Source of the DNA: an uncultured Oligoflexia bacterium
Lineage (GTDB): Bacteria; Bdellovibrionota; UBA1018; CAZJVD01
DNA length: 64,000 bases
Direction of reading: 5' to 3'
Assembly: GCA_964549505.1 (NCBI GenBank)
Contig: CAZJVD010000001.1
Span: 420,241 to 484,240, forward strand
Shown here: in pieces, positions 1-64,000 of the stretch
How the letters are laid out: each line of letters opens with the position of its first letter
Numbering within the stretch: the stretch's first letter is position 1
The notes under the pieces: generated by a model
Seen by the model: only the letters and a program-made list of their open reading frames with translations
Databases searched by the model: none
What the model was told of the DNA's origin: nothing
Made by a program: the position numbers and the translations under genes

Positions 1-93
1 GCCGCTCGACTTTCGCGCATGCACCGGTGCAGCCGCCAGCGTGGCGCAAAAAGAAAACACTACGGTTGTTCGACGAACCCCAATACACCCCAT
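1..93 (-). CDS. 5' end of another exported protein (runs off the left edge)
   Basis: Manual translation from ATG at 93: MGCIGVRRTTVVFSFCATLAAAPVHA|RKSSG, open to the edge. GGGGAG SD upstream; signal-peptide pattern with a VHA cleavage site. Absent from the ORF track. Confidence 0.7.
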   Translation of the reverse strand, partial: MGCIGVRRTTVVFSFCATLAAAPVHARKSSG

Positions 94-133
94 CGGTTCA
101 CTCCCCCTTTGGACCGATTAACCCCAGGCACCG

Positions 134-162
134 TGTATATCTAAGCGGTTCTATAAGGTCAA
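134..162 (-). promoter_or_regulatory. Putative sigma70-type promoter TTGACC-N17-TATACA
   Basis: Near-consensus -35/-10 with a 17-bp spacer, ~40 nt upstream of the ATG at 93. Confidence 0.5.
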
Positions 163-258
163 TTGAGCGACAAAACGAGAGAGTGCGAGCGACTTATAAG
201 TTCTTATATGTTTTCACGTGTTTTTGTGTGTTCTCGTGGGCGCGCACGCGGGCCGTGT

Positions 259-2283
259 TTACCAGACGGAGACCGCACGCCGCAGCAGCTTCATCGCCAT
301 TTCGTGAATAGCGGAGAGCGTGCTTTCGTCGAGCTGTGGGTTCGTCGGTACGTCTACAGTGGGGGCTGTCGTTGGCGGACTTTCTTCGCCCTTGTTTTCG
401 GGCGCGGGTGCCGGTTGGTCGGCGCCTTTAGTGCTGTCGGTTTTATCGGCGTCGGTGTTGCCGATGTCGTCTGTTTTAGGGGCGTCGCCTGTATCGGGCG
501 CATTACCTGTATCACCGGCTTTTGGCGTCGGATCGTTTTCTGGTACTGGCTGCGAGTTCGCAGCGCGAGCTTCGAAGTCCTTCTGTTGCTTGATCAACAC
601 TTCAACGCGAGCAAGAGGTGTGCTGATATTGGTGATATTTGCGGTGATGGATTGGATCGCAAGCTGTGAAGGCATCAGATGGGCAATCGTAACTTTCGAA
701 GCACCGTGCGCGTTCAAAACGTTTTTCCAGAGTTCTGGGCTGAGGCAGATGCCTTCAACAGTACATTTTCCTGTCTTGGGATCGACCGGACCGTCATAGA
801 TCGGCCTCTTAGCCGAAAACGTGTTAGCGAGCTCATTCAGGATACTGTTGCGAGCTTCGACATCTTCCAAAAAGTTTTGATGATCGGTGACCGTTTTACG
901 TAAATCTTCGATTCGTTTCGTGAGCGCTTGGTACTCGGGCTCTTGCGAAGACTTCTCTTTGTATTTCCGAACCAAGTCGCGGTGATTCGCGCGCGCCTCA
1001 TCCAGCTCTTCTCTCAGCGTCGAGGGATCCATCGCTGCAAGCTGCGCTGCCCGCGCTTCGGATTCAGCCGCCAGTATCACGACCGCAAGCCCCTGTGCTT
1101 GGTACAACGCCTTCATCGGATCCATGCGAACCCAGTCGTCTCGATCCGTCCAAAGATTAGGCACCCATTCGGTGAGGACGCTATAACCAGCGCCCAACAG
1201 GAACGCATCACCTGCAATAACGCGGTAACTGCGCTTTTCGAACATACGTGTGAGAGCGTTGACAGGCTTTTCGATCCAACCCACCAGACGATCACCACCC
1301 GACTGTGTCGCGCTTCGTGCAAGAAAAGCCTCGTAGCGAGCAGCATCGAGAGCGTCGCGGCTCATCTCTGCGACCTTGGCTTCGGCACTAACTTGAGCAC
1401 TGACATCGCGACTGATGCCCTTTGCCTTTGTGAGGGACGACCACCAATTGCCCAGACGGCGTGTTCCCTGGATCAGTCGTCGCGACGGCGAGAGATACTC
1501 CCAAAGCTCCGCGAGGGGTTTTCCACCGCGGAAACTGAGAAAATGTGTGGCAATCCCGGCCACGATCACGACTCCCATCCAGTCTGAAGAAACTTCAAGC
1601 ATTCGTCCGACGTTGACTCCGCCGATTTCTGATTTGCGGCTGATCGCGACGACTTCGGCGACGTCCACAAAAATCGGCCAGAGCGGTTTCCAGGACTCAG
1701 GCATGACGTAGGTCAAAATACCTAAGCGAAGAATGATGCTGTTGAATCGACCTTCGTTCGTGATCTCGGTCAATTCATGTCGAAGAATCTCTTGGTCATT
1801 CGCGATGAGCTTGTTTAGGGCATAGGGCGAAATTTTAGTGACATCGAGCTTGGGGTGCATCCCTGTGGCGATTTGCTGTAAGAGAACGACGCGGTCTGTG
1901 ACCAGCCGTGCGCGACAGAAAATTTTAGCACCGTAGTCGTTTGGGTCTTCAGCGGTTCCGGCGGGATCTTCTTTACCGTCACCCGTCATGTCGGGACCTA
2001 GGTAAGGGAGTGCGTCGTCGTTATCGAGATCGTCGCAATCTGTCTTATCAGCGACCAAACGTTTCATCTGGTCTTCGGTAAAAACAGTGTCGCGCCCGGG
2101 AAAATACTTTGGTTTCGGGGGCGGCTTCTCCTGCGGCAGCTCGGATGTTTGTGGAAGCGTTCTCGGGTTTGGATCATTGGTGCTGACGCTGATGCTCCGT
2201 GCCCACGAAAGCGTCGGCGACTGAAAATACGTGGCGGCAACCAGGACCGAGAAGACCAGCTTTGCAGCGCGTGAGGTACTCAT
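259..2283 (-). CDS. Exported helical protein (674 aa) with two internal hydrophobic segments, a coiled coil and an acidic/Pro-rich tail; paralog of 16299..17651
   Basis: Signal peptide (..PTLSWA|); hydrophobic WMGVVIVAGIATHFL and VIAGDAFLLGAGYSVL; ATGA overlap with the upstream 1431-aa gene. Confidence 0.85.
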   Translation of the reverse strand: MSTSRAAKLVFSVLVAATYFQSPTLSWARSISVSTNDPNPRTLPQTSELPQEKPPPKPKYFPGRDTVFTEDQMKRLVADKTDCDDLDNDDALPYLGPDMTGDGKEDPAGTAEDPNDYGAKIFCRARLVTDRVVLLQQIATGMHPKLDVTKISPYALNKLIANDQEILRHELTEITNEGRFNSIILRLGILTYVMPESWKPLWPIFVDVAEVVAISRKSEIGGVNVGRMLEVSSDWMGVVIVAGIATHFLSFRGGKPLAELWEYLSPSRRLIQGTRRLGNWWSSLTKAKGISRDVSAQVSAEAKVAEMSRDALDAARYEAFLARSATQSGGDRLVGWIEKPVNALTRMFEKRSYRVIAGDAFLLGAGYSVLTEWVPNLWTDRDDWVRMDPMKALYQAQGLAVVILAAESEARAAQLAAMDPSTLREELDEARANHRDLVRKYKEKSSQEPEYQALTKRIEDLRKTVTDHQNFLEDVEARNSILNELANTFSAKRPIYDGPVDPKTGKCTVEGICLSPELWKNVLNAHGASKVTIAHLMPSQLAIQSITANITNISTPLARVEVLIKQQKDFEARAANSQPVPENDPTPKAGDTGNAPDTGDAPKTDDIGNTDADKTDSTKGADQPAPAPENKGEESPPTTAPTVDVPTNPQLDESTLSAIHEMAMKLLRRAVSVW

Positions 2284-5200
2284 TTGAAGTCGTCCTCACT
2301 GTTTGGCTCAGCGGTTGATTCAGTAGCGGGCTCAGTCTGTAGCGCATCTTGTGGCACGCCTGCTTGCGGAGCGATTTGCGTGAGTGCGGCCCCAGCCACG
2401 AATTGTTTCATGTACTCCACGAGACCCGAGTGATCCTTTGCTGGCAGCAAGATATACCGACGTGTTCCGTCTGCAGCGTCGAAGGCGTACTGTTTCAGCG
2501 GACCGGGCATCGTTCCGGTTTCGTATCGGCCGCGATACCACCATTCTAGCCGACTCGTGTTCCCCGTCGCACTCCGCATGGCTTCGCGTTCAAGCGTCGC
2601 CAATGCGGAGTTTTCGAGTTCGGACTGCCCAATAAAATAACGAGCTGCTTGGCGCTTAGTCTGTAGCGCCGGAATCAATTCTTTTGCTGCGCGATCAGCA
2701 TACGCAAAGTCTGCCGTCGAGATTTCGCCCTTAGCAAGCTTGGTGTTGAGGTCCGTGATCGCCTTAGCAATCTCTTCTGGATCGAAGGTCGGATCGCGCT
2801 TCAGCGCCTCGAAGTGGCGTTTGTGCTGTATCAAAAAACCGATGGCATCGTTGTGTGCTTTGATGACTTCTCGGCCAAGCGTGCGCTCCGCCCAGTTGAT
2901 GCGCTCGATAGCTAAGGCCGAGTCGCCCGTGTTACCTGCGGCCCGCGCTGAGTTTCGCGCGGACTCTGCCAACGAGGACAGTCGGCCTGGGTTGTGAACG
3001 ATTTCGACGAGGTCGTTACGCGTGATCCGCAGTTCGTCGAGCGCTTTTGTAATGCGCGACTGACGGCGTGCGGCCTGATAGCGCCCGACGCGCTCGAAAA
3101 CCTTCGCAAACAGCGGCGAATCCGAAAACGGATTTGGAACCGTTCCCACGACAAAGAGTCCGTCGAGAAGCACGCGCCAGTAGTAACCGGTCGCCATGGA
3201 GTCCAGAGAGTTTTCGATCTCTCGCAACGTCTCATCGGCGGCCAATCCGCCCTTGTCGACGCTACTCAAGTACAGTTCCCACGCCTCTTCTTCTTTGTTC
3301 GGCTGTGTGACCCAGCGATCGTAACTATAAAATCCGAGATTGACGACGGTTCCGAGTGCCATCGACCCAATGACAGCCCGAGGAACGACGGCATTGAAAC
3401 TCGCCATATATCCCCGCCCCATGCCACCTAACCACGTCGCTTTTCCGAAAACACCGAATAGACCGGGTAGGTAGAGCAACATCATCTTCCGAACGTATTG
3501 GTCGTGAAACTGATAGAAAAAGTACTCGAGTTTTCCGGGCATGTTGGTCGCCCACTTTTCTTCTAAGTACATGTTCTTGAACTGCGGATGTTCGCTCAGG
3601 ACCATCTCCGACCAGAGTGGATTGTTCACCAGCACCTGTCGGCGCTCTTTGGTGAGTTCGTTAAAGTCGTGAGCCTCTGCGAGTGCATCGATCTGATCTT
3701 GAATATAGTTGTCCGTTACTTCGGACAAGGTGCCTTCGACCCATTGAGCGATTTCTGGAAGCTTCGCGTCCGGAATCGTCTCACCCGGTTTCAGCGGACC
3801 CACCTTCTCCGCAAGCTTTGTGTAAAGAGGGATTTGGTCGTCCTCGTCGTCGGTTGGATTGATAGGTGCGCGCAGCGGATGGTTCTCAGCAAAATACTTG
3901 TCCATCGCAGCTTGGCGGTAGACTTCAAAGCCGCTCTTGTCGCCCGTAAAGACCGTGTTAACAAATGAACCCCACCAGCCAGAGTCCAATGACTTGACGT
4001 CAGAGAGATAAAGCGTTTTCTGACCGGGGCGCTTCTTGCTGTCCTTCGGTTCGAGCGTGAGTCCCATGCGTTCGCCGAGCGCGAGCATGTCCAAGAGATC
4101 TTCGCGAGCTTCCAGATTTGCGCGCTGAGCGACGACCGAGTCTTTTTTCTTGTACTCACTCGGGAGTTTCTGAATATCGAGAACATTTCCAAGCGCGATC
4201 TTTCGGGCTTGAGCAACATCCACACGATAACCGTTGTGAATGATCACGGAGGTCGCATTCTCAAAACGACTCACGGCCGCTTCGACAAAGGCAGCGTAAC
4301 GCATCTGGGCCGTTTCCCAAGATCCACCCTGTGCGATCAGGTCGAAGACTTTCATCACATCGTCTGAGATCCCCGGAGCTTCATCCGGTGCGAGAGGTTT
4401 ATCTCCCAACTGTACCCAACCAATGAACCACCAATGCTTGGCTCTTTCACTGAGCGGACGATCATGGCGCTCAAACCCTGTTTTGAGCTCCGGATTGTTC
4501 ATTCGAATCGAGAAAACTTCCCAAAGAACATCCACGTCGACTTCGAGATCGTCGTCACTGGTCTTTTCAATCGCGTTGGCTTGCACCGCCGCTTCGGCCA
4601 TCGAGCGCGCACGCGCCAAGCGAACGTTTTCTTTCAGTAACGTTTCCGTACGCACGCGAGCGCGATCGATCCACTTTTTCAAGTAATCAGGCGCGATGCC
4701 TTGAGCAAACTCGACGGCGTGGTTATCTAAAACCTCGCGTAGAGCTTGGGAGCCACCGGAGAAAAGGCTCTCGAGACGTTCTTCGACAGCACGATCGACT
4801 TCTTTGAACGTTTCTTCATCCAAAGGCTTATCCGTCGGAATCAGAGACTTGATCCCCGCGGCCGTGCTGAAAGCCACATCGGCTTTCGCGCGAGCCATCA
4901 ACCACGCCAGGTGTTGTGCGAGCTCGTCGTCCGAAGTGAGCTGTGTGAGCGGAACCGGCCAAGGTTGCGCCATCACGATCTCGGCTTTTTCGCTTCGGAC
5001 GCCAAGGGCTTGTCTTAAAAACTGTTCGGTGTGGTTGATCTCTTCGAAAACCCAAAGATTGTACGTCTCTGTAATCGACGCTAACTCCTGAGGAGTCTTC
5101 TCTTTGTGATAAGTAGCGCCTTGTAAACGCCGAACCGTTTCGACCACTGCGGGCGTGCTGTAGGCCATCCCGGCCGGAAGCATGTCCTCCGGAAGCCAGT

Positions 5201-6575
5201 GATCGATGAAGTAGTTACGATTGTGTAGGGCGAGATCCTTTGGAAAGAGGTCGGCGGTCTCGACGAGTGCCTGTCGGAACGCTTTTTCGCGTTCGGACTC
5301 GAGCGAAAGCGCTGCTTTCACAAGCATCGGTCGCAGTGATTCGAGACGGGCATCTAGAGTCGGTAAGTTATCGGCGGTCGGTGTCTTACCCTGATACATC
5401 AGCGACAGAGCGGCCTGCCGAAAGAGCTCGATCAGACCGTAGTAACGATAAAGTTCAAAGAGCGAAGACGAGCTCATGGTGTTTGCGATGCGTTCGATCG
5501 CGATGCCGGTCAGATGATGTTCTGAGAAACCGACCTTCAGCGTGGCGTCTGGATTGCTCGGGATACCCTTGAAGTCGCGGATCACATGCGGACCGTCGCG
5601 CGAAAGTCCTAACTCTTGGATCTCTTTGAGCCCGGTCATGGTCTCGAGCGCGCGCAACGAGATCTCGAGATCGTACTTAGCGATCCAAGCCGTCGATGCG
5701 TCCAGGCCAATAAGCGCGCGCGTTCGCGCGAGCATGTCGAGATCTTTCCAGTACTCGATCATCTTTTCGTACGTCACCACAGGAGGAGAGAAAACCCCCT
5801 CGGGTGCGTTTGGCTCCGCCTTGACGGTTCGGTCAAAAAGATAGCGATTGATAGCGACCGCTTTGTCCGCGTCCGAAAGCTTTGGGTCAGCAATGTTCGG
5901 CGGAATCGTGAGCTCAGGAGTCTGTTTGGGTTTTTCCTTGGGATACGCAATGAATCGACTGGTGAGGTCCCGGAAAGGAGCGAAAACGGTTTTTTCGAAG
6001 TTCTCGATCGTATCGACAGTCGGCGGGCAGTTTTCCGAGAACCGCGGCGAGGAGCCTGGAGCCTTTGCGCAGGTGTAGAGCGTGTTGATCTGGTCGCGCA
6101 CCGAGGCAGCGTGTTTTCTCCAGAACTCATGATGGTTCGCGTTCACACGATGAAAATACTCATACTTGGCTAGAGCGAGACGTTCTCGGCCCAGCCTCGC
6201 CTTTTGCTCTTCTGTCGCCCACTTACCGTAAGCCTCGACCTCTGCCTCTAATTGCTGGTCAGGTGTGAGATAGGGGAAGGGAAAGTCCCAGCGCTGACTA
6301 TCATCTTCAGCCGCGGCTTCTTCTTTGTAGACGAGCTCGTCCAGAGACTGCGTCGAGACATAATAGCCATCGGGATACTCATCGGGCAGCTGCTGCGTCG
6401 CCGGCGAGCTTGGTGCCGCAGCTGGCGAGACACCAGGACTGAGCGCCTTCTCCGCAGGAGTTTTTTGAGGCGTACCGTCCTGCCGGGACCGAGGGGCACC
6501 GAAAGAAGGAAGAGCCAAGAGAATAATCAGTAGCAAACCAGTGTTCAACATCCGCTTTATAACCACAAAAACCAC
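2280..6575 (-). CDS. Giant exported protein (~1430 aa; ATG at 6551 also plausible) with C-proximal membrane segments and two J-like repeats; paralog of 17648..21772
   Basis: Long ORF; N-terminal signal peptide (LLLIILLALPSFG|A); about three hydrophobic segments at ~3140-3490; motif similarity to the 1374-aa protein. Confidence 0.9.
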   Translation of the reverse strand: MVFVVIKRMLNTGLLLIILLALPSFGAPRSRQDGTPQKTPAEKALSPGVSPAAAPSSPATQQLPDEYPDGYYVSTQSLDELVYKEEAAAEDDSQRWDFPFPYLTPDQQLEAEVEAYGKWATEEQKARLGRERLALAKYEYFHRVNANHHEFWRKHAASVRDQINTLYTCAKAPGSSPRFSENCPPTVDTIENFEKTVFAPFRDLTSRFIAYPKEKPKQTPELTIPPNIADPKLSDADKAVAINRYLFDRTVKAEPNAPEGVFSPPVVTYEKMIEYWKDLDMLARTRALIGLDASTAWIAKYDLEISLRALETMTGLKEIQELGLSRDGPHVIRDFKGIPSNPDATLKVGFSEHHLTGIAIERIANTMSSSSLFELYRYYGLIELFRQAALSLMYQGKTPTADNLPTLDARLESLRPMLVKAALSLESEREKAFRQALVETADLFPKDLALHNRNYFIDHWLPEDMLPAGMAYSTPAVVETVRRLQGATYHKEKTPQELASITETYNLWVFEEINHTEQFLRQALGVRSEKAEIVMAQPWPVPLTQLTSDDELAQHLAWLMARAKADVAFSTAAGIKSLIPTDKPLDEETFKEVDRAVEERLESLFSGGSQALREVLDNHAVEFAQGIAPDYLKKWIDRARVRTETLLKENVRLARARSMAEAAVQANAIEKTSDDDLEVDVDVLWEVFSIRMNNPELKTGFERHDRPLSERAKHWWFIGWVQLGDKPLAPDEAPGISDDVMKVFDLIAQGGSWETAQMRYAAFVEAAVSRFENATSVIIHNGYRVDVAQARKIALGNVLDIQKLPSEYKKKDSVVAQRANLEAREDLLDMLALGERMGLTLEPKDSKKRPGQKTLYLSDVKSLDSGWWGSFVNTVFTGDKSGFEVYRQAAMDKYFAENHPLRAPINPTDDEDDQIPLYTKLAEKVGPLKPGETIPDAKLPEIAQWVEGTLSEVTDNYIQDQIDALAEAHDFNELTKERRQVLVNNPLWSEMVLSEHPQFKNMYLEEKWATNMPGKLEYFFYQFHDQYVRKMMLLYLPGLFGVFGKATWLGGMGRGYMASFNAVVPRAVIGSMALGTVVNLGFYSYDRWVTQPNKEEEAWELYLSSVDKGGLAADETLREIENSLDSMATGYYWRVLLDGLFVVGTVPNPFSDSPLFAKVFERVGRYQAARRQSRITKALDELRITRNDLVEIVHNPGRLSSLAESARNSARAAGNTGDSALAIERINWAERTLGREVIKAHNDAIGFLIQHKRHFEALKRDPTFDPEEIAKAITDLNTKLAKGEISTADFAYADRAAKELIPALQTKRQAARYFIGQSELENSALATLEREAMRSATGNTSRLEWWYRGRYETGTMPGPLKQYAFDAADGTRRYILLPAKDHSGLVEYMKQFVAGAALTQIAPQAGVPQDALQTEPATESTAEPNSEDDFK

Positions 6576-6667
6576 ATGAACTGGTGAGGCTTATTCAATT
6601 GTCGGAGAAGAGAATCTAAGGTGGGAAGTACGAGCCAAAACTTTATAATCAAAACTTTTTCGCTCAC

Positions 6668-6696
6668 CCGGGAACCCATTTTGATTGGGTTCCCGG
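6668..6696. other. 11-bp inverted repeat (RNA hairpin) between the 306-aa and 1431-aa genes
   Basis: CCGGGAACCCA-N7-TGGGTTCCCGG. Confidence 0.6.
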
Positions 6697-6718
6697 ACTC
6701 GCGATTTTTCTAACTAGG

Positions 6719-6744
6719 AAAAAGGTCTTTTTTTAGAAAGACCT
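6719..6744 (-). terminator. Intrinsic terminator-like hairpin after the 306-aa gene
   Basis: Minus strand AGGTCTTT-loop-AAAGACCT followed by a T-run, ~20 nt after the stop at 6766. Confidence 0.55.
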
Positions 6745-6765
6745 GTGTAGGGACCAGAACCGTTA

Positions 6766-7686
6766 TTAGGTTCCAGCTCCTACTAAAGCATCTTGAGCAA
6801 CTTCTGCTGCTGCTTGATCGCCGCCTGGAAGGTCAACAGTCAAGCAAGCTTCTGCTTCGCGGCCTTCGTTTGCTGCTGCAACCTTGTTCGGGAGCAACAA
6901 CAAGCTAGCAAGGCTTGAACGATCGAAGATCTTAGCAACATGTTGGTTCTTTAAGAGGCCTTCCAAAACGTTTTGGAAAGCTGTGTTGCCGGGATTTTCG
7001 ATCACGTCAGCGAGAGCGAAAATAAGTGTCTTTGCATTTTGAGCAGCCTCTGGCGAAAAGCCTTCGCCACGAAGGCACTGCTCGAAAATTTTCAGGTCAA
7101 CGATCTGAATACCAAGACGCTTTTCAGCGGAAACGATAGCGTTTACAGCCGCATCGGTATTGTATGTACCCAAACCCGCGTCGCCCACTGCTGCAGTGAT
7201 AGCGTTACGAATCTGTGTTTCGCGATCTTGGCCAGCAACCGTGCTCGCTGCGATACCTGCTGCAGCGATCGATGCCGTACGGCTATAGCCTTCGACATGT
7301 TCGCTAGCAATGGCGCTCACAGCAGCTTCGAGCTTTCCAGCATCTTTCAAGCTGTATGCATCGACGCTTTTGACGGCCTTAACGAGTTTTTGAACTTTTG
7401 CTTGGAGAGCCGGATTACCTTTTACGGCTTTCAAGACGGCTGCGTTTCTCTTTGCGAGAGATTGCGAATAAGCAGCTGAACCGACTGCGCCCGCAACTGC
7501 TGGCAAGTTGCCAACGATCGAAACGAGAGCCGAGGAGTAAGCTGACGTACCGGCAACTGCTTCAGGAACAGCACCAAGCTCTTGCGCAAGCGTCAATGCT
7601 TGGACGCCTTGCGGAGCAGCTGAAGCAACATTGAAGTTTGCGACTGCCGCGATAACACCTAGAACAACGAGTGTATTGAATTTCAT
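6766..7686 (-). CDS. Exported Ala-rich helical protein (306 aa); paralog of 21782..22561
   Basis: Classic signal peptide MKFNTLVVLGVIAAVANFNVASA|A; shared motif KRxG..FE(Q/T)CL; many GCT/GCA/GTT codons. Confidence 0.9.
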   Translation of the reverse strand: MKFNTLVVLGVIAAVANFNVASAAPQGVQALTLAQELGAVPEAVAGTSAYSSALVSIVGNLPAVAGAVGSAAYSQSLAKRNAAVLKAVKGNPALQAKVQKLVKAVKSVDAYSLKDAGKLEAAVSAIASEHVEGYSRTASIAAAGIAASTVAGQDRETQIRNAITAAVGDAGLGTYNTDAAVNAIVSAEKRLGIQIVDLKIFEQCLRGEGFSPEAAQNAKTLIFALADVIENPGNTAFQNVLEGLLKNQHVAKIFDRSSLASLLLLPNKVAAANEGREAEACLTVDLPGGDQAAAEVAQDALVGAGT

Positions 7687-7931
7687 TTTGAATTACCCTT
7701 TCTTCCTAGTTAATACTTTCGAAGCGCCCCCACAATCGGACCGCGTCTCGCGCGGGGAACTCAGCGAAATTTCTGTTTCATATTTCATGAGCTCACCCCG
7801 GTCAAGTTATACAGAAAAAACCAGAAAGTGCCCAAGAAACTTTGCTGTATGCGGTGGCAGAATTTAGTCGAATCGCCGCTCAGTGTCAAATGATTTTTGC
7901 GGGAAATCATGAAATCACACATCCGCTACCC

Positions 7932-10900
7932 CTACCAATTGAACCAGAAGTCGCGCTGGTTCGTTGTGGCGTTCGTGTCGCCAACACGAAGGATCTTAAA
8001 CGAGCCGTGAAAGAAATCGATTGTAAAGGATTCTGAACCTTCAAACGCTTCATTGCCCTTCGTCGATGCCATATCTTCTATACGGTCGCGCACCCACACA
8101 TCAAGTTCTTCGAAAAAGCGATTCAGTTGTCCAGGGTGGCGTTGAGACTGAGCGGTGATCTCACGGATCGCGTCCTGTCCGAACAGGAGTTCGAAAGAAT
8201 ACTCGGTGTCCAGATGGTCCTTGAGGTGCTTTGCGGCGTTCTCAGTCACTTTCTTACTCCATGCATCGGCGGCCTCCTGCACCTTGGCACGAGCAGCACC
8301 AGCGCCCTCGTGGGTCGTAATGAGGAGCTGACCCTCATCGGTGGCAACAACCACGATCTTATCCCCTTTCCTAATCACACCACGTGCGAACAGGTCACTG
8401 ATCTGATTGTTCAGTTCTGCGCGTATAATATGTGCTGCGTTCCGGGCTCCCTCACCTTCGGCACTCATGCGCCGGGCGAGATTGTTGATGGTTCCGTCCG
8501 GCATTTCTATTTCGATACCAAGTGCCTTGACGAGATTGTGCGTCGACTTAAGGCGCTGACCAATGATCTTACGAAACGCATCCACATCCAGATCCTTAAA
8601 CGCCAGGATGCGATCGGGACCTGTGCGGTTTAGGTTTGCGTTCAGAAAGATCGTTCGTTCAAGCTCGAGCATTTCGAGCAGCTTGACTTGTGCCGCGCTG
8701 AACGTGAACAGTCCCTGCGTGATGCCTTCGCGGAAGGTTTTTAAGAGGTACTCGCGCTCCGCCGGGGATGGGTTGGCATAGGTACGTCCCCTTTCCGACT
8801 GTCCCGAGAGGCGATCTGAAATATCGCGACCGATACGGCGAGCCCGTTCTTCAAACTCTCTCGCCCAAGGTCCTGCACCTGGTTTTGCGCGTATTCCCGA
8901 GAGGACTCTTGCGAAATCAAGTTCGCTCGTGAGCAGCGTTTCTTTGAACTTATCAAAATAGACCTCGGGTTGGTACTTAACCTGTTGAGCTTGGTTTGTT
9001 GTGTAGATCACCATCACGTTCGAGATGTTGATCTTACGACCAGCGCCGTCTTCGATAACGTTTTCGTTACCCATTCTTTTGAAAAGTTCCATCGCCTCAG
9101 GGGGCCCGCCGTTGTAACGATCCGGCATGACCTCATCATACAAAATGATAGCGAACGGATATCGGTTGACGTGATCGGTGAGCTTTCCACCCTCGTGCTG
9201 AGCCGGGTTACCCGCCAACGAAAAGGTTGTTGGAAACTGTGACGCCTGCAGCGCAAGTAAGTTTTCGGGGTTTCCGTACAGAATCTCGTTGATCTTCTCT
9301 GCGAGGTAAGTTTTTCCTAAACCGGAATTCCCTAAAAACACGAACGATACGCGAAGGCCCTTTGTGCCAGCATCGCGACCCGCACTATGAACGGAGTGAT
9401 AAGCGGTCATGATTTCGCGTGCGACAGCTTTAACGACCTCCGGTTGTCCAAAGACGACTTCTGAAATCGCTTTCTCGAGGTTTTCGAGCCTGCCGTCGTC
9501 ATCAGCAGAAATCCGCTCGATCGGAATGTTCTTTCGAAGCGCAATGGCCTTGATGAGGTCGGGAACACCGATCTCAGCCGACGGACGTGCGACTTTATTG
9601 CCTCCGGCCTCCGCCTTTTCCACTGCTGTGATGGTTTCTTGAACACGCACGATCTGTTCGTGAATCTTTTCAAGGGGTCGATGGATCAAGGGGTTTTTCG
9701 CGGCGGCTACATATTCGGTCTCAAGAGCGAGTAATGTGCGTCGAAGAGCCACAGTGTCGCTCTGGGCGTCGAGTTCAGCGACAAGCGCTTCTTCTTCACG
9801 CTTGAGTCGCTCCACTGTAGCTTGTAGCTCTGTCAGACTTTCGAAAAGTATCCTGCTTCGTGGGCCCACATCGCGATCGGTAGACTGCTTGATCGATGCG
9901 ACAGCCGTTCTTGCGTCGGCCAAATGGGATCGAACCTCCTCAAGTTTACGCAACGGAGTACTGTTCTCGTAGAGTTTAAGGGCGATTGCATAATCCAAGA
10001 GTTCAATAGCGGCGTTCGGGAACGCACCACCAAGGTATTTCGATCCTAAGTTGTAGGCGGCATCGACTACTTTTTGAACAGATTCGGCGTCGTTTCCAAA
10101 GGAGATCCGATCATTGTAATGCGCACTCAAGCGGCCCATGTGAAACTCTAAAATCTGTTTGGTCTCGGCCTCCGTGGTCCAGCCGAGATAAATAGGGGCC
10201 ACCTTGTCCCGCAAGAAATCACTCTTCGCGGTGACCTTGTTGTAGTTTTCTATTGTGATCGTTGCGACGATTCGTAGATCCTTACTCTTGAAAATCCCTT
10301 CCATGAGCTGAATAAGATCGCTTGGGTTGTTCGACGAGGCACCTTTTCCTTGGAGGGACTCGAACTCGCGGATCACGAGTACGAGTTTCTTGTCTTGTTT
10401 GGCGGCTTCTTCAGCGGCCGCTTTAAGGTCTTCTTCGAGAGATTTAACGCGCTTTTCGATTTGCCCGACGATCCCGGCTCCGCCCGCGAGCAACTCGACA
10501 TCAAGCTCAATCACTTCAAGGGATGGGTCTTTTGCGAGCATGCGTGCAAGCGTGTTGCGTCCTGATCCACGTGGTCCCACGATGGCGACGTTGTTCATTT
10601 CGCTCGAAGCGAGCGCTGTTCGGATTCGATCCATTTCGGCTTTTCGTCCGATACCATCGGACATCGCGGTCGTGATCCTGCGTGTGAACTTTGTAAGAGC
10701 TTCACCCGGGGAAAACTTTTCGTTAACGCTGTCTCCAGACTTGGTTTCTGTGCCTGCGCGGCTTGTAGCAGTGCCATCCGTCTTGCCCTGTGCGGTTCGA
10801 CCGCTCTCCCCCGGCTTTGACGTCGCTCCGACAATCGGAACATCATCTAACTCGACAATTCGATTCTTAATCTGACTAACGGATAAACCATTGGTCTCGA

Positions 10901-11771
10901 ACACGGTGGCCGCTGATGCGCTTCCCGGTACAGAGCTTTCGCCCAATTTTGCGCCCATCAGGAGATGGCGACCCTCAACCACGCCCGGCTGACTCGACCT
11001 CTTGCTATCAGCAATCTGCTTTAAGATCGACCGAGCATTCAAAAGCATAGCGGTCAAATCGAGTGATGGAAGAGTCGGCGTGCGTAGTCTTGCGTCGACA
11101 TGCGCCTGAGAGTCCGTTTCAGGTAGCCATCGTGCGCTCGAAATATCTGTCTTGAGCCAGCCCGGAGAATCAATGACAGCAAGGTCTTCGGCGCTGAGGC
11201 GAGCATCCGGTTCGATTTTGGAGTCTCGTATCGTCGAGACACGCTCACGCATCTTAAGAAGGGCCGCTGTTTCAACCGTGTAATTGCCGGACGCATCTTG
11301 GAAGGCGTCGAGAGTCTTAACCGCTCTCGGCGTTATCATTTTGATGAGCCAAATTTTACGAAGTCCGCGTTTTACTTTTCCGACGGCCGTTGACTCGTCT
11401 CGTGCCTTTAGCGCGCGACGCACGAGTTCCAGGTCAATGAGAGCCTGAATCATGTGACGACGTTCGACACGCCCCTTTCGACCGAGTTGACCGTCGCGAG
11501 CGGCGAGCCTCATGGCGTTGACATAAACGATACGTGCATCCGTTCCGAGGAACTGTTCGAGTTCTGTAACGAAAGCGATGGCGTCGTCCGCTGCCGCAAC
11601 ACACTTGTTTTTGGAGACAGGTTGAAGTTCGAGATCAGCGTGTGCGCGCGGTCCGAAACACGCCACAAACAACCCGATCACCAGAGCTGTCATTAAACCG
11701 CGGTAGAAACCACGGGGGTTCTGGACTCTAAAGCCAAGTCGGTTCATCACAGTCATCATTGCAGCAGCCAT
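7932..11771 (-). CDS. ClpB/Hsp100-like AAA+ protein with an N-terminal signal peptide, degenerate NBD1 and intact NBD2
   Basis: Two Clp-N-like repeats (VERRHMIQAL, VEGRHLLMG); NBD1 GPRGSGRNT/LVIREF; M-domain coiled coil; NBD2 FLGNSGLGKT, IILYDE, YTTN, LNR, EGARN. Likely start ATG 11771 (TAATG overlap with the upstream stop); signal ..LVIGLFVACFGPRAHA|D. Confidence 0.9.
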   Translation of the reverse strand: MAAAMMTVMNRLGFRVQNPRGFYRGLMTALVIGLFVACFGPRAHADLELQPVSKNKCVAAADDAIAFVTELEQFLGTDARIVYVNAMRLAARDGQLGRKGRVERRHMIQALIDLELVRRALKARDESTAVGKVKRGLRKIWLIKMITPRAVKTLDAFQDASGNYTVETAALLKMRERVSTIRDSKIEPDARLSAEDLAVIDSPGWLKTDISSARWLPETDSQAHVDARLRTPTLPSLDLTAMLLNARSILKQIADSKRSSQPGVVEGRHLLMGAKLGESSVPGSASAATVFETNGLSVSQIKNRIVELDDVPIVGATSKPGESGRTAQGKTDGTATSRAGTETKSGDSVNEKFSPGEALTKFTRRITTAMSDGIGRKAEMDRIRTALASSEMNNVAIVGPRGSGRNTLARMLAKDPSLEVIELDVELLAGGAGIVGQIEKRVKSLEEDLKAAAEEAAKQDKKLVLVIREFESLQGKGASSNNPSDLIQLMEGIFKSKDLRIVATITIENYNKVTAKSDFLRDKVAPIYLGWTTEAETKQILEFHMGRLSAHYNDRISFGNDAESVQKVVDAAYNLGSKYLGGAFPNAAIELLDYAIALKLYENSTPLRKLEEVRSHLADARTAVASIKQSTDRDVGPRSRILFESLTELQATVERLKREEEALVAELDAQSDTVALRRTLLALETEYVAAAKNPLIHRPLEKIHEQIVRVQETITAVEKAEAGGNKVARPSAEIGVPDLIKAIALRKNIPIERISADDDGRLENLEKAISEVVFGQPEVVKAVAREIMTAYHSVHSAGRDAGTKGLRVSFVFLGNSGLGKTYLAEKINEILYGNPENLLALQASQFPTTFSLAGNPAQHEGGKLTDHVNRYPFAIILYDEVMPDRYNGGPPEAMELFKRMGNENVIEDGAGRKINISNVMVIYTTNQAQQVKYQPEVYFDKFKETLLTSELDFARVLSGIRAKPGAGPWAREFEERARRIGRDISDRLSGQSERGRTYANPSPAEREYLLKTFREGITQGLFTFSAAQVKLLEMLELERTIFLNANLNRTGPDRILAFKDLDVDAFRKIIGQRLKSTHNLVKALGIEIEMPDGTINNLARRMSAEGEGARNAAHIIRAELNNQISDLFARGVIRKGDKIVVVATDEGQLLITTHEGAGAARAKVQEAADAWSKKVTENAAKHLKDHLDTEYSFELLFGQDAIREITAQSQRHPGQLNRFFEELDVWVRDRIEDMASTKGNEAFEGSESFTIDFFHGSFKILRVGDTNATTNQRDFWFNW

Positions 11772-13681
11772 TATCGGGGCCTCCGGGCAAACTGAACACC
11801 CTCGAGGACAGCGAGGGAGCAAGAGTCATCGTAAAAAAAGGTTCGAACAAAAAAGTAATCGTAGGCGTCGGTTGGGTCCGGTGTGCCGGACGCGATCGCA
11901 TCGAGGGCGCGCACGCGCTTTTCCACGGAGCCTGTGAGCTTGATCACTTGAAAGCCTTCTTTTTCAGCGATCGGAGTCACTCGATCCACGGTGTTGGGAT
12001 CAAAGCTTGTAAACCCATCGAGGCCTGGTTCGCCCTTCTGACATTCGGCCGCATCGATGTTTCCCACGAGATTGAGCATGCCTGCGAGGTGGGGCACAAG
12101 ATCTGGACGATCGACGGGGGTGACACTCAGAACCGTGCGGACAGAGTCCGGCGTCAGGCGAGAGCTGCTTTCAGAAGATGTCGAGAGAGTTTCGTCTTCT
12201 TGTCGACCGACGACGCGGTGGCGGAGTTCGCAACGTCGTACATCGACCGTTTGAAACGGGCTTTCATAGGAGAGCGAGGCGATTTCACAAGTGACGGTAT
12301 AGGGTTTTGGAGAGGCCAGCGCTTCGTGCGGAGTCGTCTTTGTGTCGATAGCAAGCGGTGCAAAACTGACGACGAGCACGTCGGTCGTATCGCCCCAGCC
12401 CCATAGTCCGCGCTCTGTTTTTTTCGAAACATTCATATTCGTGGGTGCGAAACCAAGAAGGTCTAAGAGAGCTCGCAGACGTAGGTCGTCGGAGATCGTT
12501 CCAGCACTCGCAGTGCCTGTGGGTTTCCGGATGGGCGGTTTGTTCAAGACCTTGGCCCACTCGTTCAGAAAGAGGTTTCGTCGAGCGTCGTCAGCGCCGA
12601 CGGAAAAAAATCCAAAATCGATAGGGTCTTGCTGGCAATCCGCTCGTTTATACACGCGCGCGACCAGATGGACATGATCTTGTCCCTCGTTCGGCAGGGA
12701 TCCGAACGCTTCTTGCGCCGCAGGCCCGAGTACGGCCATCTCATACGAGTATCGCTTCAGGGCGTAGCGCGCAGACGACTCTGGTTTAAATGTCCCGGCC
12801 ACGCGATGGAGCGCAAGGGGGTGTGAAGGGTCGATCGGCATGCATGTGAAATGTGTGCGGGGATCTTGAAGCGGATTGTAGAGCGTCGATGCCAGCGCTG
12901 TTTCAAAAAACAGAAATCCCTGAAAACGATCAGGTGGAAGTTTTAGCGCTTCAAAACGTTTGGCCAGTGTTTCAAAGTCACCCAGTCGCGCGACCGTTTC
13001 TTCTGCGAGTATGGTTTCGAGGCGCTCGGCTTGCTTTTTCCGAGCCGCTTCGGCGACCGCTTGCTGAGCGAGAAGGGTTTCTCGGATCGAAATCTCTTTA
13101 GCGTGTTCCTCGAGTGTCCCAAACAAGATCGGAAACGTTTTCCAAATTTGGTTTTCTGGTTTGTCGAGCGTCGTGCATGTTTTGATTGAGACGGTTAGTT
13201 CTCCGGTTGCGGGTTCAAGCGGGACTTCTTCGGGGTCGGTTGGGGGTGGCGGCGCCGGAATCGTCGTTACGGAGACCGCGCATTCGAAACTGCTGATGCG
13301 AGCGCCGTTCAGACCGATGTCCACGAAACGGGTCGTGGCAGTCGCTTTCTTCGGGTCGCTTGCGTTGACTGAAAGCTTGACCTTGAGGTCGACCGGCGAA
13401 AATCCTTGTTCTTTGATGGCCGTAGTAATGAGGGGAGTGACGGACGCCTCGTCAATAATTGCGGGCGGGGGTGAGGGCGTGGGCGAAGGCGCGGGCGCAG
13501 GGAAAACTTCTTGTGGGGCTGGCGGCGTCGCTATCGGCGGTTCCTGACTGCTTACGGCGCCATGCGCTAATGACGCATTAGACCATGGCCCAGGTAATCC
13601 CCAGCCAAGGCTGCAGAAAAGAGCTGCTGCTAATGAAAATAAACGAGTCATTACAATCACTTCGACAACCACTTCGACCAT
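11771..13681 (-). CDS. Exported Pro-rich, Cys-paired hypothetical protein (636 aa; ATG 13651 alternative) translationally coupled to the Clp-like gene
   Basis: Signal peptide MTRLFSLAAALFCSLGWG..; Pro-rich linkers; apparent internal A-B-A'-B' duplication. Confidence 0.85.
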   Translation of the reverse strand: MVEVVVEVIVMTRLFSLAAALFCSLGWGLPGPWSNASLAHGAVSSQEPPIATPPAPQEVFPAPAPSPTPSPPPAIIDEASVTPLITTAIKEQGFSPVDLKVKLSVNASDPKKATATTRFVDIGLNGARISSFECAVSVTTIPAPPPPTDPEEVPLEPATGELTVSIKTCTTLDKPENQIWKTFPILFGTLEEHAKEISIRETLLAQQAVAEAARKKQAERLETILAEETVARLGDFETLAKRFEALKLPPDRFQGFLFFETALASTLYNPLQDPRTHFTCMPIDPSHPLALHRVAGTFKPESSARYALKRYSYEMAVLGPAAQEAFGSLPNEGQDHVHLVARVYKRADCQQDPIDFGFFSVGADDARRNLFLNEWAKVLNKPPIRKPTGTASAGTISDDLRLRALLDLLGFAPTNMNVSKKTERGLWGWGDTTDVLVVSFAPLAIDTKTTPHEALASPKPYTVTCEIASLSYESPFQTVDVRRCELRHRVVGRQEDETLSTSSESSSRLTPDSVRTVLSVTPVDRPDLVPHLAGMLNLVGNIDAAECQKGEPGLDGFTSFDPNTVDRVTPIAEKEGFQVIKLTGSVEKRVRALDAIASGTPDPTDAYDYFFVRTFFYDDSCSLAVLEGVQFARRPR

Positions 13682-13806
13682 TACTTCTTAGGGCCAGTAA
13701 TCCCGGCCTGTATATATCACCGACGCACCACAACAGAGAAGCTTGGAGTTTTTAACAAACCCGAGTCATTTTGTAAAGTATAATGATGGTTCACTAATGT
13801 TAACAA

Positions 13807-16302
13807 TTACAGGACGTCCACGAGGAGGGCTTGCTGCTGCTCGGGCCAAAACGCCACAGGGACCTCGTGTTGGATATCGTAGGTGCTGAGAAGCGACTGA
13901 AGCTTCTTGGTCATGTCGGTAGCTTTGGTGGCGATCTCGCTTGGAGCACGCCCGCGGGCAAAGACAAACTCGCGCGATAAAATTCGAAACGACATGGCCA
14001 CTGAAAATAAGACGTCAGACGCTTTAGCGCCCGCGCGATCCGGATCGGGTTGTTCTAGGCCCACGAGATCGCGGGTGCCTCGATACATTTCGTAGAAAAA
14101 ATCACCGACGCCATCGACCGTTCGTTCGATCGGACGGCAGAGCTGCTGCGCGTAGCGTTCTTCGATCGTCCGCTTACGATGCTCAAAGAGCGCGGCAACA
14201 GTTTCCGGAAAAGCGGTGCCAGACGTGAGATCGGAAGCCCGAGCGGCGACGTCCACATCCTCAAGGATTTTCTTAGCGACGGTTCTTTGAGAAAGAGGCC
14301 AGAGCCCAACCTGCTCATGGAAGAGCGCCGGTGTGAGTTCTAATACCGAGTCAGCGTTCGCTCGGGCCTGCATCGCAGCCAAAAGATTTTCATATGCAAA
14401 GTAAAGGCGCGCGTCTTGGCCCGTCTGATCCGCCGCGAGCTCGTGGATTTTCTGGCGATTCTGAGCGATCAGCTGCTTGACCTTGTTTTCAAAGCGCACG
14501 TCCTTTGCAACCACGCTCAATCCGCGGCGAAGGTTTTCTTCTTCGAACTGATCTTCGAGTGTGTACCGAGCGCCTTCGAACTCAGAGCGAAGCCTGCTGT
14601 ACTCTTCGTGACTGATGCGCTCGGGACGATCCGACGAGCCCGTTCCCTCGAGGACCTCAGGTCCCCAAAAGTTTCCGGTCCGCACCGAGCGGTAGTAAGC
14701 CGCGCGGACGCCTTGGACTTGGTTCCTGTAGCGATCGTCATGCGGAACCTCCATGAAGAACTTGAGTGGCATCTCGGCCGTAGCGTCCGGTCGCGCAGTG
14801 AAAAACCCGTATGGAATCTCTTCCTGACTGAGAAGAGCGTAGTTGTTCGGGGCCGCGAGTAGTCGCTGCATATCGTTCCAGCTTGGAAACGAACTCATCG
14901 CAAAGCGAGATTCTCGATTAAGATAAGGAGCCGCAATCAACTGATAGGTCGTTACCGTCGCGACGTCTTGCTCGCGCGTCTCTTGGTCGAGCGCAACAAA
15001 AAGATCGCGATAGGAGCGACTGTAGCTGGGTGACGAGCGCACCGTCTCCCACGTGAGGGCCGCCATCGCGTCGTGCAGCTCTCCAGAGAGAGCGAGGAGT
15101 TCAAAGTGAGAGTCCTTATGTTTCAAGATATAAACATTGCGAGCTGCTTCGAGCATCGTGTCGGACAGGTCGTAGTGGTCGAGCGTGATGTCGGAGACAG
15201 AAAGCGCGCGCAACTTCTGGTGAGCGTCGCATAGGCGATCGACCTCCGTGCCGATCTGTTCGATTTCCAGTTCATGCCTGAAGGAATACTCGACAAAATT
15301 TAAAATGAGCGTAATCACGACCGTGACGATCGCAACAGGTCCGACTTTCAAAGCAAGACCCGCCGTTGTGTTCAGGGTTTCGGCAAAACGAGCAACTCGC
15401 ACAATGCGTTCGAGACTCGCAATGGCTAAAGAGGTACCCGGCAGAACCGCCGAAAGCGTGAGAGACTGTACCTGTTCTTCGGCCAGTTCTCTCAAGGCGA
15501 CGAGTTCTTGCTGTTCGGGAGACAGCTCGACGCGTGACGTGTCCCGAACACCGCCAAATCCGAAAACAAGAGCAGGCGGCGGTATCACACCGGCTGAGAC
15601 GTAGTCTTCTCGATCGATGTCGCTCATGACTGCTGGTATCGCCGCGCCCCCAGTTGCCACGCTACGAAAGACCGCCGCTGTTCCCAAAATCCGTGCCGCA
15701 TAATCCAGTTGGGTCACAGCTGGGAGGAGCTTGATAAACTTTCCATATGCGAGCCAGTACATGAGGCTTGCGACGCCAGCAGCAGGAACCGAATACTTGA
15801 GATTCGACTGAAACTTCCGACTCTGAATCTTGATTCGCAGTGCCCGAACCAGGTTTCGATCTTCCCAAGAAGCCTGTAGGTTTCGTGCGAGCTCGATCGT
15901 CGCCAACGGCTGACGGGTCTTGTACTGAGCGGCATACGCCAAGAGATGTTCGTAACTCGAACCATCCACACCGTCGAAAACGAGCTCAGCGAACTCCGCA
16001 CGACAGTTCAAGGTACGCAGCCCCATCTCCGATGCGGACGAACGATGGGCGTGTGATGAAAAGTAGAGATCTACGAAACGTCGTCCGAGCGCCAAAGGGT
16101 CACTGTAGTTGGCTCGTTCCTCCGGGTCGAGGCAGGTGGCGCGGTCGCGGAGATCCGACCAGGAGTTGACTTGCGGGGCGTTCGCTTGCTCGTTTTCGAC
16201 GAAGCCAGCTGCGGCAAGCGGTGCATAGGCACGAGCACTTGTAGGTGCGGCCGTCTGAAAAAGGAGTGCGACGCTGAGGAAGGAGGCTAAGAACGATTTC
16301 AT
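13807..16302 (-). CDS. Exported helical protein (831 aa) with internal hydrophobic segments
   Basis: Signal MKSFLASFLSVALLFQTAAPTSARA|; hydrophobic PAAGVASLMYWLAY and VGPVAIVTVVITLILNFV; ATGA overlap with the upstream gene. Confidence 0.9.
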   Translation of the reverse strand: MKSFLASFLSVALLFQTAAPTSARAYAPLAAAGFVENEQANAPQVNSWSDLRDRATCLDPEERANYSDPLALGRRFVDLYFSSHAHRSSASEMGLRTLNCRAEFAELVFDGVDGSSYEHLLAYAAQYKTRQPLATIELARNLQASWEDRNLVRALRIKIQSRKFQSNLKYSVPAAGVASLMYWLAYGKFIKLLPAVTQLDYAARILGTAAVFRSVATGGAAIPAVMSDIDREDYVSAGVIPPPALVFGFGGVRDTSRVELSPEQQELVALRELAEEQVQSLTLSAVLPGTSLAIASLERIVRVARFAETLNTTAGLALKVGPVAIVTVVITLILNFVEYSFRHELEIEQIGTEVDRLCDAHQKLRALSVSDITLDHYDLSDTMLEAARNVYILKHKDSHFELLALSGELHDAMAALTWETVRSSPSYSRSYRDLFVALDQETREQDVATVTTYQLIAAPYLNRESRFAMSSFPSWNDMQRLLAAPNNYALLSQEEIPYGFFTARPDATAEMPLKFFMEVPHDDRYRNQVQGVRAAYYRSVRTGNFWGPEVLEGTGSSDRPERISHEEYSRLRSEFEGARYTLEDQFEEENLRRGLSVVAKDVRFENKVKQLIAQNRQKIHELAADQTGQDARLYFAYENLLAAMQARANADSVLELTPALFHEQVGLWPLSQRTVAKKILEDVDVAARASDLTSGTAFPETVAALFEHRKRTIEERYAQQLCRPIERTVDGVGDFFYEMYRGTRDLVGLEQPDPDRAGAKASDVLFSVAMSFRILSREFVFARGRAPSEIATKATDMTKKLQSLLSTYDIQHEVPVAFWPEQQQALLVDVL

Positions 16303-17651
16303 TTTTCGCCCTCCGTTTTCAATCCCGCCAAATGCAGACGAGCTTCGTGAAGTGATTCGTTAACGAGGTTGTTACCGATGATGGCGTCCATTTCAGGCAT
16401 CTTGAATTCGGCGCGTTCGGACTCAGCCCAGAGCATCTCATTGTCTTCGAGTTTGAATTTCTGCTCGTCTTTGTAGAGCGGGTTGTCCATGCCTTCTTTC
16501 CAGAACGAGTCGCATTCGAGCAACACATCAGACTGCGTTTGAAGAATGTCGATTCGCCGGGCAATCAGTGCTTTCTGATCGTCGGACGGCTTTTCGATCG
16601 ACTGTACTTCGTTCAGCACTTCGCGTGCATCCCACATCAAAAGCTGAAGTGCCAGCGCTTCGTAGTTGCGAAAAACTTCGTCGGGAGAGTCTTTTTCGTC
16701 TTGGCGGACCCAGAGATGAAAAGCTGTGTAACCGAGGGCCCCCGCCGTGCCAGCGATGAGAACGCGCGAAGGATCGCCACCGATCAGGCGGCTGAAGTCC
16801 GCGGCGCTCCGGGTTTGAATAAAGCGCAACCCCAACACGCGTCCGGCACGCGCGCGTGCAGCGAGCGAACCGACAAACTTTTTTGTTCCGACCGTAACCG
16901 TGTCGATCGGATGCAGGATCGCTTTTCCTGTGTTAACGGCCGTGTTTTCGATGCTGGATAACTTCGCAAGTCCTGCGGCCTTTGCATCTCGCGCGGCTTC
17001 GCGTGTGACCTGTTTGACGGCAGCAACCACTCCCTGGCGATCCACAGCAAGGTTGGCGGCGCGAACACGTTCTAAGACCTTGGGGACAGCATTACGAAGC
17101 ATCTTAAAGCCATTCCAACCAACCATCCTAGCGCCATTATAAGCAACCGTCGCCCACACAAGCGCGATCCATGCCCCACCGAAGCCGTGGATGGCGGAAC
17201 GTTCCCAGTAGTCCTGCGAACGTTCGTCGCGTTCTTCTTGGGTGTGTTTTGAGAGGGCCTTACGAAGGTCAGTGATGAGAGGCCGCTGTGAGGGATTCGC
17301 GACAAACATCGTCCCAAGCGTGCGCAGAACGGTGTTATGCACGTCGGGCCCCTGACTTATTAGGTCGCTCACGATGTTGTTGCCCATCTGTTCGCTAGCG
17401 TCTTGGGTGAGCGTGAGCTTCGGCGCACCGTCGAGCGTTTGAGGAATACCCAAGAGATCGAGCGTAAGAATGTCCTGTTCGTCGGAGAGCTCAAGACCGC
17501 CCGTCTGTGCTGTTTCCATGTAGGTCATGAGAGATTCCGACCAATCTTGCAGCGAGAACGGCGACTCATCTTCGTCGGCACGCGCCGGCACACTCACGGC
17601 CTGAGTGAACAGGCTGACCAGAAGCATCGGGACAATCATCGGGAGATTCAT
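16299..17651 (-). CDS. Exported helical protein (450 aa) with two hydrophobic segments; paralog of 259..2283
   Basis: Signal ..AVSVPARA|D; GFGGAWIALVWATVAY and VLIAGTAGALGYTAF; ATGA overlaps at both ends. Confidence 0.88.
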   Translation of the reverse strand: MNLPMIVPMLLVSLFTQAVSVPARADEDESPFSLQDWSESLMTYMETAQTGGLELSDEQDILTLDLLGIPQTLDGAPKLTLTQDASEQMGNNIVSDLISQGPDVHNTVLRTLGTMFVANPSQRPLITDLRKALSKHTQEERDERSQDYWERSAIHGFGGAWIALVWATVAYNGARMVGWNGFKMLRNAVPKVLERVRAANLAVDRQGVVAAVKQVTREAARDAKAAGLAKLSSIENTAVNTGKAILHPIDTVTVGTKKFVGSLAARARAGRVLGLRFIQTRSAADFSRLIGGDPSRVLIAGTAGALGYTAFHLWVRQDEKDSPDEVFRNYEALALQLLMWDAREVLNEVQSIEKPSDDQKALIARRIDILQTQSDVLLECDSFWKEGMDNPLYKDEQKFKLEDNEMLWAESERAEFKMPEMDAIIGNNLVNESLHEARLHLAGLKTEGEK

Positions 17652-20600
17652 CGGGCCTCCCCTGTCGCCCCAGCGTCTTTTACGACGAGATCGGCCAGTC
17701 GCGAGTAGTGGCGGCTTTCGTTGAGCAAGAGCAGAATACTTTCTACTTTTGGGCTCGCTTCGGGCACGGCACGATCGCGGAACCAGAAACCATCCGCGTT
17801 CTTCTTGAGTGCTCCCGTGGCCAGATCGTATCGCGCGACGGTTTCAAAACGTTCACGATCGGACTTGAGCAGACGCGCTTGCCGTTTGGCCAGGGGCTCG
17901 AGGAGTGCCCGCTTTTGTGCCGCAGTCACTGTTTCATCGAGTGCTACCTGTAGGATGTTTAAAAGGCCGGAAGTCGCTGTGATGCCGCGTTCATCGTCTG
18001 GTTTGAGCGATAGATCTTTCTTCAGTTTTGCGAGCGTATCGGTTCGTGAAAGCGGATCAATCGAAAGTGCAACGACCTGTCGAGCAGCGCGGCCCTCGGA
18101 TTCTTGAAGCGCGATGTATTCGACCTCGAGTTGCGGGTACTCGCTTCGTAACTTCTGAATGCGGTCCTGAACCTCCGATGCTGTAGCCGCCGACCATGGC
18201 AACACATAGACGCGACGTCCGGACAATGTCGTACCCCAAAGCTCAGGGTCGCCTTCCGTGTTGATACCCGCAAGGATGTCGCGGATCTCTTGCGGCAGAT
18301 GTTCTCCGAAGCGTCCGAGATAAAGTTCCTGGAGATAGGGACGACCGCTCGTAATCGCACGCATATGCGCGAAAGTTCCATTGATCCGAACGACAGCCAG
18401 CTCAATCTGGCGTCGTTCACTGTCGGTGAGCGCGCGACTTCCCATCAGCTTTCGCAACCGAGCGAGATGTTCTGCCAGTATGTCGGGCGTGAGTCCTTCG
18501 GGCTTGAGCCCGAGTGTTCTCAAGTCATACTTGTGAAGATGAACGAGGGTGTCCCAGCTTTTTTCCACGCTACGTAGCAACGACTGCAGTTCGTCGCGTG
18601 CGGATTCGACCTCTTGAGCGTCACGTTCGCGTCCCGCTCGACGGTGTTCGGCTGCGACCGCGTCGGCTTGTTTGCCGATCGCATCGCGATTCCACTGAAA
18701 ATCACTTTTCCAGCCCAGCTTTCCGAAAAGTTCGGCCGATCGCTGTTCGATACCGCGTGCGCCCAGCACCCATTCACCTGGAGTAAACCAGGTCCGCGGG
18801 TTCATCAGACTACGAGCATTAAACTTAAACGCGTAGATCTTTGGCTTCGAAAAGCGGCTCTTCGCAAATATTCCGTACGCCTTGAACGCGCCAACGATGA
18901 GCATGTTGGAGAGAACAGCCGCTTCTTCTTCTTGAAACTGTTGGTGACTGCGTTCGAGATCCTCGCCCAAAATAACATGCTCTCCGCCCGGGCTTGCGGC
19001 GTAGTCGTCGAGGGCGCCAAAGAGTCGCGCGCGCCCGCTCTTTCCGAAGATCCACCATGTCGATAGATCCCAAGGCGAGAAGTAGTAGTTGACGGGTTTC
19101 GCGATCACGTCTTTCATCACGATCAGGTGCATGCTTGTGTGAAACCAACCAAAAGCCATGAGAGGAGCTGCGATCCCTTGAGCGGTTTTCAGAAACGGTG
19201 GGATATCTCCTAGGACCGGAACACCCTTCGTGAAGCGACTGAACACACCCGTGCCCAGCGTAAAGCAAGAGGCAGCAACAACATAGTTGCCGTCGACCAG
19301 ACTGATTATCGCGATCAGCCCCGGAGAAAACGAAGCGTAGTTCCCGATGTTAAAGAGCATATGAACCGCGTCGTCGAGAGCCAGCTCGTGCCGGGCGGGA
19401 TACAGGATTTCTCGAAGCGCTTTTTGGTGTTCGTCCGTTAGGCTTGGAAAGCGCGCCATGAGGTCCGACAGGAGCGACGAATCGATCCATGCGCGGAGGT
19501 CCTCGACGGAGTTGGCTCCGCCGATCGTTTTTAAGTTGTCTAAAATTCGCTCCTCGCTTCGCTCCAACGCCTCGTCGAGTAAGCGCGCGAACGTCGCATG
19601 ATCAGGGTTCTTGGCTGCGAGCTCGTCGGCAAGATTAGAGTCCCAGTCGCGCTGATCCAGCCACGTCCATTTCGACAGCCAATTGTAGAGGCCTCGTACG
19701 GGTTTAATATGCGAAACAAACCGATCAAACGCGCTGAGGTCTCCGCCGAAGCGTGACGAGAGGATCGGGATCTTGTCGATCTCGATCTCTTTACGAGCCT
19801 GAAGATAGAGTTTTACGAGTTGAGGTTCCTTGACGAGATCGGTGTACGCCGGTGGACAGTCGTCCCGTCGCGTGAAACCGAAGTAATCTCCGATCCAGGC
19901 GAGATGCTCGAGCATGTCGAACATATCTTGCGCGGTCTTGGCGTCGATACGATCCATCAGTTTGTTTTTTCCGCCCGTACGTGACGGCGGGGGATTTTCC
20001 TTGGCGCGGGCTCGATCCGAGCGAACATTCGCGCTCAGCCGATCGACGAGAAGCTTGAGCGGAAGCCCCTCGTCGGTCAGCTGGAGCGCTGTGTGTATCC
20101 AACTCCGGTACCACCCGCGGGCGGTAGCGTAGTCTTCTGCAGAAACCAACATTTGAAGGTATTTGAGTGTCGGCGTCGAAAAGCCGAGATACGGGTGTTT
20201 AAAGTTCTTGTCGTTCTGGTGCTCGAGCATCCAGCGTGACGTAGCAAGATGCAGAGCCGGAATACTCACTTCTTCGGGTGGATTTCGAACGGTTTCAACG
20301 ATCGCGGCGACTTCCGCTTCCCATTTCAAGCGCGAGATCTGGTTGGCGGCGTACTGGCCCGACGGTTCGGCAGTCGCAGCGTCGATCCAAGCTTTTGTCA
20401 TGCTCGCGATGAGAGCGGCTCCGTTTTTAGTATCCCGTTGGATCGTGATGAGAGCCTTTTCGACATACGCACGCAGGCGTCGATGTGCGCCGTCGATGAT
20501 CTCGCGAGACCGCTTCGCTTCGGCACTCTCTTCGGGAGTGTTGTCGAGCCCAAACAGACCTGAAACGTCCATCACACCCGTGAACATGGCCTCGGTTTCC

Positions 20601-21772
20601 GCCATGCCCTGTACGATGGATTCGGCAAGTGCCGACATGAAAACCGCGCCGATCGTTCGCGAGTCGGGCATCCCCTTTCGGTCGGTCACCCCGTTGGGCC
20701 AAGCTGCGACCAAACTCTGGAGTTCGACGGGAAGTCCTTCGGCGATTCGTGTCTGACCGATCTGGACAATCGTACTGGACAGTTCTGCAACCGGTGCGCC
20801 TTCGCGAGCGTCGATGATCACGCCATAAGCACCACGAAAGCGTTCGTCGTTCCACAAAGTCTGTACGAGTGATCCCCAGTCCACCTTCTCAGCGGTCTTT
20901 CCAAGGCGCAGGCGTAGGTCTTGGTCGGGTTCGTCATCTACTTGTTGTTGCGGCGAAAAACCGACGAAGTCACTTAGGTCGTCAGGAGGTTTGGGACCCG
21001 GTTCGTGATCGCGACCGAGGAGAAACCGCACCATCGCAAGTTTGTCAGACCAAAAGGAATAAAGAGCGCCACGGGTCAAGAGCAGATGCTGTTCGGCCGT
21101 TGGAACGGAAGCCCGCGAGGAGATTCGCTCAAGGGTGAGTCGGTCACGTGACAGGCGCAGCGTAACAGATTCTTGATCATACGTGATCTCGAGCGAGGCA
21201 AGCGGTGAAGCCGTGTCGGGCGAGAGAACGGCCTGGTTGGTCAGCGCGCCCAGCAGGCGATCCGCAGTGGATCGGTTCAGGCGCACGGTGTACTTGTTAA
21301 AAAACTCTTCGTTTGCAACGCCGGGATAGAGTCGACCGTAGATATCAACCAAGCGTTCCACTTGAGAGAAATACTGGCGTAACAAGACGGATTGGTGAAT
21401 TGACAGCAGTGTCGCGGACTCCATTTCTTCGACGTAGGAACCCTGCGAAGCGCGACTAAACGGATTCGTCGCAAAGAAAAACGAAAGATCGGATCCAAGA
21501 CGATCGACTTGCTTTGCGACTGCGAAAAACGCTGTCTTAGCTTCGGATTGTCGGCTTATGGCCGCGCTGATCGCCCTTGAAATTTCGATATCAAGTTTCT
21601 GGGTCCGTTCGAGTAAAGCCGAAGCGTCGTTGAAACGAGGTTGATCGTCCTCGGATCGTGCGAACGTAGAAAACGAGAGAGTAAAAATGAAAAGCGTAAG
21701 GACGGTAACCCAACGGGTCTGCGTTGACCGAAGCTTTGGCTCAGACTGAAAGCCAAGACACATCACGGGCAC
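17648..21772 (-). CDS. Giant exported protein (~1370 aa; ATG 21763 after an AGGAG SD likely) with membrane segments and two J-like repeats; paralog of 2280..6575
   Basis: Signal WVTVLTLFIFTLSFSTFARS|; hydrophobic cluster at ~18880-19365; shared C-terminal GRRVYVLP vs GTRRYILLP. Confidence 0.9.
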   Translation of the reverse strand: MPVMCLGFQSEPKLRSTQTRWVTVLTLFIFTLSFSTFARSEDDQPRFNDASALLERTQKLDIEISRAISAAISRQSEAKTAFFAVAKQVDRLGSDLSFFFATNPFSRASQGSYVEEMESATLLSIHQSVLLRQYFSQVERLVDIYGRLYPGVANEEFFNKYTVRLNRSTADRLLGALTNQAVLSPDTASPLASLEITYDQESVTLRLSRDRLTLERISSRASVPTAEQHLLLTRGALYSFWSDKLAMVRFLLGRDHEPGPKPPDDLSDFVGFSPQQQVDDEPDQDLRLRLGKTAEKVDWGSLVQTLWNDERFRGAYGVIIDAREGAPVAELSSTIVQIGQTRIAEGLPVELQSLVAAWPNGVTDRKGMPDSRTIGAVFMSALAESIVQGMAETEAMFTGVMDVSGLFGLDNTPEESAEAKRSREIIDGAHRRLRAYVEKALITIQRDTKNGAALIASMTKAWIDAATAEPSGQYAANQISRLKWEAEVAAIVETVRNPPEEVSIPALHLATSRWMLEHQNDKNFKHPYLGFSTPTLKYLQMLVSAEDYATARGWYRSWIHTALQLTDEGLPLKLLVDRLSANVRSDRARAKENPPPSRTGGKNKLMDRIDAKTAQDMFDMLEHLAWIGDYFGFTRRDDCPPAYTDLVKEPQLVKLYLQARKEIEIDKIPILSSRFGGDLSAFDRFVSHIKPVRGLYNWLSKWTWLDQRDWDSNLADELAAKNPDHATFARLLDEALERSEERILDNLKTIGGANSVEDLRAWIDSSLLSDLMARFPSLTDEHQKALREILYPARHELALDDAVHMLFNIGNYASFSPGLIAIISLVDGNYVVAASCFTLGTGVFSRFTKGVPVLGDIPPFLKTAQGIAAPLMAFGWFHTSMHLIVMKDVIAKPVNYYFSPWDLSTWWIFGKSGRARLFGALDDYAASPGGEHVILGEDLERSHQQFQEEEAAVLSNMLIVGAFKAYGIFAKSRFSKPKIYAFKFNARSLMNPRTWFTPGEWVLGARGIEQRSAELFGKLGWKSDFQWNRDAIGKQADAVAAEHRRAGRERDAQEVESARDELQSLLRSVEKSWDTLVHLHKYDLRTLGLKPEGLTPDILAEHLARLRKLMGSRALTDSERRQIELAVVRINGTFAHMRAITSGRPYLQELYLGRFGEHLPQEIRDILAGINTEGDPELWGTTLSGRRVYVLPWSAATASEVQDRIQKLRSEYPQLEVEYIALQESEGRAARQVVALSIDPLSRTDTLAKLKKDLSLKPDDERGITATSGLLNILQVALDETVTAAQKRALLEPLAKRQARLLKSDRERFETVARYDLATGALKKNADGFWFRDRAVPEASPKVESILLLLNESRHYSRLADLVVKDAGATGEAR

Positions 21773-21781
21773 TCCTAAAAT

Positions 21782-22561
21782 CTATCGACACACGCCAGCG
21801 ACGGCCGCTCGACTAAAAACCTGGCAGGCATCTTCGGACAGTGTGCACACTTCTCGCCTGGATCGCTTCGTATAGCGTTCCATGGCCTCAATCAGTCGCG
21901 TTCCCAGTTCACCAGCCGAGCGAGCGATGCGGGACTCGATGACGGCTCTCAAAATATTCGAGACGGGTCGTGCGGGCATTTTTGAAAGGCACGTTTCAAA
22001 GGTACGGGCAAAAACAGAAACTCCGGTGCGTTTGACGATTTCGGTCGAAGCTCTTTGTGCTGCGGCAAATACAGCAGGCTCGACCTTCTCGGCGCCCGTA
22101 CGGTCGCGTTCGGTTTCGACGGCACGAAGCGAAGCCTCCATTTCGCGTGCGTTGAGTGGACGTTCGCCGGAGGCGTTGGTTTTGTCCGCAGATCGTGGGC
22201 TGATCGCCGTTAGCTCTTTCAATGAATCGTAAACCGAAGCTGTACGCGCTCGGCCTCGCGCGAGGTCGTCGAACCAGCGCTCAAGTTTCGTTACGCGCTC
22301 TTCACCGCCGCGTTCACGGACGCGCTCGGCCAGTGCAGTATAGCGCTCACTAGGAGTCTTGAGTGCCCACGTATCGAAACCGAGTCCGATACTTTCCATG
22401 AGTTTACGTGCCTCGGGGTTGCGCCGCATCTCCCTCACCATCTCCACCGACACTTCCCTCCCTCCACCCTTGCCCTGAGCCCAAACTACTGAGCTCTGTT
22501 GAACAAGCAGGAACAGGATCAAGCCGATCGTTGATAGCCGGTGAGAGTGCCGAAAATGCAT
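21782..22561 (-). CDS. Exported small protein (259 aa) with C-terminal cysteines; paralog of 6766..7686
   Basis: Signal ..LILFLLVQQSSVVWA|Q; KRTGVSVFARTFETCL motif; 9-nt gap to the next gene. Confidence 0.85.
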   Translation of the reverse strand: MHFRHSHRLSTIGLILFLLVQQSSVVWAQGKGGGREVSVEMVREMRRNPEARKLMESIGLGFDTWALKTPSERYTALAERVRERGGEERVTKLERWFDDLARGRARTASVYDSLKELTAISPRSADKTNASGERPLNAREMEASLRAVETERDRTGAEKVEPAVFAAAQRASTEIVKRTGVSVFARTFETCLSKMPARPVSNILRAVIESRIARSAGELGTRLIEAMERYTKRSRREVCTLSEDACQVFSRAAVAGVCR

Positions 22562-22766
22562 AGAAATTTCGCTCCAAATTTCTAAAGAGAACTTAGTCTT
22601 TAATTAATCTTTCAGGGTCTTTCCGCAAGACGTTCCGCAAAGCTGAAACCCGAAAAACGGAGCTCAATTTATCTAAGTGGACCAAAAAAATCAAGTTTAA
22701 ACTTGTGATGTGTAAAAAACCCCAAGAAAACTCTCAAGAAAACCACGGGAAAGCTAATGATCCCTA

Positions 22767-23843
22767 TCACTTAGGATCGAGCGCAAGCGGCAACTCGGTC
22801 CCGTCACCGGGCTCGGTGGATTCGGGCGCCTCATCTTCTTCGGCCTCGTCAAATCGCTGAGCCGAGGTCACTCTCGATTTGAACCAACACGTAGGCCGGA
22901 CGCTTTCGGGAGAGGATGATGACTCCCATGAAAAACAAGAAGACGGCGCTGCATCTCTCTCAGCCACAGCGCTGTGGCGTCCTCGAATAAAATGATATCG
23001 GCCGGGGATGTCGGTCATGTCAAAACGGTCCGTGCAAAGCGCACCGGCGAGATAGGTATCGAGCCGGCACTGGAGCGCCGGATGCGAATCGTCTGTCTTG
23101 GTGACTTGACGAGGATCTCGCGTTGCGTGCGAGGCACGTACGGGTAGCGGAAGTGGGCGCGACCGCGAAGAGGGATTCTGGGAGAGGCGATTGTTGTATT
23201 CCATGACGGCCGCGTACGCGGATGCGTAAAAGAGGTTCGTGAGCGACAGTCCCGCGTTCGCCGTTCGGTAACAGAGATTTCGATCGGCCTCGCTTCCCCA
23301 CGTAGTATCGCACTTGTTCTTGGCAGCCGGAGCAACGCTCCAGGCGGCCTCCGCATTCAGTCTAACGTCATCGGCCCACATCAAGCGCGTGCAGACTTGA
23401 GCCGCGTAGTAATCCGATTGCCCCTCGTTGCTCACGTAAGCAAACGATCCGTGTGCGAAAACATACCCGCCGAAAAGATGACCGACCTCATGGCACGCAA
23501 CCAACATGAAACCATCCGGAGTGATCTCGGGTCGTCGTGCTAAACCGCCCATCATATGGATAACCCACCGAGAGCGCTTCTTGGCGGCATAAGCGTTCAC
23601 CGTGCTTTCTTCCCAGGCGCGCTCGATTTCGAACCGCGCTCGGAAGGTCGCTGCGAGCGGTCTGTAAACGGCGTCGATTCTGTCGAGAATTTCGTTAAAC
23701 GTCCGGAGATCGATATTCGGCGGAGCGAGTGTGTCCCGCGCGGTCAAGTGCAACGTGTTCTCCGGAAGAATTTGCCCAAGAGCTTCGCGGTGAAAAGCGC
23801 TCAACGACAAGGTCGCCAGCAGGACGATCGAAAGTTGTTTCAT
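22767..23843 (-). CDS. Secreted Cys-rich HExxH zinc metalloprotease (M48-like/gluzincin-type)
   Basis: Signal peptide; VNAYA, CHEVGH, downstream EGQSDYYA, late HP..CR motif. Confidence 0.8.
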   Translation of the reverse strand: MKQLSIVLLATLSLSAFHREALGQILPENTLHLTARDTLAPPNIDLRTFNEILDRIDAVYRPLAATFRARFEIERAWEESTVNAYAAKKRSRWVIHMMGGLARRPEITPDGFMLVACHEVGHLFGGYVFAHGSFAYVSNEGQSDYYAAQVCTRLMWADDVRLNAEAAWSVAPAAKNKCDTTWGSEADRNLCYRTANAGLSLTNLFYASAYAAVMEYNNRLSQNPSSRSRPLPLPVRASHATRDPRQVTKTDDSHPALQCRLDTYLAGALCTDRFDMTDIPGRYHFIRGRHSAVAERDAAPSSCFSWESSSSPESVRPTCWFKSRVTSAQRFDEAEEDEAPESTEPGDGTELPLALDPK

Positions 23844-23871
23844 TGTTAAATTTTCAGTGAAAATTTAACAA
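23843..23871. promoter_or_regulatory. Perfect 29-bp palindrome over the translation start region of the protease (operator or RBS-occluding hairpin)
   Basis: TTGTTAAATTTTCA-G-TGAAAATTTAACAA. Confidence 0.6.
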
Positions 23872-23911
23872 ACTGAAAGCGGTAGTTTTTTGACGAGCGT
23901 CGCGCCGACGA

Positions 23912-24811
23912 TTACGGCGCGAGAAAAGCGCGTTCCGTCAGGTCCGTTCGGAACAAGAGTGGATGCAGCTCGCGCGACTTCAAAAAATCGTCGAAGGCTT
24001 TCTTAGCGCCAAACCATGTTCCATAGTCGTCGCTGATCACAACACCGCCGCGCACGACGGAACCATACATCGCATCGAGAACATGTTTGATGAGATCGTG
24101 CCAATCGAGATCGATTCGAAATACTGCGATGGCGCCATGACTTTCGCCCAAAAGCGCTTGTGGCGCTTGAGCAGGAACCGTCTGCCGGATGTCACCTTGG
24201 ATGAAATGAATTTTATCTTTCGGGTAACCCGACTCGAAAATATAACGTTGAACCGCCTCGAGCGGCCAAGCGCATGCCTCATTATACTCGTGAGCCGCGT
24301 TCTGTTGATTGGCGAGCCAGTTCGCGCGGTTGGTTTCTGCTGAAAGTTTGCGGTGCGGTTTAAAATCCAGCGTCCCAGGCTCCGTCATCCCAGCAAACGT
24401 GTCGTAAAGAAAAACATCACGGCTCGTGTCACCAAAGGCTTTTAGCGTCTCAAGCATGAGGCGAACGTGCCGACCTTGATAGACACCGCACTCGACGAGT
24501 GCACCCGGAATCTTGTTCTGCACGACATATTTCACAGACGAATACGTCGTGAGCAGTTTCGGCTGCGCCGACATGGGTTCCACGCCGGATACCGATGTTT
24601 TCGATTTTTCGACAGCCGTTAAGAACTCGGGGTCAAAACTCCAAGATCGGTCGCGCTTGGATCCGTGACCCTCTTCCGCAGGCGGCACTCCACCCGCGCC
24701 ACCGACGCGCGGCGCGCGTCGCACTTCAAGGCCCAGTTTTCCGAGCGCTTGTCCAAGTGCGAGCTTGATACTCTTTTTAACTCCGTCTTTTGCTCTCTGG
24801 CTCAGGTTCAT
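23912..24811 (-). CDS. TylF/MycF/NovP-family SAM-dependent O-methyltransferase
   Basis: PGALVECGVYQG, YDTFAGM, IDLDW, GGVVISDDYG motifs. Confidence 0.88.
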   Translation of the reverse strand: MNLSQRAKDGVKKSIKLALGQALGKLGLEVRRAPRVGGAGGVPPAEEGHGSKRDRSWSFDPEFLTAVEKSKTSVSGVEPMSAQPKLLTTYSSVKYVVQNKIPGALVECGVYQGRHVRLMLETLKAFGDTSRDVFLYDTFAGMTEPGTLDFKPHRKLSAETNRANWLANQQNAAHEYNEACAWPLEAVQRYIFESGYPKDKIHFIQGDIRQTVPAQAPQALLGESHGAIAVFRIDLDWHDLIKHVLDAMYGSVVRGGVVISDDYGTWFGAKKAFDDFLKSRELHPLLFRTDLTERAFLAP

Positions 24812-24819
24812 GGAAAGTC

Positions 24820-26298
24820 CTACAGCTGATTCTGAATGTTCTCGACCATCTCGCGGACTTTCGGATCCGCATCAAAAGCCGTTTCGATTTTCTCGCAGGC
24901 GTGCATCACGGTCGTATGATCGCGCCCACCAAAGTAAAGCTCACCAATGTCTTTGAATCCAAGACGCAAGTACTTGCGCACCAGATACATCGCCACTTGT
25001 CTCGGTAGAGCAAAGTTCTTAAGTCGCGAAGAACTCTTGAGGTCACTCACGCGAATTCCAAAATGTTTCGAAACGATATCCTGAATCGACTCAGGCGTGA
25101 TCTCGGCTGCGGCGTCCGCTCCGTGATCGCGAAGCTCGTTCTGCGCCATCTCGAGTGAGATCTCAGCGCCCGTCAACGAAGCGCGCGCTTTGAGTTTTGT
25201 CAGCACTCCCTCGAGCTCGCGAACGTTATTCTTGACGTGAACCGCGAGCAAGTTCGCGATTGAATCGTCGAGATAGATGTCATCGTGTTCGGCCTTAGCT
25301 TTCAGAATCGCGATCCGCGTTTCGATTTCCGGCGGCTGAATGTCCACCACGAGGCCCTGTTCAAATCGCGTACGGATCCGCTCTTCGAGCTTTTCGATCT
25401 CTTTGGGCGGACGATCGCTCGTCACGACGATCTGCTTTTTGAGCGAATACAGCGCGTTGAACGTGTGAAAGAACTCTTCTTCTGTCGACTTCTTGCCTGC
25501 AATGAACTGAATATCGTCGATCAAAAGCATGTCAAACGCGTTTCGATACTTTTCTCGAAAACGGGTCATCTGGTGATGCTGCATGGACTCGATCAATTCA
25601 TTCAAAAACATTTCGGCTGAAAGATACAGGACACGTAGATGCGGGTGATGCGCGAGAACATGGTTACCGATCGCGTGCAGCAAGTGCGTTTTTCCGAGTC
25701 CTGGATAACTGTAAATAAAAAGCGGGTTGAACGCGTGACCGGGCTTTTCAGCAACCGCGACCGCGCTCGCATGACTGTACTGGTTACTCGCTCCAACAAT
25801 GAACGTCGGAAACACAAAACTCTCGTCGATCCGCGCTTTCTGCGACCGAGCCCTCAGTGTCTCGGATGGATTGACGTCGCTGCGACCGATGCCGACTTTG
25901 AGAACGCGCTTGTTCGTGTTCTTGCGATCGGCGCCGCTCGTGACCGAACGGTGTTCCGACGGATGCTCGGGCTCACGCAGCGCGAATCCTGGCTCTTCCT
26001 CGTCAGGCTTGCGTTCGGCGCGTGCCACGATGTCAAGATCACAAGGACCACCGGTCACTTGCTCAAGGGCGCGCCGCATTTTCTCTTCAAAATGGTCTTT
26101 GATCCACACCGCATGAAAGGGGTTGGGCGCTAAAAACCGCACAAACGTCCGTTCCGAACGCTTTTCCAAGGCCTCGAGCTCAAGTGGCGAAACCCATGCC
26201 CGTAGGAGACTCCCCACTTCGGACTGTTCCAAAAGACGGTAAGCAGCTCGCCAAACTTCAGGCCACTGCGACGAATCCGGATCAAAGCTTGTGCGCAT
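24820..26298 (-). CDS. dnaA: Chromosomal replication initiator DnaA
   Basis: NPLFIY..PGLGKTHL, LLIDDIQF, EEFFHTFN, NVRELEG, GGRDHTTV. Confidence 0.98.
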   Translation of the reverse strand: MRTSFDPDSSQWPEVWRAAYRLLEQSEVGSLLRAWVSPLELEALEKRSERTFVRFLAPNPFHAVWIKDHFEEKMRRALEQVTGGPCDLDIVARAERKPDEEEPGFALREPEHPSEHRSVTSGADRKNTNKRVLKVGIGRSDVNPSETLRARSQKARIDESFVFPTFIVGASNQYSHASAVAVAEKPGHAFNPLFIYSYPGLGKTHLLHAIGNHVLAHHPHLRVLYLSAEMFLNELIESMQHHQMTRFREKYRNAFDMLLIDDIQFIAGKKSTEEEFFHTFNALYSLKKQIVVTSDRPPKEIEKLEERIRTRFEQGLVVDIQPPEIETRIAILKAKAEHDDIYLDDSIANLLAVHVKNNVRELEGVLTKLKARASLTGAEISLEMAQNELRDHGADAAAEITPESIQDIVSKHFGIRVSDLKSSSRLKNFALPRQVAMYLVRKYLRLGFKDIGELYFGGRDHTTVMHACEKIETAFDADPKVREMVENIQNQL

Positions 26299-26407
26299 GT
26301 TGAAAACTATTCACCGTGTGTTTTAGGGCTCCAAAAAAGGGGGAACTGTAGGGGTAGCACCATCCTCTGGCATTGACAACTTTAACGCGGTCGATTATCC
26401 CTGCGGC

Positions 26408-26557
26408 ATGAAAAGAACTTGGCAGCCGAGCAAAACCAAGCGACGGCGTAAACACGGTTTCATGAAACGCATGTCCTCAGTCGGCGGCCGCAACGTTCTT
26501 AGACGGCGCAGAGCTCGAGGGCGTCGTCGATTGACTGTCCGTGTCTCCGGTAAGTAA
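26408..26557 (+). CDS. rpmH: 50S ribosomal protein L34
   Basis: Manual translation [49 protein letters not shown]; divergent from dnaA. Confidence 0.97.
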
Positions 26558-26936
26558 GCGTACGCACAGCGGGGAAGCCACTTCCCCATCGCTTCCCTTC
26601 GGATTTGAAAACCGCCTTCATAAGCGAGCTGATTTCCTAAGATTTTTTGAGAACAGCCAAGCGCGTAAGCGTGGTGATGTTCTCTATTTTGTGACGACGA
26701 ACGATCGCGACTGTTTTCGTCTCGGCGTCACGTTCAAGCTTCGTATGAGTTCTGTTGTGCGCAATCGTCTGCGCCGCGCGATTCGGGAAACGTTCCGATT
26801 GCTCGGACCCGAGCTCCGCGGTCGCGACTTTAACGTTGTGGTACGACGGGAAAGCTGCTTAGATCCGTTGGGTCAAAAACGTTTCCGATCGGACTTAAGA
26901 GAGCTTCTTCTGCTGGAGAGAAAAGGGAATTCGTAA
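26541..26936 (+). CDS. rnpA: Ribonuclease P protein component
   Basis: [24 protein letters not shown] (RNR motif); position after rpmH; exact start uncertain. Confidence 0.9.
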
Positions 26937-28621
26937 TGGTTTTGTTTTTTAAGATGTATCGGCGGATCGTTTCGCCGGCTTTGCATTTCTTTGGTTCAGC
27001 CATGGCCGGTCCTGGCCGAGGATGTCGGTTTGTTCCGAGTTGTTCGTGCTATGCGGAAGAGGCTTTTCAGCGCCATGGTTTTTTTCGTGCTGTCGCGCTC
27101 ACGACCCGCAGATTGTTTTCCTGTCACCCACTTCGCATTTTTGGCGGACGCTCAGGGTTCGATCCCGTTCCGATGATCGCGATCGTGTGGTTGGCGGGGT
27201 TTGCACACACAGTGATGACGAATCCTGCGCGTGCCGCGGAGGGAGCTCCGGAGTTCACAACGTCGATCGGTCGCGCGGTTGGTGGCACGGGGTCATCATT
27301 CTTTTCCGGTTGGTCGCTCGCAAAGTACAAGAACACTTCGTTCGACATCACGCAGGTCCCGGGCGAGTTTCAGTTTGCGTTTGATGACCCGTCGCTGAGT
27401 TATCTTGATCAAATCAAAGGACAGTGGGCACGCGAAGGGGACACCTGGGTTTGGACATTCTCGGACGAGAATCTCACACTCAAGCGAACCATTCGCGAAG
27501 ATCTCGCACAACCTTTCTTGCGCGTCTCGGTCACGGCTGACTTCAAAAAAGCGCTCCCGAAGTTTGCGTTTGTTTCGGTGATCGCAACGGGCGGCGTGCA
27601 TGAAGACGAAAAACGCGATCACCACTTTGTGTATTTTTCGGACAAGTCGATTGAGCGCGTGGCTGTTCTTGAGGAACATGCTGTCGAAGCTATCGAGCAG
27701 CCGATACGTTGGATGGGTGTGACCGGGCGCTATTTTACGTTGCTCGTCAAGCCGGAGTCAGGTCCTGCACCACGGGGTGTGATCCAACCGTTCGGTACCG
27801 GCGGTGGTCGTTTGAGTTTGATCCTTCCCGTTTCTGGAAATCGATTCGAAACGAGTTTCGTCACGTACTACGGTCAAAAAGACCTGCGTATTCTTCGATC
27901 GATTGATCCAACCTGGGATCATGTTGTTGATCTCGGATTTTTTACGGTGGTTGCTTATCCCTTGCTCAAGCTCCTCAACTTTTTCTTTGGATTTGTGCAC
28001 AACTACGGTTGGGCCATCGTGCTTCTCACCGTACTCGTCAAGGTTCTTACGTTTCCGCTCACTTACAAGAGCATGGTCGGGATGCGAAAGATGGCGGAGC
28101 TTCAGCCGGAGATTGCGCGTCTCCAGGCTAAGTTCAAAGACGATCGCGTTCGCCTCAACCAAGAGATGCTCGGCTTCATGAAAAACCGTGGTTACAACCC
28201 GATGGCGGGTTGTTGGCCGCTTTTTGCGCAAATGCCGATCTTTTTTGCGCTATATCAAGTGCTTTACAGCAGTGTGGAGCTGTATCAGGCGCCGTTTGCG
28301 TTCTGGATCCAAGACCTTTCAGCGAAGGACGCTTACTATGTACTTCCGATCCTGGTCTCTTTGACGTGGTTTCTGCAGCAGAAGATCCAACCATCGACGA
28401 TTCAGGATCCAGTTCAGCGTCGGATGATGCAGCTGATGCCGCTGGTTTTTGGGGTTTTCATGCTGACCCTCCCTGCGGGACTTGGGATTTACTTTTTGGT
28501 CAACGCAGTGTTAAGTATTGTTCAACAATTGGCATTGAATAAAAAACTAGGGCCCATGCCGGAGATGACCCTAGGACCTGCCACGAAGAAGTTGAACAAT
28601 GGAACACTCACCCAATCGTGA
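26936..28621 (+). CDS. yidC: YidD-YidC in-frame fusion (membrane protein insertase with N-terminal insertion-efficiency factor)
   Basis: N-terminal CRFVPSCS.YA.EA...HG..CHP..GFDPVP (YidD) continues without a stop into YidC (NYGWAIVLLT, NPMAGCWP, QMPIF, WIQDLS, LPAGLGIY). Confidence 0.9.
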   Translation: MVLFFKMYRRIVSPALHFFGSAMAGPGRGCRFVPSCSCYAEEAFQRHGFFRAVALTTRRLFSCHPLRIFGGRSGFDPVPMIAIVWLAGFAHTVMTNPARAAEGAPEFTTSIGRAVGGTGSSFFSGWSLAKYKNTSFDITQVPGEFQFAFDDPSLSYLDQIKGQWAREGDTWVWTFSDENLTLKRTIREDLAQPFLRVSVTADFKKALPKFAFVSVIATGGVHEDEKRDHHFVYFSDKSIERVAVLEEHAVEAIEQPIRWMGVTGRYFTLLVKPESGPAPRGVIQPFGTGGGRLSLILPVSGNRFETSFVTYYGQKDLRILRSIDPTWDHVVDLGFFTVVAYPLLKLLNFFFGFVHNYGWAIVLLTVLVKVLTFPLTYKSMVGMRKMAELQPEIARLQAKFKDDRVRLNQEMLGFMKNRGYNPMAGCWPLFAQMPIFFALYQVLYSSVELYQAPFAFWIQDLSAKDAYYVLPILVSLTWFLQQKIQPSTIQDPVQRRMMQLMPLVFGVFMLTLPAGLGIYFLVNAVLSIVQQLALNKKLGPMPEMTLGPATKKLNNGTLTQS

Positions 28622-30068
28622 TCTATTCTCGGGCTACTTAAGTGACGATACGATTGCCGCGCCCGCCACAGCGGTCGGGGGCGCGCTTGCGATCGTGCGC
28701 GTTTCAGGAAAGCGCGCGGGCGCGATTGTGTCCGAACTCTGTGCCGGCATTTCATCCGACCTCAAAGAGGCCCATGGTCGAGCGCGCTGGACGCCGATCG
28801 GGCGAAACCAGCTGATCGACGAAGGTGTCGTCACCTGTTTTGCCGGACCCGCAAGTTTTACGGGAGAAGATGTCGTCGAGTTTTCGGTTCATGGCGGCCC
28901 GGCCACCGTTGAAACCTTGGTTGCGAGCATCCTGGCTCTTGGAGCCCGGCAAGCGCGTCCAGGAGAGTTTAGTTTTCGTGCTTTCCGAAACGGGAAACTG
29001 TCTCTCAGGCAGGTGCAAGCACTCCCCGATTTGATCGCGGCACGATCCGAGCCCGCTCGTATCGAAGCTTTGGACCGTCTGACGGAGCGTGCGCCGGACC
29101 GGCTTGCGCTGATCACCGACCGTTTGATCGACGTGGTGGCGCAGCTTGAGCTTGGAATCGACTTCTCCGATCCCACTCAGGCCGATGTTCCCGAGCTCGA
29201 GCTTGCGAGTCTAAAACCCACGCTGAAAACTCTGTGCGACGAGCTCTCCGATCTCGAATCCGGCTATCGCCGCGCGCGTCGCATACGCCAAGGTGTTGCG
29301 CTCGCGACCGTGGGATTGCCAAACGCAGGCAAATCCAGCCTGTTCAATCGGTTACTCGCCTCAGATCGCGCCATTGTGAGCGATGTTCCCGGTACGACCC
29401 GTGATGCGCTTCGCGAGGATCTTCGGTTTCGTATTGAAGGCGGAAGCGAGGTCCACTTTGTTCTCCACGACACGGCCGGTATTCGAAAGACCGACGACCG
29501 TGTGGAAGCGCAGGGCGTGCTTCGATCGAAGGCAGCACTTCGGGAAGCAGAAATCGTTCTTTGGGTTTTGGATCCGCAAACACCGCGAAGTCAGTGGCTC
29601 GAGTTTTTTGAAGAGATCGGGGGCCCGCGTGACCGCGTGGTCGGTGTTCTCTCAAAGGCGGATCTTGCTGGGAGGTTCAGCTCGGCTGGTTTGTCCAATG
29701 GGGCCGACTTAGCGAGCACGCTCGAAAAGGAAACGGGTTTGGGCGAGTGGCTCGAAGTTTCAGCGGTCACCGGAGCAGGTGTCGATCGTTTGCTGCGTGC
29801 ACTCGTTCGGCGTTACCAGGCTCTCGCCAATCGTCAACCGGGCGAGTTTTTACTTTCGGGCGAAAGCGAACGCGATGCCTGTGTTGAAGCCGCGGCCGCA
29901 TTGAGACGTTCCATCGATGCCGACGACATTTCGATTGCAGCAGCTGAGATCAAGCAAGCGGCAAGTCTTCTGATGAGCGTCGCACTTCCGTCTAAAGCAG
30001 ATACAGGGAGTTCGTTCGCCGATCAGGTTTTAGGTCGAATCTTCTCGCGATTCTGCATCGGAAAATAA
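28599..30068 (+). CDS. mnmE: tRNA modification GTPase MnmE (TrmE)
   Basis: DTIAA, SFTGEDVVE, GLPNAGKSS, GTTRD, DTAGIR, C-terminal FCIGK. Confidence 0.97.
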   Translation: MEHSPNRDLFSGYLSDDTIAAPATAVGGALAIVRVSGKRAGAIVSELCAGISSDLKEAHGRARWTPIGRNQLIDEGVVTCFAGPASFTGEDVVEFSVHGGPATVETLVASILALGARQARPGEFSFRAFRNGKLSLRQVQALPDLIAARSEPARIEALDRLTERAPDRLALITDRLIDVVAQLELGIDFSDPTQADVPELELASLKPTLKTLCDELSDLESGYRRARRIRQGVALATVGLPNAGKSSLFNRLLASDRAIVSDVPGTTRDALREDLRFRIEGGSEVHFVLHDTAGIRKTDDRVEAQGVLRSKAALREAEIVLWVLDPQTPRSQWLEFFEEIGGPRDRVVGVLSKADLAGRFSSAGLSNGADLASTLEKETGLGEWLEVSAVTGAGVDRLLRALVRRYQALANRQPGEFLLSGESERDACVEAAAALRRSIDADDISIAAAEIKQAASLLMSVALPSKADTGSSFADQVLGRIFSRFCIGK

Positions 30069-30806
30069 GAAGGCTGTCGCAGCCTCTCCCATGCGTGTGC
30101 GGCAGTCGTCGATGTATCCGTTTCGGAACGCGATACCCTCCCCGGAGTCTCGCATAGCATCGATCTCAATCTGCGTTGTATCGCACTCGTCGGAGACGCC
30201 AGACAGATGTGCTGATTCGTGGATCATGGTTTGTCCTAAGGCTTTCGGCTGTGAGTAGAAAGCGTCTTGTACAACCCACCCACAGATATAGATCGTGGGG
30301 TCGATTTTCCGTCCGTTCTGGGGAACATAAGCATACGCCAAGATCGGTCTTGCGCACCCCGGGTGTTCTTGTCCCCGTTCAGGAGCTGCGATCGGGGCTC
30401 CCTCCAAGGTTTTGTAAAGCGTCGAGTACATCGCCGCTCGTTGTTCGTTCTTGGTTCGGCGCCACGCGCGCATCAATACTTGCTTTGCTTGAGTTCGCGC
30501 GCGCTCGACTAAGGCGTGCAAAGCAGGATCCATGGGTGCGGGTGGTTGGGCCCTTTTGCCGTTCACGCCGAGTTCCATGTCGTCGGTTGAGATTTCGTCA
30601 GCATCGCGTAGGCAGCTTGTTTCCCCCACAGGACTTATCGGCAAAAGCATCTCTTCAGCCGTCCACGGAGAGCTTTGCGCGATCGCCGTAGCGGCGGTCG
30701 TTATGCTGAGCGTGGCACCTATCACGACACTCGTTACACCCGTCAATACACTCATTCGTCCAATGACAGCGACGAGGCCAACCATGGCCTCGAGATATTT
30801 TTTCAT
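30030..30806 (-). CDS. Secreted HExxH metalloprotease-like protein (M35/aspzincin-like), tandem paralog 1
   Basis: Hydrophobic N-terminus; IYIC..F..TMIHESAH..DEC..SGEGIAFR. Confidence 0.75.
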   Translation of the reverse strand: MKKYLEAMVGLVAVIGRMSVLTGVTSVVIGATLSITTAATAIAQSSPWTAEEMLLPISPVGETSCLRDADEISTDDMELGVNGKRAQPPAPMDPALHALVERARTQAKQVLMRAWRRTKNEQRAAMYSTLYKTLEGAPIAAPERGQEHPGCARPILAYAYVPQNGRKIDPTIYICGWVVQDAFYSQPKALGQTMIHESAHLSGVSDECDTTQIEIDAMRDSGEGIAFRNGYIDDCRTRMGEAATAFLFSDAESREDST

Positions 30807-30819
30807 TTAGCCCCCCCGC

Positions 30820-31362
30820 TTAAATGCGGATGTTACAAACGTCGAAGTAAGTGCTCCGAAAAGCAATTCCTTCGCCGGACTCTTCCATGATGTCCGTCTC
30901 GATTTGAGTGGTCTTGCACTCGTCTAGTACCCACGACAGATGTGCTGCTTCGTGGATCAAGACTTGTGCGAGTTCTTTCGGACGTTCATAGAACGGGGTT
31001 TCAACAGCATCGGTACAGAGATAAATTCCTCGCCGCTTTATAACGGACGCAAAGGCAATCGTGTCCTCCGTGCACGAAAAGAATGTCGTTCCGAGATCGG
31101 GCCAACGAATCGAAACAGTATCGATCACCGCATGCACGTCGGCGTACTTTCGGGCTCTCTTGCGATCGTGGGTATTTTTCCAAGCGCGCGCAACGATCAG
31201 CTTTGCTCGGCGCCGAGCGGCCTCGACACGATCCTGTATGACGGAGTTCGGAGTGATGCGACGGACATCCTCGGATGTTCGAAGATCGTCAGCAATTGCG
31301 TGAACCCCGGGCGCAAGAAGCGCCGCGACAAGGCCAGCCTTGGCCATGGTTTTCGCTGTCAT
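30820..31362 (-). CDS. Secreted HExxH metalloprotease-like protein (~180 aa), tandem paralog 2
   Basis: True start probably ATG 31362 (GGGGG SD; signal MTAKTMAKAGLVAALLAPGVHA); IYLC..LIHEAAH..DEC..SGEGIAFR. The upstream part of the 470-aa ORF is only antisense to hbd. Confidence 0.75.
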   Translation of the reverse strand: MTAKTMAKAGLVAALLAPGVHAIADDLRTSEDVRRITPNSVIQDRVEAARRRAKLIVARAWKNTHDRKRARKYADVHAVIDTVSIRWPDLGTTFFSCTEDTIAFASVIKRRGIYLCTDAVETPFYERPKELAQVLIHEAAHLSWVLDECKTTQIETDIMEESGEGIAFRSTYFDVCNIRI

Positions 31363-31485
31363 CTGTTTTCCCCCTGACCGGCTCGCCGGTTTACCCGGGG
31401 ACGATCGTAGCAGAATATTTTTCGTTTTCAAAATTCGCTCGCCGGACGAAGGGCGCGCCACATATAAGGAGTGTGGAGATCTAAT

Positions 31486-32340
31486 ATGAAAACGATTCAA
31501 ACCATTGGCGTTCTGGGTGCCGGACAAATGGGGCAAGGAATAGCGCAGGTCGCCGCGACGTCGGGTTTCGCTGTGACGATAGTCGACCAGAACGCTGAGA
31601 CAGCACAGACCGGTATCGATCAGATCGCAAAACGTCTGAAAGGCGCCCTCGAAAAGGGGAAGCTGACGGCGGATGCCGTTCAGGCTGGCCAAAAGAACCT
31701 CAGGGCCGGGAAAAGCATGGACGACTTTGGTTCGGCGGATCTCGTGATCGAAGCCGTGACCGAGAATGTAACCGTCAAATTCGATCTTCTCCGAAAGCTC
31801 GACGCGGTCTGCCCGAAAGACGCTCTGATTGCGTCGAACACCTCGTCGATTAGCATCACGGAACTTGCGGCGGTCACGAAGCGACCGACTCAAGTCGCCG
31901 GGATGCATTTCATGAATCCTGTCCCTGTCATGAAGCTCGTCGAGGGTATTCGCGGTCTTCAGACATCCAACGAGACATTTAGTGCTGTTCGAGGCGTTGC
32001 TGAAAAGATGGGGAAAACGTTTATCGAGGCGCAAGACTCGCCAGGATTTGCGGTGAACCGCATTCTCATGCCGATGATCAATGAAGCCGTCACGACGCTG
32101 CACGAAGGCGTTGCGTCCGCACGCGATATTGATACAGCGATGAAACTCGGAACCAATCAACCGATGGGTCCGCTCGAACTCGCCGACTTCATCGGCCTCG
32201 ATACGTGTTTGGCGATCATGGAGGTTCTGCACACCGGGCTTGGCGATTCGAAGTATCGACCGTGTCCACTGTTACGAAAGTATGTTGCTGCCGGATGGTT
32301 CGGTCGAAAAACGAAACGAGGTTTCTTTGTCTACGAATAA
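31486..32340 (+). CDS. hbd: 3-hydroxybutyryl-CoA dehydrogenase
   Basis: GAGQMGQGIA, EAVTE, SNTSS, GMHFMNP, PMGPLELADFIGLD. Confidence 0.93.
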   Translation: MKTIQTIGVLGAGQMGQGIAQVAATSGFAVTIVDQNAETAQTGIDQIAKRLKGALEKGKLTADAVQAGQKNLRAGKSMDDFGSADLVIEAVTENVTVKFDLLRKLDAVCPKDALIASNTSSISITELAAVTKRPTQVAGMHFMNPVPVMKLVEGIRGLQTSNETFSAVRGVAEKMGKTFIEAQDSPGFAVNRILMPMINEAVTTLHEGVASARDIDTAMKLGTNQPMGPLELADFIGLDTCLAIMEVLHTGLGDSKYRPCPLLRKYVAAGWFGRKTKRGFFVYE

Positions 32341-33136
32341 TTTTTTGAACATTAAGATCACACGGGCGGACCAGGGTGAGGCTCCTGGCGTTGCACTTCT
32401 TACGATCGATCGCCCTGATGTTTTGAATGCACTCAACACAGAGACGCTCAAAGAGATGCGACGGGCGCTCGAAGAGTTATCGACGGACACGAGTGTTCGT
32501 GTCGTTGTACTGACGGGTTCGGGAGAGAAAGCTTTTATCGCTGGTGCGGACATTTCCGAGATGCATCAGAAGAACACAAGTCTCGGGATTTCGTTCGCAC
32601 AGATGGGTCAGGAAGTGACGAAGCTTCTTGAGTTTATGCCGAAGCCGACCATTGCAGCCGTGAACGGCTTTGCTCTTGGTGGCGGGACAGAGATGGCGAT
32701 TTCGTGTGACTTCATTGTTTGTAGCGAGAACGCCGTTTTTGGACAGCCGGAGGTGGCGCTTGGGATTATTCCAGGATTTGGGGGTACCGCGCGGCTTGCC
32801 AAGTTTGTTGGTTTTCCAAGAGCGAAGGAGCTGATCTTTTCTGGACGAAAAATCAAAGCCGACGAAGCCCTTCGCATCGGTCTCACGAATCGTGTTGTTC
32901 CGTTGAGTGAACTCAGAAAAACGGTCATCGATTTGGCGGGATTGATCAGTCGAAATAGTTTTTCAGCTGTGAGCACCGCAAAGGTTTTGCTCAATGAGTT
33001 CTCCGAATCAATTGGATTAAGTGCTAAGCTAGACGCCGAAGCCACTGAATTTGGAAAGCTCTTTGCCTCGCACGATCAGCGCGAAGGCATGGGAGCTTTC
33101 TTGGAAAAAAGAAAACCGAAATTTTTAGGACTTTAA
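32327..33136 (+). CDS. crt: Enoyl-CoA hydratase (crotonase)
   Basis: AFIAGADI, NGFALGGGTE, GQPEV.LGIIPGFGGT; TTG start after GAGG assumed. Confidence 0.9.
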   Translation: MSTNNFLNIKITRADQGEAPGVALLTIDRPDVLNALNTETLKEMRRALEELSTDTSVRVVVLTGSGEKAFIAGADISEMHQKNTSLGISFAQMGQEVTKLLEFMPKPTIAAVNGFALGGGTEMAISCDFIVCSENAVFGQPEVALGIIPGFGGTARLAKFVGFPRAKELIFSGRKIKADEALRIGLTNRVVPLSELRKTVIDLAGLISRNSFSAVSTAKVLLNEFSESIGLSAKLDAEATEFGKLFASHDQREGMGAFLEKRKPKFLGL

Positions 33137-33139
33137 ATC

Positions 33140-34309
33140 ATGGACCGTACCCGCGATTGGCCGGAAACAAGCGACGAAAAAACGATGCTCATCGATCAGG
33201 TGCGCGCGTTCTGTAAAAGCGAGATCGTACCGAAAGCCGCTCATCTCGATCATACGGGAGAGTTTCCAACGGAGATTTGCGCGAAGCTCGGCGAAATGGG
33301 TTTGATGGGGATGATGGTTGAGGAGAAGTGGGGCGGCGCCGGAATGGACACCGTCTCGTATGCGATGGCCCTTGAGGAGATCTCAACCGCCTGCGCTTCG
33401 TCCGCCGTTGTCGTGTCTGTTAACAACTCTCTCTTTGGCGCACCGGTTGCGAAGTTTGGAAACGATGCTCAGAAGGAAAAGTTTCTGAGACCCATCGCAA
33501 GCGGACAGAAGATTGGCTGTTTTGCGCTTTCGGAGCCAGGACACGGTTCGGATCCAGCAGGCATCAAGTGTGCGGCGAAAAAGGTCGATGGCGGTTACTT
33601 GATTCGCGGATCAAAGAACTGGATCACGAACGGTCGCGAAGCAGCGTATTGTTTGCTGTTTGCAACGACAGACCAGACGCAACGGCACAAAGCGATTGGG
33701 GCTTTCCTGGTCGACACGAAAGCCAAGGGATTCAAGGTTTCGAAACTCGAAGACAAGCTCGGTATCAAAGCATCGTCGACAGCAGCGCTTTTCTTCGACG
33801 ACGTCTTCGTTCCTGACTCGGATGTCTTGGCCCCTCCAGGCCAAGGTTTTAAGGTCGCCATGTGGACGCTCGACGGCGGACGGATCGGAATCGCAGCTCA
33901 GGCGCTCGGGATTGGTCGTTGTGCGTTCGAGGCTTCGAAAAAGTTTGCGGCGGAGCGCGAACAGTTCGGTGGACCGATCGCGCGCCTTCAAGCGATTCAA
34001 TTTTTCATCGCCGATATGGCTGTCAAGCTGCAAGCGGCTCGTCTGCTGACATGGCAAGCAGCGAAGCGAAAAGATCAGGGTCTTTCTTACGCACGCGAAG
34101 CTTCGATGGCGAAGCTCTACGCCTCAGAAGCGGCCAACTGGGTTGCGTACAAGGCGATTCAGGTCCACGGCGGTTACGGGTATACCAAGGAGTATGTCGT
34201 CGAACGCAATTTCCGCGATGCCAAAATCACCGAGATCTATGAAGGCACGAGCGAAGTGCAGCGAATCGTGATCGCAAAGCACGAGTTTGAGGGTTTGGCG
34301 AAACTCTAG
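33140..34309 (+). CDS. Short-chain acyl-CoA dehydrogenase (butyryl-CoA dehydrogenase-like)
   Basis: GCFALSEPG.GSD, GSKNWITN, LDGGRIGIAAQA, QVHGGYG, IYEGTSEVQR. Confidence 0.93.
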   Translation: MDRTRDWPETSDEKTMLIDQVRAFCKSEIVPKAAHLDHTGEFPTEICAKLGEMGLMGMMVEEKWGGAGMDTVSYAMALEEISTACASSAVVVSVNNSLFGAPVAKFGNDAQKEKFLRPIASGQKIGCFALSEPGHGSDPAGIKCAAKKVDGGYLIRGSKNWITNGREAAYCLLFATTDQTQRHKAIGAFLVDTKAKGFKVSKLEDKLGIKASSTAALFFDDVFVPDSDVLAPPGQGFKVAMWTLDGGRIGIAAQALGIGRCAFEASKKFAAEREQFGGPIARLQAIQFFIADMAVKLQAARLLTWQAAKRKDQGLSYAREASMAKLYASEAANWVAYKAIQVHGGYGYTKEYVVERNFRDAKITEIYEGTSEVQRIVIAKHEFEGLAKL

Positions 34310-34324
34310 GCGAAGACGCTCCCT

Positions 34325-36007
34325 ATGAAACCAAAGCAAGACAACCAACTAGCAGATCGTTTGAAAGCCTGGGACTCGCGGCGCAAGGACGCTGAGAAAA
34401 AGGCCCCACAACGCGACGTTCGCTTCACCACATTGAGTGATATGGACGTGCCTCTGCTGAGTACGCCGCTCGATCTCGAGAGTATCGGATTTGATTACGA
34501 GCGCGATCTCGGATTTCCTGGTGAGTTTCCGTACACGCGCGGTGTTCAGCGCAACATGTACCGAGGCAAACTTTGGACCATGCGGCAGTTTGCGGGTTAT
34601 GCAAGTGCGAAGCAAACCAATGCCCGGTTCAAACTTTTGCTCGAGCAAGGTCAGATGGGGCTTTCGACGGCGTTCGATCTACCGACGCTCATGGGTTACG
34701 ACCCCGACCATGTTTTCTCGAAAGGCGAAGTCGGAAAGTGCGGCGTGAGCATCGCCACACTCGAGGACATGGAAGAGCTCTATGCCGGAATTCCGCTCGG
34801 TGATGTCACGACCTCGATGACCATCAACGGGCCGGCGATCGTTTTCATGTGCATGTACTTTGCGGTCGCGGAGAAACAAGGTGTTCCGAAAGAGAAAATT
34901 CGCGGCACACTCCAGAACGATATTCTCAAAGAGTACATTGCTCAAAAAGAATGGCTCTTTCCTGTCGATCCCGGTTTCAAGCTCGTGATCGACACGATCG
35001 AGTACGGAACTGAGCTCTATCCAAACTGGAACACAGTGAGCATCAGCGGCTATCATATCCGTGAAGCCGGTGCGACGGCTGTTCAGGAACTCGCTTTCAC
35101 GCTTGCGGATGGGATTGCCTACGTCGAGGGTGCCCTGAAGCGCGGGATGAGCGTCGATGATTTTGCGCCGAGGCTCAGTTTCTTTTTTGACGTTCACAAC
35201 GACTTTTTCGAAGAAATCGCAAAGTTTCGAGCGGCTCGTCGGATCTGGGCCCACGTCATGCGAGAGCGATTCGGCGCAAAGGATCCAAAGTCATGGATGC
35301 TTCGAACGCACGCACAGACCGCTGGGGTTTCCCTCACGGCTCAACAACCGCACAACAATATCGTGCGTGTGACGGTTCAGGCGCTTGCGGGGATTTTAGG
35401 CGGAACGAACTCGCTTCACACAAACTCGATGGACGAGACACTCGCACTGCCCACTGACGATGCAGTGATGATCGCGTTGCGGACCCAGCAGATTCTGGCC
35501 GAAGAGAGCGGCGTCGCGAACGTCGCGGACCCACTGGCCGGTTCGTATTTTATCGAAACACTCACGAAGCGGGTCGAAGACGAAGCCTTGGCGTATATTG
35601 CGAAGATCGATGCGATGGGCGGAATGTTGCGTGCGATTGAAAAGGGTTATCCGCAAGCTGAGATTGCAAACTCGGCATACCAGTACCAGAAACAACTGGA
35701 GTCCAAAGAGAAGATCATTGTTGGTGTGAACAAGTACCAAGCCGACGAAAAAAAGCACAAGATCGACACGCTTTATATTGATCGCCAGGTTGAAGCCAAT
35801 CAGATCAAGCGCATGAACGCCGTCAAGCGAAAGCGCAGTCAGCGCGGTGTCGACGACGCGTTACGCGAACTCAAAAATGCGGCCGAGTCCGACAAAAATC
35901 TCTGCCCACCCGTGATGAAATGCGTTCAGAGTCTGGCAACGCTCCAAGAAACCTGTGATGTTCTGAGAAAAATCTATGGCGAGTACAAAGAAGCGACCGG
36001 CTACTAA
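34325..36007 (+). CDS. icmA: B12-dependent acyl-CoA mutase large subunit, isobutyryl-CoA mutase type
   Basis: WTMRQFAG (Phe instead of the MCM Tyr) and KEYIAQKEW (Gln instead of the MCM Arg); SISGYHIRE. Confidence 0.8.
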
Positions 36008-36455
36008 AGGGACTCAGAAACAGAGCACGGCGCCGAAAGCGCCAGCCCGCGCGGTAGCGACGGGTCCCATCCGTGTTCTTGTCGCAAAACCCGGTTTGGA
36101 CGGGCACGACCGTGGCGCGAAAGTGATCGTGCGAGGATTACGGGATGCTGGTTTTGAAGTCGTCTACACGGGCCTGCGACAAACGCCCGAGATGATCGTC
36201 AACGCTTCGGTCGACGAGGATGTTCAAGTCGTGGGTCTCAGCATCTTGTCGGGAGCACACAACGCCATTGTTCCTGAAGTGATCTCGGGTCTGAAAAAGC
36301 GTGGCTTGGGCGATGCTCTTGTTTTGGTGGGTGGTATTATTCCCGAAGACGATTTTGCTGCTCTCAAAAAGAAGGGTGTTCATATGATCTTCACACCCGG
36401 AACGAGTCTTGAAGAAATTGTTCGCTATATTCGAGCAAACGCACCCGGTCGTTAA
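35976..36455 (+). CDS. icmB: Cobalamin-binding small subunit of the acyl-CoA mutase
   Basis: [12 protein letters not shown] (DxHxxG), [14 protein letters not shown]. Confidence 0.85.
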
Positions 36456-37590
36456 GCGGGCCGCGCGATTTTTTGTCGCCGCTCTTGTTGTCGGTCTCGG
36501 CACCGCGCTCGTTCGAGACACCGTTTATCAGGGTCAAGATTTTCTCGTGTTTTGGCGCGCCGGACGCGCGCTTCTTGACGGACAAGCTGTCTACTCGATC
36601 GCACGTGATGGAGCGATGGTTTACAAGTACCCGCCGTGGACCGTTCCATTCTTTGTTCCTTTCGCTCTTCTTCCCGAAGTCGCCGCGCGCTGGTGTTTTG
36701 GCGTTTTCAATCTCGTCTGTTTGTTTGCGATCTTTCGGTGGTTAAAAAAATCGGGTCTCGCAAGGTCGTCGATCGTTCTCTGTGCATTTCTGTTCTGGGG
36801 GATCTGGGCGGTTCATGCTTTGGACGGTCAGATCGGTCTCTTCATGCTCGCGCTCGGACTTCATCTCTTTGCTGCTCGAGAGCGACCTTGGGCACAGGGG
36901 TTGTTGGTATGGGTGCTCTCTTTCAAGCTTTTCCCACTCTTCTTGGTGCCACTCTTTTTTCGTCCGCGCGCATGGTTTTCCGTTGCGAGCTCTGGCGCGC
37001 TTGTTTGCCTGGTCTTGAGCTTTCCGATTTTCCTACGCTCTCCAACCGGCACTACGGTTCGTGAAACCGTAACGCACTGGCTTGACGCCGCCCGGTCAGG
37101 CGGCACCCAGTTTGGCGATGAAAAAATCCGCGGTCGCGACAATCAGGGTTTGCCCGCTCTGGCGATGCGGGCGCTCAAGATTCCCGCGTCGGATACGCGC
37201 GCGGATCTCATCGCAGCGCTCGTGATTTTCATGGTTGTCGGCTTGTGGTTTCTTTGGATTTCAAAAAACTGGGATGATGACGAACGTTATCTCGCTGCAT
37301 GGGCGCTCCTGCCGGCGCTCCACCCGCTTGCGTGGTTTCATCTCTTTGTTTGGGCGTTTCCGTTTGCAGTACTGAGGGTGTCGCGTTCCGAGACGGGTCG
37401 GAGTTTAGCTTTGGCCTTAATTGCGGTGTCGGCGGTTGCGTTGTTTACGCAGAGAACACTGTTTGGACTGGGGCAAGCGTTGGAACTCTTATCGATCAAA
37501 TCTTTGGGCGTTGCCGCGTTGATCTTGTTAGCCGGGCCGCGGGTTCGCAAGTCCAGACCGCCATTTCTGAAAAGCCCGTCGACCGCTTGA
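36409..37590 (+). CDS. GT87/DUF2029-family polytopic GT-C glycosyltransferase
   Basis: DF.VFW.AG..LL.G..VY...YKYPP motif and multiple TM helices. Confidence 0.8.
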
Positions 37591-37769
37591 TAGACATGAT
37601 TGAGCTCTTCGTAAGAAACGTCGGCGACCGCACTCGGTGCGATTGAAACGGCTGCTATTAAGAAACCAACTACGTACAACACGGTTCTAAAGACCATTTA
37701 ATACGAGTCCGGCTTTAAGTTCAATCGGCAGAAATTGACCGCAGTGGAGCGGAGTGTTACCGATCGGCT

Positions 37770-39734
37770 ATGCAATCCAGCAGTCGGGCCAACGCTCTGG
37801 CCGGTACTCAGGCCAACACGCGTTATGACGTTTTGATCGTCGGCGGCGGACATGCAGGCGCTGAGGCGGCACACGCTGCAGCGCGAATGGGTTGTACCGT
37901 AGCCCTCGTCACACAATCCGCGCAAACCATTGGCGTTCTTTCATGTAACCCGGCGATGGGTGGGCTGGCCAAGGGGCAGCTTGTGAAAGAGGTGGATGCG
38001 CTGGGCGGAATCATGGGTCGGATCACCGACCGAACGGCGATTCAATATCGAACATTGAACGAGAGCAAGGGTCCGGCAGTCCGTTCGAGTCGCGCTCAAT
38101 GTGACAAGCGTCGCTACGCCGAGGAGATGCAAAGTTTTTTGCAGGCCGTTCCAGGGCTCACGATTCTTGAAGGCGAAGCTGTCGACCTACAGCTTGAGAA
38201 AACAGCAGATTTGCCGCGTGTTTCGGGTGTTTTTCTTGCGGATGGTTCGAAGCTTACCGCACGTTCGATCGTCATCACGTCCGGAACTTTTTTACGATCG
38301 GTCATGCATTTTGGTGGTGAACAAAAGAGAGGTGGACGTTTTGGTGAGCAGTCCGCTGATGCACTCAGCGCAAAACTCAGCGACTACGGACATCGGCTTC
38401 GTCGGCTCAAAACGGGGACGCCTCCGCGTCTCCATCGTCGTTCGATCGATTGGAGTCGAGTCGAACCGCAGCTCGGAGATGCAGACCCGCGCCCTTTTTC
38501 TTTTTTTCAGAAGCTCGATCGGTTTCCTTGGCTCGAGCAGCGTCCGTGTCATATCACCTACACCAACGAAAAGACGCACAGCATTATACAAGATAACTTA
38601 TTGAAATCAGCCATGTATTCAGGCGCTATCACGGGCATCGGGCCGCGTTATTGTCCGTCGATCGAGGATAAGATTTCACGTTTTCGAGACAAAGATCGCC
38701 ATCAGATTTTCTTGGAACCCGAAGGTCTCGATGTTGACGAAGTTTATGTGAATGGAGTTTCGACATCTCTTCCGCCGGAGGTTCAAGAGCTCTTCATTCG
38801 ATCGATTGTCGGGTTGGAGCACGCTGAGTTTCAGCGTTTTGGTTACGCCGTTGAGTACGACGCCGTGGATTCGCGCGATCTTCGTCTGACATTCGAATCT
38901 AAGCAGATTTCTGGGCTTTTTTTCGCGGGGCAGGTCAACGGAACTTCCGGGTACGAAGAGGCGGCGGCTCAGGGGTTCGTCGCTGGGGTTGGTGCTGCAA
39001 ACCGCGTGTTAGAGCGCGAAGAGTTTGTGCTCGGTCGCGATCAGGCCTACATCGGCGTCCTTTGCGATGACCTGACCTCCCGCGGTCTGGACGAACCTTA
39101 CCGAATGTTCACATCCCGCGCGGAACACCGCCTTTTTCTGCGTGAAGACAACGCGGATCTACGTCTGAGCGAGGTGGGTTACAAGCTGGGCGTGCTCTCG
39201 GTCGAGGATTTTCGTCAGTTTGAGGCGCGGCGTGAAGCCTTTGAGACCCTGAAAACAGCTGTTCAGGGGTTTTATGCTTTCCCGCGACCCGAAACATCGG
39301 TCATTTTGTCAGCAAAAGGGACTACACCGATCAAGGACCGAGCATCGGGTGCGGATCTTTTGAAGCGCCCTGAGCTTGGATTTGCGGATTTGGTGGATCT
39401 TGGTTTTTCAACGGGGGCCGATGTTCCACGTGGAACATCCGAACAGATCGAAACGTTCTTTCGTTATGAGGGTTATATCAAGCGTGAACGCGAACGGATG
39501 GATGGCGTGCTTCGAAATGACGCCTACCCGATCCCCGCAACCGTCGATTTCGCAGAAATCCCAGGAATTTCGAACGAAATTCGTGCACGTCTCGCTGATG
39601 CGCGTCCGACTACGCTTGGTCAAGCCTCGAGAATCCCTGGAGTGACCCCTGCTGCGGTCGCAAACCTCCTCGTCTATTTTAAAATCACGGAGAAAGCCTT
39701 ATGGAACAAGAATTCAACCTCGAAAACGCACTAG
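37770..39734 (+). CDS. mnmG: tRNA uridine 5-carboxymethylaminomethyl modification enzyme MnmG (GidA)
   Basis: GGGHAG.EAA, SCNPA.GG, KTGTPPR, GPRYCPSIEDK, GQVNGTSGYEEAAAQG. Confidence 0.98.
   Translation: MQSSSRANALAGTQANTRYDVLIVGGGHAGAEAAHAAARMGCTVALVTQSAQTIGVLSCNPAMGGLAKGQLVKEVDALGGIMGRITDRTAIQYRTLNESKGPAVRSSRAQCDKRRYAEEMQSFLQAVPGLTILEGEAVDLQLEKTADLPRVSGVFLADGSKLTARSIVITSGTFLRSVMHFGGEQKRGGRFGEQSADALSAKLSDYGHRLRRLKTGTPPRLHRRSIDWSRVEPQLGDADPRPFSFFQKLDRFPWLEQRPCHITYTNEKTHSIIQDNLLKSAMYSGAITGIGPRYCPSIEDKISRFRDKDRHQIFLEPEGLDVDEVYVNGVSTSLPPEVQELFIRSIVGLEHAEFQRFGYAVEYDAVDSRDLRLTFESKQISGLFFAGQVNGTSGYEEAAAQGFVAGVGAANRVLEREEFVLGRDQAYIGVLCDDLTSRGLDEPYRMFTSRAEHRLFLREDNADLRLSEVGYKLGVLSVEDFRQFEARREAFETLKTAVQGFYAFPRPETSVILSAKGTTPIKDRASGADLLKRPELGFADLVDLGFSTGADVPRGTSEQIETFFRYEGYIKRERERMDGVLRNDAYPIPATVDFAEIPGISNEIRARLADARPTTLGQASRIPGVTPAAVANLLVYFKITEKALWNKNSTSKTH
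39422..39437. promoter_or_regulatory. parS site (ParB loading)
   Basis: Perfect palindrome TGTTCCACGTGGAACA inside mnmG. Confidence 0.9.
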
Positions 39735-40390
39735 CCGCAAACTCTGAGACCGCACGTTTTCGAGAACGTCTCTCGAGTACTCAGGTCGAGAAGCTTTCTT
39801 TGTTCTATGAGTTGATTATTCATGAAAACACCGTTCAAAATCTCACTCGTCTGACAAATCCAGAAGACTTTGTAAGGGGTCATCTCCTTGATGTGTTCTG
39901 GTTGGGTGAAATAGCGGAGTTTCGAGAGCGCTCAGACAAATCGTCACAGGCCTCTCCTCTACTCGATCTTGGCTCAGGCCCCGGAGTTCCTGGGCTGGCC
40001 GCAGCGATAATGTTTGGTGGACACTGGGTTCTCGCAGAATCTGAGCAGCGCAAGGCCGACTTTCTGTCGCGCGCCGTGAGTACTCTTAAGATGTCCGATG
40101 TTCGGGTCTTTCCGGGGCGTGCCGAAGATTTTTTGAAAAAAAATCAAACGAGTGTTTCGGCGGTTGTCTCTCGAGCAGCCGGTAAGGTGGATAGGATACT
40201 CAGCTGGATATCTAATTGTTCCACGTGGAACACTCTTTTCTTATTGAAGGGACCAGGCTGGGAGGCCGAGTCCGACGAGAAAATCACAGATGAGCTTCGG
40301 GCTCAGTTCGATTTCAGAATCTGCGGAGATTTTGGCGCTGATTCTGAAAACAAGCGCACGATTTTCGTGCAGATCACACGCAAAGAGTAG
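39701..40390 (+). CDS. rsmG: 16S rRNA m7G527 methyltransferase RsmG (GidB)
   Basis: NLT, H..D, LLDLGSGPGVPG, RAE, VSRA; position after mnmG. Confidence 0.92.
   Translation: MEQEFNLENALAANSETARFRERLSSTQVEKLSLFYELIIHENTVQNLTRLTNPEDFVRGHLLDVFWLGEIAEFRERSDKSSQASPLLDLGSGPGVPGLAAAIMFGGHWVLAESEQRKADFLSRAVSTLKMSDVRVFPGRAEDFLKKNQTSVSAVVSRAAGKVDRILSWISNCSTWNTLFLLKGPGWEAESDEKITDELRAQFDFRICGDFGADSENKRTIFVQITRKE
40217..40232. promoter_or_regulatory. parS site (ParB loading)
   Basis: Perfect palindrome TGTTCCACGTGGAACA inside rsmG. Confidence 0.9.
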
Positions 40391-40562
40391 AGTACTCACG
40401 GCGCATAGCGTTCAGACATTTTTTTGGCGACCGATAAATTCTGAGTATGCAGTCAAAGATTTTCTCTTGATTACCCATCAAGCGGTGGTTAGCCTATAAG
40501 AGTAGCCGCAAAGGATTTTCGCGGCGAAAAGTTTAAACGCCCAACACAACCACATTGCCTCA

Positions 40563-40589
40563 ATCGGGACGCGAAGTGAGCGTCCCGAT
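40563..40589 (+). other. 10-bp hairpin in the parA leader
   Basis: ATCGGGACGC-N7-GCGTCCCGAT. Confidence 0.45.
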
Positions 40590-40628
40590 CGAGCCAACCG
40601 GGCAAGCGCAGTAAAATCAGGAGGAAAA

Positions 40629-41504
40629 ATGGGGAAAGTCGTTGCCATCGTCAATCAAAAGGGCGGTGTCGGTAAGACCACAACGACTGTCAATCTCGCC
40701 GCCTCACTCGCAGTAGGTGAGCATCGCGTGCTTGTGATTGATTTTGATCCTCAGGGAAACGCATCGAGCGCACTCGGTGTGGAGATCACTCCCGAGTTTT
40801 CAACAAAAACTATTTATCAATGTCTGGTGGCTGGCCTTCCCATGGAAGAGGCGGTTCGCAAGACGGAGATCGACGGTCTTTCGGTTGTTCCGGCGAACAG
40901 CAATCTCGCGGGTGCAGAGCTAGAGTTGGTGTCAGCGTTTTCGCGCGAAAACAAGCTGAAAATGGCTCTGTCTACGATTCGAGATAAGTACGATTTCATC
41001 CTGATCGATTGTCCACCGTCACTCGGCCTTCTCACGATCAATGCTTTTACAGCCTCGGATTCGTATCTCGTTCCGTTACAGGCCGAGTACTTTGCACTCG
41101 AAGGCTTGTCTTCTCTCATGACGACGGTTCATTTAATTCGTCAAAGTACGAACCCTGATCTCAAAGAAGAAGGAATTCTTCTAACGATGTTTGCTGGTAA
41201 CCGCCTCGCGCATGAAGTGGAAAAAGAAGTGCGCGGTCATTTTGGGACGATTGTTTATCAAACGGTTGTTCCGCGAAACATCAAGCTCAGTGAGTGCACG
41301 AGCTTCGGAAAACCAATTCTGCTTTATGACATCGATTCGAAGGGATGTTTGGCCTACCTCAATTTGGCGAAAGAATTTCTGAACAAGAATCGGCCGCAGA
41401 TTTCTCCACCGCCATTTGTTGTGGAAGACGCACGGTCATACTTTTTGCCGAGCGGTGCATCAGCGAGCGACGCACCATCGGACAAAAAATATGTCAGTAG
41501 CTAA
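40629..41504 (+). CDS. parA: Chromosome partitioning ATPase ParA/Soj
   Basis: NQKGGVGKTTT, DFDPQGN, IDCPPSLG, EYFALEG. Confidence 0.96.
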   Translation: MGKVVAIVNQKGGVGKTTTTVNLAASLAVGEHRVLVIDFDPQGNASSALGVEITPEFSTKTIYQCLVAGLPMEEAVRKTEIDGLSVVPANSNLAGAELELVSAFSRENKLKMALSTIRDKYDFILIDCPPSLGLLTINAFTASDSYLVPLQAEYFALEGLSSLMTTVHLIRQSTNPDLKEEGILLTMFAGNRLAHEVEKEVRGHFGTIVYQTVVPRNIKLSECTSFGKPILLYDIDSKGCLAYLNLAKEFLNKNRPQISPPPFVVEDARSYFLPSGASASDAPSDKKYVSS

Positions 41505-42561
41505 GGGAGTGAACGTGGGAACAGGTAAACCAGTTTTAGGTAAGGGTTTGGCGTCTCTCTTTCCGGGGCTAGCTTCGGGAGATGCGGCGGCGACAGCGAC
41601 GATGACAGAGTCCGGGTCGGATACGACTGTTTCGCAAGAGGCAGGCGCCGGTGTGGCGGCCGCTTCGAACAAAGATCGGCATCCTGGAATCAGCATGATC
41701 GATGTTGAGCAGATCCGCGTGAATCCCTACCAGCCTCGACGAGAATTTGACGACGACGCTATCAAGGAACTTTCGCAGTCGATTCAAGCGAACGGTGTGA
41801 TTCAGCCGCTTGTCGTGCGGAAGACTTCGGAAGGTTTTCAACTCATTGCCGGCGAACGGCGCCTTCGGGCTGCCAAACTTGCAGGATTGAAGAGTGTTCC
41901 AATCGTGATCCGTCGCACGACCGATCGCGAGTCGCTTGAGCTTGCGATCATTGAGAACGTCCAGCGCCAGGATCTCAATCCGATCGATGAGGCGATGGCT
42001 TACGCACAACTGCTTCAAGACTTTTCGCTCACCCAAGACGAGATCGCACGTCGTATTGGTAAGGACCGCGCCACGGTCGCAAACCTGCTTCGGCTACTGC
42101 GTCTGCCTGAAGAAGCCATACTGGCTTTGAAAAATGGTCAGATCAGTTCGGGGCACGGCAAAGCGTTGTTGGGTCTCGAGGCGCGCGAAGATCGACTCGC
42201 GCTGCTTGCCGAGATTTTAGAAAAAGACCTCAGCGTTCGACACCTCGAGGTTCGTGTCGCGGAGATCCTGGCTCAGCGGGCCAAGGAGGCTCTCTCGGCA
42301 GAATCAACCACACCAGCCATGCCGATCGACACCCAAAGCGCCTTCATGTTGCGATGCACTGAGATTGGTAAAAGTCTACTTAACATCTTGAGTCCAAAGG
42401 GAGTTTCGCGTATCGAATTCAAAGGTCGTGAGCGACGCGGAAAAATTGTCCTACATTATAAGTCGAGAGAAGATCTTGATCGTCTGCTCGACCACCTACA
42501 GAATAGAGGTTTATGGGAGCAAAACCCGAACTCGTCATCCCAGGAAACAGCCTCGACGTAA
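41491..42561 (+). CDS. parB: Chromosome partitioning protein ParB/Spo0J
   Basis: LGKGL.SL, NPYQPR, IAGERRLRA, IENVQRQDL, HTH; ATG 41491 assumed. Confidence 0.96.
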   Translation: MSVAKGVNVGTGKPVLGKGLASLFPGLASGDAAATATMTESGSDTTVSQEAGAGVAAASNKDRHPGISMIDVEQIRVNPYQPRREFDDDAIKELSQSIQANGVIQPLVVRKTSEGFQLIAGERRLRAAKLAGLKSVPIVIRRTTDRESLELAIIENVQRQDLNPIDEAMAYAQLLQDFSLTQDEIARRIGKDRATVANLLRLLRLPEEAILALKNGQISSGHGKALLGLEAREDRLALLAEILEKDLSVRHLEVRVAEILAQRAKEALSAESTTPAMPIDTQSAFMLRCTEIGKSLLNILSPKGVSRIEFKGRERRGKIVLHYKSREDLDRLLDHLQNRGLWEQNPNSSSQETAST

Positions 42562-42917
42562 CAGCCGTCATTGAACAGGGCTGTGAGTTTGAAGGGAAGC
42601 TGTGCTTTCACGGCACGGTTCGTATCAACGGAATTTTTCGAGGCGAGATCTATACGCCTGACACACTTGTTGTTGGCGAAAGCGGACGCGTCCAAGGTCA
42701 GATCGATGCAGGTGTCGTCGTGATCAATGGCGAAGTTTCCGGCGAAGTTCGCGCCAAGCATCGAGTGGAAATCCACCAGCCGGCCGTCTTTCGCGGCGAT
42801 ATTTTCACGCCGAGTTTGCGCGTCGATGAAGGTGTTATCTTCGAAGGTTCGAGCAACATGGCTCACCCAACCGGAAAGTCACAGCCGAAGCGCGTTGAAC
42901 GCGTAGTCAGTCCTTGA
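42513..42917 (+). CDS. Bactofilin (polymer-forming cytoskeletal protein)
   Basis: beta-helix repeats FEGKL..VRINGIFRGEI..LVVGESG.V.G.I. Confidence 0.9.
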   Translation: MGAKPELVIPGNSLDVTAVIEQGCEFEGKLCFHGTVRINGIFRGEIYTPDTLVVGESGRVQGQIDAGVVVINGEVSGEVRAKHRVEIHQPAVFRGDIFTPSLRVDEGVIFEGSSNMAHPTGKSQPKRVERVVSP

Positions 42918-42947
42918 CCTAATCCCCATCCGCAGTGTACCACCGCG

Positions 42948-43415
42948 TTGTTACCAACGGAGCGTAGCGTGGGCGAAATTCTGCACCAACTGGATATCAA
43001 CAGCACGGTTTTCATCCAAGTCGGCATTTTCTTTGTTGTTTACATGTTTGTGTCGTCGGTCTTTTTGAAACCGTATTTGCAGCTTTTTCAAGTGCGCCGA
43101 CAGCGCACGGTCGAAGACCGCAAAGCGGCGCAGAAGCTCATGGCTGATGCGCAGGCGAAGCTTGAAGAGTACCAACGACAGCTTGGTCAAGCGCGCGATA
43201 AGACACGGCAAGATTTTGATCAAACCATGAAAGAAGTTCGGAAGTCCGAAGCTCTGATTCTTTTCAAAGCGCGCGAAGAAGTGAAAAATCTCATGCAGAA
43301 AGCAGCGGTGGACGCTGAAAAACAAAAAGCTGCGGTGGTTGCGCAAGTCGCTCTGCAGTTGGACGGGATGGCTTCGCAGGTGAGCGATCGCCTTCTCAAG
43401 GGAGAGGACCGCTGA
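42948..43415 (+). CDS. ATP synthase F0 subunit b'
   Basis: Single N-terminal TM, LKPY motif, coiled coil; first gene of the atp operon. Confidence 0.85.
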   Translation: MLPTERSVGEILHQLDINSTVFIQVGIFFVVYMFVSSVFLKPYLQLFQVRRQRTVEDRKAAQKLMADAQAKLEEYQRQLGQARDKTRQDFDQTMKEVRKSEALILFKAREEVKNLMQKAAVDAEKQKAAVVAQVALQLDGMASQVSDRLLKGEDR

Positions 43416-43418
43416 CCT

Positions 43419-43913
43419 ATGGGTTCACTTCTTTGGCCGTTCATCAATCTCGCGATCTTATTGGGCGTTCTCTATAAGCTTCTTAAGGAGCCCGTGAAAA
43501 AATACGTTCGTGAGCGTCACGAGCGGATCGCGACGGATCTCACAACGTCGCGATCGATGCTGAAGGAAAGTCGAGAGAAGTTTGAAGACTTCTCTGCGCG
43601 GCTCAAGTCACTCTCAAACGAAATCGAAGCGATGCGAACGCAGATGGCACGCGAATCCGCGAACGTAAAAGATAAAGTCCTGAAGCAGGCGGAAGCCGCA
43701 TCCAAAGCAATGTTACGAGATACCGAAGCGAGCTTGCTGGCTCTCGAAGAGCGTGTTCGTGCGGAAGTGCGAGCTGAGATCGCCGAGAAACTCTTGGTAC
43801 AGGCTGAGGCAAAGATTAAGAAGGCGCTCACTCAAGAAGTGAAGACACGCTACCGCTCGGACTTCTCATCGCAGTTCAAGCGTGCTGAATCGCGAAAGGA
43901 AACGGCGTTATGA
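43419..43913 (+). CDS. atpF: ATP synthase F0 subunit b
   Basis: INLAILL..L..L..PV, coiled coil. Confidence 0.88.
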   Translation: MGSLLWPFINLAILLGVLYKLLKEPVKKYVRERHERIATDLTTSRSMLKESREKFEDFSARLKSLSNEIEAMRTQMARESANVKDKVLKQAEAASKAMLRDTEASLLALEERVRAEVRAEIAEKLLVQAEAKIKKALTQEVKTRYRSDFSSQFKRAESRKETAL

Positions 43914-43923
43914 GGTCGTTCTT

Positions 43924-44469
43924 ATGAGCTTGGCTCGAACCTATGCGCGCGCGTTTCATGAAACCGCATCGAAAGAACCTCAGGAGATCAGCCAACTCCG
44001 CGCATTCTCAAATCTCGTGGACTCGAACTCAGTGTTGGAGTCCTGTCTGACAAGTCCGATGACGTCGGTGCAGGAAAAGACTGCGGTTGTTGACGGTATC
44101 CAAAAGAAAATGGCGTTCTCGCCTCTGGTGCTTCGGTTTGTGGGGTTGTTGATTCGCAAGAATCGCCTGATACATCTGAAAGCGATTTTAGCGGCTCTCG
44201 AAGAAGTGCGAATTGAGTCAGAAGGCGGCACGCTCGGACAGATCGTCTGCGCCGACGAGATTGGTGACAAAGAAGTGGCCGATCTCGCGTCAGCTTTTCG
44301 CGCCGTTTTGGGAAAGAAAGTGGATTTTCAGACATCAACCGATCCGAGTTTGCTCGCGGGTCTCAAAGTGACCGTCGAAGGGATTACCTACGACGGTTCG
44401 CTCAAGGGACAGCTCGAGCGTGTTCGTCGAGCGGTAACGGGCGCTGCCGGCGCAGGCAGTAGCGGATAG
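43924..44469 (+). CDS. atpH: ATP synthase F1 delta subunit
   Basis: LARTYARA, DPSLLAG, YDGSLKGQL; ATG 43924 after GAGG. Confidence 0.92.
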   Translation: MSLARTYARAFHETASKEPQEISQLRAFSNLVDSNSVLESCLTSPMTSVQEKTAVVDGIQKKMAFSPLVLRFVGLLIRKNRLIHLKAILAALEEVRIESEGGTLGQIVCADEIGDKEVADLASAFRAVLGKKVDFQTSTDPSLLAGLKVTVEGITYDGSLKGQLERVRRAVTGAAGAGSSG

Positions 44470-44502
44470 GTTTTAAAAAAGGATTAAGAGGAGTCAGTTG
44501 AA

Positions 44503-46014
44503 ATGCAGATTCGTCCAGAAGAAATCACGCAGATTTTAAAAGCACAGCTCTCGGACTTTGAGAAAAAGCTGGATGTCTCGGAGACGGGAACAGTTGTTTC
44601 TGTCGGCGATGGCGTTGCGAAGATCTATGGTCTCGAAAAGGCCATGGCCGGTGAGCTCGTGGATTTTGGAAAAGAAACTTACGGCATGGTTCTCAACCTC
44701 GAAGAGGAAAGTGTCGGGGTTGCGATCTTAGGTCACTACGAAGGTGTGACGGAAGGTGCGACGGTTCGTCGTACGGGTCGCATCGTTGAGGTTCCAGTTG
44801 GGAAAGGCCTCTGTGGCCGCGTCGTCAACGCCCTCGGACAGCCGATCGATGGGAAAGGCGAACTGAAGAGCGAAGCCAACCGTCGCGTTGAGATCAAGGC
44901 GCCCGGCATTGTGGATCGTCAATCGGTTAAAGAGCCTCTTCAAACAGGTCTTAAGGCAATCGACGGCATGGTGCCGATTGGTCGTGGTCAGCGTGAGTTG
45001 ATCATCGGTGACCGTCAGACCGGAAAAACGGCTGTCGCCCTCGATACGATCATCAACCAAAAGGGCAAAGGCGTTTTCTGTATTTATGTGGCCATCGGAC
45101 AGAAACAATCGACGGTCGCTCAAGTCGTCGACAAACTCCGACGTCACGGAGCTTTGGATCACACGATCATTGTTGCGGCGACGGCTTCTGAGTCCGCGCC
45201 ACTTCAGTTTCTCGCACCTTATACAGGTGTGACCATTGGCGAGCATTTTCGGGACAACGGCCAGCATGCGTTGATCGTCTATGACGATTTGACGAAGCAG
45301 GCACAGGCGTATCGCCAGCTTTCGCTCCTGTTGCGACGTCCTCCGGGTCGCGAAGCTTATCCGGGCGATGTTTTCTATCTTCACTCGCGTCTTCTTGAGC
45401 GCGCGGCGAAACTTTCGGACAAGCGTGGCGGCGGGTCGCTGACGGCACTTCCGATCGTCGAAACACAGGCAGGTGACGTGTCGGGTTATATTCCGACAAA
45501 CGTGATTTCGATTACGGACGGACAGATTTTTCTCGAAACCGATCTTTTCCACTCGGGCGTACGTCCGGCGATCAACGTCGGTCTCTCGGTTTCACGGGTG
45601 GGTGGTGCAGCACAGATCAAGGCAATGAAGCAGGTCGCGGGAACTTTGCGGCTGGAGCTCGCACAGTATCGTGAGAAGCAAGCGTTTGCGCAGTTTGGAT
45701 CGGATCTCGATACGGCGACGCAACGTCAGCTCGCTCGAGGAGAAAAGCTAGTCGAAATCTTGAAACAAGGTCAGTACGAGCCGATGGGCGTCGAGCGGCA
45801 AGTCGCGATCATTTTCGCGGCGACCAACGGCTATCTTGATCAAGTCAAGAAGGACAAAGTGAAGCAGTACGAAACAGAGTTCAATTCCTTCTTAGACCGC
45901 AAGTATCCCCAACTGTTACCGACCCTTCTGCAGAAAGCGCAGATCTCGGATGATATTAAGGCGCAGCTTGTGGCGGCACTCAAAGAGTTCAACACGGAAT
46001 TTTCAGGACAGTAA
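44503..46014 (+). CDS. atpA: ATP synthase F1 alpha subunit
   Basis: [29 protein letters not shown]. Confidence 0.99.
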
Positions 46015-46020
46015 ACACCC

Positions 46021-48760
<2,740 letters not shown>

Positions 48761-48780
48761 AAAAAGCGAATTTCAATGCG

Positions 48781-49860
48781 CTAGAACGCGAAAGTCGAAG
48801 GGCTGGAGCGCGCGTTCGTCCAGCGTTCGAAGTCGCCAACGGCGTCAGGAACCGGTTTGCCTTGTGGCGAATCAATGAGGTCGTCCGTGCCCGTCGCAGG
48901 AGAACCATCGGTACCGCCGGTGGCAGCTTCCTCAGTAGCGCCTTCTTCGGCTGTCGCCGATGGCGGGGCTACTTCGCCTTCTGTTCCACCTACAGATGGA
49001 GTCGTGCCCGATCCAGGGGTTTGACTTTGATCAAGGTTTTGCTGCACGTCTGGTTGCGGTTGCGGTTGCGGCGCTGGCTGTTCGGCTGGTGCCTCCGTAA
49101 CTGGAACCTCAAAAGACTCATAATACGAAAGTGACTTTTCGAGCTCGGTTTGAGCTTTCGTGTCGTTCTTAGCTTTCGCTTCTTCAAGCTTCACCTTGAT
49201 GGCCGCTTTAACGGACGACAAGCGCTCAAACAAAAGCCTGTATGAACTTGTTGTGCTGCCTGCTTCAGCGAGCGACACGATCAAAGCCGTGCCGGTGTAC
49301 TGAACTGAGGAAACTGTATAAGTCGATGCTCCGTACTGAACCGACGGAGTCGGGCACGGTGGCGTAGCGGCTTTTTGTTCTGGGGTCGCCGATGCCGTTT
49401 GATCTGGCGTCAGACAAACCACGTCTTGCGTGTTCTTAATCCCGAGCTGAAGAACTTTTAGCGTAACGGTAGCCCCGTCTTGCGCGTAACCCAATCGTGA
49501 GGAAACTCCCGAAACAGCCGCGCGATCCTTTGACGCGTCAGCCGTTACGACTTTTGAACGGTCGATGACAGCGACGGTTGCATCGCTTTCAAAACTGAGA
49601 CTCATTCCAGAAAAAGGTGTTTCGGTCACTCCGTAGTAAACGGAGTTCTGCGAGGCAGAGTTTAAAGTTTTTCCGGCTGCGTCTTGCGTCGACACAGTCG
49701 TCTGAACATTCGTCAAATCCCACTGACCAGCGACCGATACAAACGCTGGTGCCGAGGTTTCATCTTTTGCGGCGGCAGCAGGCTCGTTTTCGGAGGTCTT
49801 GGTACATCCTGAAGTTATAATTCCTAGAGATAGAACGACGGCAAGGGTGACGGGTTTCAT
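48781..49860 (-). CDS. Lipoprotein (359 aa), lipocalin-like GxW start, Pro/Thr/Glu-rich tail; paralog of 49955..50983
   Basis: Lipobox ITSG|CTK; SAP..VAGQW. Confidence 0.8.
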   Translation of the reverse strand: MKPVTLAVVLSLGIITSGCTKTSENEPAAAAKDETSAPAFVSVAGQWDLTNVQTTVSTQDAAGKTLNSASQNSVYYGVTETPFSGMSLSFESDATVAVIDRSKVVTADASKDRAAVSGVSSRLGYAQDGATVTLKVLQLGIKNTQDVVCLTPDQTASATPEQKAATPPCPTPSVQYGASTYTVSSVQYTGTALIVSLAEAGSTTSSYRLLFERLSSVKAAIKVKLEEAKAKNDTKAQTELEKSLSYYESFEVPVTEAPAEQPAPQPQPQPDVQQNLDQSQTPGSGTTPSVGGTEGEVAPPSATAEEGATEEAATGGTDGSPATGTDDLIDSPQGKPVPDAVGDFERWTNARSSPSTFAF

Positions 49861-49901
49861 TTTCGGCTCCTAAAACTTTCTTTATTCTAAAAACGTTTTT
49901 A

Positions 49902-49929
49902 GGAGAGAGTGGTTTGCACCACCCTCTCC
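49902..49929 (-). terminator. 12-bp GNRA-capped hairpin between the lipoprotein genes (terminator or stabiliser)
   Basis: GGAGAGGGTGGT-GCAA-ACCACTCTCTCC on the minus strand; weak U-tract. Confidence 0.5.
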
Positions 49930-49954
49930 CAAATAACCTAAGAAGCTTATTTCT

Positions 49955-50983
49955 TTACTTCTTTGCTTCGTCTGCAGACTTTGCAGCAGCGGCTGCAGCT
50001 TCGTCAGCAGCCTTCTTAGCAGCTTTTTCAGCAGCTTCGGCGGCTTCCTTAGCCTTGCGCTCTGTTTCGGCCTTGCGAGCAGCTTCACGATCATTTGAAT
50101 CGTCAACAAGGTCACGGTGAAGCGTCTTCATCGTCTTCAGCGTTTCGCGTGCTGATGCGAGCTCTTCGCTCACGTCATTCTTCTCGTGCGTTGCTTTTTC
50201 TGCTTGAATGCCCTTGATCGCGCCTTCAGCGGACTTAATGTCGTCGCTATTCTTAGATGCTTCAGCACGTTGTTGAACGTGCTTTGCGTCTTCGAGACGT
50301 TCGTTAAGCTTTTCGCCTTCTTGCTCGTACGTAGCATTCAGTTGTTCGAGTTGAACGATCTGCGCTTCGATTTCAGCAATAGTCGTTTCAGGACGCTTGA
50401 AAGTCAGCGCCGACGTTTCGTCAGAATTCGAAACGTTGAAGATGACAGAGTCAGTCGTCACTTGGATCGAATCGATCGTCATGAAATCTGCTTCAGATGA
50501 CAGCTTTACAGTCATCTTAGCGCTGACATCGTCACCGCTGTCCTTAACCACTTTACCGTCTTCCATTTTTTCAGGAAACGAAAGCGTGATTTGCGAACCA
50601 GCTTGAACGTAGTTCACCGACGATTCGACGCGTGTTCCGCGTTGAAAAGTCATGCGATCTGCCTTCACGCTCTTGCGACCGAAAGCCGTTCCATCGTTTT
50701 CGAAAACGAAGTTCAGATTTCTGTAATCTGAATCAAGAACAGCGCCCGTGTTGAGCGTACGAACGCGATTCGTCACAGCGAAATCGTTTGGTTCGTTGAC
50801 GTTGTCAGTCGAAACTGAGTGAATCACCCAATTGCCAGCCACTGCGCTGATAACTGGTGCTGAGCTTCCGCTCGCGCCGCCTTCAGCGTCTTTGTTCTCT
50901 TGCGACTTTGTACATCCGATTGCCCCAACCCCAATGATTGCAACCAATGCTGCAAGCGTACTTTTCATATTGTGCTTGATCAT
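49955..50983 (-). CDS. Lipoprotein (342 aa) with a C-terminal coiled coil and Ala/Lys/Glu-rich tail
   Basis: Lipobox GAIG|CTK; SAP..VAGNW; GAGGAG SD. Confidence 0.85.
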   Translation of the reverse strand: MIKHNMKSTLAALVAIIGVGAIGCTKSQENKDAEGGASGSSAPVISAVAGNWVIHSVSTDNVNEPNDFAVTNRVRTLNTGAVLDSDYRNLNFVFENDGTAFGRKSVKADRMTFQRGTRVESSVNYVQAGSQITLSFPEKMEDGKVVKDSGDDVSAKMTVKLSSEADFMTIDSIQVTTDSVIFNVSNSDETSALTFKRPETTIAEIEAQIVQLEQLNATYEQEGEKLNERLEDAKHVQQRAEASKNSDDIKSAEGAIKGIQAEKATHEKNDVSEELASARETLKTMKTLHRDLVDDSNDREAARKAETERKAKEAAEAAEKAAKKAADEAAAAAAKSADEAKK

Positions 50984-51102
50984 TTTTTACTTACTCCTCT
51001 TTTTGTTTAATGCGTCTTCTAGCGAGGGGTTGCGTTGCACACCACCCGAGTGTCCTCAGTAGGCCACGTAAACCCTCGTCTTGAAGATTCGGCGGAGCTA
51101 TG

Positions 51103-51118
51103 AGCAACGCTTATGCCC
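51103..51118 (-). promoter_or_regulatory. Sigma54 (-24/-12) promoter, proximal
   Basis: GGGCAT-AAGCG-TTGCT. Confidence 0.6.
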
Positions 51119-51383
51119 GAATAAAATGGCACCCCTGCGCTCAGTGGAAAAGATTGCGAAAAAAGGCGAGCTTCTGATTAAAAAAATCAGGTAAAATCAA
51201 CTATTTATATTAAAATATGGGGGGGTTTTCCGGCTAAAGCTTTGACAGCTGTGCAGGAGAAGATCAGTTAGGGAATTAGGGGAGTCCATCCATGGACGAT
51301 TTGGGGGTTAGGGTAAACTTTCGAAGACTGTCTTACTTTTAGGCGCCTCGAATCAGGTCGCCGTCTTCTTACTAGAATACTAG

Positions 51384-51399
51384 AGCAAATCAGATGCCA
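51384..51399 (-). promoter_or_regulatory. Sigma54 (-24/-12) promoter, distal
   Basis: TGGCAT-CTGAT-TTGCT, near-perfect consensus. Confidence 0.65.
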
Positions 51400-51575
51400 T
51401 CAGGGATCCTCTTGAAAACAAAGAGAATCTTCTTGCGAGGCAGAATCGCCAACTATAAAAAGACAGACACAGCTGTCGAGGCGTTTGACAGATTTTTTAG
51501 GCGCCAAGAAACCTTCATTGTGCGCTTAGATGCGGCTGTTATTCTGAATCGGTAGGGTTTTTTAAATAAAGGAAG

Positions 51576-54014
51576 ATGATAACTCCAGTGCTCGTCTCAG
51601 GCGGACGTTTGGGCGTTCTATCTTTCCTTGCGCTGGCAGGGATGGCTTTCTTCGGGGTTGCGAGTCAGTGGGCTTCCCAGTCCGTTCTTAGATTTCAGGT
51701 CCCGTTTCAGGTTCCCATGACGCTCCGTTTTTCATTGGGCTCGGAACTGGACGACGGCGCTCCGTGGGCCGACGGTCTCCGGGGTCAGATTCAGAAAGCC
51801 CAGGTCGAAGTCGACACAGCCATTGAGAGGTTTCGAGCTACACGACCGGTACGCCGCGTGGTGGCCGCAGCTACGGCTTCCTCAGGAAAGCGGACGACAC
51901 CTTTAAAAACTGTTTTAGTTGATAGACGGGTTTTAACATCGAGTTACACCCCTCGGACCGAACTTACGGTGATGACCAGCACGGCGGTTCATATCGCGCC
52001 TGCGGCAGTGCCTGTGGTGGCTATCCAACCGAAGTCGGTCGAGAAGCGGTTGGCTACTCACGGTATAATGCTTTCTACGCAGCTTATGGTTGCGGCCCCG
52101 AAAGATCCTATGAGTACTCACCAGATGGTCGCGGCTGTTCAGGAGCTTTCGGTGGTTACTCAAGCTGCGCTCGCCATAGAGCGACCGGAAGTTCCGTTGC
52201 GACTCGCTGAACGGGCTAAGGAGATCTCTCCTTACGATGGATACTCATTCTCTGGCGTGGTGGAGCCGGCTCTGACGCCCCCTGCTCCTATTGCGATCGC
52301 CAGGGCCGCTCCAGTGCGAGTACTCACAAAGCCTGCTGAGAAGACAGTGAGTATTCAAGCCGCTAAACGGACCGAGGTCCCAGCAGAGTCGATCGCAGAG
52401 GTTGTGGATACTCACGTTGAGTACTCACAGTCGGCGCCCGTGTTACCTGTATTAGAAGATAATGCGGCCGTCGCAGACGAGCCCAGCGCCGTCGCTCAGG
52501 CGCCGGCTGTTTCAATGGAGCTGGTTGAGCGTATGTCAGACCCCAGTTTCGTTAAGCAGGTCCATGGTTACCTTTCTTCAGCTAAAGCAAATCCGGTGAC
52601 TGCCCCGCCGGTCGTTACCGTTGTCGGAGCGGGCGCAGCCGTGGATGCCGGCCTAAACGCCGAGAGCGGCGCTAAGACAAGCGCATTGATCGGCGCAGTG
52701 ACCGCTAAGCCATCCGCCTCTATCGTGATTGCGCCATCAGGGGGTGGCTCGGCATCCGCGAAGTCGGATGGTTCAGAGACACGCACCGTAGCTGAGGGGC
52801 TCACTGTTACAAAGAAGACGACCTCGGCCAAACAGGGGCTGCACTCTGTCGCGGACAGTGCTCAAAACTGGCCGAACGTTCCGACATCGGGATTCTATGA
52901 GAGCTTTGGTGCCCCTCATACGATCTCGGCTGTGAACATTTTAAATATCGACGGTTCCAAGGCGATCACCGCGTCGGGATGGTTTCTGGCTGAGAGTCAG
53001 GGCCATGTCCCGATGTTGGCTTTTCTGAAGGACGCAGCTTATCCATCGGCGATACCGATGATTTCGGACTTCAATCTCGGCGTGTTGCGCGCGACGTACG
53101 GTCGGGATTCGTCGGCAGAGGCTTCGATTCTTTTTGGAAAGGTTGCTGAGGGTTGGCAGATCAGTGCGCCTGAAGCGCTCGGGCCGCGCATCGCTTACTT
53201 TGATGAGACATGGTCGCCCGTTGTGGCAACAGCCGAGGGTCCAAAGTACTTCTTAGCTTTTGGTATCAAGGGTGGGTTTATCTGGGTCGGAGCAACGTCG
53301 GCAGAGGGTGATGCCGGCGGGACGTATGTTCCTCTCAGCGAAGGACAGATCTCTTATGTCGACTTCTCGGAACCCCGAAAAGTAGCCATTTCCGGCTCGA
53401 TTTATTACCCATTGGGTGAAAACGACGAAGAAGGCTATGACGCTGCGTCATCTTTGATCGTGCATGCGCACGGACAGAACGTGCCCGACGATGTCTCGGG
53501 AAGCCAGGGCCAGTTCCGTCTGGGTGAAGTGATCGCCATGGGATGGTACCCGGTGGTTGTCGAAACCTGGGCTAAGAGACCGGATGGAGATGGGTATCTT
53601 CATCGGCACGCCATAGAGTCCTGGGCCTTTGCTGAAGCCCAGCTTCCGCAGCTGCGCGAAACGGAGGTCTATCGGTTTCGTACAGACATCGGTGCTGGAA
53701 CGGTGGATGGTCGTGGGTCTATCTGGGGGGAGATGTCCGGACTTGTTGTTGAGAAGGCGGAAACTGTTGGATTGTTTCCAGAAGTGAGTCGAGTTTTGGG
53801 TTCGCCGAGCCCATCGAGCGAAGTCCTAAGTGTTACAGGACCCGAACGGACTGAGAAAAACACGCCACTAGATGGAAAGAAACCGCGTTTCTTAGCGGTC
53901 GGTCTGGAACAGAGTTGGGTCACAGCACGGGTTTTAGATCGCGGGGGGGAAGTTCGCTGGAGCAGCAGCTTGCCGGTGGAGCCCAACGTTATCTCGGTCG
54001 TTAGCGGCTACTGA
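51576..54014 (+). CDS. Membrane-anchored hypothetical protein (812 aa) with an Ala/Pro/Val-rich linker and a C-terminal beta-rich region
   Basis: Long ORF, N-terminal TM helix, GGAAG SD. Confidence 0.8.
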   Translation: MITPVLVSGGRLGVLSFLALAGMAFFGVASQWASQSVLRFQVPFQVPMTLRFSLGSELDDGAPWADGLRGQIQKAQVEVDTAIERFRATRPVRRVVAAATASSGKRTTPLKTVLVDRRVLTSSYTPRTELTVMTSTAVHIAPAAVPVVAIQPKSVEKRLATHGIMLSTQLMVAAPKDPMSTHQMVAAVQELSVVTQAALAIERPEVPLRLAERAKEISPYDGYSFSGVVEPALTPPAPIAIARAAPVRVLTKPAEKTVSIQAAKRTEVPAESIAEVVDTHVEYSQSAPVLPVLEDNAAVADEPSAVAQAPAVSMELVERMSDPSFVKQVHGYLSSAKANPVTAPPVVTVVGAGAAVDAGLNAESGAKTSALIGAVTAKPSASIVIAPSGGGSASAKSDGSETRTVAEGLTVTKKTTSAKQGLHSVADSAQNWPNVPTSGFYESFGAPHTISAVNILNIDGSKAITASGWFLAESQGHVPMLAFLKDAAYPSAIPMISDFNLGVLRATYGRDSSAEASILFGKVAEGWQISAPEALGPRIAYFDETWSPVVATAEGPKYFLAFGIKGGFIWVGATSAEGDAGGTYVPLSEGQISYVDFSEPRKVAISGSIYYPLGENDEEGYDAASSLIVHAHGQNVPDDVSGSQGQFRLGEVIAMGWYPVVVETWAKRPDGDGYLHRHAIESWAFAEAQLPQLRETEVYRFRTDIGAGTVDGRGSIWGEMSGLVVEKAETVGLFPEVSRVLGSPSPSSEVLSVTGPERTEKNTPLDGKKPRFLAVGLEQSWVTARVLDRGGEVRWSSSLPVEPNVISVVSGY

Positions 54015-55358
54015 TTCAGGTGTCACTGGGAAGAAAAACTCAGTGTTTTTAGGGATCATTTTTGCACGTGCAAGATCTGGATTCCACTCAAGAAACGTCG
54101 TTTTATCGAGCTTTTCACGCTTCAGGAGCTCGGCCAGACGCTGGGACCTTCTTGTCCGGTGTGTTTGAAACGGGGTCGGCTGTCCACTGTCGACGGTCAT
54201 CGAAAACACGACGTCGCGATATTCGACGAGATACATGACGGCCAAAAATTCAGCAAAATAGTTACGTCCAGCAATTCCAAGATGCTGGGTTCCTCCGCAG
54301 GGACGCAGTTCTTTGTAGAGAGCATCGCCGAGGCGACGCTGACGAGGAATTTTGAGTAGGCCACGATAGCCAGAGTTATAAGCGGTTACCGCAAGCGCCC
54401 AACTATCCAAAAACTTGAAGTTGTCCCGAAGAATTCGCGCAGCTGCGCGAGTTGATTTGAGAGGTGAAAGACGCTCATCGATACCGCTCGTTTCATCCAT
54501 GCGGAGATAGCGTTTTCCCGTGGTCGGCATGATCTGCCACACGCCGGTCGCACCACTTCGAGAGATCGCACCATGATTGAACGAACTTTCGACCAAGCTG
54601 ATTTGAATAAGTTCGTGCGGGACTTGTTCTTCGTCGAAGATCGTCCGCATGCTAGGCAACAGACGCTGGGACCGTACAAGGCCGTGAATCAATTGATCGC
54701 GAAGGCCAGTTTGAGCCCGAAAACCCTTGTGAAAGGCCTGAATTGTATGATTATGCGTCGACCCCTTTGTCGTTTCGGGGCGAGCTTCGACGAGCGCACG
54801 ATAGATCTGAATTTCTTTTCCGGTCAACCCGTGCTCCGACCGGAGCTTGAGGCCACCGCGCGCAGCGAGTTTGCGAAAAGCCGTTTCATAGTCGCGCATC
54901 GTGTTCGAAAGTATGCGTTGGCGAACGATCTCGTAGGCAACAAGGTTGCGAGAGCGTTTTTTGAGATCCGAGAAGTCGAGGACTTCATAGATGATCTCAG
55001 GGTGGGCGGTATCGTAGATCACGGTTTGGTATTGAGAATAGCGACCGAAAATCGCAGCCCAAAACCGCACTTTTTCTTGAAGTTCTTCGGGAATATTAAA
55101 AGAAGCATCCACGCGACCGAGCGAATCGGAGAGCGCTTCTTTAATCGCCGAGTCCGGCGTCCATTGTGAGTAAAGATTGGCTTGTGTGAGAGGTTGGAGT
55201 CGTTCGAACGCCCCAAAATCAGGCGCTTGCAACGACGCTCCGGTCGAAAGCGAGCCGAGTGCGCCCCACGCGCTCGATACGGCGAGCGGAGACGCAAAAG
55301 CGGAAACGATAGAAATTATCCGACAAAAGGATTTGCCGATCCTTGGACTGCAAGCCAT
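53934..55358 (-). CDS. Lytic transglycosylase (MltD-like SLT domain, possible degenerate LysM C-terminus)
   Basis: Signal peptide; LVESSFN..A.SRSGATGVWQIMP.TG, AVTAYNSG. Confidence 0.9.
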   Translation of the reverse strand: MACSPRIGKSFCRIISIVSAFASPLAVSSAWGALGSLSTGASLQAPDFGAFERLQPLTQANLYSQWTPDSAIKEALSDSLGRVDASFNIPEELQEKVRFWAAIFGRYSQYQTVIYDTAHPEIIYEVLDFSDLKKRSRNLVAYEIVRQRILSNTMRDYETAFRKLAARGGLKLRSEHGLTGKEIQIYRALVEARPETTKGSTHNHTIQAFHKGFRAQTGLRDQLIHGLVRSQRLLPSMRTIFDEEQVPHELIQISLVESSFNHGAISRSGATGVWQIMPTTGKRYLRMDETSGIDERLSPLKSTRAAARILRDNFKFLDSWALAVTAYNSGYRGLLKIPRQRRLGDALYKELRPCGGTQHLGIAGRNYFAEFLAVMYLVEYRDVVFSMTVDSGQPTPFQTHRTRRSQRLAELLKREKLDKTTFLEWNPDLARAKMIPKNTEFFFPVTPESVAANDRDNVGLHRQAAAPANFPPAI

Positions 55359-55527
55359 AACTACTCTCTCTGAACTCCTCGAGACAGCTATAGAGCAATG
55401 GTCCTGCCAGTCGCAGCGATCTCAGAACCCCTGGAAACCGGAGGTTATTTCCGTGTGGTGCTAGGGCGCACTGACAAAAGGTTTTACATTTGACAAAAAA
55501 CATTCCACAGCAAAAGAGAAGGGTATT

Positions 55528-55743
55528 GTGACGCGAGAAAAGAAAACAGCACATGATTTTGAGACTGTTGTGAAGGAACTTGAGGAGACGGTTCGTAAAC
55601 TTGAACTCGGTAATCTCAGTTTGGAAGAGACGATCAAACTCTATGAGCGAGGAAAAGAGCTGAGCGCGACTTGTAAAACGGTGCTCGCCGAAGCCGAACG
55701 GAAAGTAAAAATCCTTGCGGGAAATGAAGAAAATCCGAGCTGA
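55528..55743 (+). CDS. xseB: Exodeoxyribonuclease VII small subunit
   Basis: FE....LEE.V.KLE.G.LSLEE.IKLYERG..L...C...L..AE.KV. Confidence 0.93.
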   Translation: MTREKKTAHDFETVVKELEETVRKLELGNLSLEETIKLYERGKELSATCKTVLAEAERKVKILAGNEENPS

Positions 55744-56464
55744 CCAGCTCCTTGTAGAGCGCGGTCTTGCGCCGTCGCGTGCTCGTGCTCAAGCACTCAT
55801 CGCCGCGGGTGCCGTAGTGAGCGGCCCTGGAAAAGTAGAGAAGGCTGGCCAGTTGCTTGCGCCGGATGCGGAACTCCGTCTTCTCCGCGAGGACCACCCG
55901 TTTGTGTCGCGCGGAGGACTCAAGCTGCAGCATGCGATCGGTGTCTTTAAAGTCGACGTTCAGGGAAAGTCGGCGCTGGATATCGGTTCGTCGACCGGTG
56001 GATTCACGGATGTGCTTCTCCAAGCGGGTGCTCGTGATGTCACCTGCGTCGATGTCGGCGAAAATCTTCTCGACTGGAAGATCCGTTCCGACAAGCGTGT
56101 TCGGATTGTCGAAGGGATCAACGCTCGCTACCTGAAGTTTGAAGACCTCGGAAGAACCTATGATCTGATTGTGTGCGACGTGTCCTTTATTTCCCTATCG
56201 AAAATCGTTCCGGCATTGATGGTTTTCGCCGAGGCTGAAACGGTGTGGGTCACGTTGATCAAGCCACAGTTCGAGGTGGGTCCGGAGCGGGTGGGAAAAG
56301 GTGGGATCGTCCGTGATTCGGCCGACCACGAAGCGGCAGTCAAGAGCGTGACGCGAGCCCTAGAAAATCTTGGCTTGGAGCGTTTGGAGTTGGTAGAATC
56401 ACCTATCAAAGGAAGCGCTGGTAATCGCGAGTTTTTAGCCTGCTGGCGAAAACAGAGAACCTAG
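55724..56464 (+). CDS. tlyA: TlyA-family rRNA 2'-O-methyltransferase
   Basis: S4 domain, FVSRGGLKL, DIGSSTGGFT, DVSFISL, LIKPQFE, GNREF. Confidence 0.95.
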   Translation: MKKIRADQLLVERGLAPSRARAQALIAAGAVVSGPGKVEKAGQLLAPDAELRLLREDHPFVSRGGLKLQHAIGVFKVDVQGKSALDIGSSTGGFTDVLLQAGARDVTCVDVGENLLDWKIRSDKRVRIVEGINARYLKFEDLGRTYDLIVCDVSFISLSKIVPALMVFAEAETVWVTLIKPQFEVGPERVGKGGIVRDSADHEAAVKSVTRALENLGLERLELVESPIKGSAGNREFLACWRKQRT

Positions 56465-57406
56465 GTGAAGCAACTCTGCATCATAATCGTGATCGCTCTC
56501 GGTGTCGGCTGTTCGGCTGGAAGAACCAAGCCGGAAACCGAACCGTCTTCGCCTGAGGCAGCTGTGCTTCAGGGCGGGAACTCCGCTGATGCGTCGGCTA
56601 AGCCTTACGGCCCGGACGTTCCGGTCTCAAAGAAAGTCGTTGTTGTCCTCGGACCTGGTCACGCGCGTGCTTTTGCCGCAGCCGGAGTGTTTCGCGCTCT
56701 TCAAGACGCCGGAATTGAAGTGGGTGGAGTCGTGGGAACGGGAATGGGTGCGCTCTTTGCCGCTCTCTATGCTGAAGCGGCGACATTGAGTCAGTTCGAG
56801 TGGTGGACAATGCGTCTCAAGACAGACGTTCTGCTCGGCAGTCGATTTCGTCGGTTGGTGGGTTCACTTAATTCGGGAAACGAACTCGAGGTGTTCCTTG
56901 CGGCGACGTTCGGTAAGAAAGACATTCGTCAAACGAGGAAGCCGCTCGCCATTGGTGTTTTTTCTCAAACGCAGGGCCGTTTTATTTTGGCTAATCAGGG
57001 CCCGCTTACAGAAGCGATTCGCGCAGCCGTTGCCGAACCAGGGGTGATGACGCCCGGGACGTGGCTAGGCGAGCCCGCTATCTCCGCCTCACTCCAACAA
57101 CCTTATCTCGTGGATGTCGCACGCGACTTAGGTGTTGGTCCCGTGATCGTGCTCGATGTGCTGACCGACATCGAAAAAGTTGATGACGACGGTGCACGTG
57201 AAGTGGGTCTGGTTCAGAATTTTCTCCTGGCACGAGCCAATGGAGAAAAAGTTTTGCAGACCGCTGATGTCGTCATACGACCCGAGTTAAACGAAGTGGG
57301 TTTTTTTGATTTCGATCGTCGTACGACGGCTACCTTTAAAGGGAAAGCCGCGACTCAAAAACAAATCGACTCCATCCGAGAAGCTTTGGACAAGGTCCAA
57401 CAATGA
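56465..57406 (+). CDS. Patatin-like lipoprotein with degenerate catalytic motifs
   Basis: Lipobox LGVG|C; VLGPGHARA (Gly loop), GTGMGA replacing GxSxG, DGG absent. Confidence 0.75.
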   Translation: MKQLCIIIVIALGVGCSAGRTKPETEPSSPEAAVLQGGNSADASAKPYGPDVPVSKKVVVVLGPGHARAFAAAGVFRALQDAGIEVGGVVGTGMGALFAALYAEAATLSQFEWWTMRLKTDVLLGSRFRRLVGSLNSGNELEVFLAATFGKKDIRQTRKPLAIGVFSQTQGRFILANQGPLTEAIRAAVAEPGVMTPGTWLGEPAISASLQQPYLVDVARDLGVGPVIVLDVLTDIEKVDDDGAREVGLVQNFLLARANGEKVLQTADVVIRPELNEVGFFDFDRRTTATFKGKAATQKQIDSIREALDKVQQ

Positions 57407-60063
57407 TCTCAACACCCATGAAGCCGGTCACGCCGCCCCTCGCATCGCCACCCACCGGACTGAACCGAAAAAAGTGGGTGCCGATCTTAGCGATCGCCGG
57501 CATGGCAGCGGGTGTGGTGGTCATTGGAATCATCTGGCTTGTGGGTGATCTACCAAAAATCTATCAAGTTACGGATTATCGTCCTCCTATTGTGAGTCAG
57601 GTGATCGCCTCACATAACGGTGAGGAAGCTGTGGTCGGTGAGTTTTTTCGCGAACGTCGTGTGATGGTTCCGTTTGAGAGTGTCCCGAAAGTCGTTGTCG
57701 ACGCGTTTGTTGCTGCTGAAGACGATCGCTTCTTTGAGCATCAGGGGATTAGCTTCGCGGCGATTTTGCGCGCGTTCCTTGCGAATCTTAAAGCGGGTCA
57801 GGTCGTTCAAGGCGGTAGTACGATCACCCAGCAGGTTGCGAAGTCACTCTTTCTCACGCCCGCACGAAGCATCGTTCGAAAACTCAAAGAGGCGGTGCTC
57901 GCTTACCGTCTCGAATCTCACTTGACCAAGGATCAGATCCTCTACGTCTACCTCAACCAGATCTATCTCGGTCGTGGAGCGTACGGAGTGTCCGTGGCGG
58001 CTCGCAGTTACTTTCGAAAAGAGCTTTCCAAACTCACGTTAGCCGAAGCAGCTTTGATAGCGGGTCTTCCAACTGCCCCCAGTAAGTTCAACCCTTTCAG
58101 CAATCCGCATCGTGCGAAACAGCGGCAAGCGTATGTGCTCCGCCGCATGTTCGAGACTGGTAAAATCACCGAACCCGAAATGAAAGCAGCCATCGCGGCT
58201 CCTTTGAGAGTCTATCGTAGTCTCGAGAGCAATATGGAGTACGGCCCCTACTTCATTGAGCACATTCGTCGCCATCTTGTGACGAAGTATGGTGAGAAGG
58301 CTGTGCAGGAAGATGGTCTTAAAGTTTACGTTCGCACGACGCCGAGAGTTCTCATGACGTCGAAGCAGCAGTTGCAGGCTGGTCTACGTGAGCTCGACAA
58401 GCGCCGAGGCTATCGGGGCGCACTTAAGAAGCTCGTCACCGATCAGGAACGCTTTGATCACTCGGCCAGTCTCCAGCGCGATCTGATCACGCGCCATCGC
58501 GATTATTTTGATCTGGGCGTCGAGCAACTCAAAGAGGCGGTCGAAAGCGACACGAACGGTGCTCCAGACGCCGAGGTTCCAGAGCCGAATCAACAGTTCG
58601 AAACGCTGGCTTTGCTTTCGGGTGTTCCCGATTGGGATAAGAAACCGAATCCCGACATCTTGAGCTCCGGTGAGATTCTGGAAGCGTGGGTTTCAGAAGT
58701 GCGCGACGGTGAAAAGCTCGCATTTGTTCGTGCAGGCCTTCAAGAAGTTCCGATGAAGTTTGACGATATGCTGTGGGCTGCACGCCCAGGTCCTGATGGA
58801 AAGCTCGGGCCGCCTCCAAAAAAGGTTTCGGATGTTTTGGCGGTCGGTGACCTGATCAGGATCCAACTCGAGCGGCGGCCGACCGAACGAGGCTTGGTTG
58901 CAAAACTGGAACAGGAACCCGAAGTTCAGGGTGCGATTCTGTCGATGGAGGTGAACTCGGGATTTGTTCTGGCGATGGAAGGTGGTTTTGATTTTCGAGC
59001 ATCGCACTTTAATCGCGCCATTCAAGCGCTGCGGCAGCCGGGTTCGGCGTTCAAGCCTATTATCTTTGCAAGCGCTGTGGAGAAAGGTTTCACGCCAGCT
59101 TCGATCATTGTCGATGCACCGATTGTTTATAAAGACGAAGAGTTTGGAAACTGGAAGCCCAGTAATATTGACGAAAAGTTTTCTGGCGACACGACCTTTC
59201 GAAAAGCTTTAATTGACTCCCGAAACATCCCGACGATCAAACTCGTTCAGCAGTTACAAGTGAACACGGTGATCGAGTACGCGCGACGCTTGGGCCTCAC
59301 GGGCCAGGTCAATCAAGATTTGTCGATCTCGCTTGGCAGCGGATCGTTTTCACTGGTGGAGTTGGTACAGGCTTACGCTGTGTTTGCGCGGCAAGGCCGA
59401 AGAGTTCAGCCGATTTTTTTCACGAAAATCGTGGGCCGCGACGGAACCGTGCTCGAAGATATCCAACCGGTTCCGCTCCATCCAAAAGTGGCGGCGTTTC
59501 CTCCGCCGGAGCCCGGTGCAGCGGCACCTGAGACGATCGATCCGGCAGCGCTACCCAAGTACCCGCCCGCCGAGGATCCCGACCAGGTCGTCGACCCCCG
59601 AGTAGCGTACGTGATCAGTCACTTGCTTCGAGAGGTCGTGACCGAAGGAACGGGTCGGCGCGCCAGCGGATTGGCGCGCGTTGCAGCTGGAAAGACCGGA
59701 ACGACAAATGATTATCGGGACGCGTGGTTCATTGGGTTTACGCCCGACGTGATCACGGGTGTGTGGACGGGTTTTGACGATCAGAAATCTTTGGGTCCTG
59801 GCGAGACAGGGTCTCGCGCTGCTCTGCCTATCTGGCTTGGTTTTATGAACGTTTCTGCGATTTTGTATCCTGAGCGTGACTTTCCAGTTCCTGACGGGAT
59901 TGTTTTTGTTCCCATCGATACCAAAGGACGATCGGTCGGCAGAAAATCGGCGGGCGCCGTCGAAGAGGCGTTTATTATGGGCACCGAGCCTCGAGAGCGC
60001 GTTGAAAAAGGGGTCGATCCTGTCGAGTCGGGATCGGAGTTTCTCAAAGAGGATTTCAAGTAA
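57403..60063 (+). CDS. mrcA: Class A penicillin-binding protein 1A
   Basis: AEDDRFFEHQG, QGGSTITQQ, RKLKE, QPGSAFKP, SRN, AGKTGTTN. Confidence 0.96.
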   Translation: MISTPMKPVTPPLASPPTGLNRKKWVPILAIAGMAAGVVVIGIIWLVGDLPKIYQVTDYRPPIVSQVIASHNGEEAVVGEFFRERRVMVPFESVPKVVVDAFVAAEDDRFFEHQGISFAAILRAFLANLKAGQVVQGGSTITQQVAKSLFLTPARSIVRKLKEAVLAYRLESHLTKDQILYVYLNQIYLGRGAYGVSVAARSYFRKELSKLTLAEAALIAGLPTAPSKFNPFSNPHRAKQRQAYVLRRMFETGKITEPEMKAAIAAPLRVYRSLESNMEYGPYFIEHIRRHLVTKYGEKAVQEDGLKVYVRTTPRVLMTSKQQLQAGLRELDKRRGYRGALKKLVTDQERFDHSASLQRDLITRHRDYFDLGVEQLKEAVESDTNGAPDAEVPEPNQQFETLALLSGVPDWDKKPNPDILSSGEILEAWVSEVRDGEKLAFVRAGLQEVPMKFDDMLWAARPGPDGKLGPPPKKVSDVLAVGDLIRIQLERRPTERGLVAKLEQEPEVQGAILSMEVNSGFVLAMEGGFDFRASHFNRAIQALRQPGSAFKPIIFASAVEKGFTPASIIVDAPIVYKDEEFGNWKPSNIDEKFSGDTTFRKALIDSRNIPTIKLVQQLQVNTVIEYARRLGLTGQVNQDLSISLGSGSFSLVELVQAYAVFARQGRRVQPIFFTKIVGRDGTVLEDIQPVPLHPKVAAFPPPEPGAAAPETIDPAALPKYPPAEDPDQVVDPRVAYVISHLLREVVTEGTGRRASGLARVAAGKTGTTNDYRDAWFIGFTPDVITGVWTGFDDQKSLGPGETGSRAALPIWLGFMNVSAILYPERDFPVPDGIVFVPIDTKGRSVGRKSAGAVEEAFIMGTEPRERVEKGVDPVESGSEFLKEDFK

Positions 60064-60111
60064 TTTCCGTCACTTTCCGATCTGTTAGGAAACGGGATCG
60101 TCCCGTTTCTG

Positions 60112-60966
60112 ATGAGTGATCTAACGATTCGCCAACGACCGATTCTTGGTTCGATTCTTCTGCATGGGATTCTTCTCATCGCACTCTTGTGGATTGGCAA
60201 ACACCCAGAAATCTTTCAATCCTCCGACGAACAAAGCAAACCGACATGGATCGAAGTCCAGCTTCCCGATAATCTCCATAAACAAATCGTTCAGTCCAAA
60301 CGGGGAGACGAAACCGATACGGCGAAGCCCGAAGCGTTTCTCAGTGACAAGAACCGCGTTGTGAAAGAACAGACGGTCACCAAGAGTGGTCCGTCGGTCT
60401 TTGATTCGCCTCAGAAAGCGAAAGCACGGGAAAAGCAGGAAGATCAGGCTCAAGCTCGCGAAAAAGATAAACCCACGGTCGCACTTCGTGACCTCGGTGT
60501 TCCCTTGTTTAGAGATGCCGCCGAGAAACCACGCGATCGTCCCGACTTTGCTCCTCTGGATCAGCCTGGACAAAAACCGGGCGAAGACTATGTGAAGGGA
60601 ATCAACGAAGCAAACGAGACGGCGTTGAACACGCGCGAGTACATCTTTTTCAGCTACTTCAAACGCATCCGTGAACAACTCGATCTGGCGTGGCGACCTA
60701 TCTTGCGAACTCAGCTCGAAAAAGTCTATCGCCAAGGTCGTTACATCGCGAGCGATCGCGAGCACAAGACAAGAACACTCGTGACGTTGAACGATCGCGG
60801 TGAAATCGTACGGGTCCAGGTCCTCGAAGAGTCAGGAACGCGCGATCTCGACTCGGCGGCTGTTCAGGCGTTCAATCGCGCTGGTCCGTTTCCAAATCCG
60901 CCGCGAGGCCTGATCAACGGCAAACGCGAAATCGAAATCCAGTGGGATTTCATCCTTCGAACGTAG
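60112..60966 (+). CDS. TonB/TolA C-terminal-domain family protein
   Basis: N-terminal TM with SxxLH, charged linker, ESGTRDLDSAAVQAF..AGPFP.PP. Confidence 0.85.
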   Translation: MSDLTIRQRPILGSILLHGILLIALLWIGKHPEIFQSSDEQSKPTWIEVQLPDNLHKQIVQSKRGDETDTAKPEAFLSDKNRVVKEQTVTKSGPSVFDSPQKAKAREKQEDQAQAREKDKPTVALRDLGVPLFRDAAEKPRDRPDFAPLDQPGQKPGEDYVKGINEANETALNTREYIFFSYFKRIREQLDLAWRPILRTQLEKVYRQGRYIASDREHKTRTLVTLNDRGEIVRVQVLEESGTRDLDSAAVQAFNRAGPFPNPPRGLINGKREIEIQWDFILRT

Positions 60967-61276
60967 GGTTGGCGAACGTAGGGTTGGCTGAGCCCTTGAC
61001 TCGCTCAAGTCCTTGCCGAATCAGGTAAGCTGTCCAAATCGCTTCAAGTTGTCGAAACAGATTCACGAGTCCCGTTGCGGCCGCGTCCTCAGGCTGTCCC
61101 GTGCGATGCGCGAGTTCCTGAATCGCACCTAGCAATGCCTCGAATTCAGGTGTCCTTATAAGATGCGCAATGTTCGTTTGGGTGCCGTCGGGCGGTGACC
61201 CCGTCAGCGCTCGCAAGAACGCGGTATTGAAGATGCGAACCAGATGCTCATCGGTTGGGGGGCGAAAGTGAAGCAC
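60950..61276 (-). CDS. Small hypothetical protein (108 aa)
   Basis: Fills the gap between the TonB-like gene and gcvP; helical composition; no recognised motif. Confidence 0.5.
   Translation of the reverse strand: MLHFRPPTDEHLVRIFNTAFLRALTGSPPDGTQTNIAHLIRTPEFEALLGAIQELAHRTGQPEDAAATGLVNLFRQLEAIWTAYLIRQGLERVKGSANPTFANPTFEG
60958..60987. repeat. 15-bp tandem duplication
   Basis: CGAACGTAGGGTTGG x2 spanning the TonB-like stop; encodes ANPTF twice in the opposite ORF. Confidence 0.8.
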
Positions 61277-61328
61277 AGCAGCCTGTTTTTGCCTTGAGCG
61301 GTCATGAAAATCAAACTAGAACTGTCGC

Positions 61329-64000
61329 ATGGATTTTCAGTTTTCGGACAGGCACATCGGACCACGTGGAACCGAGTTAGAATCCATGCTCGCTGAACTT
61401 GGGATCGACAACGGCCTTAACCAGTTGATTGATGAAACAATTCCATCACGTATCCGAACCAAGCGTGCGTCTGGATTGCCGCGTCCGATGCAGGAGGCCG
61501 AACTCCTTCGTTATGCGCTCGAGCTATCGCGACGCAATCTAGTTTATCGCTCGTTCATTGGTCTTGGGTACTACGGTACGGCTTGTCCGCCTGTGATTCG
61601 GCGGAATATTTTAGAGAATCCGGGGTGGTACACGCAGTACACGCCATACCAGTCAGAAATTGCACAAGGTCGACTCGAGTCGCTGATCAATTTTCAAACG
61701 ATGATCTGTGATCTCACGGGGCTTGAGTTTGCGAATGCAAGCTTGCTCGATGAAGCTACGGCGGCGGCTGAGGCTATGACGTTGAGTTTTTCGGTTCCCC
61801 CGGACAAGTGGGCGGACAAGCGAGCTGCTGGCGATCCGATCTTTGTCGTTTCTGATCAGTGTTTTCCGCAGACGATAGACGTTGTTCGAACGCGCGCGAC
61901 GCCGCTTGGGATTCGTGTCGAAGTTCTCGATCTCGGTAAGTCGTCGTTACCTCCGTCGTGTTTTGGCGTTTTGATTCAGTATCCGGCGCAAGACGGATCG
62001 ATCGCCGACTATCGTAAGTTTGTAGAGCAAGCGCATGCGCAGGGTGCGCTGGTGACGGTGGCCACGGATCTCTTGGCGCTTACAGTTCTTGAAGCTCCTG
62101 GCACTTGGGGGGCGGACATTGCTATTGGTTCATCGCAACGCTTTGGCGTCCCTCCATTGTACGGCGGTCCGCACGCGGCTTTCTTTTCGACCCGCAACGA
62201 ACATCAGCGTCGAATTCCGGGTCGCATCATTGGTGCTTCAAAGGACGCGACAGGAAAAACCGCGTTTCGACTGGCTCTCCAAACGCGCGAGCAACATATC
62301 CGACGCGATAAAGCGACGAGCAATATCTGTACGGCGCAAGTCTTACTGGCGAACCTGGCGGCGATGTACGCCGTTTACTTTGGTCCTGAGGGTATCAAGG
62401 CAAAAGCAGAGCGCGTCCATCGGATGGCAGTGGCGTTAGCCGCTGAAATTCGAAGTCTTGGCTTTGATGTCAGCGAAAGGCCTTTCTTCGACACGTTCTG
62501 GGTTTCCGGATCCGATATGGAGATTCAGTCGGTTCTCGACTGGTCGGTTAAGAACCGTGTGAACTTTCGTATCGTTGATCGACGCACGCTGGGGGTTTCG
62601 CTCGATGAACTCTGTGGCGATGTCGAAGTCGATTTGATTTTGAGTACGTTTCAGAGAAAGCCTCCCGGGCAGGAGATCGCGCGGAGTTCGCGTATTCTCG
62701 TATCCAAAGAAGAAAATATTCCGGATGGCTTACGTCGTACCACCCCATTCTTACAGCATCCTGTTTTCAACACACATCATTCCGAGACCGAGATGCTTCG
62801 CTATATTCGGAGGTTGGAAGCAAAGGATCTGTCACTCACGCATTCGATGATTCCGCTGGGTTCGTGCACGATGAAACTCAACGCTTCAGCGGAGATGATC
62901 CCGATCACCTGGTGGGGCTTTGCCGAGGTTCATCCGTTTGTGCCGCGTGAACAAGCTGAGGGTTATCGTGTGTTGCTCGAAGAACTCGAGACGTTCTTGA
63001 AAGACATCACGGGCTTTGATGCGATTTCCTTGCAGCCGAACGCGGGTTCACAGGGTGAGTATGCTGGTCTGCTTGCGATTCGGCGCTATCACGAAAGCCG
63101 TGGTCAGAAGCAGAGGAACGTTTGCTTGATCCCAAAGTCGGCGCACGGAACCAATCCTGCGAGTGCTGCGATGGCTGGTATGCGTGTCGTTGTCGTCGAG
63201 TGTGATTCGGGCGGCAACGTCGATGTCGAGGATCTTGAGCGCCAAGCGCGCGAACATGCGTCGCAGCTGGCGGCGCTCATGATCACGTATCCCTCGACGC
63301 ATGGAGTATTTGAGGAAGATGTCGTCGAGATCTGTCGGATTGTTCATCAGCACGGCGGACAGGTTTACATGGACGGAGCGAACTTCAATGCACTCATTGG
63401 GTTCTGTCGACCTCCCGAGTTTGGTCCGGATGTCTGTCACTTGAACTTACACAAGACGTTTGCGATTCCGCACGGTGGTGGTGGTCCCGGAATGGGTCCC
63501 ATTGGAGTGCGGGCGCATCTTGCACCGTTTTTACCAGGACATGTGTTTCTCACCGGTGGACGTGCAGGTGCGGCAGGAGCCACGCATGCGGTTTCAGCAG
63601 CGCCGTTCGGAAGTGCGGGCGTTCTGCCCATCTCTTGGGCGTACATCCGAATGATGGGAGATCAAGGTCTTCGGCGTGCAACACAGATCGCGATTTTGAA
63701 TGCGAACTATATGGCGGCGCGACTCGAGCCGCATTTTCCTGTTTTGTATCGTGGTTCGCGCGGTCGGGTCGCTCACGAGTGCATCGTGGATTTGCGTCCT
63801 TTGAAAGCGACCTCCGGCGTGGAAGTCGAAGATGTTGCCAAGCGACTGATGGACTACGGTTTTCACGCTCCGACCGTTTCGTTCCCGGTCGCGGGTACGA
63901 TGATGATCGAACCCACCGAGAGCGAGTCGAAGGCCGAGCTCGATCGTTTCTGTGACGCTATGACCGCGATTCGGGCAGAGATCGCAAAAGTAGAATCCGG
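61329..64000 (+). CDS. gcvP: Glycine dehydrogenase (decarboxylating) P protein, single chain, truncated by the window edge
   Basis: Manual translation [12 protein letters not shown]..., [48 protein letters not shown]. Confidence 0.96.

Follow-up and report, generated by a model that had tools for sequence, protein, structure and literature searches.

Two apparently ancient copies of a giant-plus-helical protein module, a candidate exported membrane complex, beside a Clp-like ATPase gene in an uncultured Oligoflexia bacterium

Organization of the locus

The window is a stretch of 64,000 nucleotides from a metagenome assembly of an uncultured Oligoflexia bacterium of the Bdellovibrionota, a phylum of predatory bacteria. 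The genome is designated G000 hereafter, and profile searches against it covered 13,422 six-frame segments (frames). An operon in the window adjoins dnaA, and its genes are tightly coupled. Their order is S_A, G_A, H_A (H2_A), p831 (H1), p636, the Clp-like gene, S_B, G_B and H_B (H2_B), with the following features.

p358: 22767-23843, minus strand; predicted secreted protein with an HEVGH motif, immediately upstream of S_A; module membership uncertain
S_A: 21782-22561, minus strand; predicted small secreted protein of 259 aa, four-cysteine SMALL family
G_A: 17648-21772, minus strand; giant family copy A, 1374 aa, signal-peptide-like N-terminus followed by a long helical region
H_A: 16299-17651, minus strand; H2 family copy A, 450 aa, ATGA overlap with G_A
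p831: 13807-16302, minus strand; H1 family, 831 aa, 4-nt overlap with the end of H_A
p636: 11771-13681, minus strand; Pro-rich, predicted secreted protein, TAATG overlap with the Clp-like gene
Clp-like double AAA+ gene: 7932-11822, minus strand; 1296 aa, or 1279 aa from the likely start ATG at 11771
Promoter-like site upstream of S_B: 7861-7889, minus strand; TTGACA-17-TAAATT, 10 of 12 matches (consensus match only)
S_B: 6766-7686, minus strand; small Ala/Val/Gly-rich, predicted secreted protein, 306 aa, occupying the SMALL gene position
Terminator-like hairpin directly after S_B: 6723-6744, minus strand; eight-pair stem, then TTTTCC (consensus match only)
G_B: 2280-6575, minus strand; giant family copy B, 1431 aa
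H_B: 259-2283, minus strand; H2 family copy B, 674 aa, ATGA overlap with G_B

An earlier note on this DNA had described two anciently diverged copies of one three-gene cassette (small, giant, helical) flanking the Clp-like gene. The six open reading frames were confirmed, all on the minus strand, and the short motifs quoted from all six proteins were each found in place. The proposal that both copies share the same ATGA coupling is correct for the two giant-to-helical junctions, but not for the small-to-giant junctions, where the genes lie 9 nt apart in copy A and 190 nt apart in copy B, the intervening DNA of copy B containing the terminator-like hairpin. That the copies flank the Clp-like gene is only loosely true, inasmuch as p831 and p636 separate copy A from it.

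Two genes of the region were also examined for relatives of their own. For p358, a paralogue was found on contig C6 (E 1.7e-61 in the search of 13,422 frames), and no relatives were seen at the loci of other genomes. For p636, no Pfam or NCBIfam family was found, and the paralogue search of the 13,422 frames gave nothing significant, the single match being one of E 0.037 on contig C10. A comparison of p636 with a downstream family of other loci (f19) gave no relation.

Relatedness of the giant, helical and small proteins

When the proposed pairs were compared directly, little was recovered. BLASTP between the pairs gave best E values of 0.36, 0.35 and 1.1, phmmer found no cross-match between the copies at E≤10 among the 13,422 frames, and the Smith-Waterman scores of the three pairs were reached by 5 of 200, 2 of 60 and 172 of 200 shuffles. 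Single-sequence searches with G_A and G_B each detected 0 of 40 order-level relatives; in a word-index search, G_A retrieved only itself and G_B retrieved nothing, itself included. Scans of metagenome contigs and genome contigs confirmed no further loci.

A different result was obtained with profiles that were free of G000 sequences. A GIANT family HMM was built from 14 giants, all from other Bdellovibrionota genomes, and searched against the 13,422 frames. G_B (E 5.5e-46) and G_A (E 5.5e-32) were the two best frames, the next one scoring 0.17. In the numbering of the stop-to-stop frame, the match to G_B runs from residue 269 to 1342 (in G_B itself, about 264-1337), and it covers HMM positions 118-999; the alignment was collinear across about 1,070 residues. 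An earlier HMM made from P0002 and P0003 alone had already given 5.3e-9 for G_A and 1.3e-3 for G_B (next frame, 0.16), and P0002 matched G_A by BLASTP at 1e-14. As a lesson of method, a pair that compares at E of about 1 directly can reach 5.5e-46 against profiles made from foreign syntenic relatives. In the family alignment, four of the five giant motif pairs that had been matched by eye lie within one residue of each other. Taken together, these comparisons show at the sequence level that G_A and G_B are homologous members of one giant family.

The giants share a hydrophobic N-terminus and, some three quarters of their length from it, three conserved, moderately hydrophobic helices, and the corresponding block of G_B aligns within one residue. 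In G_A numbering, the family-mean hydropathy peaks lie at 19-37, 813-831, 868-890 and 952-975, the internal peaks reaching just 1.1-1.3 on the Kyte-Doolittle scale. An AF2 model of G_B residues 232-1431 was all-helical (pLDDT 71.7, pTM 0.61).

The separation of the two copies appears to be very old. Within a set of 27 giants, few pairs are weaker than G_A with G_B (E 1.2-1.6), and for each of the two, giants from foreign genomes give better scores than the other copy does, as expected for the anciently diverged copies that had been proposed. A tree was calculated from 23 of the 27 giants, four partial rows being excluded. In this tree G_A and G_B fall within one 10-row clade (SH-aLRT 95) and are not sisters; a pairing of G_B with the giant of locus L085, at 86, unites two long branches. 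Terminal branches throughout the tree are about 2 changes per site long. We draw no order of events from the tree.

The helical pair was examined in the same way. An H2 HMM of 13 foreign sequences gave E values of 3.8e-7 for H_A and 5.5e-3 for H_B among the 13,422 frames, and when 18 foreign sequences were used these improved to 1e-8 and 7.7e-5, respectively (next frame, 0.015). The block that had been aligned by eye between H_A and H_B is the most conserved block of H2 and also the region of H_B that the H2 HMM aligns, so the register found by eye was correct for this pair too; Pro323 of H_A, within this block, is the sole invariant column of the H2 alignment. These profile matches show that H_A and H_B both belong to the H2 family. 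An AF2 model of H_A was all-helical (pLDDT 62.5). The second helical protein, p831, matched an H1 HMM of 10 foreign sequences at E 1.3e-14 (next frame, 0.34) and was the only H1 member found in G000; moreover, the H1 protein of locus L087 matches it by phmmer (5.7e-5). A relation between H1 and H2 was unsupported (profile-profile probability 1.1).

For the small pair, the two members fared differently. The L033 locus encodes a small protein to which residues 70-258 of S_A can be aligned with a Smith-Waterman score of 79 that none of 500 shuffles reached, and all four cysteines are aligned. Measured from the C-terminus, its cysteine spacing is 68/20/13/1, compared with 76/22/12/1 to 80/24/13/2 in most SMALL members; when the 3,930 frames of 150 aa or longer were screened for a loose form of the cysteine pattern, 17 had it, S_A included. 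With a SMALL HMM lacking G000 sequences, S_A ranks first of 13,422 frames, yet only at E 0.54. By alignment and cysteine pattern, S_A is thereby shown to belong to the conserved four-cysteine SMALL family. S_B has two of the four cysteines of the family, at 204 and 281. After S_A was added to the SMALL HMM, S_B reached rank 7 (E 2.5), and with the S_A motif it ranked 102 of 13,422. The alignment of S_B with the L033 small protein is out of register, the best local alignment of S_A with S_B has a register different from that proposed earlier, and HHalign, one of the checks suggested for the pairs, gave a probability of 0.1. The position of S_B, after the AAA+ gene and before the giant gene, is the same as in loci L033, L035 and L039. 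S_B thus resembles the SMALL family only in its location and length, in two cysteines and through a weak motif, and its homology is unproven. Of the three homologous pairs that had been proposed, foreign-genome profiles therefore bear out the giants and the helical proteins, but not the small proteins.

Recurrence of the module in other genomes

Giant loci outside G000 were inspected for neighbouring genes. Where 1,500 nt or more of downstream DNA was available, 20 of 22 loci contained an H1 and/or H2 gene, as did four of the six in the subset that was fetched after the HMMs had been built, and the junctions at these loci were mostly 4-nt overlaps. These counts support, at the level of gene content, the giant-plus-helical pairing as a conserved module. 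The three-gene cassette, which the earlier note took to be an obligate unit, found no support in that form: the small four-cysteine gene precedes the giant gene in just four of 21 loci with upstream room. The recurrent unit also holds H1 and often a predicted exported AAA+ protein, and thus differs from the small-giant-helical triplet. Its core consists of a giant of about 1,000-1,450 aa and one or two helical proteins with hydrophobic hairpins (H1, H2), all translationally coupled; one branch of the family adds the predicted secreted SMALL four-cysteine protein and a ClpB-D2-type AAA+ ATPase with a signal-peptide-like start. An adjacent AAA+ gene encoding a hydrophobic N-terminus was found in G001, L033, L035 and L085, and no AAA+ gene was nearby at many loci holding giant, H1 and H2.

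Of 401 genomes sampled from the phylum, 34 had the module family, which was absent from three well-sampled families (0 of 53, 0 of 34 and 0 of 17 genomes). This patchy distribution implies that the module is not needed for predation in general. So far, it has been found only in Bdellovibrionota. In the source records, the giants of relatives carry the name hypothetical protein and are assigned to Bacteriovoracia, Halobacteriovoraceae or Bacteriovoracales bacteria.

Searches for known relatives of the giant, helical and small families found no match in Pfam, NCBIfam, PHROGs, PADLOC or solved structures. When the profiles were run against the sequences of solved structures, the best E value for the giants was 0.43, and H2 gave coiled-coil noise only. 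Foldseek against the PDB gave a best E value of 0.17 for H_A. For G_B, the best match was to RidL at 1.2e-3, with TM of 0.06-0.08, and was taken as meaningless. VIA-align with the G_B model as one piece gave a best Z of 6.9 on 60-residue helical hairpins, which is below the helical noise level of the tool. Among the titles and abstracts listed by literature searches, none dealt with a module of this kind or with an AAA+ protein exported by Bdellovibrionota. The novelty of the module, as judged from these searches, would lie in the absence of known relatives rather than in a mechanism demonstrated to be new.

The Clp-like ATPase and the possible role of the module

The Clp-like protein contains the Pfam domains AAA (413-525), AAA_2 (825-948) and ClpB_D2-small (1078-1158), preceded by a hydrophobic, signal-peptide-like N-terminus. 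Its best NCBIfam match was ClpV1 (TIGR03345; 172.1 bits, cut-off 884.95), and ClpB (TIGR03346) scored 164.3 bits against a cut-off of 1232.1, both scores being far below equivalog level. G000 also encodes ordinary ClpB- and ClpA-like genes. Read by eye, the expected Walker A and B sites of D1 hold GPRGSGRNT and LVLVIRE and are degenerate, whereas the Walker A and hhhhDE Walker B motifs of D2 are intact. When aligned with the ClpB of G000, the D2 GYVG pore loop was found to be absent from the window protein and from that of L085, and present in those of G001 and L033. A threading unfoldase would carry the D2 GYVG loop and intact Walker motifs in both rings, and the Clp-like protein does not; with D1 Walker motifs degenerate and the GYVG loop missing, it looks crippled as a threading motor.

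All ten operon proteins have an N-terminal 12-residue window with a mean hydropathy of at least 2.2. Our preferred reading, which we hold to be probable by a small measure, is that the window carries two anciently diverged paralogous copies of one module, and that these encode a predicted exported membrane complex with an ATPase at or across the prey membrane. We infer that this is a new envelope or prey-directed module of Bdellovibrionota. Sec would export every part. By way of their hydrophobic helices, giant and H proteins would come together in a complex embedded in a membrane beyond the predator cytoplasm, and the ATPase would work with them where ATP is available. For a predator that invades the periplasm, such a site would most plausibly lie at or across the cytoplasmic membrane of the prey. 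The two copies may be alternative or co-assembling versions that have one H1 and one ATPase in common.

The three conserved hydrophobic helices of the giants, and the hydrophobic segments also present in the H proteins, would suit a housekeeping complex of the predator's own envelope as well. The internal helices would then act as stop-transfer anchors after signal-peptide cleavage, giant, H1 and H2 would reside in the inner membrane with large periplasmic domains and serve as a scaffold or in maintenance, and the Clp-like protein would be held by its uncleaved N-terminal helix, with no delivery to prey. The tightly coupled single operon beside dnaA is consistent with such a role, as is the finding of no secretion-system genes in the neighbourhood. 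However, in a type II orientation the ATPase, whose D2 Walker motifs are intact, would face the periplasm, where there is no ATP. Moreover, four relatives of the ATPase start with a short hydrophobic N-terminus, those of L033 and L035 looking by eye like classic cleavable signal peptides, and the patchy distribution argues against a core role in the envelope. We consider this explanation possible but rather doubtful.

Two further explanations seem much less probable. One holds that the likeness of the cassettes is a matter of chance or composition, among helical, Ala/Leu/Glu-rich secreted proteins of like size, and that no duplication took place. It would agree with the negative pairwise tests, with the Smith-Waterman score of the helical pair, which falls below the shuffle mean, and with the ESM Atlas, where both giants retrieve nearly the same list and their top clusters are alike only at 0.80-0.81, which is the chance level. 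Nevertheless, with G000-free profiles the two highest-ranking of 13,422 frames were, in each of the two families, precisely the genes that had been predicted, four in all, and the G_B alignment is collinear over about 1,070 residues in a register that agrees with the one proposed by eye. Chance is thus refuted for the giant and helical pairs and survives only for the small pair; as an account of the whole locus it is very improbable. The other holds that the genes encode a very divergent T6SS membrane complex, with small, giant, helical and Clp-like proteins corresponding to TssL, TssM, TssA and ClpV. A small, a giant and a mid-sized helical gene do stand in this order beside a ClpV/ClpB-like ATPase gene, sizes and order that we take to resemble tssL-tssM-tssA, and the best NCBIfam match of the ATPase is the ClpV1 model, at about 172 bits. 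This score, however, is far below the cut-off of 885 bits and about equal to the ClpB score. Pfam and NCBIfam recognised no T6SS family in the nine proteins other than the ATPase. For the small, giant and helical proteins, Pfam detected no TssL, TssM or TssA domain at E≤0.01, and NCBIfam gave nothing for S_A, S_B, G_B and H_A and only far-sub-cutoff, non-T6SS matches for G_A and H_B (E 0.009-0.014). There was no sheath, tube, spike or baseplate family among the scanned neighbours, the ATPase and all its partners have signal-peptide-like N-termini, and the fold searches returned no T6SS chain. A T6SS origin is, in our judgement, hardly credible.

Given the exported ATPase-bearing complex that we favour, its recurrence as a phylum-restricted set of large, predicted exported proteins makes it a defined candidate machine, and an ATPase acting outside the bacterial cytoplasm would itself be unusual. 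A bolder and, we believe, improbable form of this reading, built on analogy, is a machine directed at prey: the exported ATPase, giants and helical proteins would insert into the prey cytoplasmic membrane from its periplasmic side and carry out ATP-driven transport or remodelling of a PTEX- or torsin-like kind, and the two giant/H2 sets would provide two specificities or stages. To our knowledge, the action of periplasm-invading predators on the prey cytoplasmic membrane and cytoplasm is still poorly understood. If this reading is true, no exported AAA+ machine would have been described from bacteria before, and periplasmic predators would have in it a concrete candidate route to the prey cytoplasm.

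Among known systems, the ATPase stands closest to ClpB, Hsp104 and ClpV. Like these, it has two AAA modules and a ClpB D2-small domain, and it aligns over about 600 residues with the ClpV, ClpB and ClpA models. It differs from them in two extra family-less regions (about 350 aa N-terminal and about 140 aa C-terminal), a signal-peptide-like N-terminus, degenerate D1 Walker motifs and the absent D2 GYVG loop. By analogy only, the module may also be compared with PTEX of Plasmodium (HSP101, PTEX150 and EXP2), whose force-generating ATPase is described as HSP101 (PMC8693896). In both, a secreted ClpB-like ATPase would be joined by large novel proteins and by a component that inserts into membranes, in a producer that lives inside a host compartment. 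The searches run, however, linked the module to no PTEX part, whether by sequence or by fold, and the G000 ATPase lacks the D2 pore loop. The other analogy, again only an analogy, is with torsins, AAA+ ATPases of the ER lumen that have membrane-bound activators. PMC7175109 describes them as the sole representatives of the AAA+ class in the nuclear envelope and ER network. The Clp-like protein differs from torsins in being bacterial and in that no LAP1-like partner was recognised, and its match to Pfam Torsin (PF06309; E 9e-4, 19.8 bits) is below the cut-off of 27, the G001 ATPase giving E 9.5e-3. As far as we know, torsins are without aromatic pore loops. The likeness would consist in an ATPase with a single active ring related to ClpB D2, provided with a signal peptide and working beside membrane proteins.

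Gene arrangement of the two copies

The genes analyzed here form a minus-strand run that adjoins dnaA in the source genome (G000). In reading order, they are as follows:

24820-26298, minus strand, dnaA
23912-24811, minus strand, TylF-type methyltransferase
22767-23843, minus strand, p358, with a HEVGH motif
21782-22561, minus strand, S_A (copy A small protein, 259 aa)
17648-21772, minus strand, G_A (copy A giant protein, 1374 aa)
16299-17651, minus strand, H_A (copy A helical protein, 450 aa)
13807-16302, minus strand, p831 (the sole H1-family protein in G000)
11771-13681, minus strand, p636
7932-11822, minus strand, Clp-like AAA+ ATPase
6766-7686, minus strand, S_B (copy B small protein, 306 aa)
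2280-6575, minus strand, G_B (copy B giant protein, 1431 aa)
259-2283, minus strand, H_B (copy B helical protein, 674 aa)

The earlier note proposed that two diverged copies of a small-giant-helical cassette flank the Clp-like gene, and every motif it quoted was found at the position given. "Flank" is only approximate, because two genes separate copy A from the Clp-like gene. The coupling, described as identical in both copies, was so at the giant-helical junctions (each an ATGA overlap), but the small-giant junctions were unlike: the S_A-G_A gap is 9 bases, and the S_B-G_B gap is 190 bases and contains a terminator-like hairpin (consensus match only). H_A and p831 overlap by four bases. Because the end of p636 and the start of the Clp-like gene have TAATG in common, the ATPase start is probably 11771 rather than an upstream TTG. 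A promoter-like site (10/12 matches; consensus match only) lies 5' of S_B; bracketed by this site and the hairpin (6723-7889), S_B may thus form a separate transcription unit within the operon.

The dnaA gene lies ∼27 kb from dnaN-recF-gyrB-fabH-gyrA (locus L091, G000:C1:403000-420600), on the same strand throughout. This interval contains the entire module, a PrkA-like gene and a 1003-aa DUF444 + SpoVR protein, and its GC content showed nothing unusual. The secreted p358, with its HExxH-type motif, has a paralogue on contig C6 (E 1.7e-61) and no family in a Pfam search. A single ORF at 26936-28621 combines two domains, YidD at residues 2-78 and YidC/60KD_IMP at residues 357-536.

Tests of homology for the giant, helical and small pairs

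When copies A and B were compared directly, the claimed pairs failed pairwise tests. For the small, giant and helical pairs, the best BLASTP E-values were 0.36, 0.35 and 1.1, and the Smith-Waterman scores were reached by 5/200, 2/60 and 172/200 shuffles, respectively; phmmer searches of each protein against 13,422 six-frame segments of G000 (each at least 80 aa) gave zero cross-hits at E<=10. The six proteins had no match in Pfam, PHROGs or PADLOC, and only far-sub-cutoff NCBIfam hits, for G_A and H_B. Single-sequence searches found no relatives in 40 same-order genomes or via a word index. The word index missed even G_B itself, and the ESM Atlas contains a letter-for-letter G_B. An ESM Atlas feature search returned near-identical cluster lists for G_A and G_B at chance-level scores (0.80-0.81); the shared clusters include one of Tle1-like_C lipoproteins and one of Mycoplasmatota.

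An exhaustive search of 1.84 billion representatives with G_A residues 175-1374 yielded one marginal relative, P0002 (E 9.3e-4), which matched G_A pairwise at 1e-14 over 236 columns; P0003 (41% identical to P0002) was reached through it. In G000, a three-sequence profile matched G_B at 3.4e-7, and a profile from P0002 and P0003 alone matched G_A at 5.3e-9 and G_B at 1.3e-3 (next frame, 0.16). Up to 20 kb was fetched around matches, neighbours were clustered by phmmer, and HMMs built from other genomes only were run against the 13,422 frames.

Table. E-values of G000 frames with HMMs from other genomes
Giant, 14 sequences: G_B 5.5e-46 (HMM 118-999, frame residues 269-1342), G_A 5.5e-32; next frame 0.17
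H2, 13 sequences: H_A 3.8e-7, H_B 5.5e-3; next frame 0.31
H2 extended, 18 sequences: H_A 1e-8, H_B 7.7e-5; next frame 0.015
H1, 10 sequences: p831 1.3e-14; next frame 0.34

G_B and G_A ranked top with the giant HMM, as did H_A and H_B with both H2 HMMs. In an 18-row family alignment of giants, the motifs LYLQARKE/VYRQAAMD and ILDNL../IQDQ.., paired by eye, stood exactly opposite each other, and MARFP/LSEHP and the membrane block were at most 1 residue off, but GRRVYVLP/GTRRYILLP lay 61 residues apart. The helical block singled out by eye, VLIAGTAGALGY...P / VIAGDAFLLGAGY...P, is the best-conserved block of H2 and contains its sole invariant column, Pro323 of H_A. Taken together, the foreign-sequence HMM matches and the family alignments show that homology, though very remote, is real for the giant pair and the helical pair.

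The small pair fared differently. The SMALL family comprises four small proteins just upstream of giants elsewhere, plus one downstream in L087. Most members have four cysteines near the C-terminus. Counted back from the last residue, these lie at ∼76, 22, 12 and 1 in the family and at 68, 20, 13 and 1 in S_A; the L028 protein has only three (82, 38 and 21). S_A residues 70-258 aligned with the L033 member at a score of 79 (reached by 0/500 shuffles), with all four cysteines matched, and a SMALL HMM without G000 sequence ranked S_A first of 13,422 frames, though at an E of only 0.54. S_B has two cysteines and was out of register with the L033 protein; an HMM including S_A placed it at rank 7 (E 2.5), and a 26-residue S_A motif query at rank 102 of 13,422. 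Hhalign gave S_A/S_B homology a probability of 0.1, and their best local alignment (score reached by 19/1000 shuffles) runs in another register than the one proposed. In its favour, S_B lies after the ATPase gene and before the giant, as does the small gene in L033, L035 and L039. The chances that S_B is a degenerate SMALL member appear about even. The proposal of a duplicated cassette was largely right, with its register correct, and holds for two of the three pairs, the giant and the helical.

In all-against-two phmmer searches, the best partners of G_A were P0002 (2e-11) and giants of family f19, and that of G_B was L039 (2.6e-5); G_A against G_B (E 1.2-1.6) was among the weakest pairs. A quick giant tree (23 rows, 4 partial rows excluded; end branches ∼2 changes per site) placed both in one 10-row clade (SH-aLRT 95) with small-gene and ATPase loci, not as sisters. 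We conclude only that the G_A/G_B split is old, duplication and acquisition being indistinguishable.

Recurrence of the module in other genomes

The P0002 + P0003 profile found a match in 19 of 401 genomes of the phylum sample, and the improved giant profile in 34/401, and in 20/116 of the order (the latter two counts include G000). The relatives' giants are recorded as 'hypothetical protein' of Bacteriovoracia, Halobacteriovoraceae or Bacteriovoracales bacteria, which identifies the phylum as Bdellovibrionota. Outside G000, 27 giant loci were available. In 22 of them the sequence continues downstream for 1,500 nt or more, and 20 of these 22 carry H1, H2 or both, a count that included some neighbours from the HMM training set. 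The H gene lay downstream of the giant in 19 of the 20, mainly with 4-nt overlaps, and upstream in G001. Among six informative loci fetched after HMM building, four had H1 or H2 (L084 and L085 did not). L037:6455-9082 encodes one 875-aa H1-H2 fusion (H1 8e-173, in the training set; H2 1.5e-9).

A small gene stood 5' of the giant in only 4/21 loci with upstream room. A module-adjoining AAA+ gene was found in G000 and in G001 (order Clp-like, H1, H2, small, giant). Further ones, whose AAA hits range from weak to clear, adjoin the module in L033 (1194 aa), L035 (2149 aa), L039 (contig-end cut) and L085 (869 aa). Two separate giant loci occurred in G000, G034, G416 and G115, a single locus being the rule. 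These data support a conserved module, as had been proposed, but not a fixed triplet: the supported unit is a giant with H1/H2, the small gene and an exported AAA+ protein being optional. This module is without known relative.

In two small f19 genomes, very large proteins lie upstream of small-giant-H2 (L035:6242-12691, 2149 aa, with a hydrophobic N-terminus; L039:13061-17338, at least 1425 aa, cut by the contig end); their AAA hits are faint, and a Walker A pattern is absent in both. The giant at G379:C21:16010-19267 was matched through one in-frame TGA.

The ATPase and a possible site of action

The Clp-like protein contains AAA, AAA_2 and ClpB_D2-small domains. With the ClpB and ClpV models it scored 164-172 bits, far below their respective cut-offs of 1232 and 885. 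Read by eye, D1 has GPRGSGRNT and LVLVIRE in place of Walker A and B; D2 keeps GNSGLGKT and a hhhhDE motif. No GYVG pore loop was seen when D2 was aligned with G000's own ClpB and ClpA-like proteins; the loop is present in the G001 and L033 ATPases. Only the D2 module is common to the G000 and G001 proteins (25% identity, E 5e-13). As a threading motor, the G000 ATPase appears crippled.

AlphaFold2 with family alignments predicted all-helical models for G_B residues 232-1431 (pLDDT 71.7, pTM 0.61) and H_A (pLDDT 62.5). With undivided models, neither a Foldseek search of the PDB nor a sweep of 48,161 chains with VIA-align gave any hit above noise, and PDB sequence profile searches gave nothing. 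An N-terminal hydrophobic segment was found on 10/10 operon proteins, and a signal-peptide-like start on module-adjoining ATPases wherever the N-terminus was present. The giants have three conserved helices of moderate hydrophobicity.

All parts of the module would be exported; once outside the cytoplasm, the giants and H proteins may assemble within a membrane via their hydrophobic helices. Conservation of Walker motifs in exported-looking ATPases points to an ATP-containing location, where these would act; for a prey-periplasm dweller, this would plausibly be the prey cytoplasmic membrane or cytoplasm. The main rival is an envelope complex of the predator's own inner membrane, and a strong prey-directed reading has against it the crippled ATPase of G000, the many loci lacking an adjoining ATPase, and the patchy family distribution. 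The closest analogies to the module are PTEX of Plasmodium and the torsins; neither showed any sign of kinship with it in sequence or fold.

Follow-up and report, generated by a model that had tools for sequence, protein, structure and literature searches.

Positions 7932..11771 of the window (the whole 64,000-nucleotide stretch of DNA that was analysed) hold an intact minus-strand gene of 1279 amino acids plus a stop codon, which its open frame, Pfam and phmmer searches against PDB sequences identify as a whole Clp/Hsp100-like gene. All features given below with coordinates lie on the minus strand. An earlier note on this DNA had given the gene the same positions, and these stand; its orientation is minus, since the plus-strand reading contains many stops and the single open frame, spanning 7932..11822, runs on the other strand. 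Its ATG, at 11771, shares bases with the TAA of g636, the gene upstream (TAATG), and is preceded, 8 nt away, by a Shine-Dalgarno sequence, GGAGG (11780..11784). Of the 12 candidate in-frame starts between codons -16 and 117, no other has a Shine-Dalgarno-like site. All in-frame starts from codon 1 to codon 36 keep at least part of the N-terminal hydrophobic segment, those at codons 27-36 falling inside it, and the first start past this segment, codon 87, lacks a Shine-Dalgarno sequence, which argues against a true start downstream of the segment. The G+C content of the gene equals that of its flanks, and its 1279 codons are open in a genome of 54% G+C. No population variants of the gene were found, and none of the RNA runs searched for its sequence holds it.

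The first 45 residues (11637..11771) form a predicted Sec-type signal peptide, read by eye and from a hydropathy scan: the basic n-region, h-region and AHA↓D site described in the earlier note are all present, as four Arg residues, a core at residues 21-43 and a putative cleavage site at A43-H-A45↓D46. Scanning of the whole protein at a Kyte-Doolittle index of at least 1.6 found no hydrophobic segment other than residues 21-43, which is followed by one Arg, one His, Asp and Glu. After cleavage the protein would keep a single Cys, Cys57 (11601..11603), as residue 12 of the mature chain. Few Cys residues are nothing exceptional among Clp proteins: ClpB of the same genome has one and ClpA three. 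The start codon with its Shine-Dalgarno sequence, the n-region that obeys the positive-inside rule, the AXA site, the single hydrophobic segment and the signal-like N-termini of the neighbouring proteins lead us to infer, from sequence only, that the Clp-like protein is exported and its signal peptide cleaved. The periplasm is generally held to be without ATP, so a periplasmic end-point would leave an ATPase idle; Clp hexamers, moreover, normally require nucleotide for assembly.

The mature chain has the layout of a two-ring Clp protein. Pfam detects AAA (396-508), AAA_2 (808-931) and ClpB_D2-small (1061-1141), the best phmmer matches in PDB are ClpC, Hsp104 and ClpB (E 1.6e-35 to 1e-30), and all 52 PDB sequences at E<=0.001 are of the Clp/Hsp100 type. 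The AF2 model (mean pLDDT 73.5) likewise returns ClpC, Hsp104 and ClpB as top Foldseek matches. Residues 46-375 (10647..11636) form an expanded N-terminal region with a weak Clp_N-like repeat at 245-320 and a disordered linker at ~311-348, as judged from a custom HMM and AF2; folded alone, the N-domain reaches a mean pLDDT of 46. Pfam finds no Clp_N in the protein at E<=0.1, and of the two Clp-N repeats proposed earlier, a custom profile built from 132 Clp N-termini gives weak support to repeat 2 (10 bits) and none to repeat 1 (-1.5 bits).

NBD1 (376-600; 9972..10646) is well folded in the model, with pLDDT mostly 86-96, and retains 29 of 64 positions of at least 90% conservation. By alignment, it is catalytically degenerate. 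The dead first ring claimed in the earlier note is seen in the Walker A remnant GPRGSGRNT (10551..10577; K to R405, T to N406) and the Walker B remnant LVIREF (10362..10379; D to R468). To these we add the loss of the Arg fingers, whose position now reads LRDKV (10200..10214; ERRF to RDKV, R522D and R523K). Pore loop 1 survives as GGAGIVG (10464..10484), without an aromatic residue, I434 replacing the Tyr as had been proposed.

The M-domain is retained, again as proposed: a coiled coil of M-domain length (~601-735; 9567..9971) aligns with the M-domains of ClpB and ClpV and is absent from ClpA, and AF2 models long helices at 605-722 (pLDDT 58-90 in 10-residue blocks). The large subdomain of NBD2 (736-935; 8967..9566) has intact catalytic motifs by Pfam and alignments, including Walker A GNSGLGKT (9309..9332), Walker B ILYDEV (9129..9146) and sensor 1 YTTN (8994..9005); together with the Arg finger LNR and sensor 2 GAR of the small subdomain, this bears out the earlier description, and K820, T821, D879, E880, N926, R1049 and R1110 are all kept. 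Its pore loop 2 is a remnant, LAGNPAQHEGG (9186..9218), in which a 7-residue gap in the alignment has removed GYVG, the deletion noted earlier. NBD2 retains 26 of 45 conserved positions, only moderately above NBD1 (29/64); the seven kept catalytic residues are suggestive of kept function, not proof of it. Sensor 1 is followed by an insertion of about 98 residues (937-1034; 8670..8963), estimated earlier at ~90, which appears as a gap in all five references and is predicted to be helical with low confidence (five helices in the AF2 model, pLDDT 51-68). D2-small (1047-1171; 8259..8633), with R1049 in its LNR motif and GAR at 1108-1110, scores 33.8 bits in Pfam and 66-69 bits with a custom HMM, keeps 8 of 10 conserved positions and, like NBD2, is modelled at pLDDT 83-96. 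The profile matches once only, at 1047-1171, so that the C-terminal extension (1172-1279; 7935..8258) does end in FWFNW as described but is not supported as a second D2-small-like copy; it has no detectable family and is modelled as helices and three short strands (pLDDT 39-78). Taken together, eight of ten sub-claims of the earlier note hold, the weak Clp-N repeats and the unsupported second D2-small being the remainder.

The gene lies between dnaA and dnaN-recF-gyrB on a contig of 559,867 bases, within a block of ~30 kb from dnaA to dnaN, where 12 of the encoded proteins have signal-like N-termini. A crude signal rule flags 10 of the 12 block ORFs versus 742 of 2312 (32%) genome-wide; runs of 7-8 signal-like ORFs also occur elsewhere in the genome, so the clustering is not unique. 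The Clp-like gene is on the same strand as the block, is stop-start coupled to the gene upstream and is separated by 245 nt from the next gene downstream. The translationally coupled g636 (11771..13681) encodes a signal-like N-terminus and a Pro-rich linker and has no family match, and the same lack of a match applies to four more upstream genes (831, 450, 1374 and 259 aa; 13807..22561), with signal-like N-termini and internal hydrophobic segments, and to three downstream genes (306, 1431 and 674 aa; 259..7686), with signal-like N-termini. Several neighbours have internal hydrophobic segments, which pass the Kyte-Doolittle cut-off in four of the eight other island ORFs and were otherwise read by eye, and several block proteins have them in pairs. 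At the low-coordinate edge of the window lie the first 31 codons (1..93) of g830, a PrkA-like AAA+ protein with a signal-like N-terminus; this gene extends past the window (G000:C1:417841-420333) and is followed by g1003, a SpoVR-DUF444 fusion, and then dnaN. Since no homologues of the non-AAA+ neighbours were found, the block proteins form a 'system' by adjacency only.

Both g830 and g1003 have signal-like N-termini, and the canonical prkA-yeaH-spoVR trio of the same genome, on contig C5, does not. The g830 family is present in 37 of 400 other genomes of the phylum. The N-terminus is hydrophobic in all ten newly fetched full-length loci by hydropathy index and, judged by eye, in the remaining three of 13 sequences. 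All 13 aligned members keep Walker A and an invariant Cys after the hydrophobic segment; Walker B reads DE in 11 and EE in two.

No orthologue of the Clp-like protein itself turned up among 1.84 billion representative proteins or the 400 genomes of its phylum. The protein scores below the cut-offs of the ClpB, ClpV and ClpA models, and the branch that it forms in the tree measures 6.73 substitutions per site, ~17 times the median. The same genome also encodes a normal ClpB, to which it is 25% identical. Judged from these comparisons, it is a paralogue within the two-ring Clp/Hsp100 AAA+ family that is restricted to its lineage and has diverged to an extreme degree. The host genome, a groundwater MAG (93.7% complete, 30 contigs, contamination estimate 0.03%), carries HMG-CoA reductase and four secretins; the closest relatives of its DnaA, at 50-57% identity, bear the labels Bacteriovoracaceae, Bdellovibrionales or Oligoflexia, which suggest that the host organism may be a predator.

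That the protein is not a disaggregase or a threader, as the earlier note had proposed for the former, is well supported by its motifs: neither pore loop has an aromatic residue, so it would not thread as ClpB does, and NBD1 has lost the Walker A Lys and Thr, the Walker B Asp and both Arg fingers. The suggestion that it could be a poison subunit for ClpB fares less well, as this is unlikely for an exported protein, and 25% identity to the genome's own ClpB does not suggest mixed rings. We tentatively favour, at somewhat less than an even chance, an exported, non-threading switch driven by NBD2, which would act together with partners exported alongside it at a site that contains ATP, plausibly in prey. 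NBD1 would have become a structural pseudo-ATPase ring, and NBD2, which retains all residues for ATP binding and hydrolysis and is presumably an active ATPase, would drive conformational switching or remodelling. The partners may be the co-encoded exported proteins of the ~30-kb block, including the PrkA-like AAA+ protein and the SpoVR-vWA fusion. An ATPase site kept by selection depends on ATP, and the site of action is therefore most plausibly one that has it, which for a member of the Bdellovibrionota could be the prey cell or bdelloplast. The ATP-containing foreign compartment raised in the earlier note thus gains indirect support, from the Bdellovibrionota-labelled DnaA relatives and from the signal-bearing PrkA-like AAA+ system.

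Several other readings have to be weighed against this one. The protein could instead be exported and stay in the producer's periplasm as an envelope scaffold that does not use ATP, its Clp fold serving as an oligomeric platform or gate for co-encoded membrane proteins and its NBD2 motifs being leftovers or serving purely structural nucleotide binding. The same export evidence (signal peptide and start codon) applies; after signal cleavage, the internal hydrophobic segments of the neighbours would anchor large periplasmic domains in the inner membrane; NBD1 shows that dead ATPase sites are tolerated in this lineage; and both pore loops are gone. We nevertheless consider a scaffold unlikely, because the seven NBD2 catalytic residues survive 6.73 substitutions per site, with five NBD1 residues replaced, and because the Walker A kept in 13 of 13 PrkA-like proteins argues that exported-looking ATPases here still use nucleotide. 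ATP would be at hand, with no special pleading, for a membrane-tethered, cytoplasm-facing AAA+ protein akin to FtsH-type machines, held by an uncleaved N-out/C-in anchor or retained at the inner face. Relatives in the same order combine a hydrophobic N-terminus with AAA_2 modules (GYVG is present in some) and an HExxH M41-like peptidase, recalling membrane AAA proteases; by eye, the Clp-like proteins P0072, P0076 and P0085 have a second internal hydrophobic stretch before the ATPase part, and by hydropathy index P0096 is hydrophobic at its N-terminus and has further such segments downstream in the chain. However, for the protein studied here the four Arg before the segment predict N-in/C-out by the positive-inside rule, an AXA site follows the core, no second hydrophobic segment would return the chain, and all other block proteins share the N-terminal pattern, all of which makes a tether improbable.

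It is very unlikely that the gene is a functionless orphan, a duplicated Clp gene drifting fast in one lineage and heading for loss: although it is a singleton with a long branch and a degenerate NBD1 and pore loops, its long frame is open at 54% G+C, has a Shine-Dalgarno sequence and stop-start coupling within a same-strand block, and encodes a core that AF2 folds confidently, with NBD2 and D2-small well kept. An export motor like PTEX, unfolding cargo and pushing it through a pore of the co-encoded hydrophobic-hairpin proteins into or across the prey membrane, would explain why a ClpB-type protein has a signal peptide, as HSP101 does, and why the neighbours have paired hydrophobic segments; we judge it highly improbable, since the pore loops lack aromatics, pore loop 2 is 7 residues shorter and NBD1 is dead, so that no threading is expected on the established Hsp100 mechanism. 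Scarcely credible is an assembly or binning artefact, a chimera or another organism's frame. The source is a metagenome-assembled genome in 30 contigs, but the contamination estimate is low, the gene sits between replication genes on a long contig, and positions 2600-22599 are covered with 0 differences by a 136-kb Logan contig from run X1, which may be the source sample of this DNA and is then not independent support; a further sample from that study contains fragments that match with one difference. If our preferred reading of an exported NBD2-driven switch is right, signal-bearing Hsp100-like and other normally cytoplasmic ATPases question the general view that machines of this kind act only within the cell.

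Collectively, our results set the protein beside several known systems. With ClpB and Hsp104, whose structures are among its best sequence and fold matches, it shares the order of N-domain, NBD1 with lid, coiled coil of M-domain length, NBD2 and D2-small. Unlike them, it has a signal peptide, an insertion of 98 aa and a C-terminal extension of 108 aa, and it lacks Walker A, Walker B and the Arg fingers in NBD1 as well as the pore-loop Tyr residues; on TIGR03346, where the cut-off is 1232, it reaches 164 bits. Its top NCBIfam score, 172 bits, is to ClpV/TssH of type VI secretion, which has an M-domain of similar length and, in the aligned ClpV sequences, a pore loop 1 without an aromatic (AGAGVKG in P0038, AGASVKG in P0022); however, this score is far below the cut-off of 885, and the tree does not join the protein to ClpV, a cytoplasmic protein in which both ATPase sites are retained. 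In the PTEX translocon of Plasmodium, HSP101 is a ClpB-type two-ring AAA+ protein whose signal peptide routes it out of the producer's cytoplasm, and its structures 6e10 and 6e11 match the protein at E ~1e-19. HSP101 unfolds its substrates with functional pore loops and two active rings, whereas our protein lacks working pore loops and a second active ring; HSP101 is also eukaryotic, and no partner homology is detectable. Torsins, AAA+ proteins of the ER lumen that belong to the Clp NBD2-like clade, also carry a signal peptide and lack an aromatic residue in the pore loop; Pfam matches residues 761-833 weakly to Torsin, at 19.9 bits where the cut-off is 27. Torsins, in contrast, have one ring and no Arg finger of their own, and the Clp-like protein has two rings and keeps R1049. 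The PrkA-like family belongs to a different, PrkA/MoxR-like AAA+ clade and occurs in 37 of 400 genomes, compared to a Clp-like singleton. Similar to the Clp-like protein, it is encoded in the same block and has a hydrophobic N-terminus with an AXA-like site, a kept P-loop and a single Cys within a few residues of the predicted mature N-terminus.

The gene for the Clp-like protein, a ClpB-like two-ring AAA+ ATPase of 1279 aa, is real and lies on the minus strand, at the coordinates given in the earlier note (7932-11771). Read on the plus strand the region is full of stops, and the minus strand carries one open frame (7932..11822). The start codon, an ATG at 11771, shares bases with the TAA that ends the upstream gene (TAATG), and GGAGG lies 8 nt ahead of it. 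Of the 12 in-frame ATG, GTG and TTG codons between codons -16 and 117, this ATG alone has a Shine-Dalgarno-like site; the first in-frame start past the hydrophobic segment, codon 87, has none, which answers the concern raised in the earlier note that the true start might lie downstream of that segment. As read from the sequence together with a hydropathy scan, the N-terminus consists of four Arg residues, a single hydrophobic segment (residues 21-43) and a candidate cleavage site, A43-H-A45|D46, in agreement with the signal peptide first described. No second 19-residue window reaches a Kyte-Doolittle value of 1.6 anywhere in the protein. The protein thus has every feature by which we judged a Sec signal (a positive n-region, a core of 10-20 residues, small residues at -3/-1 and no downstream stop-transfer segment), with predicted cleavage, and this argues for Sec export that would place most of the chain outside.

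We called the ring motifs by aligning the protein to ClpB and ClpA of the same genome and to named sequences of ClpB, ClpC and ClpV. In the first AAA+ ring module, NBD1, the Walker A motif reads GPRGSGRNT (K405R, T406N), Walker B reads LVIREF (D468R), and pore loop 1 reads GGAGIVG, with no aromatic residue where ClpB has KYRG. These changes had all been spotted in the first reading; the loss of the NBD1 Arg fingers (ERRF to RDKV) is absent from it. The second module, NBD2, is intact at Walker A (GNSGLGKT), Walker B (YDE), sensor 1 (TTN), the Arg finger (LNR, R1049) and sensor 2 (GAR), and its GYVG pore loop is deleted, both as reported before; the alignment has a 7-residue gap here, and Q858 and H859 occupy the columns of the G and the Y. 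The contrast between the two modules is modest over positions conserved in at least 90% of 93 Clp proteins (29/64 kept in NBD1 and 26/45 in NBD2, with 8/10 in D2-small) and sharp in catalytic residues, of which NBD1 has lost five and NBD2 none of its seven.

Domain profiles place these modules in the class I two-ring Clp/Hsp100 layout, with AAA (residues 396-508, 45.9 bits), AAA_2 (808-931, 45.4 bits) and ClpB_D2-small (1061-1141, 33.8 bits) following one another in one chain, all above the Pfam cut-offs; AAA_lid_9 falls just below its own (20.0 bits versus 22.8). Searched against PDB chains with phmmer, the protein matched 52 distinct sequences at E<=0.001, all of the Clp/Hsp100 type, the best being ClpC (1.6e-35). 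An AlphaFold2 model of residues 80-1279, built on a 94-row alignment, has a mean pLDDT of 73.5, with NBD1, the M-domain, NBD2 and D2-small predicted confidently, and the closest PDB matches of the model by Foldseek are ClpC (E 8.5e-37), Hsp104 and ClpB. The M-domain is kept, as claimed: a coiled coil of M-domain length (residues ~601-735, ~135 aa) aligns with those of ClpB and ClpV and is modelled with long helices at 605-722. The N-domain gave a mean pLDDT of 46 when modelled alone. Of the two Clp-N repeats described there, the second (residues 245-320) is weakly recovered, at 10 bits, by a custom profile of 132 Clp N-termini, and the first is not (-1.5 bits); Pfam Clp_N has no match in the protein at E<=0.1.

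The insertion past sensor 1, first estimated at ~90 residues, spans ~98 (937-1034) and starts near the alignment position of an extra post-sensor-1 loop in the genome's ClpA. It is modelled as helical (pLDDT 51-68) and may be a docking surface. The ClpP-docking loop of ClpA and ClpC is an IG[FL]-type tripeptide after sensor 1; by eye, no such tripeptide is present in the stretch past TTN (QAQQVKYQPE...) that the 98-aa insertion follows. At the other end of the chain, a C-terminal extension of 108 residues does finish in FWFNW and is modelled as helices with three short strands (pLDDT 39-78); the second D2-small-like segment proposed for this region was not borne out, since the D2-small profile matches only once. 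Overall, the first observation was largely right.

The Clp-like protein is not a member of ClpB, ClpV or ClpA. It scores 164.4 bits on the ClpB equivalog TIGR03346 (cut-off 1232.1), on which none of the 56 other Clp-like proteins scanned falls below 571 bits, 172 bits on TIGR03345 (ClpV/TssH; cut-off 884.95) and 159.7 bits on TIGR02639 (ClpA; cut-off 993.15). When 5.8 billion clusters were searched by word index, the protein recovered its own record first, and the matches below it were ordinary Clp proteins at 22-32% identity. HMMER, run in full against 1.84 billion representatives, gave 2629 bits for the self match and 159 bits for the protein ranked next. The best matches in 40 genomes of the same order are ordinary ClpB genes (E at least 1.4e-39, residues ~317-929), and none in any of 400 genomes of the phylum reaches 1e-42. 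In a tree of 33 rows, of the kind that the earlier note had called for, the end branch of the Clp-like protein measures 6.73 against a median of 0.4, and the protein falls in no well-supported clade and outside the ClpV clade. Because normal versions of both ClpB (open frame of 865 aa) and ClpA (open frame of 839 aa) are encoded in the genome as well, the Clp-like protein is an extra paralogue; a recent duplication of the genome's own ClpB was rejected (25% identity, no tree affinity).

The N-terminus is strongly hydrophobic in five of 198 other Clp-like proteins retrieved for comparison. P0052 and P0056 combine a signal peptide with three AAA_2 modules in tandem, and both were left out of the tree because of the three modules. 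In P0072, P0076 and P0085 a long N-terminal extension that includes a hydrophobic stretch comes ahead of a ClpB-like core; P0096, P0133 and P0164 are further proteins of note in this set. Genomes of the same order also encode proteins of 1080-1468 aa in which AAA_2 modules (with Walker A/B and mostly a GY[VLM]G pore loop) are combined with an HExxH motif (L102:5652-8894, L104:4091-7570, L105:2582-6988 and L103:50-3388, in loci of relatives). Pfam Peptidase_M41 matches those of L104, L105 and L103, and the L102 protein has the HExxH motif only; the N-terminus is hydrophobic by eye in L102 and L104, and suspected to be so in L105.

The gene sits on a 559,867-base contig together with dnaA, dnaN, recF, gyrB and ATP synthase genes, and its G+C content is that of its flanks. 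Positions 2600-22599 are matched without a difference by a 136-kb contig of the public Logan set from run X1, possibly the very sample from which this DNA came. Of two further runs of the same study, X2 yielded fragments with one difference, outside the gene, and X3 only two pieces of ~40 nt at below 90% likeness, so that no population variant was seen within the gene in the Logan contigs of these three runs. The full sequence occurs in one run only, a groundwater metagenome, and no RNA run is listed with it. The nearest DnaA proteins (50-57% identity) come from records labelled Bacteriovoracaceae, Bdellovibrionales or Oligoflexia, and the organism therefore belongs to Bdellovibrionota. HMG-CoA reductase and four secretins are encoded in its genome. 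A search for the ATP/ADP translocase family PF03219 gave no match in this genome or in any control genome, so this blank is uninformative.

Between dnaA and dnaN-recF-gyrB lie ~30 kb of same-strand genes (259-24811, continuing at 414861-420240 of the contig), a block of 12 ORFs. At related dnaA loci, dnaN was found within ~630 nt downstream of dnaA in 3 of 12 (L011, L019 and L021), including L011, whose DnaA is among the closest (55% identity) and whose DnaN is 66% identical; it was not found at the other nine, where some contigs are short and some have other arrangements. Past the window start come proteins of 830 and then 1003 aa, followed by dnaN, recF and gyrB, with dnaA at the opposite end. 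Elsewhere, a single frame of 561 aa at 26936-28621 (plus strand), next to mnmE, encodes YidC with a YidD domain at its N-terminus.

The minus-strand ORFs from 22561 down to 259 (259, 1374, 450, 831, 636, 306, 1431 and 674 aa) all have signal-like N-termini. A crude signal rule flags 10 of the 12 block ORFs against 742 of 2312 genome-wide, and by the same rule runs of 7-8 flagged ORFs occur elsewhere in the genome too. Several neighbours have internal hydrophobic segments, some of them paired, four passing the hydropathy cut-off and the others recognised by eye. For the nine non-AAA+ ORFs (these eight and a 358-aa ORF) there was no usable match in Pfam, NCBIfam, PADLOC or PHROGs, the sole rows being at chance level (E 0.009-0.07). 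The 1374-aa protein has a match in none of the 40 same-order genomes, and protein-atlas look-ups of it and of the 636-aa neighbour gave noise-range scores only; the Atlas's own model of the latter has a pLDDT of 0.40. For the 1431-aa neighbour (2280-6575, minus strand) the word-indexed search returned nothing, its own record included, whereas the Clp-like protein found itself. A phage or defence island was considered and rejected, as PADLOC matches are confined to the AAA+ modules of the Clp-like protein (DolB, 2.1e-8; PDC-M37B, PDC-S01, TRIP13 and mad8), the neighbours match at chance level and there is no PHROGs match.

At the block edge, the product of the 358-aa ORF (22767-23843, minus strand) combines a signal-like N-terminus with eight Cys residues and an HEVGH motif. 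It has no Pfam match and one paralogue, 39% identical, on contig C6, and may be a secreted metalloprotease. The 306-aa gene has a promoter-like TTGACA-17-TAAATT upstream and a stem-loop with a T-run directly downstream, the sequence scan placing these flanking sites at 6723-6744 and 7861-7889 (minus strand). Promoter and terminator counts in the scan were not above those of shuffles (5 vs 7.8; 30 vs 23.4), and the sites do no more than hint that this gene may be transcribed on its own.

The two ORFs at the dnaN end of the block (G000:C1:414861-420333, or L090:1862-7334; positions 1-93 hold the first codons of the 830-aa ORF) encode a diverged PrkA-type AAA+ protein of 830 aa and a SpoVR-DUF444/vWA fusion of 1003 aa, each with a signal-like N-terminus. 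The same genome carries a canonical prkA-yeaH-spoVR trio on contig C5, without signal-like N-termini. In the phylum, 37 of 400 other genomes carry the PrkA-like family, at loci that include L097:5810-17161, L099:6798-18525, L100:4800-17045 and L107-L117. Its N-terminus is hydrophobic in all ten full-length loci fetched, an eleventh being cut by a contig end, and in the alignment Walker A is kept in 13/13 members and Walker B reads DE in 11 and EE in two. All 13 aligned members have an invariant Cys a few residues past the hydrophobic segment, in several the sole Cys. The predicted mature form of the 830-aa protein of the block has a single Cys, its 9th mature residue, and the predicted mature Clp-like protein likewise has one, Cys57 (11601-11603, minus strand), its 12th. 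This shared N-terminal Cys may be a tether or disulfide site, or chance; the genome's ClpB also has just one Cys, so a lone Cys in the Clp-like protein could be fortuitous. Three other genomes of the phylum (G001, G006 and G024) carry a three-gene cassette whose products are all signal-bearing: a PrkA-like protein, a giant of 1845-1996 aa that contains GxxGxGKT, and a fusion of SpoVR with DUF444. When the block was searched with a profile of the three giants no match was significant, the top one being the Clp-like P-loop (E 0.17). The canonical kinase-SpoVR operon bd0228-bd0231 is listed among the attack-phase core genes in PMC5430801. As a conserved family, the PrkA-like proteins are a more tractable lead than the singleton.

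The state of the pore loops and of NBD1, as judged from their motifs, rules out a ClpB-like threading disaggregase, as had been proposed, and DnaK, the usual partner of the M-domain, would be absent outside the cytoplasm. The fully kept NBD2 site and the P-loops conserved phylum-wide in the PrkA-like family argue that both proteins still use nucleotide, and we therefore favour an exported switch. In this tentative but plausible scheme the Clp-like protein would be exported by Sec, with its bulk outside the cytoplasm; ATP use by NBD2 would drive a switch without threading; and it would act jointly with co-exported block neighbours at a site where ATP exists, plausibly prey. Rather doubtful is the broader proposal that members of the Bdellovibrionota send out entire ATP-dependent machines derived from copies of their cytoplasmic ones (an Hsp100-derived switch and a phylum-wide PrkA-like AAA+ with its vWA/SpoVR partner). 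Such machines would consume ATP beyond the cytoplasm of the producer, in invaded prey, and each may be tethered by a single N-terminal Cys.

An ATP-independent periplasmic scaffold would share the predicted export and the degenerate pore loops with an exported switch, and would have no use for the seven catalytic residues of NBD2; we consider it unlikely. We are similarly sceptical of a cytoplasm-facing, membrane-tethered ATPase, to which the proteins of relatives that pair a hydrophobic N-terminus with modules of the AAA_2 and M41-like kinds lend some weight, and beside which stands the predicted cleavage after A45. The long end branch and lack of close homologues could suit a decaying orphan, a reading that sits beside the unbroken frame and intact NBD2 and that we hold very improbable. 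Still less credible is a PTEX-like motor: we rejected a PTEX-type exported unfoldase (HSP101-like) on its degenerate pore loops and NBD1 and on partners without a detectable family. An assembly artefact, next to an identical Logan contig and flanks of the same G+C content, is barely conceivable.

The prevailing view confines bacterial Clp/Hsp100 proteins strictly to the cytoplasm and, to our knowledge, regards everything outside the inner membrane as devoid of ATP-driven chaperones. An Hsp100 descendant with a predicted Sec signal and one working-looking ATPase ring, beside a second signal-bearing AAA+ system in a predatory phylum, suggests either unrecognised exported ATPases that use another cell's energy or AAA+ folds reused without ATP. 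If the proposal of exported machines is true, the Clp-like protein would be the first bacterial Hsp100 working beyond the cytoplasmic membrane. The conserved signal-bearing family next to it raises the value of a singleton from an uncultured groundwater organism. This PrkA-like family also makes the question testable in any cultured member that has it. Literature searches found no description of an exported bacterial Hsp100 or a signal-bearing PrkA, although supplements might list such families, and a term search on these topics had no match in PMC11656739.

Collectively, the Clp-like protein resembles several known systems in part. Torsins have one ring and lack an Arg finger of their own; a Torsin assignment was rejected, the protein scoring 19.9 bits on PF06309 (cut-off 27) and keeping two rings and R1049. 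HSP101 of PTEX has working pore loops, two active rings and a pore-forming partner. Unlike ClpB, in which both NBDs have working Walker A/B motifs and the rings carry the KYRG (ring 1) and GYVG (ring 2) aromatics, the Clp-like protein has only NBD2 intact and neither aromatic, but it shares with ClpB the M-domain coiled coil between NBD1 and NBD2.
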